Assembly: GCA_046048895.1 (NCBI GenBank)
Contig: JBJOFF010000002.1
Span: 56,668 to 120,667 of the forward strand
Origin: Actinomycetota bacterium
GTDB taxonomy: Bacteria > Actinomycetota > Actinomycetes > Nanopelagicales > Nanopelagicaceae
DNA: 64,000 nucleotides
Reading direction: 5' to 3'
The position numbers were made by a program, and so were the translations under genes. How positions within the stretch are numbered: position 1 is the first letter of the stretch; each line of letters begins with the position of its first letter. Under the pieces are notes generated by a model, which was not told the DNA's origin, did no database searches, and was given only the letters and a program-made list of their open reading frames with translations. Shown here piece by piece: positions 1 to 64,000 of this stretch.

Positions 1-800
1 AAGATATCGTTTATGAAACTGCCGAAGGCATCGCCAAAATCACGATCAATCGTCCTCAAGTGCGCAATGCATTTCGCCCGCAGACCATTATTGAATTAAA
101 GGAAGCTTTTGATTTAGCTCGTGATGATGAGCAAATTGGCGTGGTGATCTTTACTGGTGCTGGTGACGAAGCATTCTGTTCTGGTGGCGATATCAGTGTT
201 CGCGGCGATGACGGCTACATCGGTGACGATGCAGTTGGCTCTAAAGGTATTGGCCGACTAAATGTTTTAGATTTACAGATCCAGATTCGCAGAATGCCAA
301 AGCCAGTAATTGCAATGGTTGCTGGTTGGGCTATCGGTGGCGGACATGTTTTGCATGTGGTCTGCGATTTAACAATCGCAGCAGAGAATGCAAAGTTTGG
401 GCAGACCGGACCAATGGTTGGATCTTTTGATGGCGGGTATGGCGCAGGTTTACTTGCACGTCATGTTGGCCAGAAGAAGGCGCGTGAAATTTGGTTCTTA
501 ACTCGTTCTTATGATGCTAAAGAAGCTTTGGATATGGGACTAGTAAACACAGTGGTGCCAGTTAAGGAACTAGAAGCAGAGACAGTGCAATGGGCGCGTG
601 AGATGCTACAAAATTCTCCACTAGCACTTCGTTTACTTAAAGCTGGTTTAAATGCAGCTGATGACGGCCTAGCAGGCGTTCAGCAATTGGCTGGCGATGC
701 AACGCTGCTCTTTTATATGACCGAAGAGGGCCAAGAAGGTCGCGATGCATATAAAGAGAAGCGCAAGCCTGACTTCGGTAAGTACCCAAAGCGTCCGTAA
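1..800 (+). CDS. menB: 1,4-dihydroxy-2-naphthoyl-CoA synthase, 5' end cut by window edge
   Basis: The frame is open from nt 3 ([24 protein letters not shown]...), so track ORF 60..800 (internal GTG) is only part of the gene. Crotonase-fold blocks FCSGGD and [11 protein letters not shown] are present, with a C-terminal EKRKPDF. It is the first gene of a men cluster. Confidence 0.9.
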
Positions 801-1753
801 TGCTCAACGAAATACTTGCAACATTGCAAGTGCTCACTCTGCCGACGCGCACAAATTTTCGATCGGTAACTAAACGCGAAGTTGCGCTATTTCAAGGCCC
901 AAATGGCTGGGGAGAATTCTCACCTTTTTTAGAGTACGAAAAGGAAGAAGCAGCCTATTGGTTAGCTGCAGGAATTGAAGCTGCTTTTGGTGATTTACCA
1001 CTTACTCATCGCAATGAAATTGAAGTCAACGCAACTTTGCCATCAGTAGATACCAAGATTGATATAGAAAATATTTTGAGTTGGTATCCCGGAGCTAAAG
1101 TTGTAAAAATAAAAGTTGGTGGAGATTTGGCTCATGACATTGCTCGAATTGAAAATGCACTTGAAGTAAATTCGAAACTAAAAATAAGACTCGATGTAAA
1201 TGGTGGCTGGAGCGTCAAAGAGGCAGAGCAAGCTGTTGCACAGATAATTGATCGGATTGGAATTGAAAAGATTGAATACATCGAACAACCGGTCGCAACT
1301 ATTGAAGAGCTAAAAGAATTAAATCTTCCAATTCCAGTGGTAGGGGATGAAGTAATTCGAAAAGCTGCTGATCCTTTTAAGTTAGATTTAAATGGTGCGG
1401 TAGATATCTTGATGCTTAAAGTTTCTCCGCTAGGTGGCATTAAACGCGCCAAAGAGATCGCTGCTCATCACAAATTACCAGTTGTGGTATCTAGCGCTTT
1501 GGAATCTGCGGTTGGCATTTCCCATGGGTTAAAACTTGCGGCATCATTACCTGAATTAAATTACGCCTGCGGTTTAGGAACTGGAAAGTTACTTGCTAAC
1601 GATGTGGCGGACCTGCCAATAATTGAAGGACGCATGAAGCTAAGTAACGTGGTTCCAAGCGGCATGCTGAATTATCAAGCGGCTCCTGAGCGCATCACTT
1701 GGTGGCAAAGACGAATTCGCGATAGTTTTGAAGTATGGCAAGCACGGAATTAG
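800..1753 (+). CDS. menC: o-succinylbenzoate synthase (enolase superfamily)
   Basis: MenC-type blocks LPTRTNFRSVTKREVALFQGPNGWGEFSPF, KIKVG, RLDVNGGW and YIEQP. The start overlaps the menB stop (TAATG). Confidence 0.8.
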   Translation: MLNEILATLQVLTLPTRTNFRSVTKREVALFQGPNGWGEFSPFLEYEKEEAAYWLAAGIEAAFGDLPLTHRNEIEVNATLPSVDTKIDIENILSWYPGAKVVKIKVGGDLAHDIARIENALEVNSKLKIRLDVNGGWSVKEAEQAVAQIIDRIGIEKIEYIEQPVATIEELKELNLPIPVVGDEVIRKAADPFKLDLNGAVDILMLKVSPLGGIKRAKEIAAHHKLPVVVSSALESAVGISHGLKLAASLPELNYACGLGTGKLLANDVADLPIIEGRMKLSNVVPSGMLNYQAAPERITWWQRRIRDSFEVWQARN

Positions 1754-3204
1754 CGCGCAAAGTAATCCGTGACTTAATAGAGCACGGAATTACTGATTTT
1801 GTGCTGAGTCCGGGATCTAGAAATGCGCCACTTTCGATTGCACTTTACGAAGCAGAAGCACGAGGCTTAATTGAGCTTCACATACGGATCGACGAACGTA
1901 CTGCCGCATTCTTCGCGCTAGGAATTACTAAAGCGAGCAAACGTCCCGCAGTTGTGATCTGTACTAGCGGGACTGCGGTAGCAAATTATTATCCAGCATT
2001 TCTAGAAGCCTTTCATAGTGATTTACCTTTAATTGTGCTCAGCGCAGATCGACCTGAGAGGCTTCGTCAAACAGGTGCAAATCAGACAACTAATCAAGTT
2101 CATCTATTTAATTGTGGCCGTTTCTTTAGCGGAGAAAAATATGAATTACATAAAACCGGACCAACCCATATTAATTTAGAATTTGATGAACCACTTTTGT
2201 CGGAAGATAAAAGCGATTGGTTAATTAATTTATCTTCGAAAAAGTTAATTCAGACCAAGAGTGATGCAGAGAAATTTGAGGTGCCAAGCGGTAAGGGCAT
2301 AGTAATTGCTGGACATGATGGAATTGATGTTACAGATTTTGTAAATCAACTTGGAGTTCCGCTAATTGCAGAGAATCCTCTTTCATATCCAAATGCAGTT
2401 GCTCATGCTTCGCTTTTTAGTTCAAAGCTAGAGATTGATTGGGTAGTTGTGGTTGGTCGGACCACTTTATCTAGAAGTACCAATGCTTTAATAGCTAAAG
2501 CAAGAGAAGTATTTGTAATAGATCCACGGGCTGCAAAAGTTGATCCAAAGCGCAGCGCTACCAAGATTTTTGACCAAGTTCCTCAGATAGTTGGTAACGC
2601 TGAGAAATGGCAGCTAACCAGTGAATTAATCAAGATTGATCAATGGTGCGAGCCAGCGGTAGCGCAATGCATTGCAGCAAAGTTACCTAACGGAGCTACT
2701 TTATATATCTCTTCATCAAGACCGATCCGAGATTTCGAGAGCTTTGCAGCTCCAAGAGCTGGGGTAGAAGTCTTTGCCAATCGCGGTTTAGCTGGAATTG
2801 ATGGCAATTTATCTACTGCTATAGGTATCGCGGCCAAACGTGAGGCTACCTATGCAGTAGTTGGTGATTTGGCATTTCTACATGATTTAACGGCTTTAGT
2901 TAACCAAGAAGCGCTCAAATTGAAGTTGATAGTTGTAAATAACGATGGCGGCGGAATTTTTTCAACTCTGCCACAAGCTGGAGTAACTGGATTTGAGAAG
3001 ATATTCGGAACTCCGCACGGCCGCAATTTGGTGAAGCTTGCTTCAGCTTTTGATATTCCGGTTACTGAAGTTAGAGATCTAAATGCGCTCTCAGATTTCA
3101 TGAGCGCACCGACTCGATTTGAAATTGCAATTTTGCAGATGCCTGATCGCGAAGCAAATGCGAAATTGATAAAAGAGTTAGCGCAACGCGTTAATTATCG
3201 GTAA
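1735..3204 (+). CDS. menD: SEPHCHC synthase (2-succinyl-5-enolpyruvyl-6-hydroxy-3-cyclohexene-1-carboxylate synthase), ThDP enzyme
   Basis: N-terminal LSPGSRNAPLS and CTSGTAVANYYPA, plus the ThDP motif GDLAFLHD...VNNDGGGIF. It overlaps menC by 19 nt. At 489 aa it is shorter than the ~555 aa I recall for E. coli MenD. Confidence 0.85.
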   Translation: MASTELARKVIRDLIEHGITDFVLSPGSRNAPLSIALYEAEARGLIELHIRIDERTAAFFALGITKASKRPAVVICTSGTAVANYYPAFLEAFHSDLPLIVLSADRPERLRQTGANQTTNQVHLFNCGRFFSGEKYELHKTGPTHINLEFDEPLLSEDKSDWLINLSSKKLIQTKSDAEKFEVPSGKGIVIAGHDGIDVTDFVNQLGVPLIAENPLSYPNAVAHASLFSSKLEIDWVVVVGRTTLSRSTNALIAKAREVFVIDPRAAKVDPKRSATKIFDQVPQIVGNAEKWQLTSELIKIDQWCEPAVAQCIAAKLPNGATLYISSSRPIRDFESFAAPRAGVEVFANRGLAGIDGNLSTAIGIAAKREATYAVVGDLAFLHDLTALVNQEALKLKLIVVNNDGGGIFSTLPQAGVTGFEKIFGTPHGRNLVKLASAFDIPVTEVRDLNALSDFMSAPTRFEIAILQMPDREANAKLIKELAQRVNYR

Positions 3205-4398
3205 GAATTTTGCTTGGCTCTCTGCAACTTCACGAGCTGCATCTGAACCAGCCACAATGCCACAACCTGCAAAGGCATGTATTTCTTTTCCATCGATGAA
3301 ACCACAACGAAGTGCAATTCCTTGTTCACCTTCACCTTTGGCATCTATCCAACCAATTGGACCGGCATAACGACGGCGATTAATTCCTTCGATTCTTTTA
3401 ATTAAAGTCGCAGCTTGCGCAGTTGGAGTGCCGCATACAGCTGCAGACGGGTGCAATTTAGTGAGAATTGCGAAGATATCGACAACTTTATGGCTCTCTT
3501 TAATTGCGCCTGTCACATCGGTAGCTAGATGCATCACATTTGAAAGGTGCAGCACAAATGGGGAATCAGGAACATTTGTGGACGAACAAAATGGTGAAAG
3601 CGCATCCGCTACAGATCTAACTGCATATTCGTGCTCTTCAAGATCTTTTGAGGATCTAGCAAGGGAGGCAGCTAAAGCTAAATCTTTATCATCATCTCCC
3701 GTTTTACTGATAGTTCCGGCAAGGACTCGCGAAACCACCATCGCATTATTTAAGCGAATTAATAGCTCTGGAGTTGCGCCAATCAAACCGCTATTTGAAT
3801 AGACCCAAGTACCTGGATATTCCTTGGCTAAATTTCGAAGTACTGATCTTGGATCAACATCACCATCAGCATCTGCCACAATTTCACGCGCCAATACGAC
3901 CTTATCCAAAGAATCCTCTTGGATTTCAGTTACCGCAGTTAGAACTTTCTCTCTCCAATTATCTACATCGCTCTGGCGCCAAGATATTTTTGGAATTGGA
4001 TTCGCTTCGGAACGTGTCAATAATTTTGGTTGTGCTTCATTGCCAATCCAAGTTATCCAAGTCGATTGGTTGCGCTTACCTACGACAACTTTCGGAATTA
4101 CTAATTCGCTCTCCTCGTTCTCATCAAAAGAGAATGAAGTAAACAAAACTGGACCAGTGCCAGGCCCAAGCACATCATTATTGATATGAAATGAATCTAA
4201 GTGTTGATGCCACCATTTACGTGCATCTTCAAAGCGATTAGCACCCTTAACTTTTGTTGATGCGTAAATTCCCCAGCCAACTAAACCTTCACCATTTCTT
4301 ACCCAGGTATAAGGATTTTGATCAGGTAGCAGTTCTAGTAGAGGAAGATGCGCACCTAATCTGGCGGTATTTACAACGGTACTAATTTGCTCGACCAA
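3178..4398 (-). CDS. menF: isochorismate synthase (chorismate-binding enzyme)
   Basis: Chorismate-binding blocks GATPELLIRL, LAGTISK, PSAAVCGTP, RRRYAGPIGW, IALRCG and AGCGIVAGSD. It lies in the men cluster. Its 3' end overlaps the menD 3' end by 27 nt (convergent). Confidence 0.8.
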   Translation of the reverse strand: MVEQISTVVNTARLGAHLPLLELLPDQNPYTWVRNGEGLVGWGIYASTKVKGANRFEDARKWWHQHLDSFHINNDVLGPGTGPVLFTSFSFDENEESELVIPKVVVGKRNQSTWITWIGNEAQPKLLTRSEANPIPKISWRQSDVDNWREKVLTAVTEIQEDSLDKVVLAREIVADADGDVDPRSVLRNLAKEYPGTWVYSNSGLIGATPELLIRLNNAMVVSRVLAGTISKTGDDDKDLALAASLARSSKDLEEHEYAVRSVADALSPFCSSTNVPDSPFVLHLSNVMHLATDVTGAIKESHKVVDIFAILTKLHPSAAVCGTPTAQAATLIKRIEGINRRRYAGPIGWIDAKGEGEQGIALRCGFIDGKEIHAFAGCGIVAGSDAAREVAESQAKFLPIINALR

Positions 4399-4969
4399 CT
4401 ACCTTCCATAAGGCAGGAAGAATGGCGCCAGCAATTGCAATCTTTAGCAACTCACCGAAAATAAAAGGAGTTAAGCCAGCGCTAAAGGTCCAAGCCCAAT
4501 CTTTTCCTGTGTATTGCTGCAACCAGATAAGCCCAAAGGTAAAGATGATTAAATTGCCAATAAACATAGTGCCGAGGGCGCTAAATAATTTTTGATCCCA
4601 TTTGCGCCCAGCTAAGAAGCCGAGCACCCAAGAAGCCAGAAGCATTCCTACTAAATATCCACCAGTTGGTCCTAGTAGGCGTTCAATTCCGTGGCCACTC
4701 TGTGCAAAAACTGGCGCACCAGCAAAACCAATTAATAAATAAAGTGCAAAGGTAGCTGCGCCCAGATTTGCACCATATGCAGTTGCGAGTAATAGAACTC
4801 CAAGTGTCTGGCCAGTTACGGGAACCGGCGAACCAGGTACTGGAATCACAACTTGTGCAAGCAGCCCCAAGAAGAGCGCACCACCTGTAATGAGGAGCGC
4901 ATTGCTAATGACGGAGGTACGCGGAAGCACCTTACTGGTTAAGGTACTGGTCAAGGTCATCGAAGACAT
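4382..4969 (-). CDS. bioY: biotin transporter S-component BioY (solitary, no ECF A/T genes nearby)
   Basis: A 195 aa protein with six predicted hydrophobic helices and BioY-like blocks VPVTGQTLGVLL, GPTGGYLVG and PFIFGELLK. Its stop overlaps the menF start by 17 nt. Confidence 0.75.
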   Translation of the reverse strand: MSSMTLTSTLTSKVLPRTSVISNALLITGGALFLGLLAQVVIPVPGSPVPVTGQTLGVLLLATAYGANLGAATFALYLLIGFAGAPVFAQSGHGIERLLGPTGGYLVGMLLASWVLGFLAGRKWDQKLFSALGTMFIGNLIIFTFGLIWLQQYTGKDWAWTFSAGLTPFIFGELLKIAIAGAILPALWKVVGRAN

Positions 4970-4974
4970 TTTCA

Positions 4975-4996
4975 GAGTGTATCTCGAGTGTATATC
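4975..4996. repeat. tandem 11-nt direct repeat GAGTGTATCTC / GAGTGTATATC in the bioY-menG divergent intergenic region
   Basis: Read directly from the sequence, with 10/11 identity. It sits 6 nt from the bioY start codon and 29 nt from the menG ATG. Confidence 0.6.
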
Positions 4997-5024
4997 TAGC
5001 GATAAATGAGGCAGAATACGGCGT

Positions 5025-5720
5025 ATGTCCCGCGCAAATATGGATAAAAATCCAGATGAAGTTGCAGCGATGTTTGATGGCGTTGCAAAGCGCTATGACT
5101 TAGTTAATGATCTTTTAAGTTTGGGTCAGACTAAATCTTGGCGACGTAAGACCACCGAAATTATTTCGCCAAAACCAGGTATGGAGATTTTAGATTTAGC
5201 TGCCGGCACTGGTTCATCATCTGTTCCATTAGCGCAAGCAGGAGCAAAGGTGATTCCGGCGGATTTCTCCGAAGGAATGCTAGAAGCAGGGCGCAAGCGC
5301 CATCCACACCTGCCATTTACCAAAGCAGATGCCTTAAATCTGCCATTCGACTCGAAACGCTTTGATGTAGTTACGATCTCTTTCGGACTTCGAAATACCG
5401 TTGATTTTGATAAGGCGTTAAAAGAGATGCTTAAAGTGACCAAGCCTGGTGGTCGCTTGGTGGTCTGCGAATTTAGCCAACCTACTTGGAAGCCATTTCG
5501 GACTCTTTACATGAACTACCTGATGAAGGCGCTGCCATTGATAGCTAAATGGACCAGCTCCAATCCAGATGCCTATGTCTACCTGGCCGAATCGATCCGG
5601 GCATGGCCAAATCAGAGCGCGCTCGCAGCCCGAATTGAGGCCGCCGGCTGGGTCGAGGCCCGCTGGAAGAACCTCACCTTTGGAATTGTTTCAGTTCACA
5701 GCGCCAGCGCGCCTCTTTAG
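5025..5720 (+). CDS. menG: demethylmenaquinone methyltransferase (UbiE/MenG family)
   Basis: SAM-binding motif ILDLAAGTG, plus UbiE/MenG blocks [29 protein letters not shown] and [12 protein letters not shown]. Confidence 0.85.
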
Positions 5721-5756
5721 TTTCGCCTATCTTCGAACCACGCTTAGACTTCCAGC

Positions 5757-6116
5757 GTGAATCCATACGTACCAATTCTGGTCATCGGTGCCATCGGTTT
5801 GGGCTTCGCAGTCTTCTCAGTAGCCATCGCAGCCATCACCGGACCGAAGAGATATAACCGCGCAAAGTTAGATCCATACGAGTGCGGAATTGAACCCTCA
5901 CCACAAGCTGCCGAAGGTGGACGCTTCCCAGTTAAGTACTTCTTAACCGCGATGCTCTTCATCATTTTCGATATCGAAATCGTCTTCTTGTATCCATGGG
6001 CGGTCACCTTTGATCAATTAGGTCTGTTTGGACTTGTAGAAATGATTCTCTTTATTGGCACGGTCTTTGTTGCATATGCATATGTGTGGCGACGTGGCGG
6101 ACTTGAGTGGGATTAA
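5757..6116 (+). CDS. nuoA: NADH-quinone oxidoreductase subunit A
   Basis: A 119 aa, 3-TM protein with YECG and PVKYFLTAMLFIIFDIE motifs. GTG start, first gene of the nuo operon, 37 nt after menG. Confidence 0.9.
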   Translation: MNPYVPILVIGAIGLGFAVFSVAIAAITGPKRYNRAKLDPYECGIEPSPQAAEGGRFPVKYFLTAMLFIIFDIEIVFLYPWAVTFDQLGLFGLVEMILFIGTVFVAYAYVWRRGGLEWD

Positions 6117-6141
6117 GAATGGGATTTGAAATGAGGACTCA

Positions 6142-6699
6142 GTGGGCTTAGAAGAAAAATTACCTTCAGGCTTTTTACTAACAACCGTTGAGAATCTTGC
6201 GGATTACATGCGCAAGTCTTCGGTCTGGCCTGCAACTTTCGGTCTTGCATGTTGTGCAATTGAAATGATGGCAGTGGGTTCCGCTGCTAAATATGACATC
6301 TCTCGTTTTGGTATGGAGCGTTTCTCGGCAACTCCTCGCCAAGCCGATTTGATGATTGTCGCTGGTCGTCTTTCAAACAAAATGGCGCCAGTACTTCGAC
6401 AGATTTATGATCAAATGCCAAATCCAAAATGGGTAATCGCGATGGGCGCATGCGCTTCATCAGGCGGCATGTTTAATAATTATGCAATTGTGCAAGGCGT
6501 AGATCACGTGGTTCCAGTTGATATTTATCTACCAGGTTGCCCTCCACGCCCAGAAATGTTACTCGATGCAATTTTGAAGTTGCACGAAAAGATTTCAGAG
6601 AGCAAGTTGGGCGTTAATCGCGAACAAGTTATCCGCGAAGTTGAAGCAGCAGCGATGGCAGCTATTCCAACTCATGCGCAGAAGGGGCTTTTAGCATGA
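6142..6699 (+). CDS. nuoB: NADH-quinone oxidoreductase subunit B
   Basis: N2 cluster ligand blocks [18 protein letters not shown] and LPGCPPRPE. Confidence 0.95.
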
Positions 6700-7328
6700 G
6701 TGAAGTTAAAGGAATGTTCGGAGTTTCGGGCACCGGAGACACCTCTGGATATAGCGGTTTAGAACGTATTCAAGTAACTCCAGGTTCTTCAGAGCGTCCA
6801 TACGGCAGTTATTTTGATGAAGTAGCTGATGATTTAGAACGTGCATACCCTGAGTTTGCGGATGCGATTGAAAAAGTGGTCGTTGATCGCGGCGAATTAA
6901 CACTTCACGTTAAGCGCGAAAAAATAGTTGAAGTTGCATATGTGCTTCGCGACAAATTGCTATTTGAAATGTGCATGGGAGTTAATGGAGTGCACTATCC
7001 AAACGAAACAGGTCGCGAACTTCATGCGGTCTATCCATTGCTTTCGATTACAAATAATCGACGCATTCGTCTAGAAGTTGCTTGTCCAGATTCGGATCCA
7101 CACATTCCATCAGTAGTAGAAGTTTGGGCCGGAAACAATTGGCATGAGCGCGAAACTTTTGACATGTTCGGAATTATTTTTGATGGACATCCTGCGCTGA
7201 CTCGCATTTTGATGCCAGATGATTGGCAAGGTTTCCCGCAGCGTAAGGATTATGCGCTGAACGGAATTAATGTTGAATATAAAGGCGCTTCAACACCGGC
7301 ACCAGATAATCGAAGGGCGTACAACTAA
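6696..7328 (+). CDS. nuoC: NADH-quinone oxidoreductase subunit C
   Basis: 30 kDa-subunit block [23 protein letters not shown] overlap with nuoB. Confidence 0.9.
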
Positions 7329-8675
7329 ATGACAACTTTCGACACTACTGATCCTTATGCATCATCACGCGAAACCACCGAAGGTACCGTTTACTCAGTA
7401 ACTGGTGGCGACTGGAGTGAATTAACTGCTGAAATTGGTTCACAGAAAGACGAAAAGATTGTCGTCAACATGGGACCACAGCACCCATCAACTCACGGAG
7501 TGCTTCGTCTAGTTCTAGAACTAGAGGGTGAAACCGTTTCGGAAATTCGTTGCGGAATTGGTTACCTCCACACCGGTATCGAAAAGAACACCGAATTTCG
7601 TACTTGGACTCAAGCAACCACATTTGTGACTCGTATGGATTACCTGTCGCCACTATTTAATGAAGCTGCTTATTGCTTAGGTGTAGAAAAACTTCTCAAC
7701 ATTACCGATCAAATTCCAGAGCGCGCATCGGTGATCCGCGTGCTAATGATGGAACTAAATCGCATCTCATCTCACATGGTTGCGCTAGGCACTGGTGCAC
7801 TCGAATTAGGCGCAATGGCGCCAATGTTCAATGCATTCCGTGAGCGTGAAAAGGTGCTCTCTACCTTCGAGCGCATCACTGGTCTTCGCATGAATATGGC
7901 ATACATCCGTCCAGGCGGAGTTCAACAAGATCTGCCTGCTGGTACCGTGCAATATATTCGCGATTTAGTTAAAGATCTTCGTATTCATCTAAAAGATAAC
8001 TCGGACTTACTTGTCGGAAATACCATCTGGATGAAGCGCACCGAAGGTATTGGCTATTTAGATTTAGCTGGTTGCACCACTCTTGGTGTTACTGGACCGA
8101 TTCTTCGCTCTGCAGGTTTGCCATGGGATCTTCGTAAAACTCAACCTTATTGCGGTTATGAAAATTACGACTTCGATGTGGTTACTGCTGATACTGCAGA
8201 TGTTTACGGTCGCTTCTTAGTTCGTGTAAACGAATTAGAACAATCACTTCGCATCATCGAACAAGCTTGCGATAAGTTAGACAAACTTGATGGCGCTCCA
8301 GTAATGGTTGCAGATAAAAAGATTGCCTGGCCAGCACAACTTGCACTTGGTGCAGATGGAATGGGTAATTCACTAAACCATATCCGCGAAATCATGGGCA
8401 CCTCAATGGAATCTTTAATTCATCACTTTAAGTTGGTAACCGAAGGTTTCCGCGTTCCAGCAGGTCAAGCTTATGCAGCAGTCGAATCACCACGTGGCGA
8501 ACTCGGCGCATATGTAGTTTCTGATGGCGGAACTCGTCCGTATCGCGTGCACTTCCGCGAACCATCTTTTAATAATTTGCAATCAACATCAGCGATGTGT
8601 GAAGGCTCAATGGTCGCAGACATCATCGGTGCAGTTGCATCAATCGATCCAGTTATGGGAGGTGTTGATCGCTAA
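7329..8675 (+). CDS. nuoD: NADH-quinone oxidoreductase subunit D
   Basis: 49 kDa-subunit blocks [15 protein letters not shown] and a C-terminal [10 protein letters not shown]. Confidence 0.95.
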
Positions 8676-9310
8676 TGGCAATCGAAATGTTCTCTGATTC
8701 TGATTATTCAGTAATTGATTCAATTGTTTCTCGTTACCCACGTAAGCGCTCTGCAATCATGCCGTTACTTCACTTTGTGCAATCAAAGGCTGGTTATGTA
8801 ACCAATGAGGGCATCGAAATGATTGCTGCCAAACTGGAGATTGAAAGCGCAGAAGTAACTGCGGTTTCCACCTTCTATACCCAGTATTTAAAGCACCCAG
8901 CAGGCGAATATCACGTAGGTGTCTGCATCAACACGCTTTGCGCAGTTATGGGTGGTGATGCGATTTGGGAGAGCGTTTCCGAACATCTTGGAATTGGTAA
9001 CCACGAAGTTACTGCAGATGGAAAAGTTTCACTCGAACGTATTGAGTGCAATGCAGCTTGTGACTATGCGCCAGTAGTTATGGCCAACTGGGAGTTCTAC
9101 GACAATATGACTCCTCAGAAAACCAAAGATTTAGTTGATGGTGCACGCAACGGAAATCCTCCAGCACCAACACGTGGCCCAAAGAAACTTCCAACATTCA
9201 AAGAGAACTCACGGGTACTTGCAGGTCTTGATGATGGATTAGCAAACGAAGGTGTATCCGCAGGTGAAGCAACTTTGCTCGGTCTGAAATTAAGCAAGGA
9301 GGGCAAATAA
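8675..9310 (+). CDS. nuoE: NADH-quinone oxidoreductase subunit E (2Fe-2S)
   Basis: Cys pattern GVCINTLCAVMGG...IECNAACDYAP. TAATG junction with nuoD. Confidence 0.9.
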   Translation: MAIEMFSDSDYSVIDSIVSRYPRKRSAIMPLLHFVQSKAGYVTNEGIEMIAAKLEIESAEVTAVSTFYTQYLKHPAGEYHVGVCINTLCAVMGGDAIWESVSEHLGIGNHEVTADGKVSLERIECNAACDYAPVVMANWEFYDNMTPQKTKDLVDGARNGNPPAPTRGPKKLPTFKENSRVLAGLDDGLANEGVSAGEATLLGLKLSKEGK

Positions 9311-10605
9311 TGTTAAAGCCAGTTTTATCTGCTCACTGGGATGAAAGCGATTCATTCACAATCGATGGTTACAAGCGTCATGGTGGTTATGAAGCTGCAA
9401 AGAAAGCTTTGGCTATGGAAGCAGATGCAGTAATTCAATTAGTAAAAGATTCTGGATTACGTGGACGCGGTGGTGCTGGTTTCCCAACTGGTATGAAGTG
9501 GGGATTTATTCCACAGAATGATGGCAAAGAACATTACTTAGTTGTAAATGCTGATGAATCAGAGCCAGGAACTTGTAAGGACATGCCACTACTTATGGCA
9601 AATCCACACGTACTTATCGAAGGAATGATTATTGCTTCTTATGCTATTCGTGCGAAGCATGCATTCGTTTATCTGCGTGGAGAAGTGGCACACGTTGCAC
9701 GTCGCGTTAATGCAGCAATTGCAGATGCATACAAGGCTGGATACTTAGGTAAAAATATTTTCGGAACCGGAAATGATCTAGAACTAACTCTTCATATTGG
9801 TGCAGGTGCTTATATCTGCGGCGAGGAAACTGCACTTCTAGATTCGCTCGAAGGTTTCCGCGGCCAACCACGTCTTCGTCCGCCATTTCCAGCTATTGCT
9901 GGCCTTTATGCGCGCCCAACTGTGGTTAATAACGTGGAATCAATCTCGGCAGTTCCAGCAATTGTGGCAAATGGTGCAGATTGGTATCAGCAATTCGGAA
10001 CCGAAAAATCAAAGGGCATGACTCTTTATTCACTTTCAGGCCACGTTGCAAATCCAGGGCAGTTTGAAGCGCCACTTGGAATTACTCTGCGTCAACTTCT
10101 TGATATGTCTGGCGGAATGCGTGCTGGACATAAATTGAAGTTCTGGACACCTGGTGGATCATCAACACCGATGTTCACTGACGAACACTTAGATGTGCCA
10201 CTTGATTACGAAGGTGTTGGCGCAGCTGGTTCGATGCTTGGCACAAAAGCACTTCAAATTTTTGACGAGACTACTTGCGTAGTTCGCGCAGTACTTCGTT
10301 GGGTTGAGTTTTACAAACATGAATCTTGCGGAAAGTGCACACCTTGCCGCGAAGGTACTTGGTGGTTAGTCCAATCAATGAAGGACATCGAAACTGGTAA
10401 GGCAGATGTTGCAGAGCTAGATAAGTTGCTCGATCTCTGCGACAACATCATGGGTCGTTCATTCTGTGCTCTTGCAGATGGCGCAGTCAGCCCGGTTGCT
10501 TCTTCAATTAAATATTTCCGTGACGAATACGTTGCGCACATTACAAACAAGGGTTGCCCATTTGACCCTGTTGCTTCAACTCTATTTGCGGGAGAACTTG
10601 CATGA
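9310..10605 (+). CDS. nuoF: NADH-quinone oxidoreductase subunit F (FMN/NADH site)
   Basis: [25 protein letters not shown] and the 4Fe-4S block [12 protein letters not shown]. Confidence 0.95.
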
Positions 10606-12971
10606 CAACTCAAGCTGAAAAACCGGCAGTAGAAGCAGTAGAAATGATTTCATTAGTAATCGATGGATTCGAAGTTTCGGTTCCTAAAGGCACTTTGGTC
10701 ATTCGTGCTGCAGAGAAACTTGGAATTCAAATTCCACGTTTCTGCGATCATCCTCTGCTAGATCCAGTGGGAGCTTGTCGTCAATGTTTAGTGGACATCG
10801 AAATCAATGGTCGTAAATTCCCTAAGCCACAAGCTTCTTGCACCATTCCAGTAGAGCCAGGCATGATCGTAAATACTCAATTGACTTCTGAGGTTGCTGA
10901 TAAAGCACAGAAGGGCATCATGGAGTTCTTGCTGGTTAATCACCCGCTTGATTGCCCAGTTTGCGACAAGGGTGGCGAATGCCCGCTTCAAAACCAGGCT
11001 ATGTCTAATGGAAATGCTGAATCAAGATTTACTGGCTATAAGCGCACCTTTGAAAAGCCAATCAATATTTCATCTCAAGTTCTTTTAGATCGCGAACGTT
11101 GCGTTCTTTGTGCGCGCTGTACTCGTTTTGCAGATCAAATTGCTGGCGATCGATTCATTACTTTGAATCAACGTGGCGCGCTGCAGCAAGTTGGTATTTA
11201 CGAAGAGCAACCATTTGAATCATATTTCTCTGGAAATACAGTTCAGATCTGTCCAGTAGGTGCGCTAACAGGTGCGACATATCGTTTCCGCGCACGCCCA
11301 TTTGATTTAGTATCAACACCATCTGCTTGCGAACATTGTGCATCAGGTTGCGATATGCGCACAGACGTTCGTCGTGGCAAAACTCTCCGTCGCTTAGCTG
11401 GTGAAGATCCATCTGTAAACGAAGAGTGGAATTGCGATAAAGGTCGTTGGGCGTTTAAGTATGTAACAGCGCAAGATCGCATCACCACACCGCTAATTCG
11501 TAATGCAGCAGGTGAATTAGTTCCGGCTTCTTGGCCAGAGGCGCTCGAAGCTGCAGCGGCAGGTTTAACTGCAGGTCGTGCCGCAGTCCTAGTTGGTGGC
11601 CGCGCTACCGTTGAAGATGCATATGGTTATTCCAAGTTTGCTCGTGTAACTCTTGGCACCAATGACATTGATTTCCGCTCTCGTGTTTCAAGCGACGAAG
11701 AGCGCGCATTCTTTGCAAGTTCGGTAATCGGAAACCAAACCTCTTATCGTGATATTGATAGCGCAGATCAAGTAGTACTTGTGGCCTTCGAACCAGAAGA
11801 AGAATCACCAATAGTCTTCTTACGCATCAATAAAGCAACTCGCAAGAAGGGCTTGAAAGTCCATGCAGTGGCTTCGAAATTATCTATTGGCAATGAAAAA
11901 TTGAAAGCTAATTTCATCTGCGTGGCACCAGGTAATGAAGTATCTGGATTAGCCGGTCTTAACCTCACTCATAAGTCTGTAATTTTGGTAGGCGAACGAG
12001 CTGCCGAAACTGCAGGGCTATTAAGCGCAGTTGCTGGTCTTGCATCACGAAGTGGCGCAAAGCTTGCTTGGATTCCTCGTCGCGCAGGTGAACGTGGTGC
12101 CATCGAAGCTGGAGCAATTGCAAATCTACTTCCAGGTGGTCGCCCTGTTTCTGATACCGCTGCACGTGTTGATGTAGCGGCAGCTTGGGGAGTTCATGGT
12201 CTTCCTGAAGAGCGTGGATTATCAACCGATGAAATTTATGCAGCTGCAGCAAATGGCGAAATAAGCGCGCTATTAGTTGGAGGCGTTGATCCACTTGATG
12301 GCGCGAATTCAAAAGTGGCACTTGATGCATTGCAAAGCGCATTTGTGGTCTCACTTGAGATGCGACCTTCTGCAGTTACTGATCGCGCAAACGTGGTACT
12401 TCCGATTGCAGCAGTTGCAGAGAAGAGTGGAACTTTCTTAAATTGGGAAGGTCGCGGTCGTAGCTTTGAAATGGCAATCCCAGATTCATTGCAACGTAGC
12501 GATGTTCGTATTCTCTCTATTTTGGCAGATCAGATTGGTCGCAAGATTGGAATCTCAACTGTGGCACAAGCTGCTGCAGAGTTAAATTCAATCGGAATTT
12601 GGGATGGCGCAAAGGCTGAATTCGGTGGCGTTAATGCGGCAGCTGCACATTCTGTATCTGGTGATCAAGCAATTCTTACCTCTTGGCGCCGCTTGTTAGA
12701 TAGCGGTTCGCTACAAGATGGAGAAGCAAATCTTGCCGGCACTGCTCGTAAGACAGTGGCAGTAATTTCACCAAAGCGCGCTGCTGCAATCGGTGTTAAA
12801 GACGGCGAATTAGTGAAGATTTCAAATAACAATGGCGCAGTAGTGCTGCCGGTGTTAATTGAAGCGATTCACGATGATGCAGTTTGGGCGCCACGTAATT
12901 CAGCTGGTTCTGAATTGCTACGCACTTTAGGAGTGGCATCTAATTCAGTAGTAACGGTGGTAAAGGCATGA
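10602..12971 (+). CDS. nuoG: NADH-quinone oxidoreductase subunit G
   Basis: [32 protein letters not shown] and [10 protein letters not shown], followed by a molybdopterin-like C-terminal domain. 789 aa. Confidence 0.95.
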
Positions 12972-14197
12972 ACACAATGACAAATGCGCAATTAATTGCA
13001 GGAGATCCTGGTTGGTTAATTGCAATTAAAGCAGTACTGACTTTTGCAGTGCTAGTGGTCTTTACCTTGTTAGCTATCTGGTGGGAGCGTCGCTTCATTG
13101 GCTTTATGCAGGAACGTCCAGGACCTAACCGAACTGGCCCACAGGGTTTACTGCAATCTCTTGCAGACGGAATTAAATTGGCGCTTAAGGAAGACATCAT
13201 TCCGAAAGCAGCCGACAAAGTTGTATTTATTCTGGCGCCGATTATCAGCGCTGCCACTTGCTTTATGTCATTTGCAGTTATGCCGATGACCGGTGAAGTA
13301 AAGATGTTTGGACAGACCACTGCGATGCAGATGACGGATCTTCCAATTGGCGTGCTTTATGTATTAGCAGTGGCATCAGTTGGTGTTTACGGAATTGTGC
13401 TCGCTGGTTGGTCTTCAGGATCAACTTATCCACTACTAGGTGGACTTCGCTCCAGCGCACAGGTCATTTCTTATGAAGTAGCAATGGGACTTTCATTAGT
13501 TGCCATCTTCATCTACTCAGGTTCTATGTCAACTGGTGACATTGTTGCAGCACAGAACAAGTGGTGGAACGTAGTTGTGCTCTTCCCATCATTTGTTATC
13601 TATTTAATTTCAATGATTGGCGAAACCAACCGTGCGCCATTCGATTTAGCTGAAGCCGAAGGCGAACTAGTTGGTGGATTCCATACAGAATATTCATCAC
13701 TTAAATTTGCGCTCTTCTTCTTAGGCGAATACATCAATATTGCAACGGTATCTGCGCTAGCTACTACCTTGTTCTTCGGCGGATATAGAGCGCTACCTGG
13801 GCTTGGATTTACTGAGCAGTGGTTAGGTGGCTGGTTTGGCATGGTCTGGTTCTTTGCCAAAGTCTGTTTCTTCTTCAATATTTTCGTATGGGTTCGCGCA
13901 ACCTTACCGCGCATTCGTTACGACCAATTCATGAAGTTCGGTTGGAAAATATTGATTCCATCATCACTGCTCTGGATTATCGTGGTGGCAACACTCCGTG
14001 CGCTCTCTGCAAATGGCGCTTCAAGGTTTGTCGTCGCCGGTTTTGCAGGTGGCGTAGTTCTGTTAGTTATGGCGCTTAGCTCTGCATGGGATAAATCCAA
14101 AGTGCGCTCCAAGATTCAACCTGAATTTGAAGTTAACGAACCAAGTTTCCCGGTTCCTAAGATTCCGAATAAGTCATCGAATGCGGAGGTTCTGTAA
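12968..14197 (+). CDS. nuoH: NADH-quinone oxidoreductase subunit H
   Basis: Polytopic ND1-type protein with blocks [36 protein letters not shown] and RYDQ. Confidence 0.95.
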
Positions 14198-14818
14198 ATG
14201 TCAGAGAGATCAGAGATGGAACCAAAGAAATTTGATATCGATAAAGTAACAACCGCTCCAGTCCCTCCTGCACGCGAAGGATCACTTATTGAGCAGGCAA
14301 AAGGTTTCTGGGTAACGATTCGCAACATCGGTCGCCCAAGAATCACGGTTGAGTATCCAGAAGTTAAAGCGCCAACTGAAGAACGTTTTCATGGTCGTCA
14401 TCAATTAAATCGCCATCCAGATGGACTCGAGAAGTGCATCGGCTGCGAACTCTGCGCATGGGCATGCCCAGCAGATGCAATTTATGTAGAGGGCGCAGAT
14501 AACACCGAAGAGGCGCGCTTCTCTCCGGGTGAGCGTTACGGCAAGGTTTATCAGATTAATTATCTTCGCTGCATTTTCTGCGGACTTTGCATTGAAGCTT
14601 GCCCTACTCGTGCGCTAACTATGACTAATGAATATGAATTAGCAGATCGCACTCGCGATAAATTGATCTTTGAAAAAGAGGATTTGTTAGCACCGCTTCG
14701 TAGCGGCATGTTGCAGCCTCCGCACCCGATGTATCCAGGTACCGATGAAGGCGATTATTACCGCGGCCAAGTTACCGAAGCGCATGCCTCCCAAGATAGA
14801 AACCAGGGGGCCAATTAA
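14198..14818 (+). CDS. nuoI: NADH-quinone oxidoreductase subunit I (2x4Fe-4S ferredoxin)
   Basis: [12 protein letters not shown] and [12 protein letters not shown]. Confidence 0.95.
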
Positions 14819-15618
14819 TGTCTATTGCTTTAAAACTAGCGGAAAATATCGGAACTACCGGCACCCCAGAAGCGGTTCAGTTCTATGTTTTAGCTCCGTT
14901 AGCAATTGCAGCTGCACTCGGGATGCTCTTAGTTAAGAAAGCAGTGCACTCTGCAATCTTGATGGCATTCGTGATGTTGATTTTGGCATTCTTCTACATT
15001 GCGCAAGATGCGCCATTCTTGGGAATTGTGCAGATTGTGGTTTACACCGGCGCAGTCATGATGCTCTTCTTGTTCATTTTGATGTTGGTTGGTGTTGATT
15101 CGAAAGATTCTTTAGTAGAAACAATTAAAGGTATTCGCTTTATTGCAATCACTTCATCACTTGGAATTGGAACACTCTTAGTAGTGTTAATCAGCAAAGC
15201 CACTATTGGTTTTCAAGCAGTTGGTTTAGCTGGTGCAAATGCCGACGGCAACGTACAGGCAATTGCTTACAAATTATTCTCAACTTATGTCTGGGCATTC
15301 GAAGTGGTATCTGCGCTTTTAATTACTGCCGCAGTTGGTGCGATGGTTTTGGCGCATAGCCAAAGAGTTTCGCCACGACCTACACAACGAGAAATGGCGG
15401 TACGCCGTTTCCGTGGTGAAAGCCTTAGTGATGCTGCAGGCAAACCTGCCCCAGGTGTCTTTGCGCGATACAACGGCGTAGATGTACCCGCTCTACTTCC
15501 AGATGGATCGCCGGCTGTCGAATCAATTAATGACACTTTGAAGGCGCGCGGAGCAATCCGTGATCCACGCGAATATTCATTAAAAGAAATTTCCAACAAT
15601 GAAGGAGAGGAGCGCTAA
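14818..15618 (+). CDS. nuoJ: NADH-quinone oxidoreductase subunit J (with hydrophilic C-terminal extension)
   Basis: ND6-type TM core (VQIVVYTGAVMMLFLF) plus a ~90 aa charged tail. TAATG junction. Confidence 0.9.
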   Translation: MSIALKLAENIGTTGTPEAVQFYVLAPLAIAAALGMLLVKKAVHSAILMAFVMLILAFFYIAQDAPFLGIVQIVVYTGAVMMLFLFILMLVGVDSKDSLVETIKGIRFIAITSSLGIGTLLVVLISKATIGFQAVGLAGANADGNVQAIAYKLFSTYVWAFEVVSALLITAAVGAMVLAHSQRVSPRPTQREMAVRRFRGESLSDAAGKPAPGVFARYNGVDVPALLPDGSPAVESINDTLKARGAIRDPREYSLKEISNNEGEER

Positions 15619-15918
15619 ATGAATCCAATGAATTATCTCTACGTCGCTTCAATTCTCTTCACTATTGGCGCAGTTGGAGTTGTGGTGCGCCGCAATGCCA
15701 TTGTGGTCTTTATGTGCATCGAGCTAATGCTCAATGCTGCAAATTTAGCTTTTGTAACTTTCGCTCGAATCAACGGAAATATCGAAGGGCAAGTTGTGGC
15801 CTTCTTTACGATGGTGATTGCAGCATGCGAAGTGGTAATTGGTCTGGCGATTATCGTGATGATTTATCGCTCCCGTCGATCTGCATCTGTTGATGATGCA
15901 AGTTTGTTGAGTCGATAA
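15619..15918 (+). CDS. nuoK: NADH-quinone oxidoreductase subunit K
   Basis: A 99 aa, 3-TM ND4L-type protein ([24 protein letters not shown]). Confidence 0.95.
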
Positions 15919-17798
15919 TGATTGGATATTTAATAGGTCTTCCGCTGCTTGGTGCTGCGTTACTTCTTCTAGGCGGACGTCGTACTGATAAGTGGGGACA
16001 CTTACTGGCTACCGTGCTTTCAGGTTCATCATTTGCCCTTGGCTTAAAGCTGTTCAACGATATGTTGGCGCTACCCACTGAAGATCGCGCAATGCATCAG
16101 AAGTTATTTACTTGGATTCACGTAGGTGGCTTCCATGTTGATGCCGGCTTACTTCTAGATCAGCTCTCAATCTGTTTCGTATTGTTAATTACCGGCGTCG
16201 GCACTTTGATTCACATCTATTCAATTTCATATATGTCTCATGATCTTGATCGTCGTCGCTTCTTTGCCTACCTAAATCTTTTCATCGCATCGATGTTGCT
16301 ATTGGTACTAGGTGATTCATACTTAAATCTTTATGTGGGCTGGGAAGGCGTGGGCCTTGCTTCATACCTGCTTATTGGATTCTGGAATCAGAAGCCGGCA
16401 TATGCAACCGCTGCCAAGAAAGCTTTCGTTATGAACCGCATTGGCGATATGGGACTCTCGTTTGCCATCATGATTGCATTCGTAACTTTCGGTGCAATCT
16501 CATTTGAAGAGGTTGAGAAGCACGCACACCATGCATCAACTGCTGCGCTAACAGCAATCGGCATCATGCTATTAATTGCCGCGATGGGTAAGTCAGCACA
16601 GTTCCCATTACAAGCTTGGCTTGGCGATGCGATGGCTGGCCCAACCCCAGTCTCCGCTTTGATTCACGCCGCGACCATGGTTACTGCTGGCGTTTATTTA
16701 ATTACTCGCTCAAATTTCATCTTTGATCTGGCACCTAATGCGCAGACTGCAGTTGCAGTAGTTGGTGCAATTACGCTGCTCTTTGGTGCTTTAGTTGGTA
16801 CTGCTAAAGATGATATTAAGAAAGCGCTTGCTGCTTCGACAATGTCACAGATTGGCTACATGATTTTGGGTGCGGGCCTTGGCCCAGCAGGTTATGCATT
16901 TGCAATCATGCACCTTCTTACTCATGGTTTCTTTAAAGCCGGTATGTTCCTCGGCGCAGGTTCCGTGATGCATGGCATGAACGATGAAGTAAATATGCGT
17001 AAATTCGGTGGGCTACGAAAGTTCATGCCAATTACAGCGCTGACTTTTGGTCTTGGCTATTTAGCAATTATTGGAGTACCACCATTTGCTGGTTTCTATT
17101 CAAAAGATAAGTTGATTGAAACTGCGCTAAATGCTGGTGGTATTAAAGGATATTTACTTGGTGGTGCGGCGCTACTTGGCGCTGCGATTACCGCTTTCTA
17201 TATGTCACGTGTAGTAATCCTGACTTTCTTTAGCAAGCAACGTTGGGATGCAAATGCACATCCACATGAATCCCCAATTTTGATGTGGCTGCCTATGGCG
17301 ATTTTGGCAATTGGTTCCGTTACCTCTGGCTATCTATTTACCAAAGGCGATGCGCTGCAAAATTGGTTAAATCCAGTAGTGGCAAAACATCATGATGTCG
17401 AACACCATCATGAATTACTGCCGCCATTAACTGTAAGTTTGCTTGCACTTGCATTGGTTGCAATTGGTGTTGCAGTAGCGATAATCAAATATCGCGCTGA
17501 AAGCAATCCGAATACTCCAGAGAATGTCTCAATCTTTACCCGAATTGCGCGTAAGGATTTGATGCAGGATGCATTTAACGAAGCGGTATTTATGCGTCCA
17601 GGACAAGCACTGACCAATTCATTAGTTGCAGTTGATGAGAAGATCATCGACGGGGCAGTAAATAGTGTTGGCGCTGGCGCAGTTGGTTCTGGTCAATTAC
17701 TTCGTAAATTGCAGACCGGATTTGTCCGTAGCTATGCCGCACTGATGTTGGTCGGTATTGCACTTCTACTTCTTGCGATCTGGGTGGTTACACAATGA
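15918..17798 (+). CDS. nuoL: NADH-quinone oxidoreductase subunit L
   Basis: A 626 aa antiporter-like subunit ([52 protein letters not shown]). Confidence 0.95.
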
Positions 17799-19315
17799 GT
17801 CTCTTAACAATTTTAGGTTTGCTTCCATTAGCGGGAGCAGCGCTCATTGCCACAACTGGCAAAGGTAAAGATCTCTTAGTTAAGCAGATGGCATTGGCCA
17901 CAACTTTGGTGGTAGCGGTTGCCGGAATCGTTATGGCGCTCGGATTTGATCGCAGCGATGCGGGTCTGCAATTCGTAGAGAAGCGCGCGTGGATTCCAGC
18001 TTTCGGTATTAACTACGCAGTTGGAATTGATGGCATTGCGCTAGTTTTAATCTTGATGTCAGTGATTCTGGCGCCGGTGGTTGTGCTTGCTGGTTGGAAT
18101 GAAGCTACTGGCGGACGTTGGTCAGTGAAGACTTTCTACATTCTGATATTGGTACTTGAGACCATGATGATCGGAGTCTTTGCCGCGACCGATGTCTTCT
18201 TGTTCTACGTCTTCTTCGAAGCCATGTTGGTTCCGGTCTATTTCTTAATTGGTGGCTACGGCACCGGCGAACGTGCTCAGGCAGCAGTTAAGTTCTTGCT
18301 CTACAGCCTTTTCGGTGGATTATTAATGTTGGCCTCAATCATCGGTCTATATGTAATTGCAGGATCTCAAGTAGGTCGCACCTTTGATATTGGCGCACTT
18401 TCAACTCTGCAAATTTCATCATCAACGCAGAATTGGTTATTCCTAGGATTCTTTATTGCCTTTGCAATCAAAGCGCCACTATGGCCATTTCACACTTGGC
18501 TACCGGATGCGGCAAATTCTGCAACCCCAGGAACTTCAGTTCTGCTACTTGGTGTATTAGATAAAGTCGGAACTTTTGGAATGATTCGTTACTGCTTAAC
18601 TCTCTTCCCAGAGGCAACCAAAACTTTCACTCCAGTTATTTTGACGCTCTCAGTAATTTCGATTATTTATGGAGCGATTTTGGCAATTGGGCAGAGGGAC
18701 ATTAAGCGATTGATTGCATTTACATCGATCTCTCACTTTGGTTTTATCACCATGGGAATCTTCGCAATGACATCACAAGGTCATAGCGGAGCCACTCTTT
18801 ATATGTTCAATCACGGCTTCTCAACGGCAGCGCTATTTCTGGTTGCAGGTTGGATGGCATCACGTCGCGGTTCATCAACTATTTCGGACTTTGGTGGGCT
18901 GCAGAGAATTACTCCAATCATGGCGTGGTCCTTCTTTATCGCAGGCATGTCTTCACTAGCGCTTCCTGGACTATCTAGCTTCGTAAGTGAATTCTTAGTA
19001 CTAGTTGGCACATTTACGCGTTATCCAGTGGCGGCCATTCTTGCGACTTTCGGAATCGTTTTAGCGGCGCTTTACATTTTGATTCCAGTTCAGAAGGCGT
19101 TACATGGGCCTACTACGCCAGGAAATGAAAACCTTTCTGACTTAAACCTTCGTGAAAAAATTGCAATTGCTCCGGTGATGGCAATCATCATTGCACTTGG
19201 TTTCTTCCCAGCACCTTTATTGAACATTATTAATCCAGCAGCGCAAGCAACAATTTCTGCACTTGGATTTAGCGATCCAGCACCATCGATTGATTCGTCA
19301 GGGGAGAACAAATGA
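17795..19315 (+). CDS. nuoM: NADH-quinone oxidoreductase subunit M
   Basis: Antiporter-like subunit ([32 protein letters not shown]). ATGA overlap with nuoL. Confidence 0.95.
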
Positions 19316-20832
19316 GTGGCTTCATTTCGCCAGTACTTAACTACGCAATTCTGGCACCAATCATTATTGTCTTGGCTGGTGCAATTATTGGAATTTTGGT
19401 GGAAGCTTTCGCGCCTCGTCAAAAGCGCGCAACCACTCAATTAATTAACACCTCTGCAACATTGGTTATTTCATTAGTAGCGGTAATTGCTAATCGTGGC
19501 AAAGAGTCAATAGATGCCGCAGGTGGTTCAATTGCATTTGATGGCGCAGCATTCTTAATGCAGATCTCAATTCTCTTAATTGCAATTGTGGCAACGTTAT
19601 TACTTGCGGACGAGAAGAATTTCACTGCAGTGGCATCATCATTGCCTGGTTCAAAGGAAGAGGTAGAAGCATCAGCTGCGGGACTTCGCGTAACTGAGGT
19701 TTATCCATTATTCCTCTTCTCAATCGCGGGAATGTTGCTCTTTCCGGTTTCTACCGATCTCATTACGCTCTTCGTAGCGCTGGAAATGCTCTCATTGCCA
19801 CTTTATTTGATGACTGGACTCTCTCGTCGTCGACGTTTGATGTCGCAAGAAGCTGCGCTTAAGTACTTCTTATTGGGTGCATTTGCATCGGCATTCTTCT
19901 TATTTGGAGCTGCTTTCCTATATGGCGCATCTGCAAGTATTACTTTGGGCGGCATTCGCCAAGCAGTAGTAGGTGCAACTGGAAATAACGTCTTCCTATT
20001 AATCGGCATCGTATTTCTATCTGCGGGTCTGTTATTCAAAGTTGGTGCGGTGCCATTTCACGCTTGGACACCAGATGTTTATCAGGGTGCTCCAACTCCA
20101 ATCACTGCTTTTATGGCAGCGGCAACGAAGATTGCAGCCTTTGGTGCGATGCTTCGCATCTTCTATGTATCACTAGCTAACGCAGAGTGGTCTTGGCGCC
20201 CATTTGTAATGGTTATTTCGATTATCACCATGGCTCTAGGTTCATTAGTTGCGATTGCGCAGCGAGATGTAAAGCGCATGTTGGCCTATTCATCAATAGC
20301 ACACGCTGGATTCTTATTGACTGGTGTTTATGCACTTAGCCAGAATGGTTTAAGCGCAACCATCTTCTATTTGGCGACTTACGGATTAACCACAGTTGGC
20401 GCCTTTGCAATTGTGACTTTGATTCGTGATTCAAGTGGTGAAGTAACAGATCTAAATCGCTGGGCCGGACTTGCGAAGCGCTCACCTCTCGTAGCTACGC
20501 TATTTGCTGCATATTTACTTGGCTTCGCTGGAATTCCATTAACTGCAGGTTTTATTGGAAAGTTCTCCATCTTCTCTGCAGCTTACGAAGCAGGCGGCAC
20601 CTGGTTAGTTATTGCTGGCGTACTTTCATCCGCAGTTGCAGCTTTCTTCTACATTCGCGTTATCGTGTTGATGTTCTTTAAAGATGCGGCTGAAGATGGC
20701 ACAACCGTGGTTATTCCAACTCTGCTTACTCGAAGCGTCGTGGTAATAAGTGGAATTACAACCATTCTCTTTGGTGTCTTCCCGCAACCGCTAATTAACT
20801 TCATCAACACTTATGCCAGCTTTATTCGATGA
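19312..20832 (+). CDS. nuoN: NADH-quinone oxidoreductase subunit N
   Basis: Antiporter-like subunit (LEMLSLPLYLM, FKVGAVPFHAWTPDVYQGAPTP). It is the last nuo gene. Confidence 0.95.
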   Translation: MSGFISPVLNYAILAPIIIVLAGAIIGILVEAFAPRQKRATTQLINTSATLVISLVAVIANRGKESIDAAGGSIAFDGAAFLMQISILLIAIVATLLLADEKNFTAVASSLPGSKEEVEASAAGLRVTEVYPLFLFSIAGMLLFPVSTDLITLFVALEMLSLPLYLMTGLSRRRRLMSQEAALKYFLLGAFASAFFLFGAAFLYGASASITLGGIRQAVVGATGNNVFLLIGIVFLSAGLLFKVGAVPFHAWTPDVYQGAPTPITAFMAAATKIAAFGAMLRIFYVSLANAEWSWRPFVMVISIITMALGSLVAIAQRDVKRMLAYSSIAHAGFLLTGVYALSQNGLSATIFYLATYGLTTVGAFAIVTLIRDSSGEVTDLNRWAGLAKRSPLVATLFAAYLLGFAGIPLTAGFIGKFSIFSAAYEAGGTWLVIAGVLSSAVAAFFYIRVIVLMFFKDAAEDGTTVVIPTLLTRSVVVISGITTILFGVFPQPLINFINTYASFIR

Positions 20833-20848
20833 ATTAAGCTGATTAAAA

Positions 20849-21835
20849 ATGTCTGCCTTCGCCCTTCCAAGCTTGTCGCCAGAACTTGAGGCGACCATTG
20901 CTGCAGGTTTGGCAGAGACGGAAACGATTCTTAATCAGCGCATCGAAGGCAAGTATTTATTTGCTAATGAAACGGCAAGACATTTAGTAGTCGCTGGAGG
21001 AAAGAGATTCCGTCCACTAATTACTATTTTGGGCGCGTTAGTTGGCGAAGGAATAAATCAAAATGTCATCAAAGCAGCCGCAGTCTGCGAACTAACGCAT
21101 TTAGCTACGCTCTATCACGATGATGTAATGGATGAAGCGCCACTTCGTCGCGGCGTAGAGAGCGCCAATAGTCGCTGGGGCAATTCAGTTGCCATCCTCA
21201 CTGGAGATTATCTCTTCGCCAAAATGTCCCAGATTCTGGCCGAACTAGGCCCAGAAGCAGTGAAATTACAGGCAGATACCTTCGAAAGATTAGTAATCGG
21301 CCAGATTTTAGAGACGCAAGGACCAGGTTCTTCGGATCCGTTGGAACATTATCTGCAAGTAGTAGCAGATAAAACTGGGTCACTAATTGCAACATCGCTG
21401 CGCTTTGGATCTATGTTTGCAGGTTGCACTAGAGCAGAGATTGAAACTTTAACTGAATTTGGCGAGAAAATTGGCATCGCATTTCAATTAGCTGATGACA
21501 TTATTGATATTGCAAGTGATTCACTTGATTCTGGAAAGACGCCGGGTACAGATTTACGAGAAGGAATCCCAACTCTAGTTACCTTAAATGCGATGAAATC
21601 AAATGATCCAAAAGATGCATCTTTGAAATTGGCGCTCTCTGGCCCAATAAAGTCAGAAGAGAAAGTGCAGTGGGTAATTCAAGAACTTCGCAATCATAAA
21701 GCGATGACTGAATCTAGATTGCAATTGCAGACAATAGCTAAGGAAGCGAGAGCTGCTCTAGGGCCATTACAAATTAGCGAGACCAGTACTGCGCTTTATT
21801 CTTTATGTGATTTAGTGATTGACCGAGTAGGGTAA
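20849..21835 (+). CDS. trans-polyprenyl diphosphate synthase (menaquinone side-chain synthase type)
   Basis: Two Asp-rich motifs, LYHDDVMDE and FQLADDIIDI, plus GKRFRP. It starts 17 nt after nuoN. Confidence 0.85.
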   Translation: MSAFALPSLSPELEATIAAGLAETETILNQRIEGKYLFANETARHLVVAGGKRFRPLITILGALVGEGINQNVIKAAAVCELTHLATLYHDDVMDEAPLRRGVESANSRWGNSVAILTGDYLFAKMSQILAELGPEAVKLQADTFERLVIGQILETQGPGSSDPLEHYLQVVADKTGSLIATSLRFGSMFAGCTRAEIETLTEFGEKIGIAFQLADDIIDIASDSLDSGKTPGTDLREGIPTLVTLNAMKSNDPKDASLKLALSGPIKSEEKVQWVIQELRNHKAMTESRLQLQTIAKEARAALGPLQISETSTALYSLCDLVIDRVG

Positions 21836-21837
21836 AA

Positions 21838-22896
21838 ATGAGCGAATTTCAACATAAAGTCGATGCCATTCGCAATTTAATCAGAGAACGAAAGTTAGAT
21901 TCAATAGTAATCCGTAGAAATCCTAATTTGGCTTGGCTAATTTCCGGGCGCGTACATGTCCCGTTGACCTTAGATTTAGCCTGCTTTGACATGATTATTT
22001 CTTTGGAAAGAGTAGTAGCCGTAACTAATAAAATTGAAGCACCTAGATTAATTGCCGAAGAGTTGCCGGCAGAAGTTGAAGTAAATTCAGTTGATTGGTG
22101 GGAATCGCGAGATTCACAGTTGCCAATTGGAGATAAAGTTGGGTCAGATCAACCTGGAAATTCTCGAATTGATTTAGGTAGCGACATAGAGAGATTACGC
22201 CAATCTTTAAGTAAAACAGAGGTTGATCGATTTAGAGAAGTCTGCATTGACTCAGCTATCGCGCTTGGAGCAGCTGTAAAACTAACCAGGTCAAGCGATC
22301 GTGAAATTGATGTAACCAGCAGAATCGCTGAAGCGCTTTGGCAAAGTAATTTGGAATTAGTTTTTATAGGAGTCGCGGGGGAGGCCAGGGTGAAGCAATT
22401 TCGCCATCCACTTCCAACAGATTCGATAATTGGCAATCGAGTCGTAGCTTCTATCTGTGCTCGCCGTAAAGGAATGATTGCATCCGTTACCAGAATTGCA
22501 TCTTTTGAAGATGAAGTTAATTCCTATTTCAATATTTTGCAGGTGGAAGCCGCTATTTTTAATGCAACCAAAGTTGGATCAAATTTCTCGGTGCCAATAA
22601 ATGCGGCCATAAAGGCTTACCCAGAGTTTGGCTTTGACGAGCTAGAGTGGCAGAAACATCATCAAGGCGGCCCAACAGGTTTTGCTCCTAGGGATTGGCC
22701 TGCAAATAACCAAAGTCAGCAATTGATTTTGCAGGATCAACCTATTGCTTGGAACCCAACTGGTAACGGCTGGAAGGCGGAAGATACGATTTTGGCCACC
22801 GCAAACGGCGTAGATATTCTCTCCAAAGACCCAAGCTGGCCAACCATTGAAATTTCAGGCCGCAAGCGGCCCGATGTGTTGAAACTGCCAAAGTAA
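21838..22896 (+). CDS. M24 (creatinase/prolidase, pita-bread) fold protein with apparently degenerate metal site
   Basis: The layout looks like a creatinase-N-like N-terminal domain plus a pita-bread C-terminal domain (VASICARRKGMIASVTRI, HHQGGPTGFAPRD, GWKAEDTILAT). It starts 3 nt after the synthase stop. The canonical metal ligands look substituted (see findings). Confidence 0.6.
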   Translation: MSEFQHKVDAIRNLIRERKLDSIVIRRNPNLAWLISGRVHVPLTLDLACFDMIISLERVVAVTNKIEAPRLIAEELPAEVEVNSVDWWESRDSQLPIGDKVGSDQPGNSRIDLGSDIERLRQSLSKTEVDRFREVCIDSAIALGAAVKLTRSSDREIDVTSRIAEALWQSNLELVFIGVAGEARVKQFRHPLPTDSIIGNRVVASICARRKGMIASVTRIASFEDEVNSYFNILQVEAAIFNATKVGSNFSVPINAAIKAYPEFGFDELEWQKHHQGGPTGFAPRDWPANNQSQQLILQDQPIAWNPTGNGWKAEDTILATANGVDILSKDPSWPTIEISGRKRPDVLKLPK

Positions 22897-22934
22897 CCTT
22901 TCAATAACAACTTGCCTGCGGCAAGAATTAATCA

Positions 22935-22963
22935 TTGACTACGGCCCCCCTTAGAGGCAGACT
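22935..22963 (+). promoter_or_regulatory. candidate sigma-70-type promoter of the isomerase-ABC-kinase-aldolase operon (TTGACT-N17-CAGACT)
   Basis: The hexamers were read from the sequence. The same -10-like AGACT plus downstream palindrome architecture recurs at 31215..31267. Confidence 0.4.
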
Positions 22964-22966
22964 GCG

Positions 22967-22986
22967 CCAAGAGGTCAAACCACTGG
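22967..22986. promoter_or_regulatory. palindromic operator copy 1 (CCAAGAGGTCAAACCACTGG), FadR/GntR-type GGT-N3-ACC core
   Basis: It lies 3 nt after the putative -10 and 8 nt before the ATG at 22994. It is near-identical to the sites at 31249..31267 and 31174..31192. Confidence 0.6.
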
Positions 22987-22993
22987 GGGTCTG

Positions 22994-24397
22994 ATGAAAT
23001 CTGTAGCGCTCTTGGCACTAGCTAGACCTACCTTTGACCTCGCTTATGCTGAGCGTAATTTTCAAGGCGCTCGCAAATTACTCCAAGATCTAGGTGTACA
23101 AGTGGTCGGACCAGAGCATCTAGTAATGACTCCGGAGGATGTACAAGCCGCCCAAATTCCAAGTGCAGATTTATATATTTTATTAACTGCATCTTTTAGC
23201 GATGCCTCGCCAGCGGTAGATCTGCTCTCAAATGTTCCAGGCCCAATTTTGGGTTGGTCTATGCGCGAACCTGGCGAAAACGGCGAGCGACTTAAATTAA
23301 ATTCAATGTGCGGCATAAATTTAGCAGCGCATGCACTTTTAGAAAATGGCCAGACACTTCGACATCTACACGGAAATTTTGATGAGCCAGAAATTAAGCA
23401 AGCGTTGTCGACGGCGCTTGCAGGTAATTTGCCTGCGGCAAATTCACCGATTGCTAAACATGATTTAGAAATGGCGTCAACTGAAGTTGTACAACATGCA
23501 CTTTCAATTTTGGCCAAGAAGAAAATTGGGGCAATTGGCGATGCGCCAAACGGTTTTACTCCTTGTAATTTTAATGCCCAGCAATTAAAAGATAATTTTG
23601 GATTAACTGTTGCTCAAATTCCAATTAAAAGTGCATTTGAGAAAATTGAGGCAGTAAGCCAAAGTGCAAAAGAAAAAGCACACGCAAATGCAGTCGCAGC
23701 TCAACCTTCGTTAGCCAATGTAAATGTTGATGAAGCAACCAAAGTAGCAGGTGTGGAAGTTGCATTAGAAAAATGGCAGGAAGATGAAGCGCTAGATGCG
23801 ATAGCAGTCAGATGCTGGCCAGAATTCCCTACCGATTTAGGAGCTTGCATCTGCTCATCTTTAGGTCGAATTTCAGATCGTGGCACAGTAACAACCTGCG
23901 AACGCGACGTACTTGGTGCGGTAACCATGTTGGTTTGTGAAGCGCTAGGTTCTGATGAAAATTACTTAGTAGATATTGTCGATCTTGATGCAAGTAAAAA
24001 TTTAGTTCGTTTATGGCACTGTGGCTCTGCCGCCACAAAATTAGCGGCAGATCCTCAAAATGCGACGCAATCGATTCATTGCAATCGGAAATTAGGCGTT
24101 GCCGGAGATTTCCCGCTCAAAACTGGTCCAGTAACCCTGTTCCGCATTGATCGGGATTTAGACCCAGCAAATAAAACTGGTCTAAGAATGGTTGTGAGCC
24201 GAGGGGAATCGATCCCAGCTCCCAATCGCTTTCAAGGAAATACTGCAACAGTTGTAACTGAACCTGATGCAGCACTTCTAGTGAATGGAATAGTCACCGG
24301 TGGATATCCGCACCATCTAGTCATCTCATGGGTAGATGTGCGACCAGGTATTCGTCGAATGGCGCAAATGTTAGGGATCCCCCTCATCGAATGGTAA
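22994..24397 (+). CDS. L-fucose/L-arabinose isomerase-family sugar isomerase (candidate sulfoquinovose-sulfofructose isomerase)
   Basis: A 467 aa protein that resembles the Fuc/Ara isomerase family overall (CWPEF, TTCERDVLGA, RLWHCGSA, GGYPHHLVISW). It is the first gene of the island operon. Confidence 0.65.
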   Translation: MKSVALLALARPTFDLAYAERNFQGARKLLQDLGVQVVGPEHLVMTPEDVQAAQIPSADLYILLTASFSDASPAVDLLSNVPGPILGWSMREPGENGERLKLNSMCGINLAAHALLENGQTLRHLHGNFDEPEIKQALSTALAGNLPAANSPIAKHDLEMASTEVVQHALSILAKKKIGAIGDAPNGFTPCNFNAQQLKDNFGLTVAQIPIKSAFEKIEAVSQSAKEKAHANAVAAQPSLANVNVDEATKVAGVEVALEKWQEDEALDAIAVRCWPEFPTDLGACICSSLGRISDRGTVTTCERDVLGAVTMLVCEALGSDENYLVDIVDLDASKNLVRLWHCGSAATKLAADPQNATQSIHCNRKLGVAGDFPLKTGPVTLFRIDRDLDPANKTGLRMVVSRGESIPAPNRFQGNTATVVTEPDAALLVNGIVTGGYPHHLVISWVDVRPGIRRMAQMLGIPLIEW

Positions 24398-24420
24398 CCA
24401 TCTCCAGAAAAGGAATATCA

Positions 24421-25851
24421 ATGAAGATAAAGACAATCCGTAAAGGCGTTGTTGCAGCGTTGGTAACAACGCTTGTGATGTCGTCATTTACATTAGCAAG
24501 AGCGGCTGAAGAGCCAGCACTTGGTAAGAAGTGCTCATCAGAGGGCATTAGTACAGGTACATCTACAAATTCACTTGTATGTACTCAAGTAGGAAATCAG
24601 CTGGTATGGAAGAGAGTCCGCCTTGGTGCGAACTACGGAACTCCAGTAGCTGCGCTTTCATCTCCAAAGGGAACAATTGAATTTCATCACTGGCGCCCAG
24701 AAGACAAAGCAGTATTTGCTGACATAATTGAAAAATTTGAAGCTACACATCCTGGTACCAAAATTAATCAGGTAATCATGAGCTCTGTTGATTACACCAA
24801 CTTAGCTTACGCAAAGATCAGCACCAATAAGAAAGCGGCAGTTTTTGTAACTAGCCGTGGTGGACAGTTTGATCAGTTCTATAAAGGCGGATTGCTAAAG
24901 GAATTTGTTGGACAGCGTTACATGAAGCAGAACGTAATTCAAAGCGCCCTTACACCAGCAACCGTTGGTGGAAAAGTTTATGGATTGCCATATCAATCAC
25001 TGTTTAACAATCCACTTTACAACGCTGAGATGTTCGCCAAGAATGGTTGGAAGGTTCCAACAACTTGGTCACAGACTCTTGCATTCTGCAAGACCGCAAA
25101 AGCAGCCGGAATTATTCCATTTGCATGGCCAGCAGCTACCCGAGGAAATGCGGGCCAGATTATCAATGCGTTCTTAATGAACTCAGATTCTTCATACGCT
25201 TCAATGGCAGCACATGTGGCTGCAGTTGATACCGGCAAGGAAGACCTTCAGACCGAGTGGTTCAAGTCAATTGCGAACAAGTACAAGCAAATGAATGACG
25301 CAGGTTGCTTCCCAGCAAATGTTTCTGGTTATAACGACACTGCAGCTCCGGCTGATTTCGCAGCTGGCAAAGCAGCTATCTATCCAACCGGATCATTCGG
25401 TATCAGCACTGTTACTAAATTGAATCCAGCAATGTCAGGAAAGATCAAAATGTTCGGAATGATCACAACTGACAGCAAGCCTCTATATGAAGGCATTACC
25501 AATAACACCTTCATTCTGCATGTAAATGCAAAGGCTTCAACCACAGATCAGAAGATTGCAAACTCATTTATCTCATGGCTAGCAACACCAGCTATGGCAC
25601 AGATTTATGCGGTTGGAACTTCACAGCATGTTTCAATCATTAACGTTGACTATTCGGACAATGTTGATCTTCTAAACGTTTCTGACATCATGGGTAAGAA
25701 GTTGTTACTTGCTCCACGCTTCTTGTTCGGCAATGTTAATGGCGTTCGTAATCCACTTGAGGACGCATTAATTGCGATTGGCGGTGGTGCAGACGTTTCA
25801 AAGACGTTAGCAGATACCTCAAAGACAATTAAGTCCAACTTGGGTGCTTAA
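24421..25851 (+). CDS. extracellular solute-binding protein, CUT1-type sugar ABC transporter
   Basis: The ATG at 24421 is preceded by AAAGGAA and gives a signal peptide MKIKTIRKGVVAALVTTLVMSSFTLARAA. The track start at 24328 overlaps the isomerase and was rejected. The body is SBP family 1-like (YPTGSFG etc.). Confidence 0.8.
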   Translation: MKIKTIRKGVVAALVTTLVMSSFTLARAAEEPALGKKCSSEGISTGTSTNSLVCTQVGNQLVWKRVRLGANYGTPVAALSSPKGTIEFHHWRPEDKAVFADIIEKFEATHPGTKINQVIMSSVDYTNLAYAKISTNKKAAVFVTSRGGQFDQFYKGGLLKEFVGQRYMKQNVIQSALTPATVGGKVYGLPYQSLFNNPLYNAEMFAKNGWKVPTTWSQTLAFCKTAKAAGIIPFAWPAATRGNAGQIINAFLMNSDSSYASMAAHVAAVDTGKEDLQTEWFKSIANKYKQMNDAGCFPANVSGYNDTAAPADFAAGKAAIYPTGSFGISTVTKLNPAMSGKIKMFGMITTDSKPLYEGITNNTFILHVNAKASTTDQKIANSFISWLATPAMAQIYAVGTSQHVSIINVDYSDNVDLLNVSDIMGKKLLLAPRFLFGNVNGVRNPLEDALIAIGGGADVSKTLADTSKTIKSNLGA

Positions 25852-25870
25852 TTAGCAATCTAACTAAGGC

Positions 25871-25908
25871 AAGCACCGCTCTTTCCAAATTTGGCAAGAG
25901 CGGTGCTT
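25871..25908 (+). promoter_or_regulatory. strong intercistronic hairpin after the SBP gene (13-bp perfect stem AAGCACCGCTCTT/AAGAGCGGTGCTT), no U-tract
   Basis: Read directly from the sequence. It lies 20 nt after the SBP stop and 48 nt before the permease ATG. Confidence 0.6.
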
Positions 25909-25955
25909 CGCCTACCCAAAAGAAGAAAAATCGAACAAACCCAACTTTAATTATT

Positions 25956-26801
25956 ATGTCGCTGCCAGCTTTGGCAGTTTATAGTTTTCTCTACCTCTAT
26001 CCGGCAATTCAAAATTTGCTTTACTCTCTAACTCGCTGGGATGGAGTTACTGAATCTGAATTTATTGGCGCGCGAAATTTCACCTACATGTTGACCGAAG
26101 ATGTACTTTTCAGAAAAATCTTTGCCAATAACATTAAATTTGCGCTATTTGTAGTCATCTTTCAGACCGGTTTTTCCTTACTTTTTGCGATTTTTCTAGC
26201 TAGAAATTCCAAATCAAATATCTTTTTCCGCACCTTATTTTTCTTCCCAACAATTCTCTCATCCGTTTCAGTTGGATTGATGTGGACCTTTTTATATAAC
26301 CCAAACTATGGATTCATAAATGCAGCCCTTAAAGGCATAGGTCTAGATTCTCTAGCTGTCAATTGGTTGGGCGATACCAGATATTCTTTATTAGCGATAG
26401 CGATCACTCAAGTCTGGTTTCATACCGGTCAGATGGTCGTCATATACGTAGCTGGGTTACAGCAAATCCCGCAGGAACTTTATGAAGCAGCAGATGTTGA
26501 TGGTGCAACCAAATGGCAGCAATTTAAAAATGTAACCTGGCCAATGGCGCTTCCTACAACTGCAGTCGTGGTCGCCTACACCACAATCCAATCCTTTAGA
26601 GCATTTGATTTGGTTTATTCAATGACTCAGGGTGGTCCTTTAAATTCATCAGACTTACTAGTGACAAATATTTTCAATTTGGCATTCGTAGGATATAAAT
26701 TTGGATATGCAGCAGCTCAGACTATTTTCCTCGTAGTAATGATTTTGTTATTGACGTGGCTCCAGCGCCGAACTCTTAAAATAGATTATGGAGTCAAGTA
26801 A
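25956..26801 (+). CDS. sugar ABC transporter permease (MalF/BPD_transp_1 type)
   Basis: A polytopic 281 aa protein with an EAA-loop region EAADVDGATKWQQFKNVTWP. Confidence 0.85.
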   Translation: MSLPALAVYSFLYLYPAIQNLLYSLTRWDGVTESEFIGARNFTYMLTEDVLFRKIFANNIKFALFVVIFQTGFSLLFAIFLARNSKSNIFFRTLFFFPTILSSVSVGLMWTFLYNPNYGFINAALKGIGLDSLAVNWLGDTRYSLLAIAITQVWFHTGQMVVIYVAGLQQIPQELYEAADVDGATKWQQFKNVTWPMALPTTAVVVAYTTIQSFRAFDLVYSMTQGGPLNSSDLLVTNIFNLAFVGYKFGYAAAQTIFLVVMILLLTWLQRRTLKIDYGVK

Positions 26802-27616
26802 TGATTTTTAGTATCTCCAGAAGAATTTTGCTGACAATATTTGCATTAGCGGTAATTGTGCCGACTTCAATCGTTGTTTTAGGCACATTCAAGACAGATT
26901 TTGAAATTTATTCAAAGCCTCTAGCTCTGCCAAAAGCTTTTACTTTGGATAATTTCAAGGCGTTGATAGACACTGGAAATGTTTCAACTCCTTTTAAAAA
27001 TTCAGTCATTGTGTCGTTGAGTTCGGTCTTCTTCACACTGTTATTTGCAAGTTTGGCTGCTTATGCAATTTCTAGAATGTTCACTATTACTGGAAAGGTC
27101 CTCTTCTTCTTGTTCTCCTTGGGATTAGCAATTCCAGGTCAAGTCAATATTGTGCCTATTTACACCCTATTTGTGAAGTTAAATTTGACCAATTCCTTAA
27201 TAGGACTTGTTTTAGTGAATATTGCTTTAAATTTACCGCTCTCCATTTTTATTCTCACTGCTTTCCTAAAGGATCTGCCAAAGGAGATGTTTGAAGTAGC
27301 AAGCATTGATGGTGCAGGTCATTGGCGAGTATTTCGCTCTATTGCCCTCCCTCTAGCAAGACCAGCTGTAGGCGCGACTGCTATATTTTTGTTTGTCATT
27401 TGTTGGAACGATCTCTTATATCCATTAATGCTGATAAATGAACAAAGCAAAAAAACTTTGCCACTTACCCTAATTGATTTCCGTGGAGAATTTTCTACCA
27501 GTTATTCAATGTTATTTACTGCAATTTTGGTAGCTTCAATACCAATGGTCGTTATGTATCTTTTGATGCAAAAGCAATTCCAATCAGGTTTGACAGCAGG
27601 TGCGGTTAAGGGATGA
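26801..27616 (+). CDS. sugar ABC transporter permease (MalG type)
   Basis: A polytopic 271 aa protein with the EAA loop EVASIDGAGHWRVFRSIALP. TAATG junction with the upstream permease. Confidence 0.85.
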   Translation: MIFSISRRILLTIFALAVIVPTSIVVLGTFKTDFEIYSKPLALPKAFTLDNFKALIDTGNVSTPFKNSVIVSLSSVFFTLLFASLAAYAISRMFTITGKVLFFLFSLGLAIPGQVNIVPIYTLFVKLNLTNSLIGLVLVNIALNLPLSIFILTAFLKDLPKEMFEVASIDGAGHWRVFRSIALPLARPAVGATAIFLFVICWNDLLYPLMLINEQSKKTLPLTLIDFRGEFSTSYSMLFTAILVASIPMVVMYLLMQKQFQSGLTAGAVKG

Positions 27617-28311
27617 GTACTACTATAAATTCAAGAGCAGATCGCATTGCCGATCAACTTCTCGAATTAATAAGTGTTTCTAAATTAAATCCAGGTGATC
27701 GATTACCTCCGGAACGTCAATTATCTGAACTTTTAGAGGTTAGCCGTCCTTCTTTGCGTGAAGCTTTACATATTCTTCAGGCAAGAGGATTGGTCGCAAT
27801 TAAACATGGACAGGGCACGTTTGTTGAAGAACCTTTGGTTGCTCAAGAATTAAGGGCTTCAGTCTTCTCAAGAGAGCATGATTTAAATGAACTTTATGAT
27901 GCCCGAGAAGTGCTTGAAGTGCCAGCCGCAAAGTGGGCTGCGCAGAAGGCTTCTAAAGAAGATATTAGAACTTTACGTGCAACTCTAAATCAGATGTCGG
28001 CTATTGCTGAGAGTAATGAAGTTGATTATGAGCAATTAAAATTTCTAGACGCTAAATTTCACTTAACAATCGTAGGGATAGCGGAAAATAGATTTATCAA
28101 TCAGACTTTGCACGTATTACAAGAGGTCATGGGTATGTCCATGGAAACTACACTTCGTCTACCAGGCCGTATTGAGATTTCAGCAAATGAGCATCTGGCA
28201 ATATTGGATGCTTTAGAACGTGGAGATGGAGAGCTGGCGGCGAAATTGACGCATGCTCATATTGCAGGTGCGCGTAAAACGGCACTAGCTGATGCGAAAG
28301 ATAAGCATTGA
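27613..28311 (+). CDS. GntR-family transcriptional regulator, FadR subfamily (FCD C-terminal domain)
   Basis: Winged-HTH block LPPERQLSELLEVSRPSLREALHILQARGLV followed by an all-helical C-terminal domain. ATGA overlap with the permease. Confidence 0.85.
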   Translation: MSTTINSRADRIADQLLELISVSKLNPGDRLPPERQLSELLEVSRPSLREALHILQARGLVAIKHGQGTFVEEPLVAQELRASVFSREHDLNELYDAREVLEVPAAKWAAQKASKEDIRTLRATLNQMSAIAESNEVDYEQLKFLDAKFHLTIVGIAENRFINQTLHVLQEVMGMSMETTLRLPGRIEISANEHLAILDALERGDGELAAKLTHAHIAGARKTALADAKDKH

Positions 28312-29195
28312 TTGAAGTAACTTGCGTAGGCGTAATTACGATGGACACGGTTGCGTTGGTGGATAAATATCCAAGCGCAGACGAAAGAGTATTAGCTGAG
28401 AAGATTGTTAGATCTGGAGGAGGTCCGGCTTCGGTAGCTGCAGTTGCGCTTTCAAGATTAGGAATTAAATCTGCAATTGTTGGAACTATCGGAGATGATC
28501 AAGATGGTCAAACCGTTTTAGAAATATTTAAAAAAGAAGGTGTAGATACTTCTGGTATCTCAATTCAAAAAGGTGCAACTTCTGGTAGCGTCATTGTGGC
28601 ATCCAAAAGCGAAAGCACCCGAGCAATTTCAACTCGCCAGCCAGTAAGCCAAGTAAAACCAAATGAAGCAGCCAAGAAATTGGCAGCTAACTCACAGTGG
28701 ATTCATGTCGACCATGTAGGAATCAATTTATTGCCTGACCTAGGAATCAGCAGGGGAGGCGCAGTAAAGATTTCTTTCGATGCTGGATATGGGGTAAAAG
28801 ATTTTGATGTTTCAAAGGTAGATTTATTTGCACCAAATGATAAGCAGATGCGAGAGCGCTATCCAGGTTTAGATTTAAAAGAGGCAATTAAGAGGGATGC
28901 TGAAGCTGGAAAAAATTTGGTGGTTGCCACGATGGGGGCAAATGGATCCATGGGTTACTCAACGGAGTTAGATTTTGCAGAAGCTCCAGTATTTAGAACG
29001 GAAATAATTAGCACCTTAGGCGCTGGAGATGTTTTTCATGGCGCGCTCCTTGCACAACTTATCGAAGGTCATCCACTTAAGGAAGCGTTAATGCGCGCTA
29101 ATGTAGTTGCAGCTCTCTCTTGCAGAGGCCTGGATGGCCAATCTGCGATTCCCACCAAAAATGACTTAATTAAGTACCTAGAAGGGGCTAAATAA
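28308..29195 (+). CDS. PfkB-family sugar kinase, YihV (sulfofructose kinase)-like
   Basis: VTCVGVITMD, GGGPASVAAVALSRLG and TLGAGDVFHGALLA...ALSCRGLDGQSAIP resemble my memory of E. coli YihV. TTGA overlap with the regulator gene. Confidence 0.7.
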   Translation: MIEVTCVGVITMDTVALVDKYPSADERVLAEKIVRSGGGPASVAAVALSRLGIKSAIVGTIGDDQDGQTVLEIFKKEGVDTSGISIQKGATSGSVIVASKSESTRAISTRQPVSQVKPNEAAKKLAANSQWIHVDHVGINLLPDLGISRGGAVKISFDAGYGVKDFDVSKVDLFAPNDKQMRERYPGLDLKEAIKRDAEAGKNLVVATMGANGSMGYSTELDFAEAPVFRTEIISTLGAGDVFHGALLAQLIEGHPLKEALMRANVVAALSCRGLDGQSAIPTKNDLIKYLEGAK

Positions 29196-30073
29196 TGCGT
29201 GATTTATCGAAACTGGCTCGATCATCTGGTGGTTTAGCAATGGTGGCAGTCGATCAACGCGAGGCGCTCCGAGGAATGTTTGCAGCGCATCATTCAACCG
29301 CAGTTCCAGATTCACAACTTACCCAATTCAAAGTTGATGTCGCGACAGAGTTAACGCCATTTGCATCAGCGCTACTAGTAGATCAAGAATTTGGAATTGA
29401 TGCCATTGTTGATCAGAAAGCAATGGCTAGCGGTTCAGGTTTGATCGCGGCAGCTGATTTATTAATTGGTCCAGCGGGCGGTGCAGCTACTGATACTGCG
29501 GTTGATCCGGAAGTAGATCCAGTGAGAATGAAATCAATCGGCGCAGCCGGGTTAAAGTTTTTAGTACTCTGGCGAAAAGATGAAAGCCCTGAATCAAGAT
29601 TGCAACTCGTAAATCAATTTAAGGCTTATTGTGACAGAGTTGATTTACCTTCAATTATTGAAATTATTGTAAAGGCTCCGAATAGTTCAGATATTCCTTT
29701 CGATAGAGAGGCGCAGATTATTGAGGCGGCTAAAGAAGCTCGCGCTTGGAAACCAGATCTCTACAAGGCCGAAGTACCTTTCCACGGTGAAGGAGATCTA
29801 AATCAGATTGAGAGAAATGCCGCGCTAATTTCTGAAGCTATCCAAGGTCCTTGGGTGGTACTTTCAAATGGAGTTAAGCAACCAAATTTTGCCGAAGCCG
29901 TGAAGGCGTGTTGCAAAGGTGGTGCTAGTGGTTTTCTTGCTGGGCGAGCGGTTTGGGCAGATATTGTTGGCGCAACAGATATTCCAAAAGCGCTTCGTGA
30001 AGTATCTATTCCTCGTCTAAAAGAGTTAACTGCAATTGTTGATGAATATGCCAAATCTTGGAGAAGTTGGTAG
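29195..30073 (+). CDS. class I aldolase of the LacD/YihT family, YihT (sulfofructose-1-phosphate aldolase)-like
   Basis: Blocks SGGLAMVAVDQREALRGMF, LKFLVLWRKDE, FDREAQIIEAAKEA, DLYKAEVP, PWVVLSNGV and GASGFLAGRAVWA closely match my recollection of YihT. LacD, as I recall it, has AFDQRGAL instead. TAATG junction with the kinase. Confidence 0.7.
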   Translation: MRDLSKLARSSGGLAMVAVDQREALRGMFAAHHSTAVPDSQLTQFKVDVATELTPFASALLVDQEFGIDAIVDQKAMASGSGLIAAADLLIGPAGGAATDTAVDPEVDPVRMKSIGAAGLKFLVLWRKDESPESRLQLVNQFKAYCDRVDLPSIIEIIVKAPNSSDIPFDREAQIIEAAKEARAWKPDLYKAEVPFHGEGDLNQIERNAALISEAIQGPWVVLSNGVKQPNFAEAVKACCKGGASGFLAGRAVWADIVGATDIPKALREVSIPRLKELTAIVDEYAKSWRSW

Positions 30074-31171
30074 TTAATTCATTTCAGCGATTGTTACAGG
30101 GCGACACTCTGCGATGCTCTTATGAGCAGCTAAGCCAGTAATTACGCTGGTTGCGCCATCTTTTAATGTTACTTCTGCAGGGGTTTTATTAAGTATTGCA
30201 TCCCGAAATTTAACGTGTTCGATGTATGAAGCACCGTAATGATGTCCTAGATATTTAACGGAAAGATCCATCACTTGCTTAACTTCACTGCCCCTGCCAG
30301 TTCCTTCACCTACGCCCCATCCAGAGCGTTTGCCCCAATCCTCTCTTCGGGAGTAGCGAACATTTAGCGAAGGCAAGAATGATTCCAGTTTTCCCTCATC
30401 GCCGACCACAGTGAGAATCTCTTTGTCATATGAACCTTCTGCAAACATACAGAGATCAAGCATTGCACGGATACCTCCGGCATATTCAAGAATTACATAT
30501 GCGTTATCCAACATATCTGCCTGTTGGCCATCATATTTCTCATCAAGATGGTTTACATTCTGACCGCCAGATGCAAAAACTCTGATTGGTTGGCTACCAA
30601 TAATTAAATCCATCAAATTAAAGTAATGACAGCATTTCTCTACCAGCGTGCCACCAGTTCGTTTTGCAAAGCGATTCCAATTGCCTACTTTTGGGTAGAA
30701 GGGTTCACGATGTTCGCGAATTGCAACTTGGTGCACTTTGCCAACAGCACCAGCTTTCGCCCGTTGAATTACTTCGTTAACTGGGGGCATAAAACGATAT
30801 TCAAGGCCCATCCATGTCAATGCACTTCTCTTTGATTCCCAATCAATAATTTTCTTGCAGTCTTCTACAGTGGTTGCCAAAGGCTTTTCTACGAAAACAG
30901 ATAAATTTGTAGCTAAGGCATCAGATAGAACGTCAACATGAGTGTCGTTAGGGGTTGCGATTACAACCGCATCAACCAAACCAGATTCTAAAAGTTGACG
31001 GTGATCTGTAAATTGCTTTGGGTTGCTGCCTGCCACGCTACTTGCCTGAGCGATGGAATTGGAATCAGGGTCTGCGATCGCAGTGATTGTGGCACCACCC
31101 ATAATCTTGATGTTTTCAATATGTTCGCGCCCCATGCTGCCTGCGCCGATAATTCCATAACGTAGGGTCAT
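30074..31171 (-). CDS. Gfo/Idh/MocA-family NAD(P)-dependent oxidoreductase (candidate NAD-dependent sulfoquinovosidase or sulfolactaldehyde-level dehydrogenase)
   Basis: Rossmann block YGIIGAGSMG, the EKPLA motif and GGTLVEKCCHYFNLMD. I prefer the ATG at 31171 (MTLRYGIIG) over the TTG at 31177 used by the track. Its stop directly abuts the aldolase stop. Confidence 0.75.
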   Translation of the reverse strand: MTLRYGIIGAGSMGREHIENIKIMGGATITAIADPDSNSIAQASSVAGSNPKQFTDHRQLLESGLVDAVVIATPNDTHVDVLSDALATNLSVFVEKPLATTVEDCKKIIDWESKRSALTWMGLEYRFMPPVNEVIQRAKAGAVGKVHQVAIREHREPFYPKVGNWNRFAKRTGGTLVEKCCHYFNLMDLIIGSQPIRVFASGGQNVNHLDEKYDGQQADMLDNAYVILEYAGGIRAMLDLCMFAEGSYDKEILTVVGDEGKLESFLPSLNVRYSRREDWGKRSGWGVGEGTGRGSEVKQVMDLSVKYLGHHYGASYIEHVKFRDAILNKTPAEVTLKDGATSVITGLAAHKSIAECRPVTIAEMN

Positions 31172-31173
31172 GG

Positions 31174-31192
31174 CCAAAGGTTAGACCACTTG
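31174..31192. promoter_or_regulatory. operator copy 2 (CCAAAGGTTAGACCACTTG)
   Basis: 16/19 identical to copy 3. It lies at the translation start of the minus-strand oxidoreductase gene. Confidence 0.5.
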
Positions 31193-31214
31193 CTAAATAA
31201 ATGGGAGAGAAGTC

Positions 31215-31244
31215 TTGAAATTAGGCGCAAGTTCCATTTAGACT
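31215..31244 (+). promoter_or_regulatory. candidate promoter of the suyAB-like operon (TTGAAA-N18-TAGACT)
   Basis: The hexamers were read from the sequence, and the operator follows 4 nt downstream. Confidence 0.45.
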
Positions 31245-31248
31245 GCGG

Positions 31249-31267
31249 CCAGAGGTCAGACCACTGG
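31249..31267. promoter_or_regulatory. operator copy 3 (CCAGAGGTCAGACCACTGG), 19-bp near-perfect palindrome
   Basis: The reverse complement is CCAGTGGTCTGACCTCTGG, so 16/19 positions are self-complementary. The conserved 28-nt block AGACTGCGsCCA(A)GAGGTCArACCACTGG is shared with 22959..22986. Confidence 0.65.
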
Positions 31268-31298
31268 ACCGAATTCTTATGAAAAGCGAGGAGCTCAT

Positions 31299-31598
31299 AT
31301 GGCTACACCTCCACAGTTCTTGCTCCATCACGATGGCGATAACGTCGCTGTTGCAATGGACGATTTAGAACCTGGAACCTTGCATGGTCTCTCAGTTAAA
31401 GAGGGCACTGCATATACTGAAATTCTTAACCATGCGATTCCGTTGGGACATAAATTTGCATTGACAGATATCCCTGAAGGCGGAGCAATTATCAAGTATG
31501 GAATCAAAGTTGGCCTTGCGTCGGCTGCAATTAAAAAAGGCGATTACATTCACACACACAACATGAGGAGTTATCGATGGGAAGCAAGCCGCGCTTAA
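31299..31598 (+). CDS. SAF-domain small subunit of a split UxaA-type lyase/dehydratase, SuyA-like
   Basis: A 99 aa protein with SAF/UxaA-N blocks GHKFALTDIPEGGAIIKYG and GDYIHTHNM. The SD GAGGAG lies 5 nt upstream. Confidence 0.7.
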   Translation: MATPPQFLLHHDGDNVAVAMDDLEPGTLHGLSVKEGTAYTEILNHAIPLGHKFALTDIPEGGAIIKYGIKVGLASAAIKKGDYIHTHNMRSYRWEASRA

Positions 31599-32743
31599 TG
31601 GGATACCGCCGACCAAACGGCACTATCGGTATCCGCAATCACGTAGTTATTTTGCCGCTTGATGATCTATCAAATGCGGCAGCTGAGGCTGTATCAAAAG
31701 TTATTCCAGGAACTCTTGCTTTGCCACATGCCTTTGGCAGATTGCAATTTGGTCAAGATTTAGAGTTGACTTTCAAAACTCTGATTGGCACTGGCATGAA
31801 TGCAAATGTTGCTGCTGTTATCGTTATTGGTATTGAACCAAAATGGACTAATCGTGTAGCAGAAGGTATTGCCAAATCTGGAAAGCCAGTTGCCGCTTTT
31901 TCAATTGAGGGCAAGGGTGATTTACAAACAATCACCGAAGCATCTCGTATGGCTGCAATGTTCTTGCAAGATGCATCAGGTCTTGAGCGTGAACAAGCCG
32001 AAATTGGTGAAATGATTATGTCTATCAAGTGTGGAGAATCAGATACCACCTCTGGACTTGGTTCATGCCCAACAACTTCAGAAGCTGTAGATCGCTGGGT
32101 AGAAGCTGGTGGCACTGTTTTCTTTGGTGAAACTTCCGAGTTAACCGGTGGAGAGCATTTAATTGCAGATCGCTGTATTGATGATGCATGTCGAATCGCA
32201 TTTCAAAATACTTACGATAAGTACATTGAAGTTATCGAATCTACCGGAGCAAATCTGCTTGGTTCGCAGCCTACCCAAGGCAATATCGCTGGTGGCTTGA
32301 CTACCATTGAGGAGAAAGCGCTAGGAAACATCGCTAAGACAGGCTCTGTTCCAGTTGTGGGCGTTTTGGATTATGCAGAGCAGCCAGACCCGAATAAAAA
32401 AGGTCTTTACTTCATGAACTCATCTTCAGCCGCCGCCGAGTGTGTAACTCTGATGGCAGCTGGCGGAGCGGTGATTCACTTGTTCCCGACCGGACAAGGC
32501 AACGTAATCGGTAATCCAATTGTTCCGGTACTTAAGTTGACAGCAAATAAAAAGACTGCAGCTAGCATGAAAGAACATATCGATTTAGATGTTTCTGGTT
32601 TACTTCGTTATGAATACGATCTTAAAAAAGCGGGCGACATGATGATGGATGTAATTTACAAAACTGTAAATGGTCGTCTTTGTGCAGCAGAAGTTACAGG
32701 TCACCGCGAATTTACTTTCACAAAGCTTTATATCAGCGCGTGA
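31577..32743 (+). CDS. UxaA C-terminal-type large subunit, SuyB-like (candidate (R)-sulfolactate sulfo-lyase)
   Basis: A 388 aa protein with blocks GIRNHVVILP, KCGESDTTSGL, GETSELTGGEH, GGLTTIEEKALGN and HLFPTGQGN. An internal GAGGAG SD precedes the ATG, and it overlaps the small subunit gene by 22 nt. Confidence 0.7.
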   Translation: MGSKPRLMGYRRPNGTIGIRNHVVILPLDDLSNAAAEAVSKVIPGTLALPHAFGRLQFGQDLELTFKTLIGTGMNANVAAVIVIGIEPKWTNRVAEGIAKSGKPVAAFSIEGKGDLQTITEASRMAAMFLQDASGLEREQAEIGEMIMSIKCGESDTTSGLGSCPTTSEAVDRWVEAGGTVFFGETSELTGGEHLIADRCIDDACRIAFQNTYDKYIEVIESTGANLLGSQPTQGNIAGGLTTIEEKALGNIAKTGSVPVVGVLDYAEQPDPNKKGLYFMNSSSAAAECVTLMAAGGAVIHLFPTGQGNVIGNPIVPVLKLTANKKTAASMKEHIDLDVSGLLRYEYDLKKAGDMMMDVIYKTVNGRLCAAEVTGHREFTFTKLYISA

Positions 32744-33666
32744 TTTTAATTTCCGAAGATGTTTGGGGTGCGCCGTTTGAAGAGTTATCTAAACGGCGCT
32801 CCATTCATCAAGATACAGACCTTTGGCAAGATGCAAGTAAATTAAAAGAGTCCGTCAAAGAAGCTCAAGTTTTAGTAGTTAGAAATAGAACCAAAGTAAC
32901 TGCTGATGTAATCGCAGCTGCACCAAAGTTAAAGGTTATTGCTCGCGCAGGAGTAGGTCTAGATAATATAGATCTTGAAGCTGCGGATAGCGCTGGCGTG
33001 ATAGTAGTTGCGGGTTTAGGTGCAAACGCAATTTCAGTGGCTGAGATGACTTTGGGATTAGCTTTGGCTTTGAGCAGAGATATCGCAGCTCAAGATCAAA
33101 TCACAAAGTCTGGCAATTGGAATAGAACACCTGGTGTAGAAATCACCGGGAAGACTTGGGGTTTACTGGGATGTGGTGCAACCGGACGGGCTACTGCAAA
33201 CCTACTTAAAGGATTTAACTGTAAGGTGCTGGGTTTTGACCCCTTTTTTCAGGGAAATGCAGAAATTCAAATGGGTACTTGGGATGAAGTTGTTAGCAAA
33301 TCAGATTTTATCAGCGTTCATATGCCTGCAACTAGCCAAACCATCGGATCAATTAATCAAGAGTTCTTTACCAAAATGAAGTCAACTGCATTTTTGATAA
33401 ATGTGGGAAGAGGTGAGTTGGTAAACGAGGCTGATTTAATTGAAGCGCTTAAAGCAAAAACTATAGCTGGTGCAGCACTAGATGTAAGAACAACTGAGCC
33501 GCCTTTAAAAGGAGAATTAGAGCAAATTCAAAATTTGATTTTGACTCCGCATATTGCAGGCATCACCAAAGAATCACAATTAGCAATTAATCAAATATTG
33601 GTCAATAACATCGATTTGGTTTTAGATGGTAAAAAAGCAACTCATGCGGTTGGTAAAGTCTCGTGA
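32740..33666 (+). CDS. D-isomer-specific 2-hydroxyacid dehydrogenase (phosphoglycerate dehydrogenase-like)
   Basis: I place the start at GTG 32740 (GTGA overlap with the upstream stop), giving [10 protein letters not shown]. The track start at 32680 lies inside the upstream gene. NAD motif [11 protein letters not shown] and catalytic-region block TPHIAG. Confidence 0.8.
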
Positions 33667-34664
33667 CAAAATTAAAATTTGAAACAGCAGTTTTACAAGC
33701 TTCTGATTTACTGCAAGCTGCCGGAATGCCTAAAGAAGAAGCTGACATTTCGGCAAATTGCATTGTGGCTAGCGATGTTTGGGGAATCGGAAGCCACGGA
33801 CTAATGCGCTTGCCCTTTTATTTAGAAAGACTCGTAGCTGGCGGCATTAATCCAAAGGCAAAATTAAAAGAGATTACTAATCTGCCATCGTTACGAATTT
33901 TTGATGGCGAAACCGGAATGGGCCATTGGCAATTAAAAAAGGCTGCAGAAGTTGCAGCTAATTTAGCGGATTCGCAAGGGATTGCAGCAGTTGGCGTTGG
34001 TCGATCAAATCACTGTGGCGCATTGGGACTATATGTATGGCCGATGTTGCAAAAGAATTTGGTAGGCATCGTTTTCAGTAATGGGCCTGCGGTGATGCCA
34101 CCTTGGGGTGGAAATAAACCAATGCTCTCAACTTCACCAATTGCAGCAGGCATTCCTGGGAAAAATCACACGGTTATTGATTTAGCTACTAGCGCAGTAG
34201 CGCGTGGAAAAATCGCCGCTAAAGCGCAGAAAGGTGAAGCTTTAGAACCTGGCTGGGCCTTTGATCAAAATGGTCTACCAACTTTAGATGCCAAAAGCGC
34301 ATTAAATGGAATGCTTGCACCACTTGGTGGAGTTAAAGGTTACGCACTAGCGGTTTTAGTTGAGTCATTAACTGGTGCATTAGTTGGACCAAATTTGGCA
34401 GCCGATGTTCCGGATATGTTTGATAATAATATGGCTAAGTTGCCGCAAGATATTTCGCATTTTGTGATTGCAATTAAAGCTGAAGCTCTAACTGTAGATG
34501 GCCATAACCGTATGGAAGAATTTTCAACGAGGGTAGATGAAGCCGGCGGTCGAATGCCAGGGAAAAATCGAGTGAATCCATTCGAAATATCAGCAGGCAC
34601 AGAATTTGATATTGCAGACTCAGTCTCTGCAGAACTTTCCAATTGGAGTTCAAAATTATTATAA
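33663..34664 (+). CDS. Ldh_2 (malate/L-lactate/ComC sulfolactate dehydrogenase) family oxidoreductase
   Basis: Blocks GIGSHGLMRLP, RSNHCGALG, LSTSPIAAGIP, DLATSAVARGKI and GGVKGYALA. GTGA junction with the upstream gene. Confidence 0.8.
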   Translation: MTKLKFETAVLQASDLLQAAGMPKEEADISANCIVASDVWGIGSHGLMRLPFYLERLVAGGINPKAKLKEITNLPSLRIFDGETGMGHWQLKKAAEVAANLADSQGIAAVGVGRSNHCGALGLYVWPMLQKNLVGIVFSNGPAVMPPWGGNKPMLSTSPIAAGIPGKNHTVIDLATSAVARGKIAAKAQKGEALEPGWAFDQNGLPTLDAKSALNGMLAPLGGVKGYALAVLVESLTGALVGPNLAADVPDMFDNNMAKLPQDISHFVIAIKAEALTVDGHNRMEEFSTRVDEAGGRMPGKNRVNPFEISAGTEFDIADSVSAELSNWSSKLL

Positions 34665-35650
34665 CCAGAAATTTTCCTGGGCTAGCGCTGATTGCTGGCT
34701 TTGTTGCAATTGCATTTCAAGTAAATAGCTATCAACCTGCCGTAAGTCCATTAGCTCTCTGTGTTTTATTTGGATTCCTGGCATCAAACTTAGCAAGTTG
34801 GCCTAATTGGGCTGAGTCTGGAACAAAACTTGCAAGTAAACGAATAATGCGAATCGGCGTTGCATTGCTTGGTTTTCAACTTAGTGTTGAAGCTCTCCAG
34901 CAGATTGGCTTAAAAGGAGTTTTGACGGTACTTGCAGTAGTTATCTTTACCATTTTTGGAATTTTGTTTCTCTCCAAATTATTTGGCATGACTGGTGATT
35001 TAGGTTTACTAATCGGAGTTGGTTTCGGAGTCTGTGGTGCAACTGCAGTAGCGGCGATTCGGCCACAAACAAAGGCAACACAAGAAGAAACTTCTTATGC
35101 CATCGCATTGATTTCGCTTTGTGGCACTTTATCTATTGTGGTGCTCCCATTAATTGGGCACGTACTCAATCTATCGACACAAACTTTTGGCGCATGGGCT
35201 GGCGCTGCCGTGCATGATGTGGGTCAAGTTATTGCTACTGCATCCGTATGGGATCAAGATGCAATTGCTGCAGCGATTGTGGTCAAGTTAGCGCGAGTAA
35301 GCATGCTAGCCCCAATAGTTTTAATACTTTCAATTAGACATAGAAAGTATTTAAGAAGTATCAATAAAAGCGAAGAAAAAAGTGAAAAAGTTCCATTAAT
35401 TCCATTTTTTGTAATTGGTTTTATTGCAGTAGCTGTCTTTCACAATACGGTTGATATACCAACAGGTACAACGGCAAATTTTGTTTTGTTATCCAAATGG
35501 TTGCTTGGTGCGGGCTTAGTAGCCCTTGGTGCAAATGTTAAATGGAATAACATTAAAAAAATTGGCGCTAAACCAATGTTAATGGGAATGCTCGCATGGC
35601 TAATTGTTGCTGGTGTAGCACTCTTTGCAGTTAACTTAACTGGGATTTAG
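34643..35650 (+). CDS. YeiH/UPF0324 putative sulfate/sulfite exporter (PSE) family membrane protein, SuyZ-like
   Basis: A polytopic 335 aa protein with blocks GVGFGVCGATAVAA and AVHDVGQV. It overlaps the upstream gene by 22 nt (TTG start). Confidence 0.7.
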   Translation: MEFKIIITRNFPGLALIAGFVAIAFQVNSYQPAVSPLALCVLFGFLASNLASWPNWAESGTKLASKRIMRIGVALLGFQLSVEALQQIGLKGVLTVLAVVIFTIFGILFLSKLFGMTGDLGLLIGVGFGVCGATAVAAIRPQTKATQEETSYAIALISLCGTLSIVVLPLIGHVLNLSTQTFGAWAGAAVHDVGQVIATASVWDQDAIAAAIVVKLARVSMLAPIVLILSIRHRKYLRSINKSEEKSEKVPLIPFFVIGFIAVAVFHNTVDIPTGTTANFVLLSKWLLGAGLVALGANVKWNNIKKIGAKPMLMGMLAWLIVAGVALFAVNLTGI

Positions 35651-36515
35651 TCTGCTTAACCAAGTCAGTTGCAAGCGCAAATAACGCAACCCAAATAATT
35701 AAGAATCCAACCCAACGCGCAGCTGGCATAGCTTCATGGTTAATCCAGACTCCAATTGAAAATTGCAGAGTTGGAGTTATGTATTGCAAGAGACCCAATG
35801 TGGAATATGGAAGGCGAGTAGCTGCGCCATTGAAGAGTAATAAAGGAATCGCGGTGACCGCTCCAGCTGCAGTTAAAAGCAGCGTCAAACTCAGCGAGGA
35901 TCCTCCCCATTGACCTTGACCTTTGCTACCTAAGTAGAAGAGAAATCCAGCGTAAGGAATAAATGAGATCAACGTTTCGATGGTTAGCCCTTCGAGCGCC
36001 CCTAGATTTAAGCGCTTTTTAATCAACCCGTAAGAGCCCCAAGAAGTGGCAAGTACCAAAGCAATCCATGGCAATCTGCCGTAATCGTAAGTGAGGACCA
36101 ATACGCCAATTGCACCCATACCAACTGCGAGCCACTGCAATTTACGAAGTTTCTCTTTCAGGAGAATTACGCCAAAAGCAATGATAAATAAGGGGTTTAT
36201 GTAATACCCAAGGGCTGCTTCGACTACATGTCCATTGTTGGTTGCCCAGATGTAAACCAACCAATTGATAGAAATTAACGCAGATGCGATTGTTAATCGA
36301 ATGAAAACTCTTTTAGTGAACATCAGTGAAAACATATTTCGCAGCTGTTTTTGAAATGCTAAAACTAAGATACAGAAAATTGATGTCCAAGCTGCGCGAT
36401 GCGAAACGATTTCTTGGGGTGAGGCAGGTTCTAGTAGTGGCCAGTAAAGTGGGAAGAGCCCCCACAGCACATGAGCTGAGACTCCAAAAGTTAATCCAAG
36501 TTTGTATTTATTCAA
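35631..36515 (-). CDS. rarD: EamA/DMT-family permease RarD
   Basis: 10-TM layout with the RarD-type N-terminus GVSAHVLWGLFPLYWPLL...EIVSHRAAW. Confidence 0.75.
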   Translation of the reverse strand: MNKYKLGLTFGVSAHVLWGLFPLYWPLLEPASPQEIVSHRAAWTSIFCILVLAFQKQLRNMFSLMFTKRVFIRLTIASALISINWLVYIWATNNGHVVEAALGYYINPLFIIAFGVILLKEKLRKLQWLAVGMGAIGVLVLTYDYGRLPWIALVLATSWGSYGLIKKRLNLGALEGLTIETLISFIPYAGFLFYLGSKGQGQWGGSSLSLTLLLTAAGAVTAIPLLLFNGAATRLPYSTLGLLQYITPTLQFSIGVWINHEAMPAARWVGFLIIWVALFALATDLVKQTKSQLS

Positions 36516-36521
36516 TTTAAA

Positions 36522-37010
36522 CTATCTGTAGTTTACAAATTGGACAGCAAAATCAAGAGAAGCATTTTTTACGAGCGCAATAACCTCTTGCAAGTCATCT
36601 CGAGATTTACTGGATACGCGAAGTTCGTCTCCTTGAATCTGAGTCTTAACTGCTTTGGGTCCTTCATCTTTAATTAGCTTCGCAACTTTTTTGGCATTCT
36701 CTGTGGAGATACCCTCTTTGAGCGGGCAATTAATCTTGGTTAATTTTCCAGATTGCTGTGGCTCAGAAGGATCTAAGTGTTTCAGTGAAACATTACGCTT
36801 AATCATCTTCTCTTTGAGTACTTCAAGGGCTGCCTTGGCGCGTTCTTCGGTTTCGGATTCAATCTTGATAACATCGCCAGCCATCTCTAACTTGGTGCCG
36901 GTACCTTTAAAATCAAAGCGCGTATCCAGCTCGCGAGCAGCTTGGTTGACCGCATTATCTAACTCTGCGCGATCAATCTTTGAAACGATATCGAAACTAC
37001 TATCAGCCAT
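36522..37010 (-). CDS. yajQ: YajQ-family nucleotide-binding protein (UPF0234)
   Basis: A 162 aa protein with [36 protein letters not shown] and a C-terminal FVNYR. Confidence 0.85.
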
Positions 37011-37036
37011 AATGGTTAAGGTAACAACCTTTCAAC

Positions 37037-37072
37037 TAAAAGAGAAACCCGCCTCACGTATGAGACGGGTTT
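37037..37072 (-). terminator. candidate intrinsic terminator of the zinc-ribbon gene
   Basis: On the minus strand, AAACCCGTCTCA-TACG-TGAGGCGGGTTT (12-bp stem, one mismatch) is followed by CTCTTTTAGTT. Confidence 0.55.
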
Positions 37073-37093
37073 AACTACTTATTGCTTAACTAG

Positions 37094-37255
37094 TTACTGT
37101 GCCTTACCAAGAATGCGGTTTACCTTGGTGCCGCAAACTGGGCAGATGCCCTGTGCCATGCGACGACCAGAGTCAGAAACCTTTACGGTTCCTTCGAATT
37201 CACGCTTCTCTTTGCACTTCACGCAGTAAGCGTCACCTTTATATGTCTCTGCCAT
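37094..37255 (-). CDS. small zinc-ribbon protein (DUF5679-like)
   Basis: Two CxxC pairs (CVKC...CPVC). The start is placed at the ATG at 37255, preceded by GGAGA at 8 nt. The track start at 37279 was rejected. Confidence 0.65.
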   Translation of the reverse strand: MAETYKGDAYCVKCKEKREFEGTVKVSDSGRRMAQGICPVCGTKVNRILGKAQ

Positions 37256-37422
37256 ATGTACCATCTCCAATCGACGCACCCGGAGTCGAATCTCCTCGGC
37301 GCTCAGATAAAAGATTACCCCTGCTTGAGCCTAAATCTGCGCTCATTTACTCGAAATTTGGGTAAATGTGAGCTTTTATTGAGCGGATTTGAGCGCAAAT
37401 CGACCTTCAATTACCCTACGTC

Positions 37423-37449
37423 TTAGCACTCGGGACCCGAGAGTGATAA
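37423..37449 (+). promoter_or_regulatory. CIRCE element (HrcA operator) TTAGCACTC-N9-GAGTGATAA
   Basis: One mismatch to the consensus TTAGCACTC-N9-GAGTGCTAA. It lies 51 nt upstream of the groEL ATG. Confidence 0.85.
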
Positions 37450-37496
37450 ATCGGGCCAAAGAGGGAAATTAATCAAGAGACTGTCAAAGGAGATAA

Positions 37497-39119
<1,623 letters not shown>

Positions 39120-39135
39120 GTCTTAATTTTCTCTA

Positions 39136-39804
39136 ATGAACAATATGAAATTTGATGCAACCGATTTAGCTCTTAGCGCCGCAATTGAAGCTGCTGGCGC
39201 GAAAGAGCTAGTCGGTGCATTTATTTCAGTTGAATTTGACGATGAAGATCGTTTAGCAAATTACCTATTTGAATCAAGACTTCCTGGATATAACGGATGG
39301 CGTTGGTCAGTAACAATTACAAAGTTAGATGCAGATTCACCTGCAACCATCTGTGATGCCGTTGCGATACCTGGACCGGATGCGTTACTTGCACCTAAAT
39401 GGATTCCGTATGCAGATCGTTTACAACCTGGCGATGTTGGTGTTGGTGATATCGTGCCAAGTCAGCCAGATGATGTGCGATTAGTGCCTGGCTTTGCAGC
39501 CCTGCCGCAAGATGAAGAGCTAAACCCAACACAATTATGGGAGCTCGGTCTTGGTCGTTTGCGCGTTCTTTCTATTGAAGGTCGTGATCAGGCAGCAGCT
39601 CGTTGGTACGAAGGCGAACGTGGCCCAAATGCTCCAATTGCAAAGATGGCGCCAAAGCCTTGTGGTTCATGCGGATTTTTCTTACCGATTGCAGGCTCAC
39701 TGCGTAGCGCTTTTGGTGTTTGTGCCAATGCAATCTCACCGGAAGATGCGAAAGTGGTATCTGTAGATCACGGATGCGGCGCACATTCGGAAGCGACCGT
39801 CTAA
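39136..39804 (+). CDS. DUF3027-family protein (Cys-rich C-terminus)
   Basis: C-terminal CGSCGFF...FGVCAN...HGCGAHSE. It sits next to a csp gene, as is usual in Actinomycetota. Confidence 0.6.
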   Translation: MNNMKFDATDLALSAAIEAAGAKELVGAFISVEFDDEDRLANYLFESRLPGYNGWRWSVTITKLDADSPATICDAVAIPGPDALLAPKWIPYADRLQPGDVGVGDIVPSQPDDVRLVPGFAALPQDEELNPTQLWELGLGRLRVLSIEGRDQAAARWYEGERGPNAPIAKMAPKPCGSCGFFLPIAGSLRSAFGVCANAISPEDAKVVSVDHGCGAHSEATV

Positions 39805-39872
39805 CCGCTTAGGTTAGAATTTACCTCTTAAAACATCCGTTTTAGAAGTCTCAAACCAATAAGGAGCCGACT

Positions 39873-40262
39873 ATGCCAACAGGTAAAGTGAAATGGTTTA
39901 GCCTCGAAAAGGGCTTTGGGTTCATCGAATCTGATGAGGGCGAAGATGTTTATTTAGCAGCGACTGCGCTGCCAGAAGGCGTTACCACTGTAAAGCCAGG
40001 GACCAAACTTGAATTTGGCGTTGCAGATGGTCGACGCGGTCCGCAAGCACTTTCAGTTCGAGTAATTGAAGCGCCAACATCTTTGGCAGCATCATCGCGT
40101 GCAGCGACCGATGATCTAGCTTCAATTATCGAAGATTCAATTAAGATTTTAGATCGCGTCGGCAACAATATCCGTCGCGGAAAATATCCAACTACCGTAG
40201 AAGCGCAACGCTTAGGTAAAGTGCTTCGCGGTATCGCGCAGCAAATTGAAGATAACTCTTAA
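39873..40262 (+). CDS. cold-shock domain protein with C-terminal extension
   Basis: N-terminal GKVKWFSLEKGFGFIESDEGEDVY (RNP1-like KGFGFI). 129 aa. Confidence 0.85.
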   Translation: MPTGKVKWFSLEKGFGFIESDEGEDVYLAATALPEGVTTVKPGTKLEFGVADGRRGPQALSVRVIEAPTSLAASSRAATDDLASIIEDSIKILDRVGNNIRRGKYPTTVEAQRLGKVLRGIAQQIEDNS

Positions 40263-40273
40263 TTGGATTTAAA

Positions 40274-40537
40274 TTGTTTAAATCTTTAGGTAATTACATC
40301 AAGAAAGCTTGGCGTAAGTTGCCTCATCCACTGCGTTGGTTAACCGCTGCCACGGTAGGCGCAACTTTGATCGTAGTAGGCATTATTTTTATGGTACTTC
40401 CTGGACCTGGAATTCCTTTAGTTATTGCGGGTTTAGCGATTCTTGCAACTGAATTCACCTGGGCAGAAATTTGGTTAGCCAAGACTAAGCACCATGTAAA
40501 TCGTGCAGTTGATCGGGTGAGAAAAAAGAAATCTTAA
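40274..40537 (+). CDS. PGPGW-domain small membrane protein
   Basis: LPGPGIPLVIAGLAILATEFTWA; TTG start. Confidence 0.6.
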   Translation: MFKSLGNYIKKAWRKLPHPLRWLTAATVGATLIVVGIIFMVLPGPGIPLVIAGLAILATEFTWAEIWLAKTKHHVNRAVDRVRKKKS

Positions 40538-40701
40538 AGACCGCTTCGGCGATCTCGTCTTACGGTGTAACCAATACCGACAAATCCAAGCGCCGCGCCG
40601 GTTATGCAGGTCCAGAGAAATTTGGTATCTGCATCAACTAATAAGCCGATAATTGCAGCTACTACCCAGATTGAGATTCCGGTGATGATTAGAGTCACCA
40701 T
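40534..40701 (-). CDS. unannotated candidate small 2-TM membrane protein (55 aa from ATG; 59 aa from GTG at 40713)
   Basis: My own translation is MVTLIITGISIWVVAAIIGLLVDADTKFLWTCITGAALGFVGIGYTVRRDRRSGL. It has two clean hydrophobic helices and a basic tail. It falls below the 60 aa cut-off of the track, and I see no clear SD. Confidence 0.4.
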   Translation of the reverse strand: MVTLIITGISIWVVAAIIGLLVDADTKFLWTCITGAALGFVGIGYTVRRDRRSGL

Positions 40702-40736
40702 GCGAGTTTTCACGGTGTCAGTGTATTCTCACCTTA

Positions 40737-42005
40737 ATGATTTCGAAGATTTCGCCAGAAGGTAACTGGAGAGCGTTGCGCCACCGCAACTTTCGAATTC
40801 TTTATTCAGCTGCAATTCTTACCAACATTGGTACTTGGGCACAGCGAGTTGCTCAAGATTGGTTGGTGCTTGAACTTACTAATAACAATGGCACCTATCT
40901 TGGAATAGTTACAGCGTTGCAATTTCTGCCGGTCATGCTGCTTAGCATGCAAGGTGGGGTATTGGCCGACAAGGTTGATAAGCGAAAAGCGTTAATAATT
41001 ACCAATTTCGGCAGCGGTATAACTGCTTTGATATTGGGGTTCTTAGTGTTGGCTGATTCTGCAACTATGGAACATGTTTACGTGTTGGCAGTACTACTTG
41101 GAATCTTTAGCGCCTTTGATGCGCCAATTCGCCAGAGTTTCAATGTGGAAGTTGTGGGTCCGAAGGATCTAACCAATGCCATGGGATTAAATAGCGCCAA
41201 CTTTCACTTTGGTCGTTTAGTTGGACCGGCAGTATCTGGTTTTTTAATTGCCGCCTTCGGTACCGGACCATCATTTCTAATCAATGGCCTCTCTTTCTTT
41301 GTCGTGATGTTGGCATTTTTGGCAGTGCGCACCTCCGAATTACATATTGAAGAGAAGTCAAAGAGCGATGGCACTTTGAAAGAAGCATTTAATTACATTA
41401 AGCGGCGCCCAGATATTCAATTAATAATGTTAACCATTTTCTTTGCCTCTAATTTTGGGTTAAATATGCAAATCTTTAATGCGTTGATGGCGACCAAAGT
41501 TTTTGGTAAAGGAGCAGCTTCTTACGGCGTACTTGGTACTTTAGTCGGTTTGGGAACGTTAACTGGGGCCCTAATTGCAGCGCGCAGAGATCGGACTAAA
41601 AATACTAAATTTGTACCATTGGCGGCAGTTAACTTTGGTTTCTGGGTATCGATGTTGGCTATTGCACCTAATTTCACAATTTATTCACTAGTACTTCCAA
41701 TTTCTGGCATGAGTGCCATAACCACAATGATCACTGCAAATACCTTTATTCAGACAAATAGTGATCCAGCTATTCGTGGGCGCATTATGGGAATTTATTT
41801 ATTTATTTTCATGGGTGGAACTCCAATAGGTTCACCGTTGATTGGTTATTGTGCCGAGAATTTTGGAGTTCGTTGGACCATGGCGGGTTGCGGAATTATT
41901 ACGCTCTCCGCAGCCATATTTTTATTCTTTAAGTATCGAAATAGTGCAGTAATTCCGCAGGATGTTAGCGTTTCTGCGGTGCTTCGGAAGGCACCCACAC
42001 AATAG
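40737..42005 (+). CDS. MFS transporter (EntS/MFS_3-like)
   Basis: A 422 aa protein with a 12-TM-like hydrophobicity pattern and the motif GGVLADKVDKRK. Confidence 0.75.
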   Translation: MISKISPEGNWRALRHRNFRILYSAAILTNIGTWAQRVAQDWLVLELTNNNGTYLGIVTALQFLPVMLLSMQGGVLADKVDKRKALIITNFGSGITALILGFLVLADSATMEHVYVLAVLLGIFSAFDAPIRQSFNVEVVGPKDLTNAMGLNSANFHFGRLVGPAVSGFLIAAFGTGPSFLINGLSFFVVMLAFLAVRTSELHIEEKSKSDGTLKEAFNYIKRRPDIQLIMLTIFFASNFGLNMQIFNALMATKVFGKGAASYGVLGTLVGLGTLTGALIAARRDRTKNTKFVPLAAVNFGFWVSMLAIAPNFTIYSLVLPISGMSAITTMITANTFIQTNSDPAIRGRIMGIYLFIFMGGTPIGSPLIGYCAENFGVRWTMAGCGIITLSAAIFLFFKYRNSAVIPQDVSVSAVLRKAPTQ

Positions 42006-43113
42006 CGCTGATTGAAATAACAATTAGTATTGGCACCATTAAATAAGCTTTAGAAATTCCGATTCGATCACCAAAGAATCCCAATAAAAATGGTGCTAGT
42101 GCAATTGCTAAGCCAGCAGCATAAGCAGATTTACCCATAGCTAAATCTGGTTTGTTATCACTTAATTTAATAATTCGAACCATAGTCATTGGAAATTGAC
42201 CACTAATTCCAATTCCCACAAATAACAACATCACCAAAGAAAAATAAAGATTGTGCGAGACCCAGAAGAGCATAAATGAAACAAACTGAATCATCAGTAT
42301 CGTCTTTAATCGCACATCTAAAGTAGTCCGGCGCATCCATATTGGAATAAACCATCTTCCGATTCCAAATCCGGTACCAAGTGCTGCGACGCAAAGTGTG
42401 GCCAAAGCAGATGAAGAACCGGTGCGATCAGAGAGTAGCGCCGCCGCCCAGAAGGAGGTGGCAAATTCAGATGAGATTGTGGCGAAAAAACCAAACCAAG
42501 CAATCCAAAATTTAGCTCCTAATTTTCCACTCTGCTTTGGTGCATCTGCCTGATGATTATCAACAATTTTATCTTTGCCAAAAAAGTAGAGCGCAATTGC
42601 AGCTGGAATGCAGATCAACAATCCAGCACGCCAAGAGATTCCAAAAGATGCCAGCGTGCCTACTAATAAGGTTCCGAAAACAAATCCAATAGCGTTAATG
42701 GCGTTACTTTGGGATACCGCTTGATCTGGAGTCTCTGGATAGTGATGCGACAACAATGTGACCATATTAAGAATTACAAAATTAAAGCCTACGCAAGAGA
42801 ATAGAACTGCCGGCAAGGTGTAACTAATAGTTGGACCTAATGCGAAGAACGGTAGCCCAATTGTGAAGATTGTTAACCCTAACCAAGAGGTATTCCGACG
42901 CCCATATTTATGGTTTAAATGGGGATGAATCAGCCCTGCGATTATTGCCGCTACGCCCATCATGGTGCCGTGCAGGCCTGCGATGGTTAGTGAAGTGCCT
43001 TGCTCTTCTCGTAAAAGTGGCTGGGCAGGGCCAAAGCCACCTAAGAAGAAATTAAGAATTGTGGCTTGACCCGCAACGGTCCAGAAAAGCGAATCTCTAT
43101 TTAATTTACTCAA
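41965..43113 (-). CDS. MFS transporter
   Basis: A polytopic 382 aa protein. It is convergent with the previous MFS gene and overlaps it by 41 nt. Confidence 0.7.
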   Translation of the reverse strand: MSKLNRDSLFWTVAGQATILNFFLGGFGPAQPLLREEQGTSLTIAGLHGTMMGVAAIIAGLIHPHLNHKYGRRNTSWLGLTIFTIGLPFFALGPTISYTLPAVLFSCVGFNFVILNMVTLLSHHYPETPDQAVSQSNAINAIGFVFGTLLVGTLASFGISWRAGLLICIPAAIALYFFGKDKIVDNHQADAPKQSGKLGAKFWIAWFGFFATISSEFATSFWAAALLSDRTGSSSALATLCVAALGTGFGIGRWFIPIWMRRTTLDVRLKTILMIQFVSFMLFWVSHNLYFSLVMLLFVGIGISGQFPMTMVRIIKLSDNKPDLAMGKSAYAAGLAIALAPFLLGFFGDRIGISKAYLMVPILIVISISAIVWVPSEAPQKR

Positions 43114-44229
<1,116 letters not shown>

Positions 44230-44235
44230 TTAATT

Positions 44236-44895
44236 TTACGGGTAGTAACGGCGCGAAACCCAATCGCCACCGGGTTCGCCCGAATTTTGAGACCGCTCGA
44301 ATCTGATTCGATCATGTAAGCGCGAATATCGACCTTGCCAAAATTCGATAGAGAATGGAGTCACTAAATATCCACCCCAATGTGGAGGCGTCGGCACCTT
44401 AGAACCTTCTGGCCATTTTTCGGCAGCACCTTTATATCTAATTTCTAATTCTTCACGGTTACTTAATTCCGCAGATTGTTGTGAAGCCCATGCGCCGACT
44501 TGAGATGACCATGGTCTACTTTGAAAATATTCATCTGATTCAGCTTGGGAAACTTTGGCTGCAAATCCTTGAACAATAACTTGACGCTCCATCGGATACC
44601 AAGGAAAGAGCAATGAAACTTGAGAATTGAGCTCTATTGCTTGGGCTTTTCGTGAACTGTAGTTAGTAAAGAATGTAAAACCGGCCTCAGTAACATCTTT
44701 TAGCAGTACGGTGCGAGATTGAATTAATTCATCGCTGCCAATAGTAGATAAAACCATTGCGTTTGCTTCAACAATTGAAGGTAGTTCGGCCGCTTCTTTT
44801 AACCAGCCTCTAAAAGCGTGGATAGGGTTTTCAGACAGCATCAATTCTCGCTCGCTGTACGAGCGGCGCATTGATTGAATTTCGCTACGGTCCAT
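44236..44895 (-). CDS. pdxH: pyridoxamine 5'-phosphate oxidase
   Basis: RTVLLK, IEFWQGRYSRLHDRIRF and a C-terminal W..RRYYP. Confidence 0.9.
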   Translation of the reverse strand: MDRSEIQSMRRSYSERELMLSENPIHAFRGWLKEAAELPSIVEANAMVLSTIGSDELIQSRTVLLKDVTEAGFTFFTNYSSRKAQAIELNSQVSLLFPWYPMERQVIVQGFAAKVSQAESDEYFQSRPWSSQVGAWASQQSAELSNREELEIRYKGAAEKWPEGSKVPTPPHWGGYLVTPFSIEFWQGRYSRLHDRIRFERSQNSGEPGGDWVSRRYYP

Positions 44896-44976
44896 GTATC
44901 AAAGGTCACTTTACTAGCGCTTTATATAAGCCTGCCATTGGTTTTTGGCGCGAAAAAATGGGGGCAGAATTGCCCT

Positions 44977-46092
44977 ATGAGCGAAGATTTCAAGCCTGGC
45001 CTCGAAGGCGTAATTGCATTTGAATCAGAGATTGCTGAGCCGGATAAAGAAGGCAGCGCACTTAGATATCGCGGTGTTGATATCGAAGATTTGGTTGGTC
45101 GCGTCTCCTTTGGAAATGTTTGGGGACTTTTAGTAGACGATCAATTTAATCCTGGACTTCCGCGTGCAGAAAAATTCCCGCTGCCAGTTCATTCTGGTGA
45201 CGTTCGCGTAGATGTGCAATCTGCAATTGCCATGTTGGCGCCAGCCTGGGGTTTCAAACCACTGCTTGATATTTCAGACGAGGAAGCACGAGATCAATTA
45301 GCGCGCGCATCAGTAATGGTGCTTTCATATGTCGCACAATCTGCTCGTGGATATGCAGCTCCTGCTGTTCCAGAATCAGAGATTGATAAAGCACATACGG
45401 TTACTGAACGAATGATGATTCGTTGGCGCGGCGAACCAGATCCAAAACATGTTCGGGCTGTTGATGCTTACTTTGTTTCTGCAGCAGAGCATGGAATGAA
45501 CGCATCAACATTTACAGCTCGCGTAATTGCATCAACTGGTGCAGACGTAGCTGCTTCACTTTCAGGTGCAATTGGTGCAATGTCTGGTCCACTTCATGGT
45601 GGTGCACCATCTCGTGTACTTCATATGATTGAAGAGGTAGAGAAGCGTGGCGATGCTCGCAAATACGTCAAAGAACTTTTAGATAATAATGAACGATTGA
45701 TGGGCTTTGGCCATCGCGTTTATCGTGCACAAGATCCACGTTCTCGTACTTTGCGACGCACTTGTGAAGAATTAAACGCACCGCGTTACCAAGTAGCAAA
45801 AGCGCTAGAAGAGGCGGCGCTAGCTGAGTTGCGTGAACGTCGTCCAGATCGAGTTTTGGAAACTAACGTCGAATTCTGGGCCGCGGTATTGCTTGATTTC
45901 GCAGAAGTTCCAGCACATATGTTTACACCTATGTTTACTTCAGCTCGCACAGCTGGATGGTCGGCACATATTTTGGAACAGAAGCGCACTGGCCGCTTAA
46001 TTCGCCCATCTGCGCGATATATCGGAAAAGGTCCACGCAAGCCGGAAGATGTGACTGGCTGGGATGCTTCTGTAGATCAACTGCACAAGTAA
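44977..46092 (+). CDS. citA: citrate synthase (short CitA-type, 371 aa)
   Basis: The start is moved to the ATG at 44977 (MSEDFKPGLEGV). The track start at 44875 overlaps pdxH. Blocks HAEHGMNAST(F), GPLHGGAP and GFGHRVY are present. Confidence 0.85.
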   Translation: MSEDFKPGLEGVIAFESEIAEPDKEGSALRYRGVDIEDLVGRVSFGNVWGLLVDDQFNPGLPRAEKFPLPVHSGDVRVDVQSAIAMLAPAWGFKPLLDISDEEARDQLARASVMVLSYVAQSARGYAAPAVPESEIDKAHTVTERMMIRWRGEPDPKHVRAVDAYFVSAAEHGMNASTFTARVIASTGADVAASLSGAIGAMSGPLHGGAPSRVLHMIEEVEKRGDARKYVKELLDNNERLMGFGHRVYRAQDPRSRTLRRTCEELNAPRYQVAKALEEAALAELRERRPDRVLETNVEFWAAVLLDFAEVPAHMFTPMFTSARTAGWSAHILEQKRTGRLIRPSARYIGKGPRKPEDVTGWDASVDQLHK

Positions 46093-46123
46093 TTGTTCCA
46101 CTTCTTATAAGTAGTATCGGCTC

Positions 46124-47926
46124 ATGTTCTTAGAGCCTCATCATGACGGAAGTGAACTTTATCTGAGCAACTCTGCACCCAAATTAGGGCAGAAAGTAAC
46201 TTTTAAAGTTCGAATACCAAATACATATAAATTTGAGCATGCAGTTATGCGTTATTACCATGATGGGGAGCCACGGACTGCGCATTTAAGAATAATGGGC
46301 AAAGGTCGCACCGAATCTTGGTGGGGCGTAACCATCGAAATCATCAATTACGAAACCAGATATCGATTTTTATTTGCTGGTAAAGGCAAGTACGACTGGC
46401 TTTCCGCAGCCGGACTTACTAATCATGACGTACATTCCAACACCGATTTTCAATTAATCGCACGCCCTGAATATCCAAAGTGGTTAAACGGTTCGGTTTT
46501 TTATCAAATATTTCCAGATCGATTTGCAAAAACATTTGAGAAAAAACTTCCGGGTTGGGCCGTCAGCCGCGAATGGAATTACTTGCCACGTGATAAAAGT
46601 AAGAATACTGGTATTGAGGTTTACGGAGGAGATTTAAAAGGCGTCGAAACTCATCTTGACCATGTGACCGAGCTAGGTGCCAATGGAATTTACTTCACGC
46701 CATTTTTCCCAGCTCAGTCAAACCACCGATACGATGCCAGTAGTTTTGATGAAGTTGATCCGATTTTAGGTGGAAATAAAGCTTGGTTTAACTTAGTTAA
46801 AGCTGCAAATAAAAAGAAGATTCGCTTGGTCGGTGACATCACTTCTAATCATTGCGGTGCGGGACATCATTGGTTAGCTAAGGCAAAGAGAAATAAGAAG
46901 AGCAAAGAAGCTGGATATTTCTATTGGAATAAGAAATTTAAATGGGGCTATGAGGGCTGGTGGGGCCTGGAATCTTTGCCTAAGTTAAATTACGGCTCCA
47001 AGGAACTTCGAAAAGTAATGTATGAAGGCCCTAATTCAATTATTCGCAAATGGCTTACCCCTAAATGGGGCATGTCTGGTTGGCGAGTAGATGTTGGCAA
47101 TATGACCGGAAAATATGGTGATATCGACATTCATGATGAAGTTATGTATGGCATTCGCAAAGCGGTGGAAGAGACCAAAGCTGATGCTTGGTTAGTTGCA
47201 GAAAATGCAGACTTTGTAGCAAATGATTTAGCAGGTGCTGGATGGCATGGCACTATGAATTACCAAGGTTTTTCTAGGCCGCTCTCATCCTGGATGAATG
47301 AGAAAGCTAAGTTAAGTGGAGGTTTTCAAGGGCTACCCATTGATTCTCCGCTAATTAACGGCAAACAACTTGTAGATACGATCAAGAATTTCAACGGTTC
47401 AATTCCATGGCGCGCACTTATTGCTTCCATGATTCTTTTGGATTCTCACGATACGCCGCGATTTAGAACTATAGTAAGTGGAGATATTGCCAAACACACG
47501 GCAGCTATGACCATGCTAATGACCTATCCAGGTGTCCCTTCAATTTTCATGGGAGACGAACTTGGATTTGAAGGAAATTCTGGTGAGGATGCAAGACGTA
47601 CTATCAATTGGGACGACCGCAGCAACTGGGATCTTAATTTCTTTGCTGAAGTTAAGAAATTAACCAAACTACGCCGAAGTGAAGATGCACTAATTAATGG
47701 TGGATTACGTTGGGTAGCAGCAGAAGATAATTACTTAGCCTATTTGCGTGAATCAAAGCGCAGCAAAATTCTTGTGGTAATTGTTGCGAAACCTTGTACT
47801 GTAAATATTGATTTAGCCAAACTCGGTTACAAAGTATCCAAAACTCTATATGGCCAGAAAGCCACAGGCTCTAAAGTAAAATTTAAAACTACCAGCGCAA
47901 CGCAAGGAGTTTGGAAACTTTCATGA
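46124..47926 (+). CDS. cytoplasmic GH13 alpha-glucosidase/maltodextrin glucosidase-like enzyme
   Basis: GH13 regions FYQIFPDRF, GGDLKGV, GDITSNHCG, GWRVDVGNM and LLDSHDTPR. Confidence 0.8.
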   Translation: MFLEPHHDGSELYLSNSAPKLGQKVTFKVRIPNTYKFEHAVMRYYHDGEPRTAHLRIMGKGRTESWWGVTIEIINYETRYRFLFAGKGKYDWLSAAGLTNHDVHSNTDFQLIARPEYPKWLNGSVFYQIFPDRFAKTFEKKLPGWAVSREWNYLPRDKSKNTGIEVYGGDLKGVETHLDHVTELGANGIYFTPFFPAQSNHRYDASSFDEVDPILGGNKAWFNLVKAANKKKIRLVGDITSNHCGAGHHWLAKAKRNKKSKEAGYFYWNKKFKWGYEGWWGLESLPKLNYGSKELRKVMYEGPNSIIRKWLTPKWGMSGWRVDVGNMTGKYGDIDIHDEVMYGIRKAVEETKADAWLVAENADFVANDLAGAGWHGTMNYQGFSRPLSSWMNEKAKLSGGFQGLPIDSPLINGKQLVDTIKNFNGSIPWRALIASMILLDSHDTPRFRTIVSGDIAKHTAAMTMLMTYPGVPSIFMGDELGFEGNSGEDARRTINWDDRSNWDLNFFAEVKKLTKLRRSEDALINGGLRWVAAEDNYLAYLRESKRSKILVVIVAKPCTVNIDLAKLGYKVSKTLYGQKATGSKVKFKTTSATQGVWKLS

Positions 47927-50019
47927 AGAAGTTGATAGCTTTGACAGTTTTGGCTTTAACTTTTTTAGGAAATACTGCGCTAGCCGAGGATTTAACTTCT
48001 TTAGCTAGACCAACTATTCGAGGTGGCGCGGCTGACTCGCAAATATATTTTGTGATGACTGATAGGTTTTTTAACGCAGACCCAAGCAATGATGAGGCTG
48101 GTTTAACTGGTTTTCCGGCCGTAACTGGATATGACCCAGCAGATATTGGCTATTTTCATGGCGGAGACTTGCAGGGGCTAACTTCGAAATTGGATTACAT
48201 CCAAGGGCTTGGTTTTAATTCAATTTGGATTACCCCTCCAGTTAAGCAGCGATATGTTCAAGGTGATTCTGCGGCTTATCACGGATATTGGGGACTCGAT
48301 TTCACGACTATTGATCCTCATCTTGGCACGGAAGCAGATTTTAAGAACTTTGTCGCAGAAGCCCACAAGCGCAACATGAAAGTAATCGTAGATATCGTAA
48401 TAAATCATACAGGCGATGTAATCAGATACAAAGGCGATGTTTATAGCTATTCCGAAATGTCAGAGTACCCATACAAGGATTGCAGTGGCAAGAAGTTTGA
48501 TTTGAATAAATATATTGGGAAGTCAAACTTTCCAAAACTTTGTGCTGAGAAATCATTTCCGGTGCCACCAACAGTAAGTGAAAAAAATAAGAACATTAAA
48601 GCTCCCGCATTCTTAAACGACATAACAAATTATCACAACAGAGGAGATTCAACTTTTAGTGGTGAATCTTCTACTTTTGGAGATTTCTTTGGCTTGGATG
48701 ATACCTTTACTGAGAAGCCAGCAGTAATCGCAGGCTGGACCAAAGTTTGGCAAGACTGGATTACTAAATTTGATATTGATGGTTATCGTATAGATACTGC
48801 GAAACATGTAAATTCAGAATTTTGGAAGGTATTTTTACCAGCAGTAATAAAGACTGCTAAATCAGTTGGAAAGAGTTCATTTCCAATTTATGGTGAGGTT
48901 TGGGATACAGATCCTAATTACTTGGCAAAATATGTAACTGAATATAAATTCCCTGGCGTACTTGATTTTGCATTCCAGGCTGCCGCATCAAAATATGCAA
49001 CTTATGGCAACGGCGAACGCGATTTGCTAGATATTTTCAATCAAGACGACTTATATACAACGGCAACCACTAGTGCTTATGGCTTGACAACCTTTTTGGA
49101 TAATCACGATATGGGTCGCATTGGGATGTTTCTGCAAGGAAATACCGAAGCAACGCCAGCGCAACTGGTCGAGCGAGCCAACTTTGCTAATGCTCTTTTG
49201 ATATTACTTCGCGGAGGTCCTGCAACTTATTATGGAGACGAGAAAGGAATGACTGGCACCGGCGGAGATAAAGCTGCACGTCAGGATATGTTCCCAACTC
49301 AAGTTCTAGATTGGCAGCAAGAGACTAGAATTGGTGGTGCACAAATTGGCACGAAGAGTGCATTTGATGAGACCAATCCAATTGAAATTAATCTCTCAGA
49401 ATTGCAAAAACTAGCTGCAAAATATCCTGCACTTCGTTTGGGTACGCAGCAACTTAGGTATGCAAGCGATGGCTCATTTGCAGTAAGCCGCTATTTGAAT
49501 AAAGAAGAATTCTTGGTGGCATTCAATGGCCGCGATGTCGAAGCCAAATTAAATCTAAATGTTTCTACCAGTAATTCAAAATGGAGCCAAATTTCAGGCA
49601 AAGCCAATGAAGTAAGCGTAAATGGCAAATTAGTTTCACTTAATCTTCTGCCGCGAAGCTGGGTGGTTCTCAAAGCTGAATCAGAATTTGTGCCTACATC
49701 CAAATTATCAATCAATTTAAATAAACCTATAGTAGATATTCGAACTTATGAGCAATACGTGGCTTTAACCGCAACAGTTCCAGGCACTGATTTTAACGAA
49801 GTTACTTTTGCGGTTCGCCAAAAGGGTAAGCCATGGAGCATCGTGGGCACATCAGATCGTCGAATTTTGGGAGTTACTGGATTTAAAGATGGCCAATATC
49901 GGGTTTATTTGCACCAAGATAAATATAAAAAAGGTACTCAACTTGAGATTGTTGCCATTGCAGTTAACGCAAATGGCGAGAAAATTGCATCTAATCTGCA
50001 GAATTTCTTAATCAAGTAA
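47923..50019 (+). CDS. secreted GH13 alpha-amylase-family enzyme with extra C-terminal beta domains
   Basis: The start is placed at the ATG at 47923 (ATGA overlap), giving the signal peptide MKKLIALTVLALTFLGNTALA. GH13 regions DIVINHTG, GYRIDTAKHV, YGEVWD and FLDNHD. Confidence 0.8.
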   Translation: MKKLIALTVLALTFLGNTALAEDLTSLARPTIRGGAADSQIYFVMTDRFFNADPSNDEAGLTGFPAVTGYDPADIGYFHGGDLQGLTSKLDYIQGLGFNSIWITPPVKQRYVQGDSAAYHGYWGLDFTTIDPHLGTEADFKNFVAEAHKRNMKVIVDIVINHTGDVIRYKGDVYSYSEMSEYPYKDCSGKKFDLNKYIGKSNFPKLCAEKSFPVPPTVSEKNKNIKAPAFLNDITNYHNRGDSTFSGESSTFGDFFGLDDTFTEKPAVIAGWTKVWQDWITKFDIDGYRIDTAKHVNSEFWKVFLPAVIKTAKSVGKSSFPIYGEVWDTDPNYLAKYVTEYKFPGVLDFAFQAAASKYATYGNGERDLLDIFNQDDLYTTATTSAYGLTTFLDNHDMGRIGMFLQGNTEATPAQLVERANFANALLILLRGGPATYYGDEKGMTGTGGDKAARQDMFPTQVLDWQQETRIGGAQIGTKSAFDETNPIEINLSELQKLAAKYPALRLGTQQLRYASDGSFAVSRYLNKEEFLVAFNGRDVEAKLNLNVSTSNSKWSQISGKANEVSVNGKLVSLNLLPRSWVVLKAESEFVPTSKLSINLNKPIVDIRTYEQYVALTATVPGTDFNEVTFAVRQKGKPWSIVGTSDRRILGVTGFKDGQYRVYLHQDKYKKGTQLEIVAIAVNANGEKIASNLQNFLIK

Positions 50020-50814
50020 CCAAAAGTCAAAAGCGTTCGATATCTGCTTTGCCCAGGCTCTCTCGTTGTGCCCAGCGCCACGATAAACCGTACTCTTAAA
50101 GTTGGTACTCCAACCAAACTTTCTCATTAATTGATCAGCATAATCTTGGTCATATCTATAAGTACTATCTAATTTTTGATCTCCACGGCTCATCCAAACT
50201 TTATGTTTTCCAGGCTTTGGTAAATCAATTAATACATGATCAACCAAAGGCTTACCGCCTATGACCCAATGGGGTGAAAATGCTAGAGCTGTAGCAAAAA
50301 AGTCTTTTCTAATTCCTAATGCATTTAAAGTTGCTAAGCCACCCATGCTTGATCCAACCATTGCAGTATTTTCAAAGGTGGGCTTAAAGTTTAAGAATTC
50401 CGTAATTGTGGGAACAATTTCTTCGGCGATCAATTGCTGGTATTTATTTCCTTGTAAGTCATCAACATTAAGTTCAGTTTCAACTAATGGTTTTACTGAG
50501 GATTGGAATGCGCTCTGAGGTGTTAGATCTTTTGCTCGCCCAAGTGGGTTCTCTCTTGTGCTGGAGTGAAAGACTCCAATGATTGCCGGTGGCGTTAAAC
50601 CATGTTTTTCGAAGACCTTGATGGCATTTTGCGCCATGCGCCAGGTAAATCTTCTGGTAGCAGTTCTTGGGTCGAAGATATTTTGGCCATCATGAGCAAT
50701 TAACAGATGGGTTGGACGCTGTGGCGCCCAAAAATCAACCAAACGACCGTCAAAGCTGACTCGGTGAACTAGTCCAGGAACATTTCTTACTTGGAAATGC
50801 GAAATCTCCTTCAT
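50008..50814 (-). CDS. alpha/beta-hydrolase, putative esterase family
   Basis: Nucleophile elbow GSSMGG and an esterase-D-like layout. It overlaps the convergent amylase gene by 12 nt. Confidence 0.65.
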   Translation of the reverse strand: MKEISHFQVRNVPGLVHRVSFDGRLVDFWAPQRPTHLLIAHDGQNIFDPRTATRRFTWRMAQNAIKVFEKHGLTPPAIIGVFHSSTRENPLGRAKDLTPQSAFQSSVKPLVETELNVDDLQGNKYQQLIAEEIVPTITEFLNFKPTFENTAMVGSSMGGLATLNALGIRKDFFATALAFSPHWVIGGKPLVDHVLIDLPKPGKHKVWMSRGDQKLDSTYRYDQDYADQLMRKFGWSTNFKSTVYRGAGHNERAWAKQISNAFDFWLLD

Positions 50815-50831
50815 GATGAAACACTAGCACT

Positions 50832-52157
50832 GTGAAGCGAAACATTATGTGGTTCCGTCGAGATTTACGTCTTGGCGATAATCCTGCCTTGCTGGCAGCG
50901 ATTGAGAATGCAGATGAAATTGTTCCTCTTTTCATTTTGGATCCGAATCTAATTAAACAAGCGGGCAGTAAGAGATTGGCATATTTAGCCAATTCATTAA
51001 GAGCTCTTGATAAATCTTTAAATGGATGTCTGCACGTAGTAGTCGGTGATCAAGTCGAAGTCTTAAAAAGTTACCAAGCTGCAGAGGTCCATATTTCAAA
51101 AGAGTACGAACCATATGGCGCAGCAAGAGATAAGCGAGTACTTGAATCCGGAATAAATTTAATAGAAACCGGAAGCCCATATGCTGTTGCACCAGGCAGA
51201 GTTCGTAAACCCGACGATACCAACTATCGTGTTTATACACCTTTCTATAAAGGCTGGATGGCGCATGGCTGGCGGGATCCCGTATCTGCGCCACGAGAAA
51301 TTAATGCCGTTAAACCAAATTCTGAACAAAGAGCATTTCCGGAATGGAAAACTGATCTTGAGATCCCACTAGCCGGTGAGGCGGTAGCGCTAGATAGATT
51401 TGAATGGTTTAAAAAGAATGCGCTAAATCAATATGATGAAATGCGAAATATGGCAGATATCGATGGAACTAGTCGTATGAGCGCGCATTTAAAGTTTGGT
51501 GAAGTACATCCGCGCACTTTGTTAAAAGGATTGAATGCGACTAAAGCTCACGACACATTCCGAAAAGAAATTGCTTGGCGTGAATTTTACGCAGATGTGC
51601 TCTTTCATAATCCGCACACAATAGATGGCTACTACACAGAGCGCTTTGAGAAGATGCGCTATGAAGAGCCTGGAGATAATTTCAAAGCTTGGTGCGAGGG
51701 TAAAACCGGATATCCATTTGTTGATGCTGCAATGCGCCAACTTCTAACAACAGGCTGGATGCACAATCGAACCCGTATGGTGGTGGCTTCTTTCTTAGTT
51801 AAAGACTTGCATATCGAATGGCAGCACGGAGCTAATTTCTTCATGGAGCATTTAGTTGATTACGACCCAGCGAGCAATTCACATGGTTGGCAGTGGACTG
51901 CCGGATGCGGCACAGATGCCTCGCCTTACTACCGAGTTTTTAATCCAATTGAGCAGGGCAAGAAGTTTGATCCAAATGGTGATTACATTAGAAAATTTAT
52001 TCCAGAGCTTAAAGATGTGCCTACTGAATTAATTCACGAACCTGGGTTGGCTTATATAAATCCGATTGTGGACCATAAAGTTGAGCGGGTAGAAGCGCTG
52101 GCGCGCCTAGAAGAGATTAAAGAAATTAAAGGATTTTTACCCGAACCACAAGCCTGA
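50832..52157 (+). CDS. phr: deoxyribodipyrimidine photo-lyase (class I CPD photolyase)
   Basis: MWFRRDLRLGDN, WREFY, TGYPFVDAAMRQL..TGWMHNRTRM and GWQW. The true start may be the ATG at 50847. Confidence 0.9.
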   Translation: MKRNIMWFRRDLRLGDNPALLAAIENADEIVPLFILDPNLIKQAGSKRLAYLANSLRALDKSLNGCLHVVVGDQVEVLKSYQAAEVHISKEYEPYGAARDKRVLESGINLIETGSPYAVAPGRVRKPDDTNYRVYTPFYKGWMAHGWRDPVSAPREINAVKPNSEQRAFPEWKTDLEIPLAGEAVALDRFEWFKKNALNQYDEMRNMADIDGTSRMSAHLKFGEVHPRTLLKGLNATKAHDTFRKEIAWREFYADVLFHNPHTIDGYYTERFEKMRYEEPGDNFKAWCEGKTGYPFVDAAMRQLLTTGWMHNRTRMVVASFLVKDLHIEWQHGANFFMEHLVDYDPASNSHGWQWTAGCGTDASPYYRVFNPIEQGKKFDPNGDYIRKFIPELKDVPTELIHEPGLAYINPIVDHKVERVEALARLEEIKEIKGFLPEPQA

Positions 52158-52176
52158 TAACCTACGCCTGCTTAAC

Positions 52177-52258
52177 GGTAGATTGCCCGAGCGGCCAATG
52201 GGAGCGGACTGTAAATCCGCCGGCTCTGCCTTCGAAGGTTCAAATCCTTCATCTACCA
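52177..52258 (+). tRNA. tRNA-Tyr (anticodon GTA), class II with long variable arm, no encoded CCA
   Basis: GGTAGATTGCCCGAGCGGCCAATGGGAGCGGACTGTAAATCCGCCGGCTCTGCCTTCGAAGGTTCAAATCCTTCATCTACCA. The 7-bp acceptor stem GGTAGAT/ATCTACC pairs, and the sequence is near-colinear with E. coli tRNA-Tyr. Confidence 0.95.
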
Positions 52259-52270
52259 CAAGCGTTAAAA

Positions 52271-52295
52271 GCGCCACTGATAGTGGCGCTTTTTT
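52271..52295 (+). terminator. intrinsic terminator after tRNA-Tyr
   Basis: GCGCCAC-TGATA-GTGGCGC followed by TTTTTTC. Confidence 0.85.
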
Positions 52296-52318
52296 CATTT
52301 GAGGCATAGTTTTCAGGC

Positions 52319-53515
52319 ATGGCCTATGACGTTAATCGAATTAGAAAAGAATTTCCTTCTTTGGATTCAGGTATTGCATTCTTTGATGGACCCGGAGGTT
52401 CGCAAGTACCAAGATCTGTTGGTGAGGCAATGGCCAAAGCAATCACCCAGCCAACTTCGAATAGAAATACGGTAACCATTTCAGAACAGAATGCAGAAGA
52501 TTGCGTTCAAGCTTATCGAAATGCGGTGGCAGATTTATTAAATTGTGATCCTAAGGGCGTTATCTATGGCCGCAGTTGGACGCAATTAACTTATGACATG
52601 TCGCGTAACTTGGCTAAAAGTTGGGGACCGGGCGATGAGATTATTGTTACTCGCATTGATCACGATTCAAATATTCGACCATGGATTCAAGCAGCTGAAT
52701 CAAAAGGCGCAACTGTTAAGTGGGCGGAATTTGATGTAGAAACTGGCGAACTTCCAGTTGAAGCAATTTCTTCGCTATTAACGAATAAAACTAAGTTCGT
52801 AGCTTGCACGGGTGCTGCAAATACTTTGGGAACACGTCCAGATATTGCAGCAATTGCTAAAGCAGTACATGCTGTTGGCGCGCTATTTTTAGTAGATGCG
52901 GTGCACCTAACACCACATGCGGCGATTGATTTTAAAGCGATTGGTGCTGATTTTATCGGCTTCTCTTCCTACAAGATATTTGGACCTCACTGCGGAACCA
53001 TGGTTGCTGATCCTGCGCTCTTAGAAACTATTAAAAACGATAAATTAGCTCCGTCTACTACGGTAGTTCCAGAGCGATTTGAATTCGGAACGTTGCCGTA
53101 TGAAATTATGGCTGGCGTTAGCGCTTCCATAGATTTCATTGCCGGAATGGATCACGAAGCGACTGGAACTCGTAGAGAACGTATCGTTAAATCAATGGCC
53201 GCTTTAGAGCAGTACGAGCATCCACTTTTTGAGTATCTGGAAAGAGAGATCAAGGGATTGCCTGGTGTAACTACTTATGGCCACGCAAAACACCGCACTC
53301 CAACGCTCTACTTTAATTTTGCGGGTAAAGATTCAGTTGAAATCTATAAGCACCTTGCAAAGTTGAAAGTTAATGCACCAGCGCACAATTTCTATGCTTA
53401 TGAAGCCTCACACAAGTTGGGATTAGGAGATAAAGGTGCGATGAGAGCTGGGCTGGCACCATATTCAACAAAAGAAGATATCGATAGGTTGGTTGACGGG
53501 CTAAAGAGCTTTTAA
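52319..53515 (+). CDS. aminotransferase class V-fold PLP enzyme (cysteine desulfurase-like)
   Basis: 398 aa, with a PLP-lysine region FSSYKIFGPH. Blocks HDSNIRPW and DAVH are also present. Confidence 0.7.
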   Translation: MAYDVNRIRKEFPSLDSGIAFFDGPGGSQVPRSVGEAMAKAITQPTSNRNTVTISEQNAEDCVQAYRNAVADLLNCDPKGVIYGRSWTQLTYDMSRNLAKSWGPGDEIIVTRIDHDSNIRPWIQAAESKGATVKWAEFDVETGELPVEAISSLLTNKTKFVACTGAANTLGTRPDIAAIAKAVHAVGALFLVDAVHLTPHAAIDFKAIGADFIGFSSYKIFGPHCGTMVADPALLETIKNDKLAPSTTVVPERFEFGTLPYEIMAGVSASIDFIAGMDHEATGTRRERIVKSMAALEQYEHPLFEYLEREIKGLPGVTTYGHAKHRTPTLYFNFAGKDSVEIYKHLAKLKVNAPAHNFYAYEASHKLGLGDKGAMRAGLAPYSTKEDIDRLVDGLKSF

Positions 53516-54886
53516 CGCGCTAACAACTTTAGATAGTGATGCTTTAGCATCACCAAAGAGCAAAGTTGTTTTTGGATCGTAAAGCAATTCATTTTCAATT
53601 CCGGCAAAACCTGGTCGCATTGAACGTTTTAAGAAGATGATGTTTGCAGCTTGATCAACATCCAAGATTGGCATGCCATAGATTGGTGCGCCTGGAGTAG
53701 TTTTAGCTGCAGGATTTACCACGTCATTAGCACCAACGACTAACGCCACATCAGTCTGACCGAATGTTGGATTAACATCTTCCATTTCCACTAATTGCTC
53801 GTAAGGAACATTGGCTTCTGCAAGTAGCACGTTCATATGACCTGGCATGCGACCCGCAACTGGATGAATACCGTAGGCAACGTCGATTCCTTTGGCGGTC
53901 AACAAATCTGCCATTTCGCGAATTGTGTGTTGAGCCTGCGCAACTGCTAAGCCATAACCAGGAACGATTACTACTCGACGTGCATAATTAAGCAAAATTG
54001 CTACGTCATCTGGTGAACCACTTCTAACTGGGCGTGATTCTTGTTCGCCACTTCCAGCAACTGCTTTAGCAGTGAAAGCGCCAAAGAGAGTTCCCATAAC
54101 AGAGCGACCCATCGCTACTGCCATTAATCGAGTCAAGATAGTTCCAGATGCGCCAACCAAGGTTCCAGCCACAATCAACAAGATATTCTCTAGTACATAT
54201 CCGCTTGCAGCCACAGTTAAACCGGTAAAAGCATTTAAAAGCGAGATCACAATAGGCACATCCGCGCCGCCCACTGGTAGCACAAATAACACGCCAAAAA
54301 TCAAGGAAAGCAGAGCAAGGAGTTCAAGCAAGCCATTACCGCCTTGAACGATTACTAATCCAGCGTTTACAAAAATGCCAATTAATGTTGCAGCAATAAC
54401 AAATCTGCCGCCAGGGAAAACCACTGGGCGAGTAGTCATTAGCTCTTGCAACTTTAGGAAAGTGACAATTGAACCGCTAAAGGAGATGCAACCTACGACT
54501 ACCGTGAAAACCGTAGCGATAACAGCCAGTGTCGATGCGGAATCACCAAGATTTAAATATTCAACAATGGCAACTAGTGCTGCCGCGCCGCCACCAACGC
54601 CATTAAATAACGCAACCATTTGTGGCATCTGAGTCATTTGAACCATACGCGCAGCAGGTACTCCAAATGCCACGCCAATTAGCAATGCACCAAGTATCCA
54701 AGGAAGATTCTTTAGCGAACCTTCGTCGCTCTTGTAAAAGAAGACTACAAATGTTGCGACACCCGCACCAATCGCGCCAATTACATTTCCGCGTCGTGCA
54801 CTCTTTGGAGACGAAAGACCTTTAAGTGCGAGAATAAAAGCTACTGCCGATAACAGGCCAAGTAAGTCATAGAGGTTTCGGTTCAT
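53501..54886 (-). CDS. pntB: NAD(P) transhydrogenase subunit beta
   Basis: Polytopic N-terminal domain plus the dIII domain (VPGYGLAVAQAQH, GRMPGHMNVLLAEA, GANDVVNPAA). Confidence 0.95.
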   Translation of the reverse strand: MNRNLYDLLGLLSAVAFILALKGLSSPKSARRGNVIGAIGAGVATFVVFFYKSDEGSLKNLPWILGALLIGVAFGVPAARMVQMTQMPQMVALFNGVGGGAAALVAIVEYLNLGDSASTLAVIATVFTVVVGCISFSGSIVTFLKLQELMTTRPVVFPGGRFVIAATLIGIFVNAGLVIVQGGNGLLELLALLSLIFGVLFVLPVGGADVPIVISLLNAFTGLTVAASGYVLENILLIVAGTLVGASGTILTRLMAVAMGRSVMGTLFGAFTAKAVAGSGEQESRPVRSGSPDDVAILLNYARRVVIVPGYGLAVAQAQHTIREMADLLTAKGIDVAYGIHPVAGRMPGHMNVLLAEANVPYEQLVEMEDVNPTFGQTDVALVVGANDVVNPAAKTTPGAPIYGMPILDVDQAANIIFLKRSMRPGFAGIENELLYDPKTTLLFGDAKASLSKVVSALKAL

Positions 54887-55167
54887 TACTTCTTACCTTT
54901 GAACATTTCTAGCATGCGATCTGTTACCACAAAGCCGCCCACCATATTTATAGTGGCCAGTACCACCGCAATTAATCCGAGGATAAGTTCTAGACCACCT
55001 TCAGCATGGCCAGCAACCAAGATAGCGCCAACCAAGATGATTCCGTGAATTGCATTTGCACCTGACATCAAAGGCGTATGCAATGTAGTTGATACTTTAG
55101 AAACCACCTCAAAACCAACGAAAACCGCCAATGTAAAGATGGCTAATAGCGCTAAGCCATTGCTCAT
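54886..55167 (-). CDS. pntAB: NAD(P) transhydrogenase subunit alpha part 2 (membrane)
   Basis: A 93 aa, 3-TM protein with HTPLMSGANAIHGII. ATGA/TAATG-type junctions on both sides. Confidence 0.9.
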   Translation of the reverse strand: MSNGLALLAIFTLAVFVGFEVVSKVSTTLHTPLMSGANAIHGIILVGAILVAGHAEGGLELILGLIAVVLATINMVGGFVVTDRMLEMFKGKK

Positions 55168-56279
55168 GAATTTCTCCTTACGCCGTTATGAGTTAGCGCC
55201 GAAGCGTTAACAATTTCATCTTCAAAATCAATGTTTAATGCCACATTTTCGCCCTCTTTTGCTGGCGAGGTAATTAGCGTCAATAGATTTAATAGATTAC
55301 GTGAATAGAGGCTAGATGCGTGAAAAGGTAGTGAGCTAGGTACATCCTTACCGCCCCAAATAATCACACCACCTTTAGTCGTAACAATCTCTCCGGCGAC
55401 AGATCCTTCAACGTTGCCGCCAGTTTCTGCAGCTAAATCAACAATCACTGAACCTGGAGCCATTGCATCAACCATGCTCTTCGTCATCAAACGTGGCGCA
55501 GTTCTTCCAGGAACTGCTGCGGTAGTAATTACGACATTAGATTTTGCAATATATGGTGTAAGTAAATCCTGTTGTTGTTTTGCACGCTCTTCGGTCATCT
55601 CTCTTGCATAACCACCAGCGCCAGCTAGCGATTCAAGATTTAAATCGATAAATGCCGCACCCATAGATTTGACTTCATCGGCTGAAGAGGGCCTAACGTC
55701 ATAGGCACTAACTACTGCGCCTAAGCGTCTTGCGGTTGCAATTGCTTGCAATCCCGCGACTCCCGCACCAAGCACTAGAACTTGTGCAGGAGTTACAGTT
55801 CCCGCCGCTGTCATCAGCAAGGGAAAGAATCTTGGACTTAGTTCCGCGCCTATCAATGCGGCTTTGTAACCAGCACATAGCGCTTGCGATGTTAGGGCAT
55901 CCATAGATTGTGCACGTGAAATGCGAGGTACTAGCTCCATTGAAAAAGAGGTCGCACCTGCTTTTGCCAGAGCATCAATATTCTCAATGGATGTAGTCGG
56001 GGATAGGAAAGATATGGTAACTGCACCAGTTTTAAGTGCGGCTGTTTGGGCCGGCGTGAGAGGTTGAACTGAAAGGATTACATCTGCATCTTTCAATACC
56101 TCGTTCGCAATTTTCGCTCCGGCAGCTTCGTAGTCATTATCAGTAGCTTGAGCATAAATTCCAGCTCCGCTTTCAATAATTACTTCATAACCAAGCTTGG
56201 TGAATTTACTAATTACATCTGGAACGAGCGCCACGCGCTTCTCGCCAGCCTTGATTTCTTTCGGGACTGCTACACGCAT
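55164..56279 (-). CDS. pntAA: NAD(P) transhydrogenase subunit alpha part 1 (dI, alanine dehydrogenase-like)
   Basis: MRVAVPKEIKAGEKRVAL, VLVLGAGVAGLQAI and SRAQSMDALTSQ. Confidence 0.95.
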   Translation of the reverse strand: MRVAVPKEIKAGEKRVALVPDVISKFTKLGYEVIIESGAGIYAQATDNDYEAAGAKIANEVLKDADVILSVQPLTPAQTAALKTGAVTISFLSPTTSIENIDALAKAGATSFSMELVPRISRAQSMDALTSQALCAGYKAALIGAELSPRFFPLLMTAAGTVTPAQVLVLGAGVAGLQAIATARRLGAVVSAYDVRPSSADEVKSMGAAFIDLNLESLAGAGGYAREMTEERAKQQQDLLTPYIAKSNVVITTAAVPGRTAPRLMTKSMVDAMAPGSVIVDLAAETGGNVEGSVAGEIVTTKGGVIIWGGKDVPSSLPFHASSLYSRNLLNLLTLITSPAKEGENVALNIDFEDEIVNASALTHNGVRRNS

Positions 56280-56311
56280 GTAGCAAATGTACTCAACACA
56301 AGGGTTGGATA

Positions 56312-57253
56312 CTAGATACGACCCTTTAACTCTCCACGTGTTAAGTGGTAGAGCAGCGCTTGAATGGTGGTGCGACGATGAAAAGCTTCGCGCCAGATTA
56401 CAGATTTTGCGCCATCAATCACTTTTGCTTCGACCTCTTCACCGCGATGTGCAGGTAAACAATGCATAAAGATTGAATCTTTTGCAGTTTGTGACATTAG
56501 AAACTCGGTAACTGCAAAAGGCGCTAGCACTTTCATCTTTTCATTTCTTTCAGATTCAGGATCACCCATAGACATCCAAACATCGGTGTAAACAACTGAT
56601 GCATCTTTGGCGGCAACATTGGGATCGTTTGTTAATTCGATTGATCCACCTGACTCTTTTGCAATTTCTCTTGCCTTTGAAACTACCGCAGAATCTGGTG
56701 CCCATTTTCCTTCAGGAGTAGCGGCGACTACATGCGCACCCATGATGGCGCCCATGATTAACCAAGCATGCGTCATATTGTTGCCATCACCAAAATATGA
56801 AAATTTTCGACCAGAAATATCTTTTCCAAATACTTCTCGAATTGTTACCCAGTCTGCCAGCAATTGAGTTGGGTGATCATCGTCGGTCAAAGCATTAATC
56901 ACGGGAATTGAAGAATTTGCGCCAAGTTCGTCTACATCGGATTGCTTATAGGTACGAATAATAAAGGCATCGCAGAATCCGGAGATGATCTTTGCAGTAT
57001 CAGCAATAGTTTCGCCGCGACCTAGTTGCAGCTCATCGCCACGAATAAAAATCGGAGTTCCGCCTAAATGTGCAGTTGCAGTCTCGGATGCCAGGCGGGT
57101 GCGGGTCGAAGGTTTGGTCATATAAATAGCCACAGTTTTATTACGCAAATGCTCGGCAGCCGAAAGTGGCGAATTTGCAAATTTGGCAGAGGTCTCTAGT
57201 AACAATTCGACATCATCACGTGACAAATCTGCGGTGCGTAGTAAGTCCTTCAT
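56312..57253 (-). CDS. argF: ornithine carbamoyltransferase
   Basis: The STRTR, HPTQ, DVWMSMG and HCLPAHRGEEV motifs are all present. Confidence 0.9.
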   Translation of the reverse strand: MKDLLRTADLSRDDVELLLETSAKFANSPLSAAEHLRNKTVAIYMTKPSTRTRLASETATAHLGGTPIFIRGDELQLGRGETIADTAKIISGFCDAFIIRTYKQSDVDELGANSSIPVINALTDDDHPTQLLADWVTIREVFGKDISGRKFSYFGDGNNMTHAWLIMGAIMGAHVVAATPEGKWAPDSAVVSKAREIAKESGGSIELTNDPNVAAKDASVVYTDVWMSMGDPESERNEKMKVLAPFAVTEFLMSQTAKDSIFMHCLPAHRGEEVEAKVIDGAKSVIWREAFHRRTTIQALLYHLTRGELKGRI

Positions 57254-57288
57254 CTGATAATTCTACCTGTAAAAGTAAACTCCCACTT

Positions 57289-59013
57289 ATGTTAAAGAGA
57301 GCCCGGGTAATCGCTTCGTTAGCTGCAATAGCGCTGCTTACGACAACCCCAGCTTTTGCCGAAAATGCGCAACCACGAAAAATATATAGTGGCTGGATTC
57401 CTTACTATGCGATGAAAACATCTCTGCCAGCAGCCCTCAATAACAGCGATTTAATTAAAGAGGTAATGCCGTTTTGGTACACCTTCAAATTAACTGGCGG
57501 AAAGCCAACGGTAACGGATCTGTATTCTCCAGCAAATCCGAGTGTTCCGATTACAACACCAATCACTACCATGAAGAACGCTGGATTTACGATTATCCCT
57601 ACTATCACTGATGGCATGGAAAAATTAGTGCTATCAAATCTACTCTCATCGGAAAGCGGTCGAACCGCAGCAGTTAAAGCCATAACCGAGAAAGTATTGG
57701 CAAATAATTTCGATGGGATAGATTTAGATTTTGAGGGATTCGCGTTTGTAGATGGAAATACAAGTTGGGATAAAACCAAACCAAATTGGATAGCCTTTGT
57801 GAAAGCATTAAGCGCTTCACTTCATGCAAATGGGAAATTGCTATCAATAACCACGCCATATTTATTAGATCCAGCAAGTGGTAAAAAAGGATATTACGTT
57901 TACGCATGGGCGGATATTGCTCCGGTAATTGATCGCTTAAGAATCATGACTTACGACTATTCAGTCGCAAAGCCAGGACCAATCGGACCAATATCTTGGA
58001 TCGAAAGTACTCTTAAATATGCAATTTCAATCATGCCGGCATCAAAAGTTTACGTGGGATTAGCAGGTTACGGTCGCGATTGGGTTACGAAGGTAGAAGG
58101 TGTTTGCCCTGCAGATGTTTCAAAAACAGTCGTAGCTGGAGCGAAGGCTGCAACATTCATCATGAGTAATGCTGCCAATTTAGCTGCAGGTTACGGCGCC
58201 GCAATTACTTACAATGAGACTTTTCAAGAAGCAACTTTTACGTACAGGAAAACTTATAACGGTAATACCGCTACTGGTCTATCTACAAGTTGTACCGCAA
58301 CCAGAGTAGCTTGGTATCAAGATGCTAGAGCTTTTGAAGCACGTACTAATTTGGTTTCAAAGTACCGCCTGGGCGGAGTAGTGGCATGGACAATCGGATT
58401 TGAGGACGCGCAAGCAATGACTAATGTCAGAAATGTTGCAGTATCTATTGCACCGGACAAAGTCATCTCCAGTATCTCGAGTGATTTGAGTGAATTTGTT
58501 TATGGACAGCCGATTAATCTAAGCGGCATCTTTACTCTGCCTGACAAGCAACCAATTGCTTCGCTACCGATAAAAGTTGAAGTAAAGAGCGCTTTAGATA
58601 TCAATTGGCGAGAAATTGCTACCCTGACAACAGGCATAGATGGAAAAGTGACTTTGCCGATTTACTTAGGTGTAAATCAAAATGTGCGTTTTAGAAGCGA
58701 AGCCACTTGGGAACGTACCGAAGGAATATCAAACGAACAAACTATAAAAGTAAAGCCACAAATAAAAATTTCTGCTCCCACCAGTGTGATTTCCGGTAGC
58801 AAAATTTTGATTAATGGTTTGATTAATCCAGGCAGGGATCTACCCGTGATACTTGAGAAATTTGATGGAAAGTGGAGTCAGGTGGCAACCACAATCACTG
58901 ATGCCAATGGAAATTACTCCTTTAGTTACGTAGCTAATAACGGGCCATTTTTGAAATTACGCGTAAGTGCAGCAGGCGCTCAATCAGCAGCAGTGACTGT
59001 AGTAGTTCGTTAA
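57289..59013 (+). CDS. secreted GH18-family glycosyl hydrolase-like protein with two C-terminal Ig-like beta-sandwich repeats
   Basis: The start is moved to the ATG at 57289, giving the signal peptide MLKRARVIASLAAIALLTTTPAFA. The track start at 57166 overlaps argF. The GH18 catalytic block FDGIDLDFE is present. Confidence 0.75.
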   Translation: MLKRARVIASLAAIALLTTTPAFAENAQPRKIYSGWIPYYAMKTSLPAALNNSDLIKEVMPFWYTFKLTGGKPTVTDLYSPANPSVPITTPITTMKNAGFTIIPTITDGMEKLVLSNLLSSESGRTAAVKAITEKVLANNFDGIDLDFEGFAFVDGNTSWDKTKPNWIAFVKALSASLHANGKLLSITTPYLLDPASGKKGYYVYAWADIAPVIDRLRIMTYDYSVAKPGPIGPISWIESTLKYAISIMPASKVYVGLAGYGRDWVTKVEGVCPADVSKTVVAGAKAATFIMSNAANLAAGYGAAITYNETFQEATFTYRKTYNGNTATGLSTSCTATRVAWYQDARAFEARTNLVSKYRLGGVVAWTIGFEDAQAMTNVRNVAVSIAPDKVISSISSDLSEFVYGQPINLSGIFTLPDKQPIASLPIKVEVKSALDINWREIATLTTGIDGKVTLPIYLGVNQNVRFRSEATWERTEGISNEQTIKVKPQIKISAPTSVISGSKILINGLINPGRDLPVILEKFDGKWSQVATTITDANGNYSFSYVANNGPFLKLRVSAAGAQSAAVTVVVR

Positions 59014-59034
59014 ATAAATTAGTTAAAATTAGCT

Positions 59035-59325
59035 ATGGTCAAAATCAATACGCAATTAGACGAAGAGCTAAAGGCAATCTTTAGCAATGACCGTCTTTGG
59101 GTCTGCGTAGTTTGGGATGATCCAGTTAATTTAATGTCATATGTGACCTATGTATTTATGGAGTTATTTGGCTACACCAAGGAACATGCCACCGAACTAA
59201 TGCTCAAAGTACACAATGATGGCAAAGCAGTGGTTTCTAATGGGTCACGAGAAGAGATGGAACGCGACGTTCAGAGACTTCATGAATATGGATTATGGGC
59301 GACTATTTCTAAAGAAGAACTTTGA
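59035..59325 (+). CDS. clpS: ATP-dependent Clp protease adaptor ClpS
   Basis: [17 protein letters not shown]...[16 protein letters not shown]. Confidence 0.9.
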
Positions 59326-59894
59326 TGAATCGCGAACCTACCGGTTTTAAACGCCACGGCGAGAATGAATATCAAGCTAAATTCTCTGATTCTGAGCGTG
59401 AAGTTTTGATTAATTTAAGCGAACAAATCATTGAATTACTCTCAGAAAGAGTGGATCATTCACAGAACGATCCACTTGCTGCCATGGTCGGAATTACCGT
59501 GCATGATTCACCGCCAGAGGATGAAGTTTTACTCCGTCTATTACCAAATGCATATGCAGATGAAGAAGCAGCATCTGAATTTAGAAGATATACCGAATCA
59601 ACTTTGCGTGATAAGAAGCGAGCACATTCAATGGCAATCAGAAGTAATTTAATAAATGCTGGCTCAGATCCAATTGATTTAGACCATGAAGGAGCAAATG
59701 CTTGGTTAGGTGGCTTAAACGATATTCGTTTGGCACTTGGAGTTAGATTAAAAATTGAGGATTCTCAACAGGAAAATTTAGAGTTATTAAAACCAGATGA
59801 TCCATTAAGAGCTGTTTATGCGGTGTATACATGGTTAGGTTGGCTGCAGGAGAGTCTGATTCAAGCGTTAATGGATGATGTCAACGAACGCTAA
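59322..59894 (+). CDS. DUF2017-family protein (conserved clpS neighbour in Actinomycetota)
   Basis: ATGA overlap with clpS. It is acidic and ends in WLGWLQESL. Confidence 0.6.
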
Positions 59895-59903
59895 ACTAGC
59901 GGT

Positions 59904-61004
59904 ATGGCTGAACGAGATTACAACGGTGAGATTGCTGCGCTTAGCCAAACGCTCTCCGGAATCGAACAAGTACTTGATCTGCCAAAGTTAAAGATTGACG
60001 CTACAAATCTTGAAGCAGAAGCTGGCGCACCGGATCTCTGGAACGACACTGAAAATGCCCAGCGAGTAACTTCTAAATTAAGTCACACGCAATCGCAAAT
60101 TAATAGGCTAGTGACGCTTAGACGAAGAATCGAGGATGTTCCAGTTCTGCTCGAACTTGCAGCAGAAGCTGGCGACAAGAGTGCATATGCAGAGGCGGAT
60201 AAAGAACTCGATGCAATTACGAAGATTCTTAGTGAATTAGAAGTTCAAACTCTACTTTCAGGCGAATATGATGAAAGAGATGCCCTGGTAACAATTAGAT
60301 CTGAAGCCGGAGGCGTGGAAGCTTGTGATTGGGCCGAGATGATTAGTCGTATGTATTTACGATACTGCGAGCGACATAGTTTTAAAGTTGATGTCTTGGA
60401 AACTTCTTACGGCGAAGAGGCGGGAATTAAATCCACCACTTTTAGAGTTAGCGCGCCATATGCCTATGGCACTTTATCTGTCGAACAGGGAACACATCGC
60501 TTAGTTCGAATCTCGCCATTTGATTCTCAAAGTCGACGCCACACATCTTTTTGTGGAGTTGAAGTAGTTCCAGTTGTAGATCAAAGCGATCATATTGAAA
60601 TAGATGAGAAAGAAATTCGAGTAGATGTTTATCGTTCTTCTGGTCCAGGAGGACAAGGCGTGAACACCACAGATTCGGCAGTGCGCATCACTCATATACC
60701 AACTGGAATTGTGGTTTCATGTCAGAACGAACGTTCTCAAATTCAAAATAAAGCAACTGCGATGGCAGTTCTACAATCGAAATTACTCGAGCGTAGACGC
60801 CAAGAGGAGCAAGCAAAGATTGATGCGCTTAAAGGAAGTAACTCTGGATCATGGGGTAATCAGATGCGCTCTTACGTATTGCACCCTTATCAAATGGTGA
60901 AAGATTTACGTACCGACCATGAGACGGGAAATACGCAGGCAGTTCTAAATGGTGAGATTGATGATTTCATCGAATCTGGAATTCGTTGGCGCCGTACTGC
61001 GTAA
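59904..61004 (+). CDS. prfB: peptide chain release factor 2 (uninterrupted ORF, no +1 frameshift site)
   Basis: SPF tripeptide (RISPFDS) and GGQ ([19 protein letters not shown]). Confidence 0.95.
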
Positions 61005-61099
61005 TAAATCACCTTTAATCTAATTTGAGCGTGAGAAATAACTGAGAAATCAGCCAAATAGCCAGAATTTTCCATTTAGTTACCTAAACTTGCCCCGTT

Positions 61100-61789
61100 A
61101 TGATCCGATTTGAAAACGTCAGCAAGATTTATCCAGGTACCGATCGTCCGGCGCTTGAGAATGTAAATCTTGAAATTGAAAAAGGCGAATTCGTCTTCCT
61201 CGTTGGACTTTCCGGTTCTGGTAAGTCAACTTTTCTGCGATTAGTACTTCGCGAAGAGCGTCCTACTACCGGGACCATTCACGTGGCAGGGAAAGATTTA
61301 AATTCTCTCTCAAACCATAAGGTGCCAGAGCTACGTCGCCAAGTTGGCACGGTCTTTCAAGACTTTAGATTACTTCCAAATAAGACCATTACCGAGAATG
61401 TTGCTTTTGCTTTGCACGTACTTGGACATTCACAGAAAGAAATCAATCGAGAAGTTCCAGAAGTACTCGAACTGGTAGGACTCGAGGACAAAGGCGACCG
61501 CAAACCCTCTGAGATTTCTGGAGGCGAGCAACAACGTGTAGCTATTGCGCGCGCCTATGTAACCAAACCACCTATTTTGATTGCCGATGAGCCAACCGGA
61601 AATTTGGACCCTGCCACCTCTATCGGAATTATGAAATTACTCGATCGAATCAATCGAGAAGGCACAACTGTTTTAATGGCTACACATGACTCTGGAATCG
61701 TTGATCAGATGCGTAAGCGTGTAATTGAATTGGACCGCGGGCATGTAGTTAGAGATCAAGTTCGTGGCGTTTATGGATATACGGGGTAA
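61100..61789 (+). CDS. ftsE: cell division ATP-binding protein FtsE
   Basis: Walker [10 protein letters not shown], signature ISGGEQQRV and Walker B ILIADEPT. It is followed by ftsX. Confidence 0.95.
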
Positions 61790-61793
61790 TTAG

Positions 61794-62696
61794 ATGCGCG
61801 CAAGATTTATTGCTAGTGAAGTAGGTATTGGCCTACGCCGAAATGCCACAATGACTTTTGCGGTTATGGTGACTACTGCGATCTCATTAAGCTTGTTGGG
61901 TATTGGTTTGTTATCTAATGCTCAAGTAAAAGCCATGAAAGATTATTGGTACGACAAAATTGAAGTGTCCGTATTTCTTTGCAGCTCGCTCTCAGAATCT
62001 TCTTCTTGCGCGACTGGAATTGTGACTCCAGAACAACGACTTTCAATTCAAAAGGATCTTCAAGCGCTACCGGTGGTAGACCAGGTTTATTATGAATCTC
62101 AAGCAGAAGCATTTTCACATTTCCAAGAACGTTTTAAAGATTCTGCAATCGCGCAAAACGTTACTGCAGATCAGTTACCAGAATCATTCCGTGTGAAGCT
62201 AAAAGACCCAACACAGTATGGAGTTGTAGTCTCGGCATTCACTGGCCGACCAGGTGTAGATGTGGTGCAGGATCAACGGACAATTCTTGATAAGTTCTTC
62301 AAATTGCTTGGAGTACTCCGAAATGGTGCGCTCGCAGTTGGTTTGGCTTCAGTTCTAACTGCAGCGCTATTAATTAGTAACACTTTACGCATTGCAGCAT
62401 TTAATCGTCGACGTGAAACAAATGTTATGAAATTAGTAGGAGCGACAAGTTGGTCTATCCAGCTGCCATTTCTACTAGAAGGCGTTTTCTCCGCATTTGT
62501 TGGCTGGATGCTTGCAACCGGCTTGCTCTCAGGTATCAAGACAGTTATTGATAGCAAAGTTGCACCATTACTTACTTTCACTAAATTCTTTGGTTGGGGT
62601 GAAGTATGGATTGCATCAGGCTGGCTACTTTTAACTGGATTAGCGGTATCTATCTTCGCTTCTACGCTCACACTTCGTAAGTATCTAAAGGTCTAA
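61794..62696 (+). CDS. ftsX: cell division permease-like protein FtsX
   Basis: 300 aa, with one N-terminal TM helix, a periplasmic domain and three C-terminal TM helices (MKLVGAT). Confidence 0.9.
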
Positions 62697-62709
62697 TAGA
62701 ATTCTGCGC

Positions 62710-63507
62710 GTGAGTAACGCACCAATCGGAATCTTTGATTCTGGCGTAGGCGGTTTGACCGTTGCCAGAGCAATAATCGATCAGTTGCCAAATGAATCTA
62801 CTATTTATATTGGTGATACTGCGCGTGGACCTTACGGCCCAAGAAAAATCGCAGAGGTACGTGAATTCTCTTTAGAAATTATTGAATTCTTGGTCCAACG
62901 TGGCTGCAAAGCAATTGTTATTGCCTGCAATACCGCAAGTTCAGCTATGTTGCGTGATGCGCGAGAGAGATTTCAAGTTCCAATCATTGAAGTTATACAA
63001 CCTGCTGCTCGTAGAGCGGTTGCAGCAACTCGCAGTGGAAAAGTTGGTGTAATTGGTACTAACGCCACTATTGATTCTGGATCCTATTTGGATGCATTTG
63101 CCGCAGCTCCACAACTAGAGATAACTTCAAAAGCTTGTCCTAAATTTGTGGAATACGTAGAACGTGGTGAAACCTCCGGTGCTCAAATCACACAAGTTGC
63201 CCGTGAGTACCTTGCGCCTATGATTGATGCCAAAGTAGATACGTTGGTACTTGGTTGCACTCATTACCCACTATTAACTGGCGTTATCTCTTATGTAATG
63301 GGAGAAGGCGTTACTTTGGTCTCTTCTGCCGAAGAAACTGCGAAAGATTTATATCGCGTACTTGTGGAGAAAAACTTATTGCGTGATGCAGCTACAACCC
63401 CACCAACACATGAATTTCTAGCAACTGGAGATTCAAGTCAATTCGAAATTTTGGCCCGACGATTCTTGGGTCCAGAAGCAACAAAAGTCCACCATCAGGA
63501 TTTATAG
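62710..63507 (+). CDS. murI: glutamate racemase
   Basis: [19 protein letters not shown] and LGCTHYP. Confidence 0.95.
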
Positions 63508-63516
63508 GGAGTCGTA

Positions 63517-64000
63517 ATGCCAAGAAATGACGGTCGAAGCAACAATCAACTTCGCGAAATTAAGTTCACAAGAAATTGGTTGAATAATGCCGAAGGGTCG
63601 GTAATAGTCGAATTCGGAAACACTAGAGTCTTGTGCGTAGCGTCTTTTACACCTGGCGTACCTCGCTGGCTAAAGGATTCTGGAAAAGGCTGGGTGACAT
63701 CAGAATATTCAATGTTGCCGCGCGCAACACATACTCGTTCAGATCGTGAAAGTGTCAAAGGAAAGCTGGGCGGACGCACTCAAGAAATTTCTCGTTTAAT
63801 TGGCAGATCGCTTCGCGCGGTAATTGATAACCATGAGTTAGGCGAAAACACCATAGTTTTGGATTGCGATGTATTGCAAGCTGATGGCGGAACCAGAACT
63901 GCTGCAATCACTGGTGCCTATGTAGCGTTAGCTGATGCCATTAATTGGGCGAAAGCTAATGGACATATCAAAGCTGACGCAAAAGTTTTGAAAGATTCAG
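63517..64000 (+). CDS. rph: ribonuclease PH, 3' end cut by window edge
   Basis: Not in the track because it has no stop in the window. My own translation is [40 protein letters not shown]...[17 protein letters not shown]...[15 protein letters not shown]...[19 protein letters not shown]. Confidence 0.9.

Follow-up and report, generated by a model that had tools for sequence, protein, structure and literature searches.

Clusters in which SuyAB extends sulfoglycolysis have already been published for the sulfo-TAL pathway (PMC9594981), as have a tandem sulfosugar/SuyAB pathway within one bacterium (sulfofucose, Paracoccus; PMC12421959) and hybrid sulfo-EMP clusters of Actinobacteria (PMC10665668). 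In P. wurundjeri, the gene order suyA-suyB-slcC-comC is identical to that of operon 2 of the acI locus analyzed here. In Paracoccus versutus, suyB of the GntR-suyA-suyB-suyZ locus adjoins suyZ and a GntR gene, and its product is 54.8% identical to the acI SuyB. Furthermore, Rhodococcus C3-sulfonate clusters encode relatives of the acI SuyB (72.7% identity, R. jostii RHA1), D-2-hydroxyacid dehydrogenase (52%), Ldh_2 protein (51%), and GntR regulator (45%, full length; the last three from R. koreensis). However, the Rhodococcus cluster has its own MFS importer and an aldehyde dehydrogenase and the Paracoccus clusters have TTT or ABC importers, whereas acI operon 2 has no importer and the acI cluster has no aldehyde dehydrogenase.

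The acI group (Nanopelagicaceae) comprises the most abundant freshwater bacterioplankton. An initial annotation of the 64-kb stretch of DNA considered here (the window) had described a complete sulfoquinovose (SQ)-to-pyruvate-and-sulfite pathway in a streamlined actinobacterial genome and had taken this fusion to be undescribed. The genome does belong to a streamlined actinobacterium, one of the acI group. Because SuyAB-extended clusters, a tandem pathway, and actinobacterial hybrid sulfo-EMP clusters are published, the claim of novelty was overstated. What stands as new is this gene combination and its acI occurrence, neither of which we found in the searchable literature. Judged from its sequence, the region is likely a two-operon regulon with which a freshwater acI (Nanopelagicaceae-type) actinobacterium would catabolize SQ or its glycerol glycoside, with the sulfur removed as sulfite in one cell.

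Layout and conservation of the locus

All 13 open reading frames were found at the expected coordinates (Table 1), and reading of the sequence bore out their tight packing. The junctions are TAATG (permease 1/permease 2 and kinase/aldolase), ATGA (permease 2/GntR), TTGA (GntR/kinase), and GTGA (SuyB/D-2-hydroxyacid dehydrogenase and D-2-hydroxyacid dehydrogenase/Ldh_2); SuyA/SuyB and Ldh_2/YeiH overlap by 22 nt, and the aldolase gene abuts the minus-strand gene with a gap of 0. Domain and family searches agreed with all 13 initial family calls: a Fucose_iso_C-like isomerase, SBP_bac_1, two BPD_transp_1 proteins, GntR plus FCD, PfkB, and DeoC/LacD in operon 1; Gfo/Idh/MocA on the minus strand; and SAF, the GD_AH large subunit, 2-Hacid_dh, Ldh_2, and Cons_hypoth698/YeiH in operon 2.

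Table 1. Positions of genes and sequence elements in the window
Feature	Position	Strand	Basis or detail
Operon 1 promoter-like element	22935..22963	+	TTGACT 22935-22940, 17-nt spacer, CAGACT 22958-22963
Operator-like palindrome AGAGGTCAAACCACTGG	22970..22986	+	7 nt 5' of isomerase start codon
SQ isomerase candidate (SqvD/SftI type, FucI-like)	22994..24397	+	NF048012
CUT1 solute-binding protein of ABC importer	24421..25851	+	SBP_bac_1; signal-peptide-like N terminus
Stable hairpin, 13-bp perfect arms, in gap between solute-binding protein and permease genes	25871..25908	+	RNA fold
ABC permease 1 (UgpA/MalF type)	25956..26801	+	NCBIfam and Pfam BPD_transp_1
ABC permease 2 (UgpE/MalG type)	26801..27616	+	NCBIfam and Pfam BPD_transp_1
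FadR-subfamily GntR regulator	27613..28311	+	GntR and FCD domains
PfkB-family kinase, candidate sulfofructose 1-kinase	28308..29195	+	YihV best PDB match
Predicted class I sulfofructose-1-phosphate aldolase (YihT type)	29195..30073	+	YihT structures and residues
Predicted SqgA-type (GH188) NAD+-dependent sulfoquinovosidase	30074..31177	-	structure matches and contact residues
Second operator-like site AAAGGTTAGACCACTTG, SqgA gene start	31176..31192	+	motif search
Operon 2 promoter-like element	31215..31244	+	TTGAAA, 18 nt, TAGACT; consensus scan
Operator-like palindrome AGAGGTCAGACCACTGG, 5' of suyA	31251..31267	+	motif search
Predicted SuyA, sulfolactate sulfo-lyase small subunit	31299..31598	+	SAF domain
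Predicted SuyB, sulfolactate sulfo-lyase large subunit	31577..32743	+	GD_AH_second and GD_AH_C
SlcC-like (S)-sulfolactate dehydrogenase candidate (D-2-hydroxyacid dehydrogenase family)	32740..33666	+	PF00389 and PF02826
ComC-like (R)-sulfolactate dehydrogenase candidate (Ldh_2 family)	33663..34664	+	NCBIfam and ComC structure
Predicted SuyZ-like YeiH/PSE-family exporter (sulfite or sulfate)	34643..35650	+	TIGR00698, PF03601

Among related loci with enough downstream sequence, 38 of 45 (the complete genomes IMCC19121 and IMCC26103 among them) carry SqgA through YeiH, in 34 cases straight after the aldolase gene in unchanged order and in 4 cases after one inserted gene. The upstream half is likewise present in 36 of the 38 loci with enough upstream sequence. 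Thus, the 13-gene arrangement is not due to chance, and its order is kept across many acI species. In 7 of the 45 loci, the sulfoglycolytic half has no SqgA, SuyAB, SlcC, ComC, or YeiH nearby, and the two halves are therefore separable.

Sulfosugar uptake and cleavage genes

Module 1 is predicted to be a hybrid sulfo-EMP pathway that combines a SqvD/SftI-type isomerase, a CUT1 ABC importer, a PfkB kinase, and a YihT-type aldolase. The most likely start of the solute-binding protein is the ATG at 24421, corrected from 24328, which is a possible earlier start. Its 33 PDB matches (best, 4g68; 3.5e-20) include none named as a sulfoquinovosyl-glycerol-binding protein, and no ATPase gene for the importer was found in the cluster. 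The RNA fold of 25860-25920 (-34 kcal/mol; z = -8.8 versus shuffles) contains a hairpin that is probably an intra-operon mRNA stabilizer or attenuator. The only NCBIfam match of the isomerase is NF048012 (sulfoquinovose isomerase SftI), which covers its full length (E = 7e-82) at 275 bits, far below the equivalog cutoff of 700 bits; its Fucose_iso_C match is marginal, and a search for sequence relatives in the PDB found none.

The initial annotation had called the kinase YihV-like. E. coli YihV is indeed its top PDB match (6.6e-25; 29 to 31% identity), but fructokinase and ribokinase follow closely, which leaves only a marginal lead over other PfkB kinases. The catalytic GAGD motif is kept. 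In the Lys-Asn-Arg sulfonate triad, K27 is exchanged for R and N109 can be aligned, but R138 lies within a deletion and has no partner in the alignment. The protein is a candidate sulfofructose 1-kinase mostly by context. For the aldolase, the reading as YihT held up and that as LacD was rejected: YihT leads among solved structures (1.6e-70, 241 bits, and 44.6% identity to EcYihT, versus 1e-19 and 74 bits for LacD), and all peptides quoted in the annotation are in the translation. In a comparison based on the YihT key residues (PMC8006165), the window protein and 80 of 80 orthologs retain Ala26, Lys193, Ser226, and Arg253, among which are the Schiff-base lysine and the sulfonate arginine; Ser227 is exchanged for Asn.

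The minus-strand gene had been assigned to a family and given no role. Its product matches FlSqgA and ArSqgA (8qc2 and 8qc3) with E values of 1e-108 and 5e-106 and is 48.2% identical to FlSqgA. The ArSqgA contacts Lys107, Tyr136, Arg166, Lys172, Glu189, His193, and His321 are identical here at a constant offset of 9, so that the sulfonate pair Arg166/Lys172 and all catalytic contacts are conserved; Leu170, a backbone contact, is replaced by Tyr. We thus predict an SqgA-type NAD+-dependent sulfoquinovosidase.

Desulfonation genes and shared operators

Module 2 is predicted to comprise suyA-suyB-slcC-comC and a SuyZ-like exporter. The SuyA subunit is 33% identical to that of P. versutus. Close homologs of SuyB are annotated by JGI as (2R)-sulfolactate sulfo-lyase beta, and its identity to altronate and galactarate dehydratases is at most 31% (only 1e-28 against the GarD structure), as opposed to 55 to 73% to proteins in a suyB context. 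These values disfavor a dehydratase identity for the SAF/UxaA pair and bear out the proposed likeness to the Paracoccus suyA-suyB-suyZ layout. The YeiH protein matches TIGR00698 (YeiH family putative sulfate exporter; 198.7 bits) and is 28% identical to P. versutus SuyZ over its full length.

The D-2-hydroxyacid dehydrogenase, whose most likely start is the GTG at 32740 (corrected from TTG 32680), has the families of characterized SlcC and is 38% identical to the gene product at the SlcC position in P. versutus (192 bits, full length), versus 35% to E. coli SerA (135 bits, partial). It is a candidate SlcC partner of the ComC-like protein. The placement of the latter in the ComC family was upheld: its best NCBIfam match is L-sulfolactate dehydrogenase, at 203 bits and far below the 500-bit cutoff, and it matches the Methanocaldococcus (M.) jannaschii ComC structure (2.4e-46) and is 33% identical to the P. 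versutus ComC-position gene product.

The regulator, whose nearest named families are NanR, LldR, and PdhR, is a predicted ortholog of the regulator of actinobacterial suyAB clusters; its R. koreensis relative is encoded on a plasmid, divergent from suyAB. The reported region begins at 22935 with base 1 of a TTGACT -35-like hexamer. This TTGAC box lies at the same distance in nearly all of 44 orthologous upstream regions with diverged flanks, and the element is promoter-like; the TAGACT of operon 2 is kept in most orthologous loci. Operator-like sites occur at only three places in the window, namely ahead of each operon and where the SqgA gene starts (four overlapping matches versus 0.15 expected by chance). 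AGAGGTCnnACCACT precedes the isomerase gene in all 44 loci compared, the palindrome precedes suyA in all 56, and most loci have AGGTTAGACCACT at the SqgA start; of the 154 matches across approximately 1 Mb of loci, 152 fall in the two promoter regions, and the Rhodococcus suyR-suyA spacer carries the same operator type. This conserved predicted operator supports the earlier suggestion that one regulator controls both operons.

Proposed route and alternative readings

Gene content, homology, signature residues, and the conservation of both gene order and operators lead us to infer the following activities and direction of flux. The CUT1 system would bring in SQ or sulfoquinovosyl glycerol, from which the sulfoquinovosidase would release SQ; the isomerase would yield sulfofructose, the kinase sulfofructose-1-phosphate, and the aldolase DHAP and (S)-sulfolactaldehyde. 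An enzyme encoded outside the cluster would form (S)-sulfolactate, the SlcC-like and ComC-like dehydrogenases would convert it to (R)-sulfolactate through sulfopyruvate, SuyAB would produce pyruvate and sulfite, and the SuyZ-like protein would export the sulfur. The GntR protein, as a repressor rather than an activator, would bind palindromic operators just 3' of both promoters until a carboxylate of the pathway, plausibly sulfolactate, releases it.

No aldehyde dehydrogenase signature was found in the window, and no sulfolactaldehyde dehydrogenase gene lies within 10 kb of the aldolase gene in 80 related loci. Because a gene for this step is absent from the window and from these neighborhoods, the description of the pathway as complete is unsupported. 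The consistency of this absence fits a reading, unlikely in our view, in which the pathway is complete as encoded and sulfolactaldehyde is handled by a moonlighting cluster dehydrogenase or by GAPDH/PGK as a glyceraldehyde-3-phosphate mimic. P. wurundjeri has the same gap and accumulates sulfolactate anyway, the candidate enzyme assayed being inactive, and SlcC is a phosphoglycerate dehydrogenase homolog whose substrate mimics 3-phosphoglycerate. However, such activity would be purely inferred, as the sequence gives no sign of it; a housekeeping aldehyde dehydrogenase elsewhere in the genome is simpler, and the homologous Rhodococcus cluster uses such an enzyme.

The missing link and the loci with module 1 alone would also suit two halves that are juxtaposed and not channeled, with module 1 degrading SQ only as far as a C3 sulfonate that leaves the cell, as happens in Arthrobacter or E. 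coli, and module 2 serving other sulfonates from the water (sulfolactate, sulfopyruvate, or cysteate-derived compounds), like its nearest relatives in Rhodococcus and Paracoccus, which are stand-alone C3-sulfonate clusters. We regard this as improbable: all stand-alone relatives examined have an importer, module 1 has neither a sulfolactaldehyde reductase nor a C3-sulfonate exporter, the two modules share an operator type and the sole regulator gene sits within module 1, and the sulfoquinovosidase gene is divergent from suyA across a spacer with shared operators. The SlcC/ComC racemase pair would supply the very step required for sulfoglycolytic (S)-sulfolactate to reach the (R)-specific SuyAB (PMC12421959, PMC13436972). 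Since operon 2 lacks a dedicated importer and this pair would link the two, the halves appear to be coupled. Quite remote is a substrate other than SQ, whether a different 6-sulfo or 6-deoxy hexose (such as sulfofucose, with sulfotagatose as the intermediate) or a common hexose or hexuronate, with the SAF/UxaA pair as a sugar-acid dehydratase. Tagatose-bisphosphate aldolase subfamily models also match the aldolase (144 bits), the P. wurundjeri sulfofucose locus has PF00294/PF01791 genes, a GH88/KduI/KduD uronate cluster adjoins some truncated loci, the kinase is not confidently YihV-like, and the solute-binding protein matches fail to name the ligand. Against this, the aldolase keeps YihT-specific residues and scores 167 bits ahead of LacD, the SqgA homolog retains the residues binding the C4-OH and 6-sulfonate of SQ, SuyB sits with suyB-context proteins, and a ComC/SlcC pair with a YeiH exporter is sensible only with a sulfonate.

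Against a role for acI, the labeled taxa reported from 13C-SQ stable-isotope probing of freshwater and estuarine samples did not include the group (PMC13372026). On balance, the conserved cluster very probably serves to import the plant and algal sulfosugar sulfoquinovose, split it, and desulfonate it to sulfite inside a single acI cell.

Gene layout and conservation in freshwater Actinobacteria

The initial annotation read thirteen genes of the window as one sulfoquinovose (SQ) island. Their order and strands were reproduced by ORF listing and translation, and all of the family calls were upheld by Pfam and NCBIfam. Operon 1 encodes an isomerase, a solute-binding protein (SBP), two permeases, a GntR regulator, a kinase, and an aldolase. 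Operon 2 encodes SuyA, SuyB, a 2-hydroxyacid dehydrogenase (2HADH, SlcC-like), an Ldh_2 protein (ComC-like), and a YeiH exporter (SuyZ-like). TAATG junctions join the two permease genes and the kinase and aldolase genes, the second permease runs into GntR through ATGA and GntR into the kinase through TTGA, and both SuyB/2HADH and 2HADH/Ldh_2 meet at GTGA. SuyA/SuyB and Ldh_2/YeiH each overlap by 22 nt, and no gap separates the aldolase stop codon from the minus-strand gene. The starts of two genes were corrected (see the table); for 2HADH, the corrected N terminus (MILISE) resembles that of the Paracoccus homolog (MIVITE).

Features with coordinates in the window and in related loci
Feature	Sequence	Position	Strand	Description
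Thirteen-gene cluster	Window	22994-35650		Two plus-strand operons with the minus-strand SqgA gene between them
hyp352 gene (352-aa protein)	Window	21838-22896	+	Directly 5' of the isomerase promoter; upstream of promoter and operator
SBP start	Window	24421	+	ATG, most likely start
Hairpin	Window	25871-25908	+	Perfect 13-bp arms, -34 kcal/mol, z = -8.8, no T-run; between SBP and permease genes
2HADH start	Window	32740	+	GTG, most likely start
Genes 3' of the cluster	Window	35631-39804		RarD (minus strand; 20-nt overlap with the YeiH end), DUF520, GroEL-type chaperonin, DUF3027
Nucleoside-hydrolase-family gene	L065 (IMCC19121)	10871-11740	-	
Extra operator-like site	L073	18018	-	AGGTTAGACCACT; in the spacer that separates a gene of ABC binding-protein size from the plus-strand gene after it
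C3-sulfonate gene cluster	L084 (Rhodococcus koreensis plasmid NZ_CP070611)	4660-13029		FadR/GntR gene beside suyA-suyB-ALDH-MFS-NAD(P) oxidoreductase-hydroxyacid DH-Ldh family

At least 80 GTDB species, nearly all of which are Ca. Planktophila, Nanopelagicaceae, or "uncultured actinobacterium" freshwater MAGs, have relatives of the aldolase at 73 to 90% identity; the complete genomes IMCC19121 (acI-A7) and IMCC26103 (acI-A4) are among them. The GC content is about 44%. On these grounds, the window belongs to a freshwater actinobacterium of the acI type, and its nearest relatives are two MAGs (loci L002 and L003). To count conservation, the window proteins were compared by tblastn with 80 loci that carry aldolase orthologs, and a locus was scored only where it had enough flanking sequence. 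The order hyp352-isomerase-SBP-permease-permease-GntR-kinase was present in 36 of the 38 loci whose upstream sequence sufficed, and SqgA-SuyA-SuyB-2HADH-Ldh_2-YeiH was present in 38 of the 45 whose downstream sequence sufficed. This downstream half was contiguous with the aldolase in 34 of the 38 and followed an inserted nucleoside-hydrolase gene in the other 4. Because 38 of 45 loci had both halves and 7 had only the first, the two halves are usually linked but separable.

Those seven loci (L015, L019, L028, L044, L049, L061, and L073) have the isomerase-to-aldolase half with its operator, and their downstream sequence lacks SqgA, SuyAB, SlcC, ComC, and YeiH. In L049, the neighbors are GH88, a 953-aa protein with no Pfam match, an ABC transporter, KduI, KduD, and a glucuronoyl-esterase-like gene, and the surroundings of the extra operator-like site in L073 resemble this neighboring cluster. 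The inserted gene (L008, L025, L065, and L074) belongs to the IU-nucleoside-hydrolase family (PF01156, E value 1.5e-50) and lies between the aldolase and SqgA genes, co-oriented with SqgA. Clusters of the acI type about 74% identical to that of the window also occur in L044, L061, L067, and L079 under the titles "Bifidobacterium breve," "uncultured Clavibacter sp.," and "Streptomycetaceae bacterium," apparently as mislabeled public records.

The hyp352 gene adjoins the cluster in 36 of 38 loci, although the genes farther upstream vary: nuo and polyprenyl synthase genes in the window, RarD and DUF520 in L078, and an ABC ATPase in L049. Since RarD and DUF520 lie 5' of hyp352 in L078, the unit including hyp352 is placed differently across acI lineages. 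The hyp352 protein had no Pfam or NCBIfam match, and its top PDB match was 1wy2 (1e-4); most of the metal ligands of this degenerate M24/prolidase-like protein are apparently replaced. Scans for tRNAs and Rfam families returned nothing in the surroundings of the cluster, and the genes downstream of it are housekeeping genes, with no sulfite oxidase or reductase among them.

Predicted uptake, deglycosylation, and cleavage of SQ

The initial annotation had placed the aldolase nearer to YihT than to the LacD tagatose-bisphosphate aldolase, and the comparison with solved structures bore this out (241 bits for YihT structure 7ag1 versus at most 74 bits for LacD structures; E values of 1.6e-70 and 1e-19). 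The protein has a DeoC/LacD fold (PF01791) and is 44.6% identical to E. coli YihT. Lys193, Arg253, Ser226, and Ala26 are among the residues that define the sulfofructose-phosphate aldolase pocket, and Ser227 also lies in the sulfonate/phosphate pocket (PMC8006165). The Schiff-base Lys193 (SeYihT numbering) is kept in the window aldolase and in 80 of 80 orthologs, as are Arg253, Ser226, and Ala26, and Ser227 is replaced by Asn in all acI orthologs. On fold, pocket residues, and similarity, we predict a YihT-type class I sulfofructose-1-phosphate aldolase.

The only NCBIfam match of the isomerase was the SftI SQ isomerase (NF048012), over the full length and with an E value of 7e-82. The score of 275 bits lies under the 700-bit equivalog cutoff, and the protein is therefore an SftI-family homolog and not a certified equivalog; it had no sequence match in the PDB. 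The kinase (PF00294) is the weakest assignment of the sulfoglycolytic half. It had been called YihV-like, and YihV is indeed its top solved relative (29 to 31% identity), but by a small margin: 91 bits versus 83 for a fructokinase and 81 for a sugar kinase. The catalytic GAGD (GXGD, Asp244) is kept in 77 of 77 orthologs. As for the YihV sulfonate triad, Lys27 is replaced by Arg, Asn109 aligns with a mostly conserved Asn, and Arg138 falls within a deletion; the kinase carries a conserved STRQP insertion that may or may not stand in for Arg138.

The transporter is an ordinary CUT1 system without an ATPase gene of its own, as is common among Actinobacteria, where MsiK-type ATPases are shared. The SBP had 33 PDB matches, none of them named as an SQ-glycerol-binding protein. 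The importer is highly variable among loci. SBP identity to the window protein is 47 to 55% in one set of loci, 61 to 80% in most others, and about 91% in L002 and L003, and three loci with permease matches of only 28 to 32% apparently have another transporter. This variation may reflect different ligands, such as SQ and SQ-glycerol. The hairpin after the SBP gene is probably an intra-operon mRNA stabilizer that raises SBP expression relative to that of the permeases.

The minus-strand protein had been assigned to the Gfo/Idh/MocA family, which stands, and had been left without a role; we now predict that it is an SqgA-type sulfoquinovosidase. It matched FlSqgA (8qc2) at 1.3e-108, with 48.2% identity, and ArSqgA (8qc3) at 5.4e-106, and the next family followed at 8e-29. 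The NAD+-dependent sulfoquinovosidase family GH188 was founded on FlSqgA and ArSqgA, and the ArSqgA residues that contact SQ have been enumerated (PMC10755693). We counted Arg166, Lys172, and the backbone of residue 170 as sulfonate contacts and Lys107, Tyr136, Glu189, His193, and His321 as catalytic. All seven side chains align with identical residues at a constant offset of 9, and Leu170, which contacts the sulfonate via its backbone only, is replaced by Tyr. The SqgA homolog would thus supply the glycosidase that opens SQ-glycerol, and as judged from these alignments it is the strongest single indication that SQ is the true substrate.

Candidate desulfonation genes and a shared operator

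SuyA is a 99-aa SAF protein and SuyB a 388-aa protein with PF04295 and PF20629, and their genes overlap. SuyB shares 72.7% identity with a protein encoded on a Rhodococcus jostii plasmid and 54.8% with the large subunit of Paracoccus versutus, from a locus with a GntR gene beside suyA-suyB-"putative sulfate exporter." The suyA-suyB-suyZ layout of Paracoccus pantotrophus, to which the pair had been compared, matches the P. versutus locus and the YeiH exporter and GntR regulator of the cluster; SuyA and the exporter are 33 and 28% identical, respectively, to the Paracoccus proteins. By identity, SuyB groups with proteins from suyB contexts (at most 38% to other UxaA-family proteins and at most 31% to altronate/galactarate dehydratases). 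GarD or UxaA as an identity for SuyB was rejected at 29 to 31% identity and an NCBIfam score of 128 against a 730-bit cutoff, and a GarD structure matched only at 1e-28. The split subunits, the identity values, and the linkage make SuyAB a candidate (R)-sulfolactate sulfo-lyase.

Characterized SlcC has PF00389 and PF02826, ComC has PF02615, and the order in Paracoccus wurundjeri is suyA-suyB-slcC-comC (PMC12421959, supplement). Genes with these same domains stand next to each other beside suyAB in the window, in the same order as in P. wurundjeri. The 2HADH and Ldh_2 proteins are 52 and 51% identical, respectively, to the pair in the R. koreensis suyAB cluster and 38 and 33% identical to the Paracoccus pair. 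For Ldh_2, the ComC family proposed earlier was the top match (NF040650, L-sulfolactate dehydrogenase), but the score was 203 bits against a 500-bit equivalog cutoff. That 2HADH is a housekeeping SerA seems less likely because its gene is translationally coupled, it has no ACT domain, and it is nearer to SlcC-position genes. Sulfoglycolysis leads to the (S) series, and SuyAB takes (R)-sulfolactate (PMC13436972, PMC12421959); therefore, a two-dehydrogenase racemase is precisely what coupling requires. The Rhodococcus and Paracoccus clusters come with importers (MFS in the former, TTT and ABC in the latter), but operon 2 lacks one. The latest acI genomics paper, which limits its sulfur topics to ssuABC and thiosulfate uptake, reports that Nanopelagicales lack complete assimilatory sulfate reduction. 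Export of sulfite is therefore likelier than its assimilation, in agreement with the exporter gene.

Both intergenic regions contain a -35/-10-like pair (TTGACT-17-CAGACT and TTGAAA-18-TAGACT) followed by a near-perfect palindrome, AGAGGTCA(A/G)ACCACTGG, and there is a third and weaker copy where the SqgA gene begins. No other sites occur in the 64-kb window, where 0.15 would be expected by chance. All 44 isomerase upstream regions and all 56 suyA upstream regions from the loci contained the motif AGAGGTCnnACCACT despite diverged spacer sequence, and 152 of 154 motif matches in about 1 Mb of loci fell at these two promoter regions. Over its full length, the FadR-type GntR protein shares 45% identity with the regulator divergent from suyAB in R. 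koreensis, and the spacer between that regulator and suyAB contains TTGGTAAGACCACTT and AGAGGTAAGACCTCTT. Thus, the regulator-operator pair was apparently inherited; it appears to have come from a C3-sulfonate cluster and then to have been extended to the sulfoglycolytic operon. The closest named relatives of the regulator (NanR, LldR, and PdhR) all sense carboxylates, which makes sulfolactate a plausible effector.

Sulfolactaldehyde oxidation and relation to known pathways

The pathway had been called complete. However, PROSITE-type aldehyde dehydrogenase (ALDH) signatures were absent from the six-frame translation of the window and from all ORFs of the 80 loci, so that no GabD/SlaB-type enzyme was found there for the step from sulfolactaldehyde (SLA) to sulfolactate. 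In the homologous Rhodococcus cluster, an ALDH gene separates suyB from the racemase genes, and GabD is encoded in the sulfo-EMP clusters of Arthrobacter (PMC8873060, PMC10755693); with such an enzyme in the comparators and no signature here, this step has no assigned gene. In P. wurundjeri, the same gap was called "a missing step"; sulfolactate was still detected there, and the one candidate enzyme tested was inactive (PMC12421959). The simplest reading is that a housekeeping ALDH encoded elsewhere in the genome oxidizes SLA, and ALDH-independent oxidation is less likely. Two sets of genes were considered for the step and rejected: hyp352, with its prolidase-like degeneracy, lost ligands, and position upstream of promoter and operator, and the genes inserted in some loci (IU-nucleoside hydrolase, ADP-ribosylglycohydrolase, and a second PfkB kinase).

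The earlier interpretation was largely right but incomplete, and it overstated the novelty. In our judgment, the cluster is likely an SQ regulon of acI under SuyR-type control, in which uptake would be followed by deglycosylation, sulfo-EMP cleavage, and SuyAB desulfonation, with the single oxidation of SLA to sulfolactate supplied by an enzyme from outside the cluster. We regard as improbable the bolder proposal that acI/Planktophila are complete single-cell SQ mineralizers with no classical SLA dehydrogenase, in which a new or moonlighting glycolytic or cluster enzyme performs the oxidation. If true, single-cell mineralization would make the two-tier cross-feeding assumed in current models unnecessary for closing the SQ cycle in freshwater, and ALDH-free oxidation would solve the "missing step" of P. 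wurundjeri.

Each module taken singly is of a known kind. The E. coli/Salmonella sulfo-EMP system (yihO-V, csqR) has the same chemistry from SQ to DHAP and SLA as is predicted here, a homologous aldolase, and a PfkB-family kinase, but it uses YihS in place of a FucI-like SqvD/SftI isomerase, GH31 YihQ in place of GH188 SqgA, and MFS import and a DeoR-type regulator in place of ABC import and GntR/FadR. The cluster here is also without a mutarotase and an SLA reductase, and the C3 sulfonate that E. coli/Salmonella excretes is apparently desulfonated. The modified sulfo-EMP of Arthrobacter (PMC8873060, PMC10755693) is likewise actinobacterial, with a YihT-type aldolase, PfkB kinase, ABC importer, SqgA, and an oxidative fate via sulfolactate. 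It differs in its YihS-type isomerase and SLA dehydrogenase (GabD), in the excretion of sulfolactate, and in the lack of SuyAB, SlcC, and ComC. Hybrid sulfo-EMP1/2 clusters, reported in Proteobacteria and Actinobacteria, also mix an SqvD-type isomerase with other sulfo-EMP enzymes (PMC10665668, PMC9594981), but the published ones end in an SLA reductase or dehydrogenase, and none has been described with SuyAB/SlcC/ComC or in Nanopelagicaceae.

In the SuyAB/SlcC/ComC clusters of P. pantotrophus/versutus, Chromohalobacter salexigens, and Rhodococcus plasmids, as in the window, suyA-suyB are accompanied by a PSE/YeiH exporter and a GntR regulator and slcC-comC are translationally coupled, and the 45%-identical regulator and the operator type are common to Rhodococcus and acI. 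There, external C3 sulfonates are imported by TTT, ABC, or MFS transporters, and the Rhodococcus clusters add an ALDH and an HIBADH-like oxidoreductase; here, the sulfoglycolytic operon replaces importer, ALDH, and oxidoreductase. L084, which looks from its gene content like a complete DHPS/sulfolactate degradation operon, has the same operator type as acI and serves as an ancestor-like comparator. The top plasmid-borne relative of the isomerase (31% identity) lies in L085, on a Ca. Chlorohelix allophototropha plasmid (NZ_CP128401). Its neighbors are a PPi-phosphofructokinase-like gene, an ABC sugar transporter, a Gfo/Idh/MocA oxidoreductase, a succinate-semialdehyde-type ALDH, a phosphoglycerate-dehydrogenase-like gene, a "threonine synthase," a nitrite/sulfite reductase, and siroheme synthesis genes; L085 may be a cluster for sulfosugar use that is tied to the assimilation of sulfite.

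Cleavage to SLA and desulfonation within one organism are also combined in the sulfo-TAL plus SuyAB systems of Thermotogae/Chloroflexi (PMC9594981) and in the sulfofucose Entner-Doudoroff pathway plus SuyAB of P. wurundjeri (PMC12421959), which shares the order suyA-suyB-slcC-comC and likewise has no GabD/SlaB homolog. Their front ends are transaldolase or Entner-Doudoroff routes, unlike the kinase and class I aldolase here; the substrate of P. wurundjeri is sulfofucose; the phyla differ from that of the window; and no shared operator or regulon evidence has been reported for them. Because these two combinations are published, the statement that such a fusion had not been described was too strong, and hybrid sulfo-EMP clusters of Actinobacteria are in print as well (PMC10665668). 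Still, a 2025 paper called the coexistence of both tiers in one bacterium "unusual" (PMC12421959).

Our literature search turned up no account of a cluster in which a sulfo-EMP-type front end is joined to SuyAB/SlcC/ComC under a single operator and no paper tying SQ or sulfolactate to acI, Nanopelagicales, or Planktophila. In the SILVA taxonomy, the hgcI/acI clade falls within the family Sporichthyaceae. In 13C-SQ microcosms, "Sporichthyaceae" exceeded 10% after SQ at one estuarine station and were not among the labeled ASVs (PMC13372026), a result that neither supports nor excludes SQ use by acI. A 2026 survey defined sulfoglycolytic clusters by an SLA reductase or dehydrogenase within ten ORFs and therefore would overlook the acI cluster, which may be why it went unnoticed.

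SQ is produced on a gigatonne scale, and acI are the numerically dominant freshwater bacterioplankton. According to a 2026 review, the taxa and pathways of freshwater SQ turnover are largely unresolved, and the known isolates are probably terrestrial (PMC13436972). Axenic Planktophila cultures exist, so the prediction is directly testable (PMC12817590). If it is correct, a regulon from import to desulfonation, the SLA oxidation gene excepted, is present in the most abundant freshwater lineage, in more than 38 genomes at the species level; IMCC19121 and IMCC26103, which appeared in 2017 as the first complete acI genomes, are among the carriers. A streamlined oligotroph would then be able to use all six carbons of SQ and return sulfite/sulfate to the water without a second organism. 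The cluster also sharpens the question of how SLA is oxidized without a GabD/SlaB gene. Its interest is secondarily biochemical, in the missing dehydrogenase, and mainly ecological, in that a dominant freshwater lineage may mineralize SQ within one cell.

Follow-up and report, generated by a model that had tools for sequence, protein, structure and literature searches.

A divergent candidate sulfoquinovose isomerase of the SftI/SqvD family in a hybrid sulfoglycolytic island of an actinobacterium

In a 64-kb stretch of DNA from an Actinomycetota bacterium (hereafter, the window), the gene at 22994-24397 very probably encodes an isomerase that converts sulfoquinovose (SQ) to 6-deoxy-6-sulfofructose (SF); its product is a divergent protein of the SftI/SqvD type. 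The family membership, metal ligands, neighbors, operator and synteny of this gene, all of which could be observed directly, point to SQ as the substrate, to a metal-dependent enzyme and to this reaction. The enzyme type is known, and the hybrid pathway in which the gene is found is of a published kind. What is new is modest: a distinct actinobacterial clade lying under the Pfam threshold and its occurrence in Nanopelagicaceae. The locus is composed of the following features:

21838-22896, + strand: divergent M24/creatinase-fold protein, 352 aa (AlphaFold2 (AF2) model and fold match)
22970-22986, + strand: operator copy 1, ending 8 nt 5' of the isomerase start codon
22994-24397, + strand: candidate sulfoquinovose isomerase of the SqvD/SftI family, with a FucI/AraA-type fold, metal-dependent (NF048012 profile, AF2 fold and ligand alignment)
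24328-25851, + strand: CUT1 solute-binding protein, SBP (SBP_bac_1, 2.6e-18; syntenic in IMCC26103)
25956-26801 and 26801-27616, + strand: two ABC permeases (BPD_transp_1)
27613-28311, + strand: GntR/FCD regulator (GntR and FCD domains)
28308-29195, + strand: candidate YihV-type (PfkB) sulfofructose kinase (best PDB match 7ag6)
29195-30073, + strand: YihT-type class I sulfofructose-1-phosphate aldolase (best PDB matches 7ag1/7ag7)
30074-31177, - strand: SqgA (GH188), NAD+-dependent sulfoquinovosidase, Gfo/Idh/MocA, convergent (best PDB matches 8qc2 and 8qc3)
31176-31192 and 31251-31267, no strand assigned: operator copies 2 and 3, between sqgA and suyA (pattern search)
31299-35650, + strand: SuyA/SuyB-like lyase, D-2-hydroxyacid dehydrogenase, ComC-like (Ldh_2) dehydrogenase and YeiH-type exporter (Pfam and NCBIfam)

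The frame at 22994-24397 is open over 467 aa and starts with an ATG located 8 nt past a GGGGG stretch. The original prediction, made from the DNA sequence, had described a protein of this length carrying three isomerase motifs, and all three were located: TTCERD at residues 300-305, RLWHCGSA at residues 339-346 and GGYPHH at residues 436-441. A chance open reading frame is ruled out, because 1337 homologues were retrieved at E ≤ 1e-5, many of them 72-99% identical. Four lake-water studies yielded RNA-library contigs that match positions 22942-23093 and 24120-24443 with 0-1 differences and cover the operon in parts only; they are weakly consistent with expression of the isomerase, DNA carry-over being possible.

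The sole NCBIfam match of the protein is NF048012, "sulfoquinovose isomerase SftI" (275.5 bits, E 7e-82). The alignment runs end to end, with residues 2-463 placed on profile positions 2-439 of 443, and the score lies below the equivalog cut-off of 700 bits. This cut-off is narrow, since a homologue from Tepidibacillus marianensis, which is encoded in a canonical sulfo-TAL locus (isomerase, transaldolase, sulfolactaldehyde (SLA) reductase-like gene, GH31 and DUF4867), also falls under it with 577 bits. The window isomerase is 31% (phmmer) or 29% (tblastn) identical to this homologue. Proteins above the cut-off (712-820 bits) were found in 5 of 401 Bacilli genomes; with these five taken as proxies for the biochemically characterized SftI enzymes, the identity of the window isomerase to them is 27-32% over residues 3-467. 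At about 30% identity to proven SftI enzymes, the substrate specificity of an isomerase can change.

The original prediction had also placed the protein among the fucose and arabinose isomerases and proposed a profile search as a check. At the Pfam level, support for this kinship is weak: Fucose_iso_C (PF02952) is the only match, over residues 341-465, at 29.0 bits where the gathering score is 29.3. By fold, however, the kinship is clear. The AF2 model of the isomerase, built with 47 homologues, reached a pLDDT of 96.5 and a pTM of 0.95, and all 41 significant Foldseek matches in the PDB were L-arabinose, L-fucose or D-arabinose isomerases, among them AraA 4f2d (1e-24) and FucI 1fui (6e-19).

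In profile alignments, E303, D327 (one column off), H342 and H441 of the isomerase align with E306, E333, H350 and H450 of Escherichia coli AraA, and E303, D327 and H440/H441 align with E337, D361 and H528 of FucI, the metal ligands of these two enzymes. E303, D327, H342 and H441 are invariant or nearly so (at least 90%) across 129 family members from all clades. The window clade and the SftI clade also have in common several motifs that are absent from AraA and FucI, namely W88..E92, R99-L-x-L-N103, C274-W-P, W341-H-C-G and N364-R365. For SqvD, the Mn ligands have been described as conserved (PMC9594981). The conserved residues R11, R99, R365 and R384 may be involved in recognizing the sulfonate group. 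No SqvD/SftI structure was found in the PDB, either by fold (Foldseek) or by sequence (no match even at E ≤ 1), so the isomerase would lend itself well to a first crystal structure of the SqvD family. The suggestion that the protein is a new representative of a poorly characterized family was thus borne out.

As had been predicted, the isomerase is the first gene of the kinase/aldolase operon: it heads seven co-directional, closely packed genes, in the order isomerase, SBP, two permeases, GntR/FCD regulator, PfkB kinase and DeoC/LacD-type aldolase. The SBP frame, as listed, overlaps the 3' end of the isomerase gene by 70 nt (24328-24397); the true SBP start is probably an internal codon located 3' of the isomerase stop, because the SBP of strain IMCC26103 begins 42 nt past the isomerase stop. 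The SBP and permease genes are separated by 104 nt, and this interval contains a hairpin (25871-25908) made of 19-nt arms, 95% complementary, with no spacer.

The neighbors of the isomerase are clearly sulfoquinovose genes and leave little doubt on the substrate. The best PDB match of the kinase is the sulfofructose kinase YihV (7ag6, 6.6e-25), with a small lead over other PfkB kinases. The aldolase matches the sulfofructose-1-phosphate (SFP) aldolases 7ag1/7ag7 (YihT) with 1.6e-70, compared with 1e-19 for tagatose-bisphosphate aldolases. The product of the convergent sqgA gene matches 8qc2 (FlSqgA, 1e-108) and 8qc3 (ArSqgA, 5e-106), two PDB codes confirmed as SqgA in the literature (PMC10755693). 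The genes at 31299-35650, judged by their domains, would form a sulfolactate racemization and desulfonation module. This SuyAB module is syntenic in IMCC26103 and in other acI genomes, and the complete genome of IMCC26103, a cultured acI strain, shows synteny over the whole island, with an identical arrangement of 14 genes.

An operator-like palindrome of 17 nt with a GGTCnnACC core, AGAGGTCARACCACTGG, is found at three sites in the window, all of them in the island. The copies were identified by a pattern search, a repeat search with a 10-nt seed having missed them, and this search gave 4 matches when both strands of the 64 kb were counted, where chance would give 0.15. One copy precedes the isomerase gene, another overlaps the sqgA start and the third is located 5' of suyA. 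Through these copies, the isomerase operon would be joined with sqgA and the suyAB operon in one putative GntR/FCD regulon, and we infer that the GntR/FCD regulator is the likely binder of the shared operator. When the search was extended to the whole genome, three weak extra matches were obtained, none of them near aldehyde dehydrogenase genes.

The genome available for searching comprises 1.28 Mb in 41 contigs and is 88.7% complete. The original prediction had noted the lack of a YihS-type gene in the island, and this observation extends to the genome as a whole, as PF07221 (YihS) has no match in the isomerase or anywhere in these 1.28 Mb. YihS is probably absent from the organism, an absence that is probable rather than proven because of the 88.7% completeness. 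GH31 and a second FucI-like gene are likewise missing from the genome, in which the isomerase is the only Fucose_iso_C match. SqvB (DUF4867, PF16161) also gave no match in the genome, a weak result given that the control search gave no match anywhere; moreover, the SqvB partner is an association of the SftI/SqvD family and not a strict requirement. There is no YihR mutarotase gene in the cluster. The island (22994-35650) also contains no sulfolactaldehyde dehydrogenase, though the steps before and after are present. At least seven full-length aldehyde dehydrogenase genes are located elsewhere in the genome, none of them marked by the operator, and the best SLA dehydrogenase candidate among them (G000:C8:29918-31291) is 36-38% identical to cluster-linked enzymes of two other Actinomycetes.

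In the route that we propose, SqgA would release SQ from imported SQ glycosides, and the isomerase would convert SQ to SF via a metal-coordinated ene-diol intermediate. The PfkB kinase would phosphorylate SF to SF-1-phosphate, which the YihT-type aldolase would cleave into DHAP and sulfolactaldehyde. The latter would be oxidized by an aldehyde dehydrogenase encoded elsewhere, and the adjacent SuyAB/dehydrogenase module would lead to pyruvate and sulfite. The central claim of the original prediction, that the isomerase fills the SQ-to-SF slot in place of YihS, is upheld by the SftI homology, the metal ligands, the SQ-specific neighbors and the common operator.

The fold and ligands of the protein are of the FucI/AraA type and its score lies under the SftI equivalog cut-off, as might be found for an enzyme acting on another sugar (e.g., L-fucose, D-arabinose or another deoxy-hexose taken up via the ABC system) in a mixed-substrate island. 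The context of one more distant family member, P0160, would also suit such an enzyme: its neighbors are a xylose-isomerase-like TIM-barrel gene and an SBP, and its short contig shows no recognizable SQ marker. We nevertheless consider this very improbable, as the isomerase lacks the N-terminal domains and the length of FucI (467 vs 591 aa; 13-14% identity), and neither a kinase or aldolase for fuculose or ribulose nor any fuc gene is located nearby. Instead, the kinase and aldolase of the operon best match YihV and YihT, the glycosidase is an SqgA orthologue, the operator joins the operon to sqgA and suyAB, and SQ-type neighbors were found for every near relative examined.

The protein could also be a sulfosugar enzyme working at a different step; for example, its substrate could be an SQ derivative carrying a phosphate or a glycosidic group, or its main activity could be the interconversion of glucose-6-phosphate and fructose-6-phosphate. 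This would be in keeping with the finding that the SftI of Bacillus aryabhattai also interconverts F6P and G6P (PMC7491151), with the divergence of the clade and with the presence of an M24-fold companion in every cluster examined. It is improbable all the same: the PfkB kinase and the YihT aldolase depend on free SF and SFP, neither the cluster nor the genome offers another candidate isomerase, and the protein shares its catalytic and family signature residues with the SftI clade. That the protein has decayed or lost catalysis and is retained for some other function is scarcely credible, given that all metal and signature residues are kept and that the gene is 72-99% conserved, with intact frames, across many acI genomes. 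An SQ-to-SF isomerase is the reading that we prefer.

The relatives of this proposed SQ isomerase were then placed by identity, gene context and phylogeny. With our library clustered at 50% identity, just three clusters are at least 40% identical to the isomerase, each of them beside DeoC, PfkB and/or Gfo/Idh/MocA genes. Among 400 other Actinomycetota genomes sampled, two Actinomycetes genomes (7.1 and 4.1 Mb) encode isomerases 52-53% identical to that of the window, and the gene order of both clusters is M24-like gene, GH31, ABC importer, isomerase, PfkB, YihT and aldehyde dehydrogenase, with DeoR between the isomerase and PfkB in one of the two. The neighbors of the nearest relatives (40-53% identity) are PfkB, DeoC, Gfo/Idh/MocA, GH31 and aldehyde dehydrogenase genes.

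In a quick maximum-likelihood tree, the isomerase, its 52-53% relatives and the three clusters form one clade (SH-aLRT 99), which is separate from the clade of the sulfo-TAL-linked SftI homologues. The placement of FucI in this tree was ignored as a long-branch artefact. SQ contexts are also found in a larger neighboring clade: one of its members is located beside SqgA, a YihT-like gene and PfkB, and another belongs to a cluster of SuyAB/Ldh_2, GntR, PfkB, DeoC, isomerase, TRAP and Gfo genes. The fusion of a hybrid sulfo-EMP pathway with SuyAB is not unique to acI, since an ENA contig of 3.18 Mb from an unrelated lineage (L065) carries the same functional set, that is, a 33%-identical isomerase with SuyAB, two 2-hydroxyacid dehydrogenases, Ldh_2, GntR, PfkB, DeoC and Gfo/Idh/MocA; there, a TRAP transporter takes the place of the ABC system.

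The names of the homologues assign the family of the window to the acI lineage (Nanopelagicaceae), a dominant group of the freshwater bacterioplankton. The isomerase was found in 51 of 201 sampled species genomes of this family, spread over 9 of 18 genera, and in 25 genomes of this sample a YihT homologue shares a contig with the isomerase, at a distance of up to ~7 kb. The pathway logic around the isomerase is not uniform, because the clusters of one acI genus, g18, keep the isomerase and the kinase without a YihT aldolase; in this genus, 16 of 19 genomes encode the isomerase and 1 of 19 encodes YihT. In the g18 islands (L077, G047:C2, 14624-15807; L078, G034:C3), the PfkB kinase gene is followed directly by suyA, with no YihT aldolase gene, and the islands are otherwise syntenic.

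Upstream of the operon, the protein encoded at 21838-22896 has no Pfam match, and its AF2 model (pLDDT 88.5) shows a prolidase/creatinase fold (TM 0.70-0.75). Six related loci were examined in genomes of the Nanopelagicaceae family and other Actinomycetes, and each has this M24-like gene in or beside the cluster, with copies at L077:6945-8018, L079:6868-7926, L058:2663-3724(-) and L059:16298-17365. The gene is co-inherited with the isomerase clade and always adjoins either the sulfoquinovosidase gene or the isomerase gene. In the acI genera g18 and g8 it is a neighbor of SqgA, and in the two large Actinomycetes it immediately follows GH31. No copy was seen close to the more distant isomerase-family members examined. 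An alignment of the M24-like proteins (A3) revealed the invariant blocks RHPLPT, CxRRxGxxASVTR, HHQGG and KxEDT.

The position after GH31 is the one held by DUF4867/SqvB in the Firmicutes sulfo-TAL cluster, and since the M24-like gene occupies it in the two Actinomycetes, its product could be a mutarotase or take part in a substrate-preparing step. The metal-less M24 protein that accompanies this separate actinobacterial isomerase subfamily might act as a new, non-homologous SQ mutarotase or at another step of substrate preparation, a scenario that we mention as a speculation and regard as unlikely. The structure prediction of a complex between the isomerase and the M24-like protein scored 0.00, which gives no verdict and counts neither for nor against it.

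Many homologues of the isomerase clade have no precomputed Pfam domain. Because the clade lies just under the Pfam threshold and is ~30% identical to verified SftI, these genomes would probably be given an incomplete pathway in surveys that use PF02952, or BLAST with verified queries and an identity limit of 40% or more (as in PMC13436972). The gene marks a complete-looking route from SQ glycosides to pyruvate and sulfite in about a quarter of the sampled acI genomes. In the literature searched, we found no paper linking Nanopelagicaceae (acI) to sulfoquinovose and no assay or structure of the actinobacterial isomerase clade. The interest of the locus lies in the lineage, in a clade invisible to threshold-based surveys and in the M24-fold companion, and not in the isomerase itself.

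The sulfo-TAL, TK and EMP2 pathways have been known to use the FucI-like SqvD/SftI as their isomerase since 2020, when the SftI of B. aryabhattai was shown to convert SQ to SF in vitro (PMC7491151). The original prediction had offered a new recruitment of the fold as one possibility; this was wrong, because SqvD/SftI was already known and hybrid SqvD, YihV and YihT clusters have been published (PMC10665668). The nearest known counterparts are the SftI/SqvD enzymes (NF048012, PF02952) of Bacillus aryabhattai SOS1, B. megaterium DSM 1804, B. urumqiensis and Clostridium sp. MSTE9. The window isomerase resembles these enzymes in its fold, its size (~440-470 aa for the family), the absence of the FucI N-terminal domains, its metal ligands, its motifs and its slot in an SQ cluster (PMC7491151, PMC9594981), and it matches the family profile over its full length. 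It differs from them by its low identity to the Bacilli SftI proxies (27-32%) and by belonging to a separate, well-supported actinobacterial clade. It is also paired with YihV/YihT-type enzymes and SqgA, whereas SftI/SqvD are paired with a transaldolase, a transketolase or SqiK/SqiA. Unlike the SftI clusters, the window has no DUF4867 (SqvB) gene, and a metal-less M24-fold gene is found in the corresponding position.

The E. coli FucI and AraA enzymes have the same fold and metal site but share only 12-15% identity with the window isomerase, stand in other operon contexts and lack the SftI-family motifs. FucI is a 591-aa protein with extra N-terminal domains, whereas the 467-aa window protein matches the C-terminal domain only, and below threshold, which places it outside FucI proper. 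The E. coli YihS (PF07221) catalyzes the same reaction and occupies the same slot, but it is an unrelated (alpha/alpha)6-barrel, is metal-independent and also makes sulforhamnose.

Among the hybrid systems, SqvD stands in place of YihS in a Yersiniaceae cluster (PMC9594981), and Sharma et al. (2023) described Pfam combinations of a hybrid sulfo-EMP1/2 type in both Proteobacteria and Actinobacteria, with PF02952, PF00294 and a PF01791 class I aldolase in one locus (PMC10665668). The same combination is found here, PF02952 being 0.3 bits under its gathering score, and the clusters of the two large Actinomycetes (GH31, PfkB, YihT and aldehyde dehydrogenase with the 52-53% isomerases) also fit this mosaic. 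Compared with those hybrids, the acI version has SqgA for GH31, GntR/FCD for DeoR, no in-cluster SLA dehydrogenase and a SuyAB module under the same operator. The modified sulfo-EMP pathway of Arthrobacter sp. AK01 and AK04 (PMC8873060, PMC10755693) is alike in its YihV, YihT, SqgA and ABC importer and in having neither GH31 nor a mutarotase gene. However, Arthrobacter uses a YihS isomerase and an in-cluster GabD-type SLA dehydrogenase and excretes sulfolactate, whereas the window combines an SqvD-type isomerase with SuyAB.

Follow-up and report, generated by a model that had tools for sequence, protein, structure and literature searches.

A probable suyA-suyB-slcC-comC-suyZ-type sulfolactate operon adjoins a sulfoquinovose gene set in a freshwater Nanopelagicaceae actinobacterium

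Introduction

Sulfoquinovose breakdown yields (S)-sulfolactaldehyde and (S)-sulfolactate, and the lyase SuyAB requires (R)-sulfolactate, so an S-to-R conversion is needed between the two (PMC12421959, PMC13436972). In Chromohalobacter salexigens (Denger & Cook 2010) and Paracoccus wurundjeri the SuyAB-SlcC-ComC pathway runs from (S)-sulfolactate via sulfopyruvate to (R)-sulfolactate, and on to pyruvate and sulfite; the same chemistry is proposed here. The four protein families involved, namely a small subunit without a Pfam entry, PF04295+PF20629, PF00389+PF02826, and PF02615, are also those of the operon described below. P. wurundjeri shares its gene order, suyA-suyB-slcC-comC (loci 257–260; PMC12421959), and likewise has a sulfosugar pathway in the same locus and a cluster without a classical sulfolactaldehyde dehydrogenase. 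However, that sugar pathway is an ED-type route for sulfofucose rather than a sulfo-EMP pathway for sulfoquinovose, and the exporter is a TauE protein encoded elsewhere rather than a translationally linked YeiH/SuyZ-type protein. Unlike either of these hosts, the organism studied here is a genome-streamlined freshwater actinobacterium.

Other systems resemble the locus in part. The suyAB-suyZ genes of Paracoccus versutus pTAV3 include, as here, a PF03601 exporter directly 3′ of suyB. In both P. versutus and the hpsN-hpsO-suyAB locus of Cupriavidus pinatubonensis, (R)-sulfolactate is supplied from DHPS via HpsN, and the racemising slcC/comC pair present here is absent from beside suyAB. The sulfo-EMP cluster of Arthrobacter spp. 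(Kaur et al. 2023, PMC10755693) shares an actinobacterial host, an SqgA-type sulfoquinovosidase, an ABC importer, an isomerase, a PfkB kinase, and a class I YihT-type aldolase with the present locus, which differs in having no sulfolactaldehyde dehydrogenase in the cluster and in carrying an attached desulfonation module. In Arthrobacter sp. AK01 a cluster-encoded sulfolactaldehyde dehydrogenase makes sulfolactate, which is then excreted. Sulfolactate production in this strain proceeds via the sulfo-EMP pathway.

Results

The window (the whole 64-kb stretch of DNA analyzed) contains, on the + strand at 31299–35650, five ORFs that overlap by 22, 4, 4, and 22 nt in that order. This confirms the five-gene operon that a sequence-only reading had described as translationally coupled. 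The first overlap, at 31577–31598, joins suyA (31299–31598, 99 aa) to suyB (31577–32743, 388 aa). The Shine-Dalgarno sequence that had been claimed within the upstream gene is present as GAGGAG at 31565–31570, 6 nt 5′ of the suyB ATG at 31577, and another GAGGAG at 31288–31293 precedes the suyA ATG at 31299. GTGA stop/start overlaps were found where predicted, at 32740–32743 between suyB and gene 3 and at 33663–33666 between gene 3 and gene 4. The GTG at 32740 as the start of gene 3 gives a 308-aa product identical to that in public gene calls. The final 22-nt overlap, also predicted, holds only if gene 5 starts at TTG 34643. This is the sole canonical start that retains the full PF03601 domain, and the NCBI and JGI gene calls give the same 335-aa product. 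In relatives the exporter starts about six codons later, at an ATG directly or shortly 3′ of the comC stop. Because it depends on TTG 34643 and relatives start later, the comC/exporter junction is the least certain of the four and is not conserved in detail. The identical five-gene order recurs in at least eight other species-level Nanopelagicaceae/Planktophila genomes at 66–96% protein identity, and from this recurrence the arrangement is more than chance.

The first two genes were assigned as the small (alpha) and large (beta) subunits of (2R)-sulfolactate sulfo-lyase. The small subunit (Pfam SAF, SAF-like domain) is 40% identical to the protein encoded beside suyB in C. pinatubonensis, and a small-subunit gene lies directly 5′ of suyB in 85 of 85 related loci. 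SuyB (Pfam GD_AH_second and GD_AH_C) has an identity of 59% to its C. pinatubonensis counterpart adjoining hpsN/hpsO, 56% to that of P. versutus, and 72% to a Rhodococcus protein. Overall, its identity to SuyB-clade proteins is 56–73%, compared with 39% or less to the rest of the family, including the other split UxaA-family proteins, and 28 and 24% to E. coli UxaA and GarD, respectively. JGI names the exact sequences "(2R)-sulfolactate sulfo-lyase subunit alpha" and "subunit beta".

The pair could instead be a UxaA/GarD-family sugar-acid dehydratase, with the two dehydrogenases acting on a non-sulfonated 2-hydroxy or 2-oxo acid. Pfam and NCBI label the lyase family D-galactarate/altronate dehydratase or "UxaA family hydrolase", and GarD is its only solved relative. 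Similar neighbors, a hydroxyacid dehydrogenase gene and one of the Ldh family, flank a more divergent split pair from Variovorax (38% identity), so the architecture of a lyase plus two dehydrogenases is not unique to sulfolactate. We nevertheless regard this assignment as highly improbable, given the sharp gap between identities of at least 55% to proteins from sulfonate clusters (Cupriavidus with hpsN/hpsO, Paracoccus with SuyZ, and Desulfovibrio) and of no more than 39% to pairs found in sugar-acid contexts. In addition, the neighborhood is wholly sulfoquinovose-specific, and the operon is translationally linked to a gene of the sulfate-exporter family. Placed relative to UxaA/GarD, as had been suggested for the SuyAB-like lyase, the 99-aa and 388-aa proteins fall inside the SuyAB clade.

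Gene 3 (32740–33666, GTG start) encodes a candidate slcC-type (S)-sulfolactate dehydrogenase with Pfam domains 2-Hacid_dh and 2-Hacid_dh_C. The product is a short-form, PGDH-like D-2-hydroxyacid dehydrogenase, and its JGI name includes "(S)-sulfolactate dehydrogenase". SerA (D-3-phosphoglycerate dehydrogenase) shares its fold, and SerA/PGDH proteins are its best NCBIfam (catalytic region of TIGR01327, 274 bits) and PDB matches. The catalytic Arg/Glu/His triad is intact, with Arg-224, Glu-253, and His-271 aligning with Arg-240, Glu-269, and His-292 of E. coli SerA. Its proposed substrate, (S)-sulfolactate, corresponds to D-3-phosphoglycerate as a sulfonate analogue. Unlike SerA, gene 3 lies in a catabolic operon, and its product lacks the ASB/ACT regulatory domains and has Asn in place of the Ser that almost invariably follows the substrate-anchoring Arg.

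This Asn is part of a VR-N-[RQ]-T signature (Arg-48, Asn-49, Arg-50, and Thr-51 in gene 3) common to the SuyAB-linked homologues. It occurs in 33 of 33 linked sequences and in none of 48 PGDHs, 47 of which have Ser. In a neighbor-joining tree, gene 3 and all 33 SuyAB-linked 2-Hacid_dh sequences formed one short-form clade without any long-form PGDH, in which intermediates from Chloroflexota, Bacillota, and Acidobacteriota link the actinobacterial with the proteobacterial groups. The clade was split from the long-form PGDHs in 112 of 200 bootstraps (56%), which is moderate support. All tested linked homologues, including the S. mexicanum protein listed as SlcC (PMC12421959), are short form with TIGR01327 as best NCBIfam match.

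The sequence-only reading had proposed gene 3 as a possibly non-orthologous replacement for SlcC. This is not supported: C. salexigens SlcC is itself PF00389+PF02826 (PMC12421959, Table S2), families identical to those of gene 3, and gene 3 shares both the clade and the signature of the linked homologues. The comparison with C. salexigens SlcC was by Pfam family, and the sequence comparisons were with SuyAB-linked homologues.

By score, gene 3 is about as close to true PGDHs as to the alphaproteobacterial SlcC homologue, with 188 bits for human PHGDH against 160–167 bits. In phmmer, long-form PGDHs scored ∼210–220 bits, more than the 160–190 bits of the proteobacterial SlcC homologues. Together with an identity of only 35% to the alphaproteobacterial homologue from S. 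mexicanum and the 56% bootstrap value, these scores would fit a PGDH-type enzyme that was recruited independently of proteobacterial SlcC and converged on (S)-sulfolactate oxidation. We judge such an origin distinctly unlikely in view of the Pfam composition of SlcC itself, the uniform short form and PGDH match of the linked homologues, their single clade with its bridging intermediates, and the invariant Asn. Family, clade, and signature together argue that the module is the known one.

Gene 4 (33663–34664, 333 aa, GTG start) encodes a candidate comC-type (R)-sulfolactate dehydrogenase (Pfam Ldh_2, 300 bits). Its best NCBIfam match was L-sulfolactate dehydrogenase at 203 bits, under the 500-bit cut-off, and it matched the L-sulfolactate dehydrogenase structure 2x06 with E = 2.4e-46. 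It is 51% identical to the product of an Ldh-family gene within a Rhodococcus suyAB cluster, and JGI names the exact protein "(2R)-3-sulfolactate dehydrogenase (NADP+)". The 2-Hacid_dh and Ldh_2 pair corresponds to the families of the published SlcC/ComC racemase, consistent with the opposite stereospecificities claimed earlier. In about 30 of the 85 loci, drawn from at least six phyla, suyAB has SlcC-like and ComC-like genes as neighbors.

Gene 5 (34643–35650, 335 aa, TTG start) encodes a putative suyZ/yeiH-type sulfite/sulfate exporter (PF03601, 248 bits), which scored 199 bits against TIGR00698 (YeiH family putative sulfate exporter; cut-off 233). It is 28% identical over its full length to the P. 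versutus "putative sulfate exporter family transporter" encoded directly 3′ of suyB, which favors the YeiH/SuyZ-like identity first suggested for it.

Divergent from suyA, on the − strand at 30074–31177, is sqgA, encoding a homologue of the NAD+-dependent sulfoquinovosidase of Gfo/Idh/MocA fold. It matched PDB 8qc2 and 8qc3 with E = 1e-108 and 5e-106 (next unrelated match 1e-29), entries that we understand as the SqgA structures published by Kaur et al. 2023. A seven-gene sulfo-EMP operon, assigned from Pfam, NCBIfam, and PDB matches, occupies 22994–30073 on the + strand. It comprises an SftI-like sulfoquinovose isomerase (22994–24397; SftI was the only NCBIfam match, at 275 bits, below cut-off), a solute-binding protein (about 24418–25851), two ABC permeases (25956–26801 and 26801–27616), a GntR/FCD regulator (27613–28311), a candidate PfkB sulfofructose kinase (28308–29195), and a YihT-type sulfofructose-phosphate aldolase (29195–30073). 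The aldolase matched the solved sulfofructosephosphate aldolase 7ag1 with E = 1.6e-70, compared with 1e-19 for tagatose-bisphosphate aldolases, and carries the JGI name "sulfofructosephosphate aldolase". The 13-gene arrangement was inherited as one block in the region-spanning Nanopelagicaceae loci L007, L009, L011, and L060.

The control region between sqgA and suyA (31178–31265, + strand) contains the operator-like motif AGGT[TC]AGACCACT twice, at 31178–31190 and 31253–31265. A third copy, AGGTCAAACCACT, lies at 22972–22984 on the + strand, 10 nt 5′ of the isomerase start. The number of motif matches was equalled in 0 of 100 shuffles. The sqgA-suyA positions are kept in related loci L005–L009, L011, L015, and L060, and the isomerase-upstream position in L005, L007, and L060. 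The motif links the promoter regions of the isomerase and suy operons, and the regulator is probably the GntR/FCD protein of the cluster.

No sulfolactaldehyde (aldehyde) dehydrogenase gene was found in the 64-kb window or in the 8 kb beyond its 3′ end, nor in any related Nanopelagicaceae locus with 10-kb flanks. The module therefore lacks, in its vicinity, the step by which sulfoquinovose would enter it, and its connection to sulfoglycolysis is putative. The sequence-only reading had overlooked this absence near the operon. The module might instead serve cross-feeding, degrading imported sulfolactate, or sulfolactate derived from DHPS, that other bacteria release, rather than sulfolactaldehyde formed within the cell. 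Its place beside the sulfoquinovose genes would then point to a common substrate theme and not to a continuous pathway. Such a role would accord with the missing dehydrogenase, with the many suyAB-slcC-comC loci in other phyla that have no sulfoglycolysis genes, and with the description of SuyAB organisms as secondary degraders in a 2026 review. We consider it unlikely, however, as the cluster has no sulfolactate/DHPS transporter (TTT, TRAP, or MFS) and its sole importer is a sugar-type ABC system. The motif shared by the two operons is kept across species, the 13 genes are inherited together, and the missing step could be supplied by a housekeeping aldehyde dehydrogenase encoded at another genomic site.

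Discussion

The structure of the genes, the families and clades to which they belong, the conservation of synteny, and the shared operator-like motif were observed directly. We put at roughly 80% the probability that the operon is the known suyA-suyB-slcC-comC-suyZ system for sulfolactate racemization and desulfonation, acting as the final stage of one sulfoquinovose regulon. Enzymatic activities, cofactor preferences, the exported species, and the identity of the regulator are what we infer. The importer, SqgA, the SftI-like isomerase, the PfkB kinase, and the YihT-type aldolase would convert sulfoquinovose to DHAP and (S)-sulfolactaldehyde, which a dehydrogenase encoded elsewhere would oxidize to (S)-sulfolactate. 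The SlcC-type enzyme, probably NAD+-linked, would oxidize (S)-3-sulfolactate to 3-sulfopyruvate, and the ComC-type Ldh_2 enzyme would reduce this to (R)-3-sulfolactate. Heteromeric SuyAB would then eliminate sulfite to leave pyruvate, and the YeiH/SuyZ-type membrane protein would carry sulfite or sulfate out of the cell. The stereochemical logic put forward earlier, with S arising from sulfoquinovose and R needed by SuyAB, agrees with PMC12421959 and PMC13436972.

The gene order suyA-suyB-slcC-comC has been published before, and sulfolactate names are already attached to the exact proteins at JGI. Judged by its sequence, the operon is a typical copy of a known sulfolactate-splitting module, in a freshwater acI (Nanopelagicaceae) actinobacterium. 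The unusual aspect is that this module adjoins a full gene set for sulfoquinovose breakdown, probably with a shared regulator. The arrangement predicts that one abundant freshwater lineage would mineralize sulfoquinovose completely.

Organization and Conservation of the Operon
Genes 1 to 5, the suyA, suyB, slcC-type, comC-type, and suyZ/yeiH-type candidates, occupy 31299-35650 on the + strand. All five open reading frames of the sequence-only reading are present in the window at exactly the positions it gave. Gene 1 (31299-31598) starts with ATG and encodes a 99-aa protein with a SAF domain. Gene 2 (31577-32743) also starts with ATG, and its 388-aa product contains the GD_AH_second and GD_AH_C domains (PF04295 and PF20629). 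Genes 3 (32740-33666; 308 aa) and 4 (33663-34664; 333 aa) both have GTG starts and encode proteins with Pfam 2-Hacid_dh plus 2-Hacid_dh_C and Ldh_2 domains, respectively. Gene 5 (34643-35650) starts with TTG and encodes a 335-aa PF03601 protein.

The junctions described earlier were also found. Genes 1 and 2 overlap by 22 nt, with a GAGGAG sequence at 31565-31570, 6 nt 5' of the ATG at 31577, and GTGA stop/start overlaps join genes 2 and 3 at 32740 and genes 3 and 4 at 33663. The GTG start of gene 3 at 32740 is backed by identical 308-aa public gene calls. A further 22-nt overlap had been claimed between genes 4 and 5, and it exists only with TTG 34643 as the start codon. This is the only canonical start that accommodates the whole PF03601 domain, and the 335-aa product is called identically by NCBI and JGI. 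In relatives the exporter starts about six codons later, at an ATG 3' of the comC stop, and so the details of this junction are not conserved.

The same five-gene order is found in other species-level Planktophila/Nanopelagicaceae genomes and in metagenome contigs, at 66-96% protein identity. The five-gene unit is a real, conserved operon. The NCBI record labels its proteins hypothetical (RL193_248-252). JGI names for the window proteins and their close relatives include "(2R)-sulfolactate sulfo-lyase subunit alpha" and "subunit beta," [quoted passage not shown] and "(2R)-3-sulfolactate dehydrogenase (NADP+)."

The Lyase Pair Is SuyAB by Sequence
SuyAB consists of a separate SAF-like α subunit of ∼10 kDa and a β subunit of ∼42 kDa with GD_AH second and C-terminal domains, parts that are fused in UxaA and GarD. 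In the window, the 99-aa SAF protein and the 388-aa PF04295/PF20629 protein are likewise separate products of overlapping genes. The alternative is that the pair dehydrates a sugar acid; the only solved relative is indeed GarD (E = 1e-28). A tblastn search of plasmids and chromids with the 388-aa protein revealed an abrupt break in identity. On the near side are proteins from Rhodococcus (72-73%), Sinorhizobium mexicanum (60%), Cupriavidus pinatubonensis (59%), and Paracoccus (55-56%), whereas every other "UxaA family hydrolase" in that search is at most 41% identical. P. versutus SuyB is 56% and Desulfovibrio MAG proteins are 60% identical to the window protein.

Gene context follows the same division. 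The Cupriavidus pair lies directly 3' of hpsN, hpsO, and a transporter gene, the DHPS-to-sulfolactate cluster, and C. pinatubonensis JMP134 is named as a source of characterized SuyAB (PMC12890257). In Paracoccus, the next gene after the pair encodes a "putative sulfate exporter family transporter." Pairs at 41% identity or less sit in sugar-acid contexts, the most similar of them beside a KDG permease, in fucose/rhamnose-type clusters, or in haloarchaeal sugar-acid clusters. A survey limited to a single genome for each species gave more than 595 SuyB relatives; the best 80 of these are all at least 58% identical and span Actinomycetota, Chloroflexota, Bacillota, Acidobacteriota, Desulfobacterota, Pseudomonadota, and others. 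In a neighbor-joining tree the window protein falls within a tight SuyB clade, together with SuyB of characterized or validated sulfonate clusters and apart from the sugar-acid dehydratases; the clade excludes other split pairs (26-39% identity), E. coli UxaA (28%), and GarD (24%). On the strength of the identity gap and of the gene surroundings of the closest non-SuyB pairs, we reject the sugar-acid dehydratase reading. As judged from sequence, the 99-aa and 388-aa proteins are SuyAB, as the sequence-only reading had proposed, and they are predicted to cleave (R)-sulfolactate in an Fe(II)-dependent reaction that gives pyruvate and sulfite.

Plasmid 3 of Variovorax sp. PBL-E5 carries a distant split UxaA-family pair (locus L089, 3523-8286) with 38% identity to the window SuyB. 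The pair is flanked by genes for a hydroxyacid dehydrogenase, an Ldh-family oxidoreductase, and a TTT binding protein. This layout parallels the racemase-plus-lyase module, possibly with a different 2-hydroxy acid as the substrate.

Gene 3 Is an SlcC-type Candidate
The gene 3 product is a D-isomer-specific 2-hydroxyacid dehydrogenase (PF00389 and PF02826). Its best NCBIfam match is the PGDH model TIGR01327, over the catalytic region only (274 bits), and it had been suggested that such a PGDH-like enzyme might be a non-orthologous substitute for SlcC. However, the validated Chromohalobacter salexigens SlcC is itself a PF00389 plus PF02826 protein, and the partner ComC is PF02615 (PMC12421959 Table S2). 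The order SuyA-SuyB-SlcC-ComC of the P. wurundjeri cluster is identical in the window (PMC12421959). Among SuyAB-linked 2-Hacid_dh proteins, eight from six phyla have the short form, with a length of about 310 aa, and the best NCBIfam match of each is again TIGR01327 (260-360 bits). One of these eight, from S. mexicanum, is listed as a SlcC homologue (PMC12421959 Table S6).

Gene 3 is 52% identical to its Rhodococcus counterpart and 35% identical to the alphaproteobacterial S. mexicanum homologue, through which alone the sequence link to C. salexigens SlcC runs (PMC12421959). Because identity is as low as 35%, and because gene 3 scores similarly against true PGDHs and SlcC homologues, the relationship was examined by tree and by residue signature. 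A neighbor-joining tree was built from 183 sequences, comprising 33 SuyAB-linked proteins, 8 members of the same family that occur in these loci but are not linked, and 142 representatives from the 150 nearest clusters at 50% identity. The 33 linked proteins share a single clade, which contains short-form members only, and the split of this clade from all 48 long-form PGDHs has moderate support (112/200 bootstraps). The residue after the substrate-anchoring arginine is Asn in every linked protein (33/33; VR-N-[RQ]-T) and Ser in 47 of the 48 long PGDHs (VR-S-x-T), so that this alignment column discriminates almost perfectly. Arg-48, Asn-49, and Arg-50 of the window protein align with Arg-60, Ser-61, and Arg-62 of E. 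coli SerA, where Arg-60 anchors the substrate. The catalytic Arg-224, Glu-253, and His-271 align with SerA Arg-240, Glu-269, and His-292. The shared Pfam architecture, the short PGDH-like form, the single clade, and the Asn signature lead us to reject a non-orthologous replacement. A GxGxxG motif and a conserved Asp (GFDPF; Asp in 32 of 33 sequences) are consistent with a preference for NAD in the predicted oxidation of (S)-sulfolactate to sulfopyruvate.

Genes 4 and 5 and the Stereochemical Logic
Gene 4 adjoins slcC and suyAB, encodes an Ldh_2 (PF02615) protein as expected of ComC, and is 51% identical to the homologue within the Rhodococcus suyAB cluster. Its best NCBIfam match is the L-sulfolactate dehydrogenase model NF040650, presumably derived from archaeal coenzyme-M ComC, but the score of 203 bits stays below the 500-bit cut-off. 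Of the 85 loci examined, about 30 have both SlcC-like and ComC-like genes beside suyAB.

The SuyAB-linked membrane protein encoded by gene 5 matches PF03601 over residues 12-314 (248 bits) and scores just under the 233-bit cut-off of the YeiH putative sulfate exporter family, TIGR00698 (199 bits). Full-length identity to the PF03601 protein encoded 3' of suyB in P. versutus is 28%, and this homology supports the analogy to SuyZ, in keeping with the YeiH/SuyZ-like label given earlier. The species moved by this putative exporter would be sulfite or sulfate.

The products of sulfoglycolysis are (S)-sulfolactaldehyde and (S)-sulfolactate, SuyAB takes (R)-sulfolactate, and SlcC and ComC interconvert the two enantiomers via sulfopyruvate (PMC12421959, PMC13436972). 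The stereochemical reasoning behind the proposed conversion from S via sulfopyruvate to R is sound and agrees with both of these sources.

Genes for the NAD(P) transhydrogenase PntAB adjoin suyAB in Cupriavidus (locus L001, 11743-14706) and Paracoccus (L002, 15018-18045), which could be relevant to an NAD+/NADPH-coupled sulfolactate or DHPS redox shuttle. In the window, pntAB (53501-56279, - strand) lies 18 kb from the suy operon, and this proximity is probably a coincidence.

Sulfoquinovose Genes and a Shared Operator-like Motif
A sulfo-EMP gene set lies 5' of the suy operon (22994-30073, + strand), followed by the divergent sqgA (30074-31177, - strand). The isomerase is SftI-like, SftI being its only NCBIfam match; a search of the PDB gave no match. 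The set also includes a PfkB kinase, a GntR/FCD regulator (27613-28311), and part of an importer, namely a solute-binding protein, for which the PDB returned only generic sugar-binding proteins, and two permeases; the window cluster has no ABC ATPase gene. The aldolase matches the solved sulfofructosephosphate aldolase YihT with E = 1.6e-70, compared with 1e-19 for tagatose-bisphosphate aldolases. The opposite-strand Gfo/Idh/MocA protein matches PDB 8qc2/8qc3 (E = 1e-108), which we take to be the NAD+-dependent sulfoquinovosidase SqgA. For the solute-binding protein, the longest open reading frame opens at ATG 24328 and shares 70 nt with the isomerase gene. The more likely start is ATG 24418, where a signal-peptide-like sequence, MKIKTIRKG..., begins.

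Copies of AGGT[CT]A[GA]ACCACT occur at 31178-31190 and 31253-31265, in the sqgA-suyA intergenic region, and at 22972-22984, 10 nt 5' of the isomerase start. The core of this operator-like motif is palindromic (GGTCAGACC), its count was equalled in none of 100 shuffles, and its positions are kept in the Nanopelagicaceae loci L005-L009, L011, L015, and L060. The presence of the motif at both promoter regions suggests a single regulon for the sulfoquinovose and sulfolactate genes, and the protein that binds it is probably the GntR/FCD regulator of the cluster. Scans for promoter and terminator consensus sequences gave fewer matches than in shuffles.

The composition of related loci varies. L005 (ENA contig k141_6988903), with identities from 76% (SlcC) to 96% (SuyB), retains the isomerase, regulator, kinase, aldolase, SqgA, and suy operon, and has no gene for the solute-binding protein or for either of the permeases found at 24328-27616 in the window. 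In three "uncultured Clavibacter"/Actinomycetota MAGs (L012, L013, and L014) suyA comes immediately after the PfkB kinase gene, and no YihT-type aldolase intervenes; in L014, SqgA and the isomerase are encoded 5' of this pair in the same orientation. Chloroflexota and Bacillota genomes (L017, from Thermogemmatispora aurantia, L050, and L074) carry homologues of the SftI-like isomerase no more than 10 kb from suyAB, and combined sulfoglycolysis/SuyAB loci are thus not confined to acI. L017 also has ABC permease genes and an aldehyde dehydrogenase gene there.

Sulfolactaldehyde Dehydrogenase
An aldehyde dehydrogenase gene is found beside suyAB in Rhodococcus (L003), Thermogemmatispora (L017), Acidobacteria (L057, L059, and L072), and others, but not in the 64-kb window, in any Nanopelagicaceae locus (L005-L011, L015, and L060), or in the 8 kb past the 3' end. 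A phmmer search with the Rhodococcus cluster enzyme against all window open reading frames of at least 70 aa gave no match. The larger unassigned open reading frames of the window were identified with Pfam as a TPP enzyme, PntB, a photolyase, MFS transporters, and aminotransferases. Sulfolactaldehyde oxidation must thus be encoded elsewhere or be carried out by an unrecognized enzyme, and the step may fall to an unrecognized or moonlighting one. The same step is likewise without a settled enzyme in the tandem pathway of P. wurundjeri (PMC12421959).

Upstream of the isomerase, at 21838-22896, is a conserved 352-aa protein with no Pfam match and a weak likeness to an Xaa-Pro dipeptidase (PDB 1wy2, E = 1e-4). 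It was rejected as a candidate dehydrogenase because it is a divergent M24 protein; its gene is not within the operator-marked region, and a role in the pathway is improbable.

Significance
The module is the known SuyAB-SlcC-ComC(-SuyZ) system; the biochemistry is textbook organosulfonate metabolism, and no new enzyme type is involved. The functional part of the sequence-only reading thus stands, and its claim to novelty does not. The value of the locus lies in its ecological implication and in the missing dehydrogenase rather than in the module itself, and the absent sulfolactaldehyde dehydrogenase provides a testable lead.

Reviews describe sulfoquinovose turnover as a relay from sulfoglycolytic primary degraders to proteobacterial desulfonating secondary degraders, and complete catabolism in one organism outside the oxygenolytic routes was stated to be undemonstrated in a July 2026 review. 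The acI locus carries both stages, sulfoglycolysis and desulfonation, in one conserved locus with apparently one regulator. We found no report connecting sulfoquinovose with Nanopelagicales, and both the module in acI and its joining to sulfoglycolysis there are unreported in the literature searched. Nanopelagicales lack assimilatory sulfate reduction (PMC12817590), so released sulfite is more likely to be exported than assimilated, which fits the linked exporter.

We put at roughly one in two the probability of the following reading: that in acI (Planktophila/Nanopelagicaceae) a single 13-gene regulon joins SqgA, isomerase, kinase, and YihT aldolase to sulfolactate racemization and C-S cleavage, and that one streamlined cell mineralizes sulfoquinovose fully with neither an oxygenase nor a secondary degrader. 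The acI lineage is the most abundant among freshwater bacterioplankton and dominates the bacterioplankton of lakes. If the locus is functional, a large part of freshwater sulfoquinovose carbon could be consumed by one abundant population, with the sulfur returned as sulfite or sulfate.
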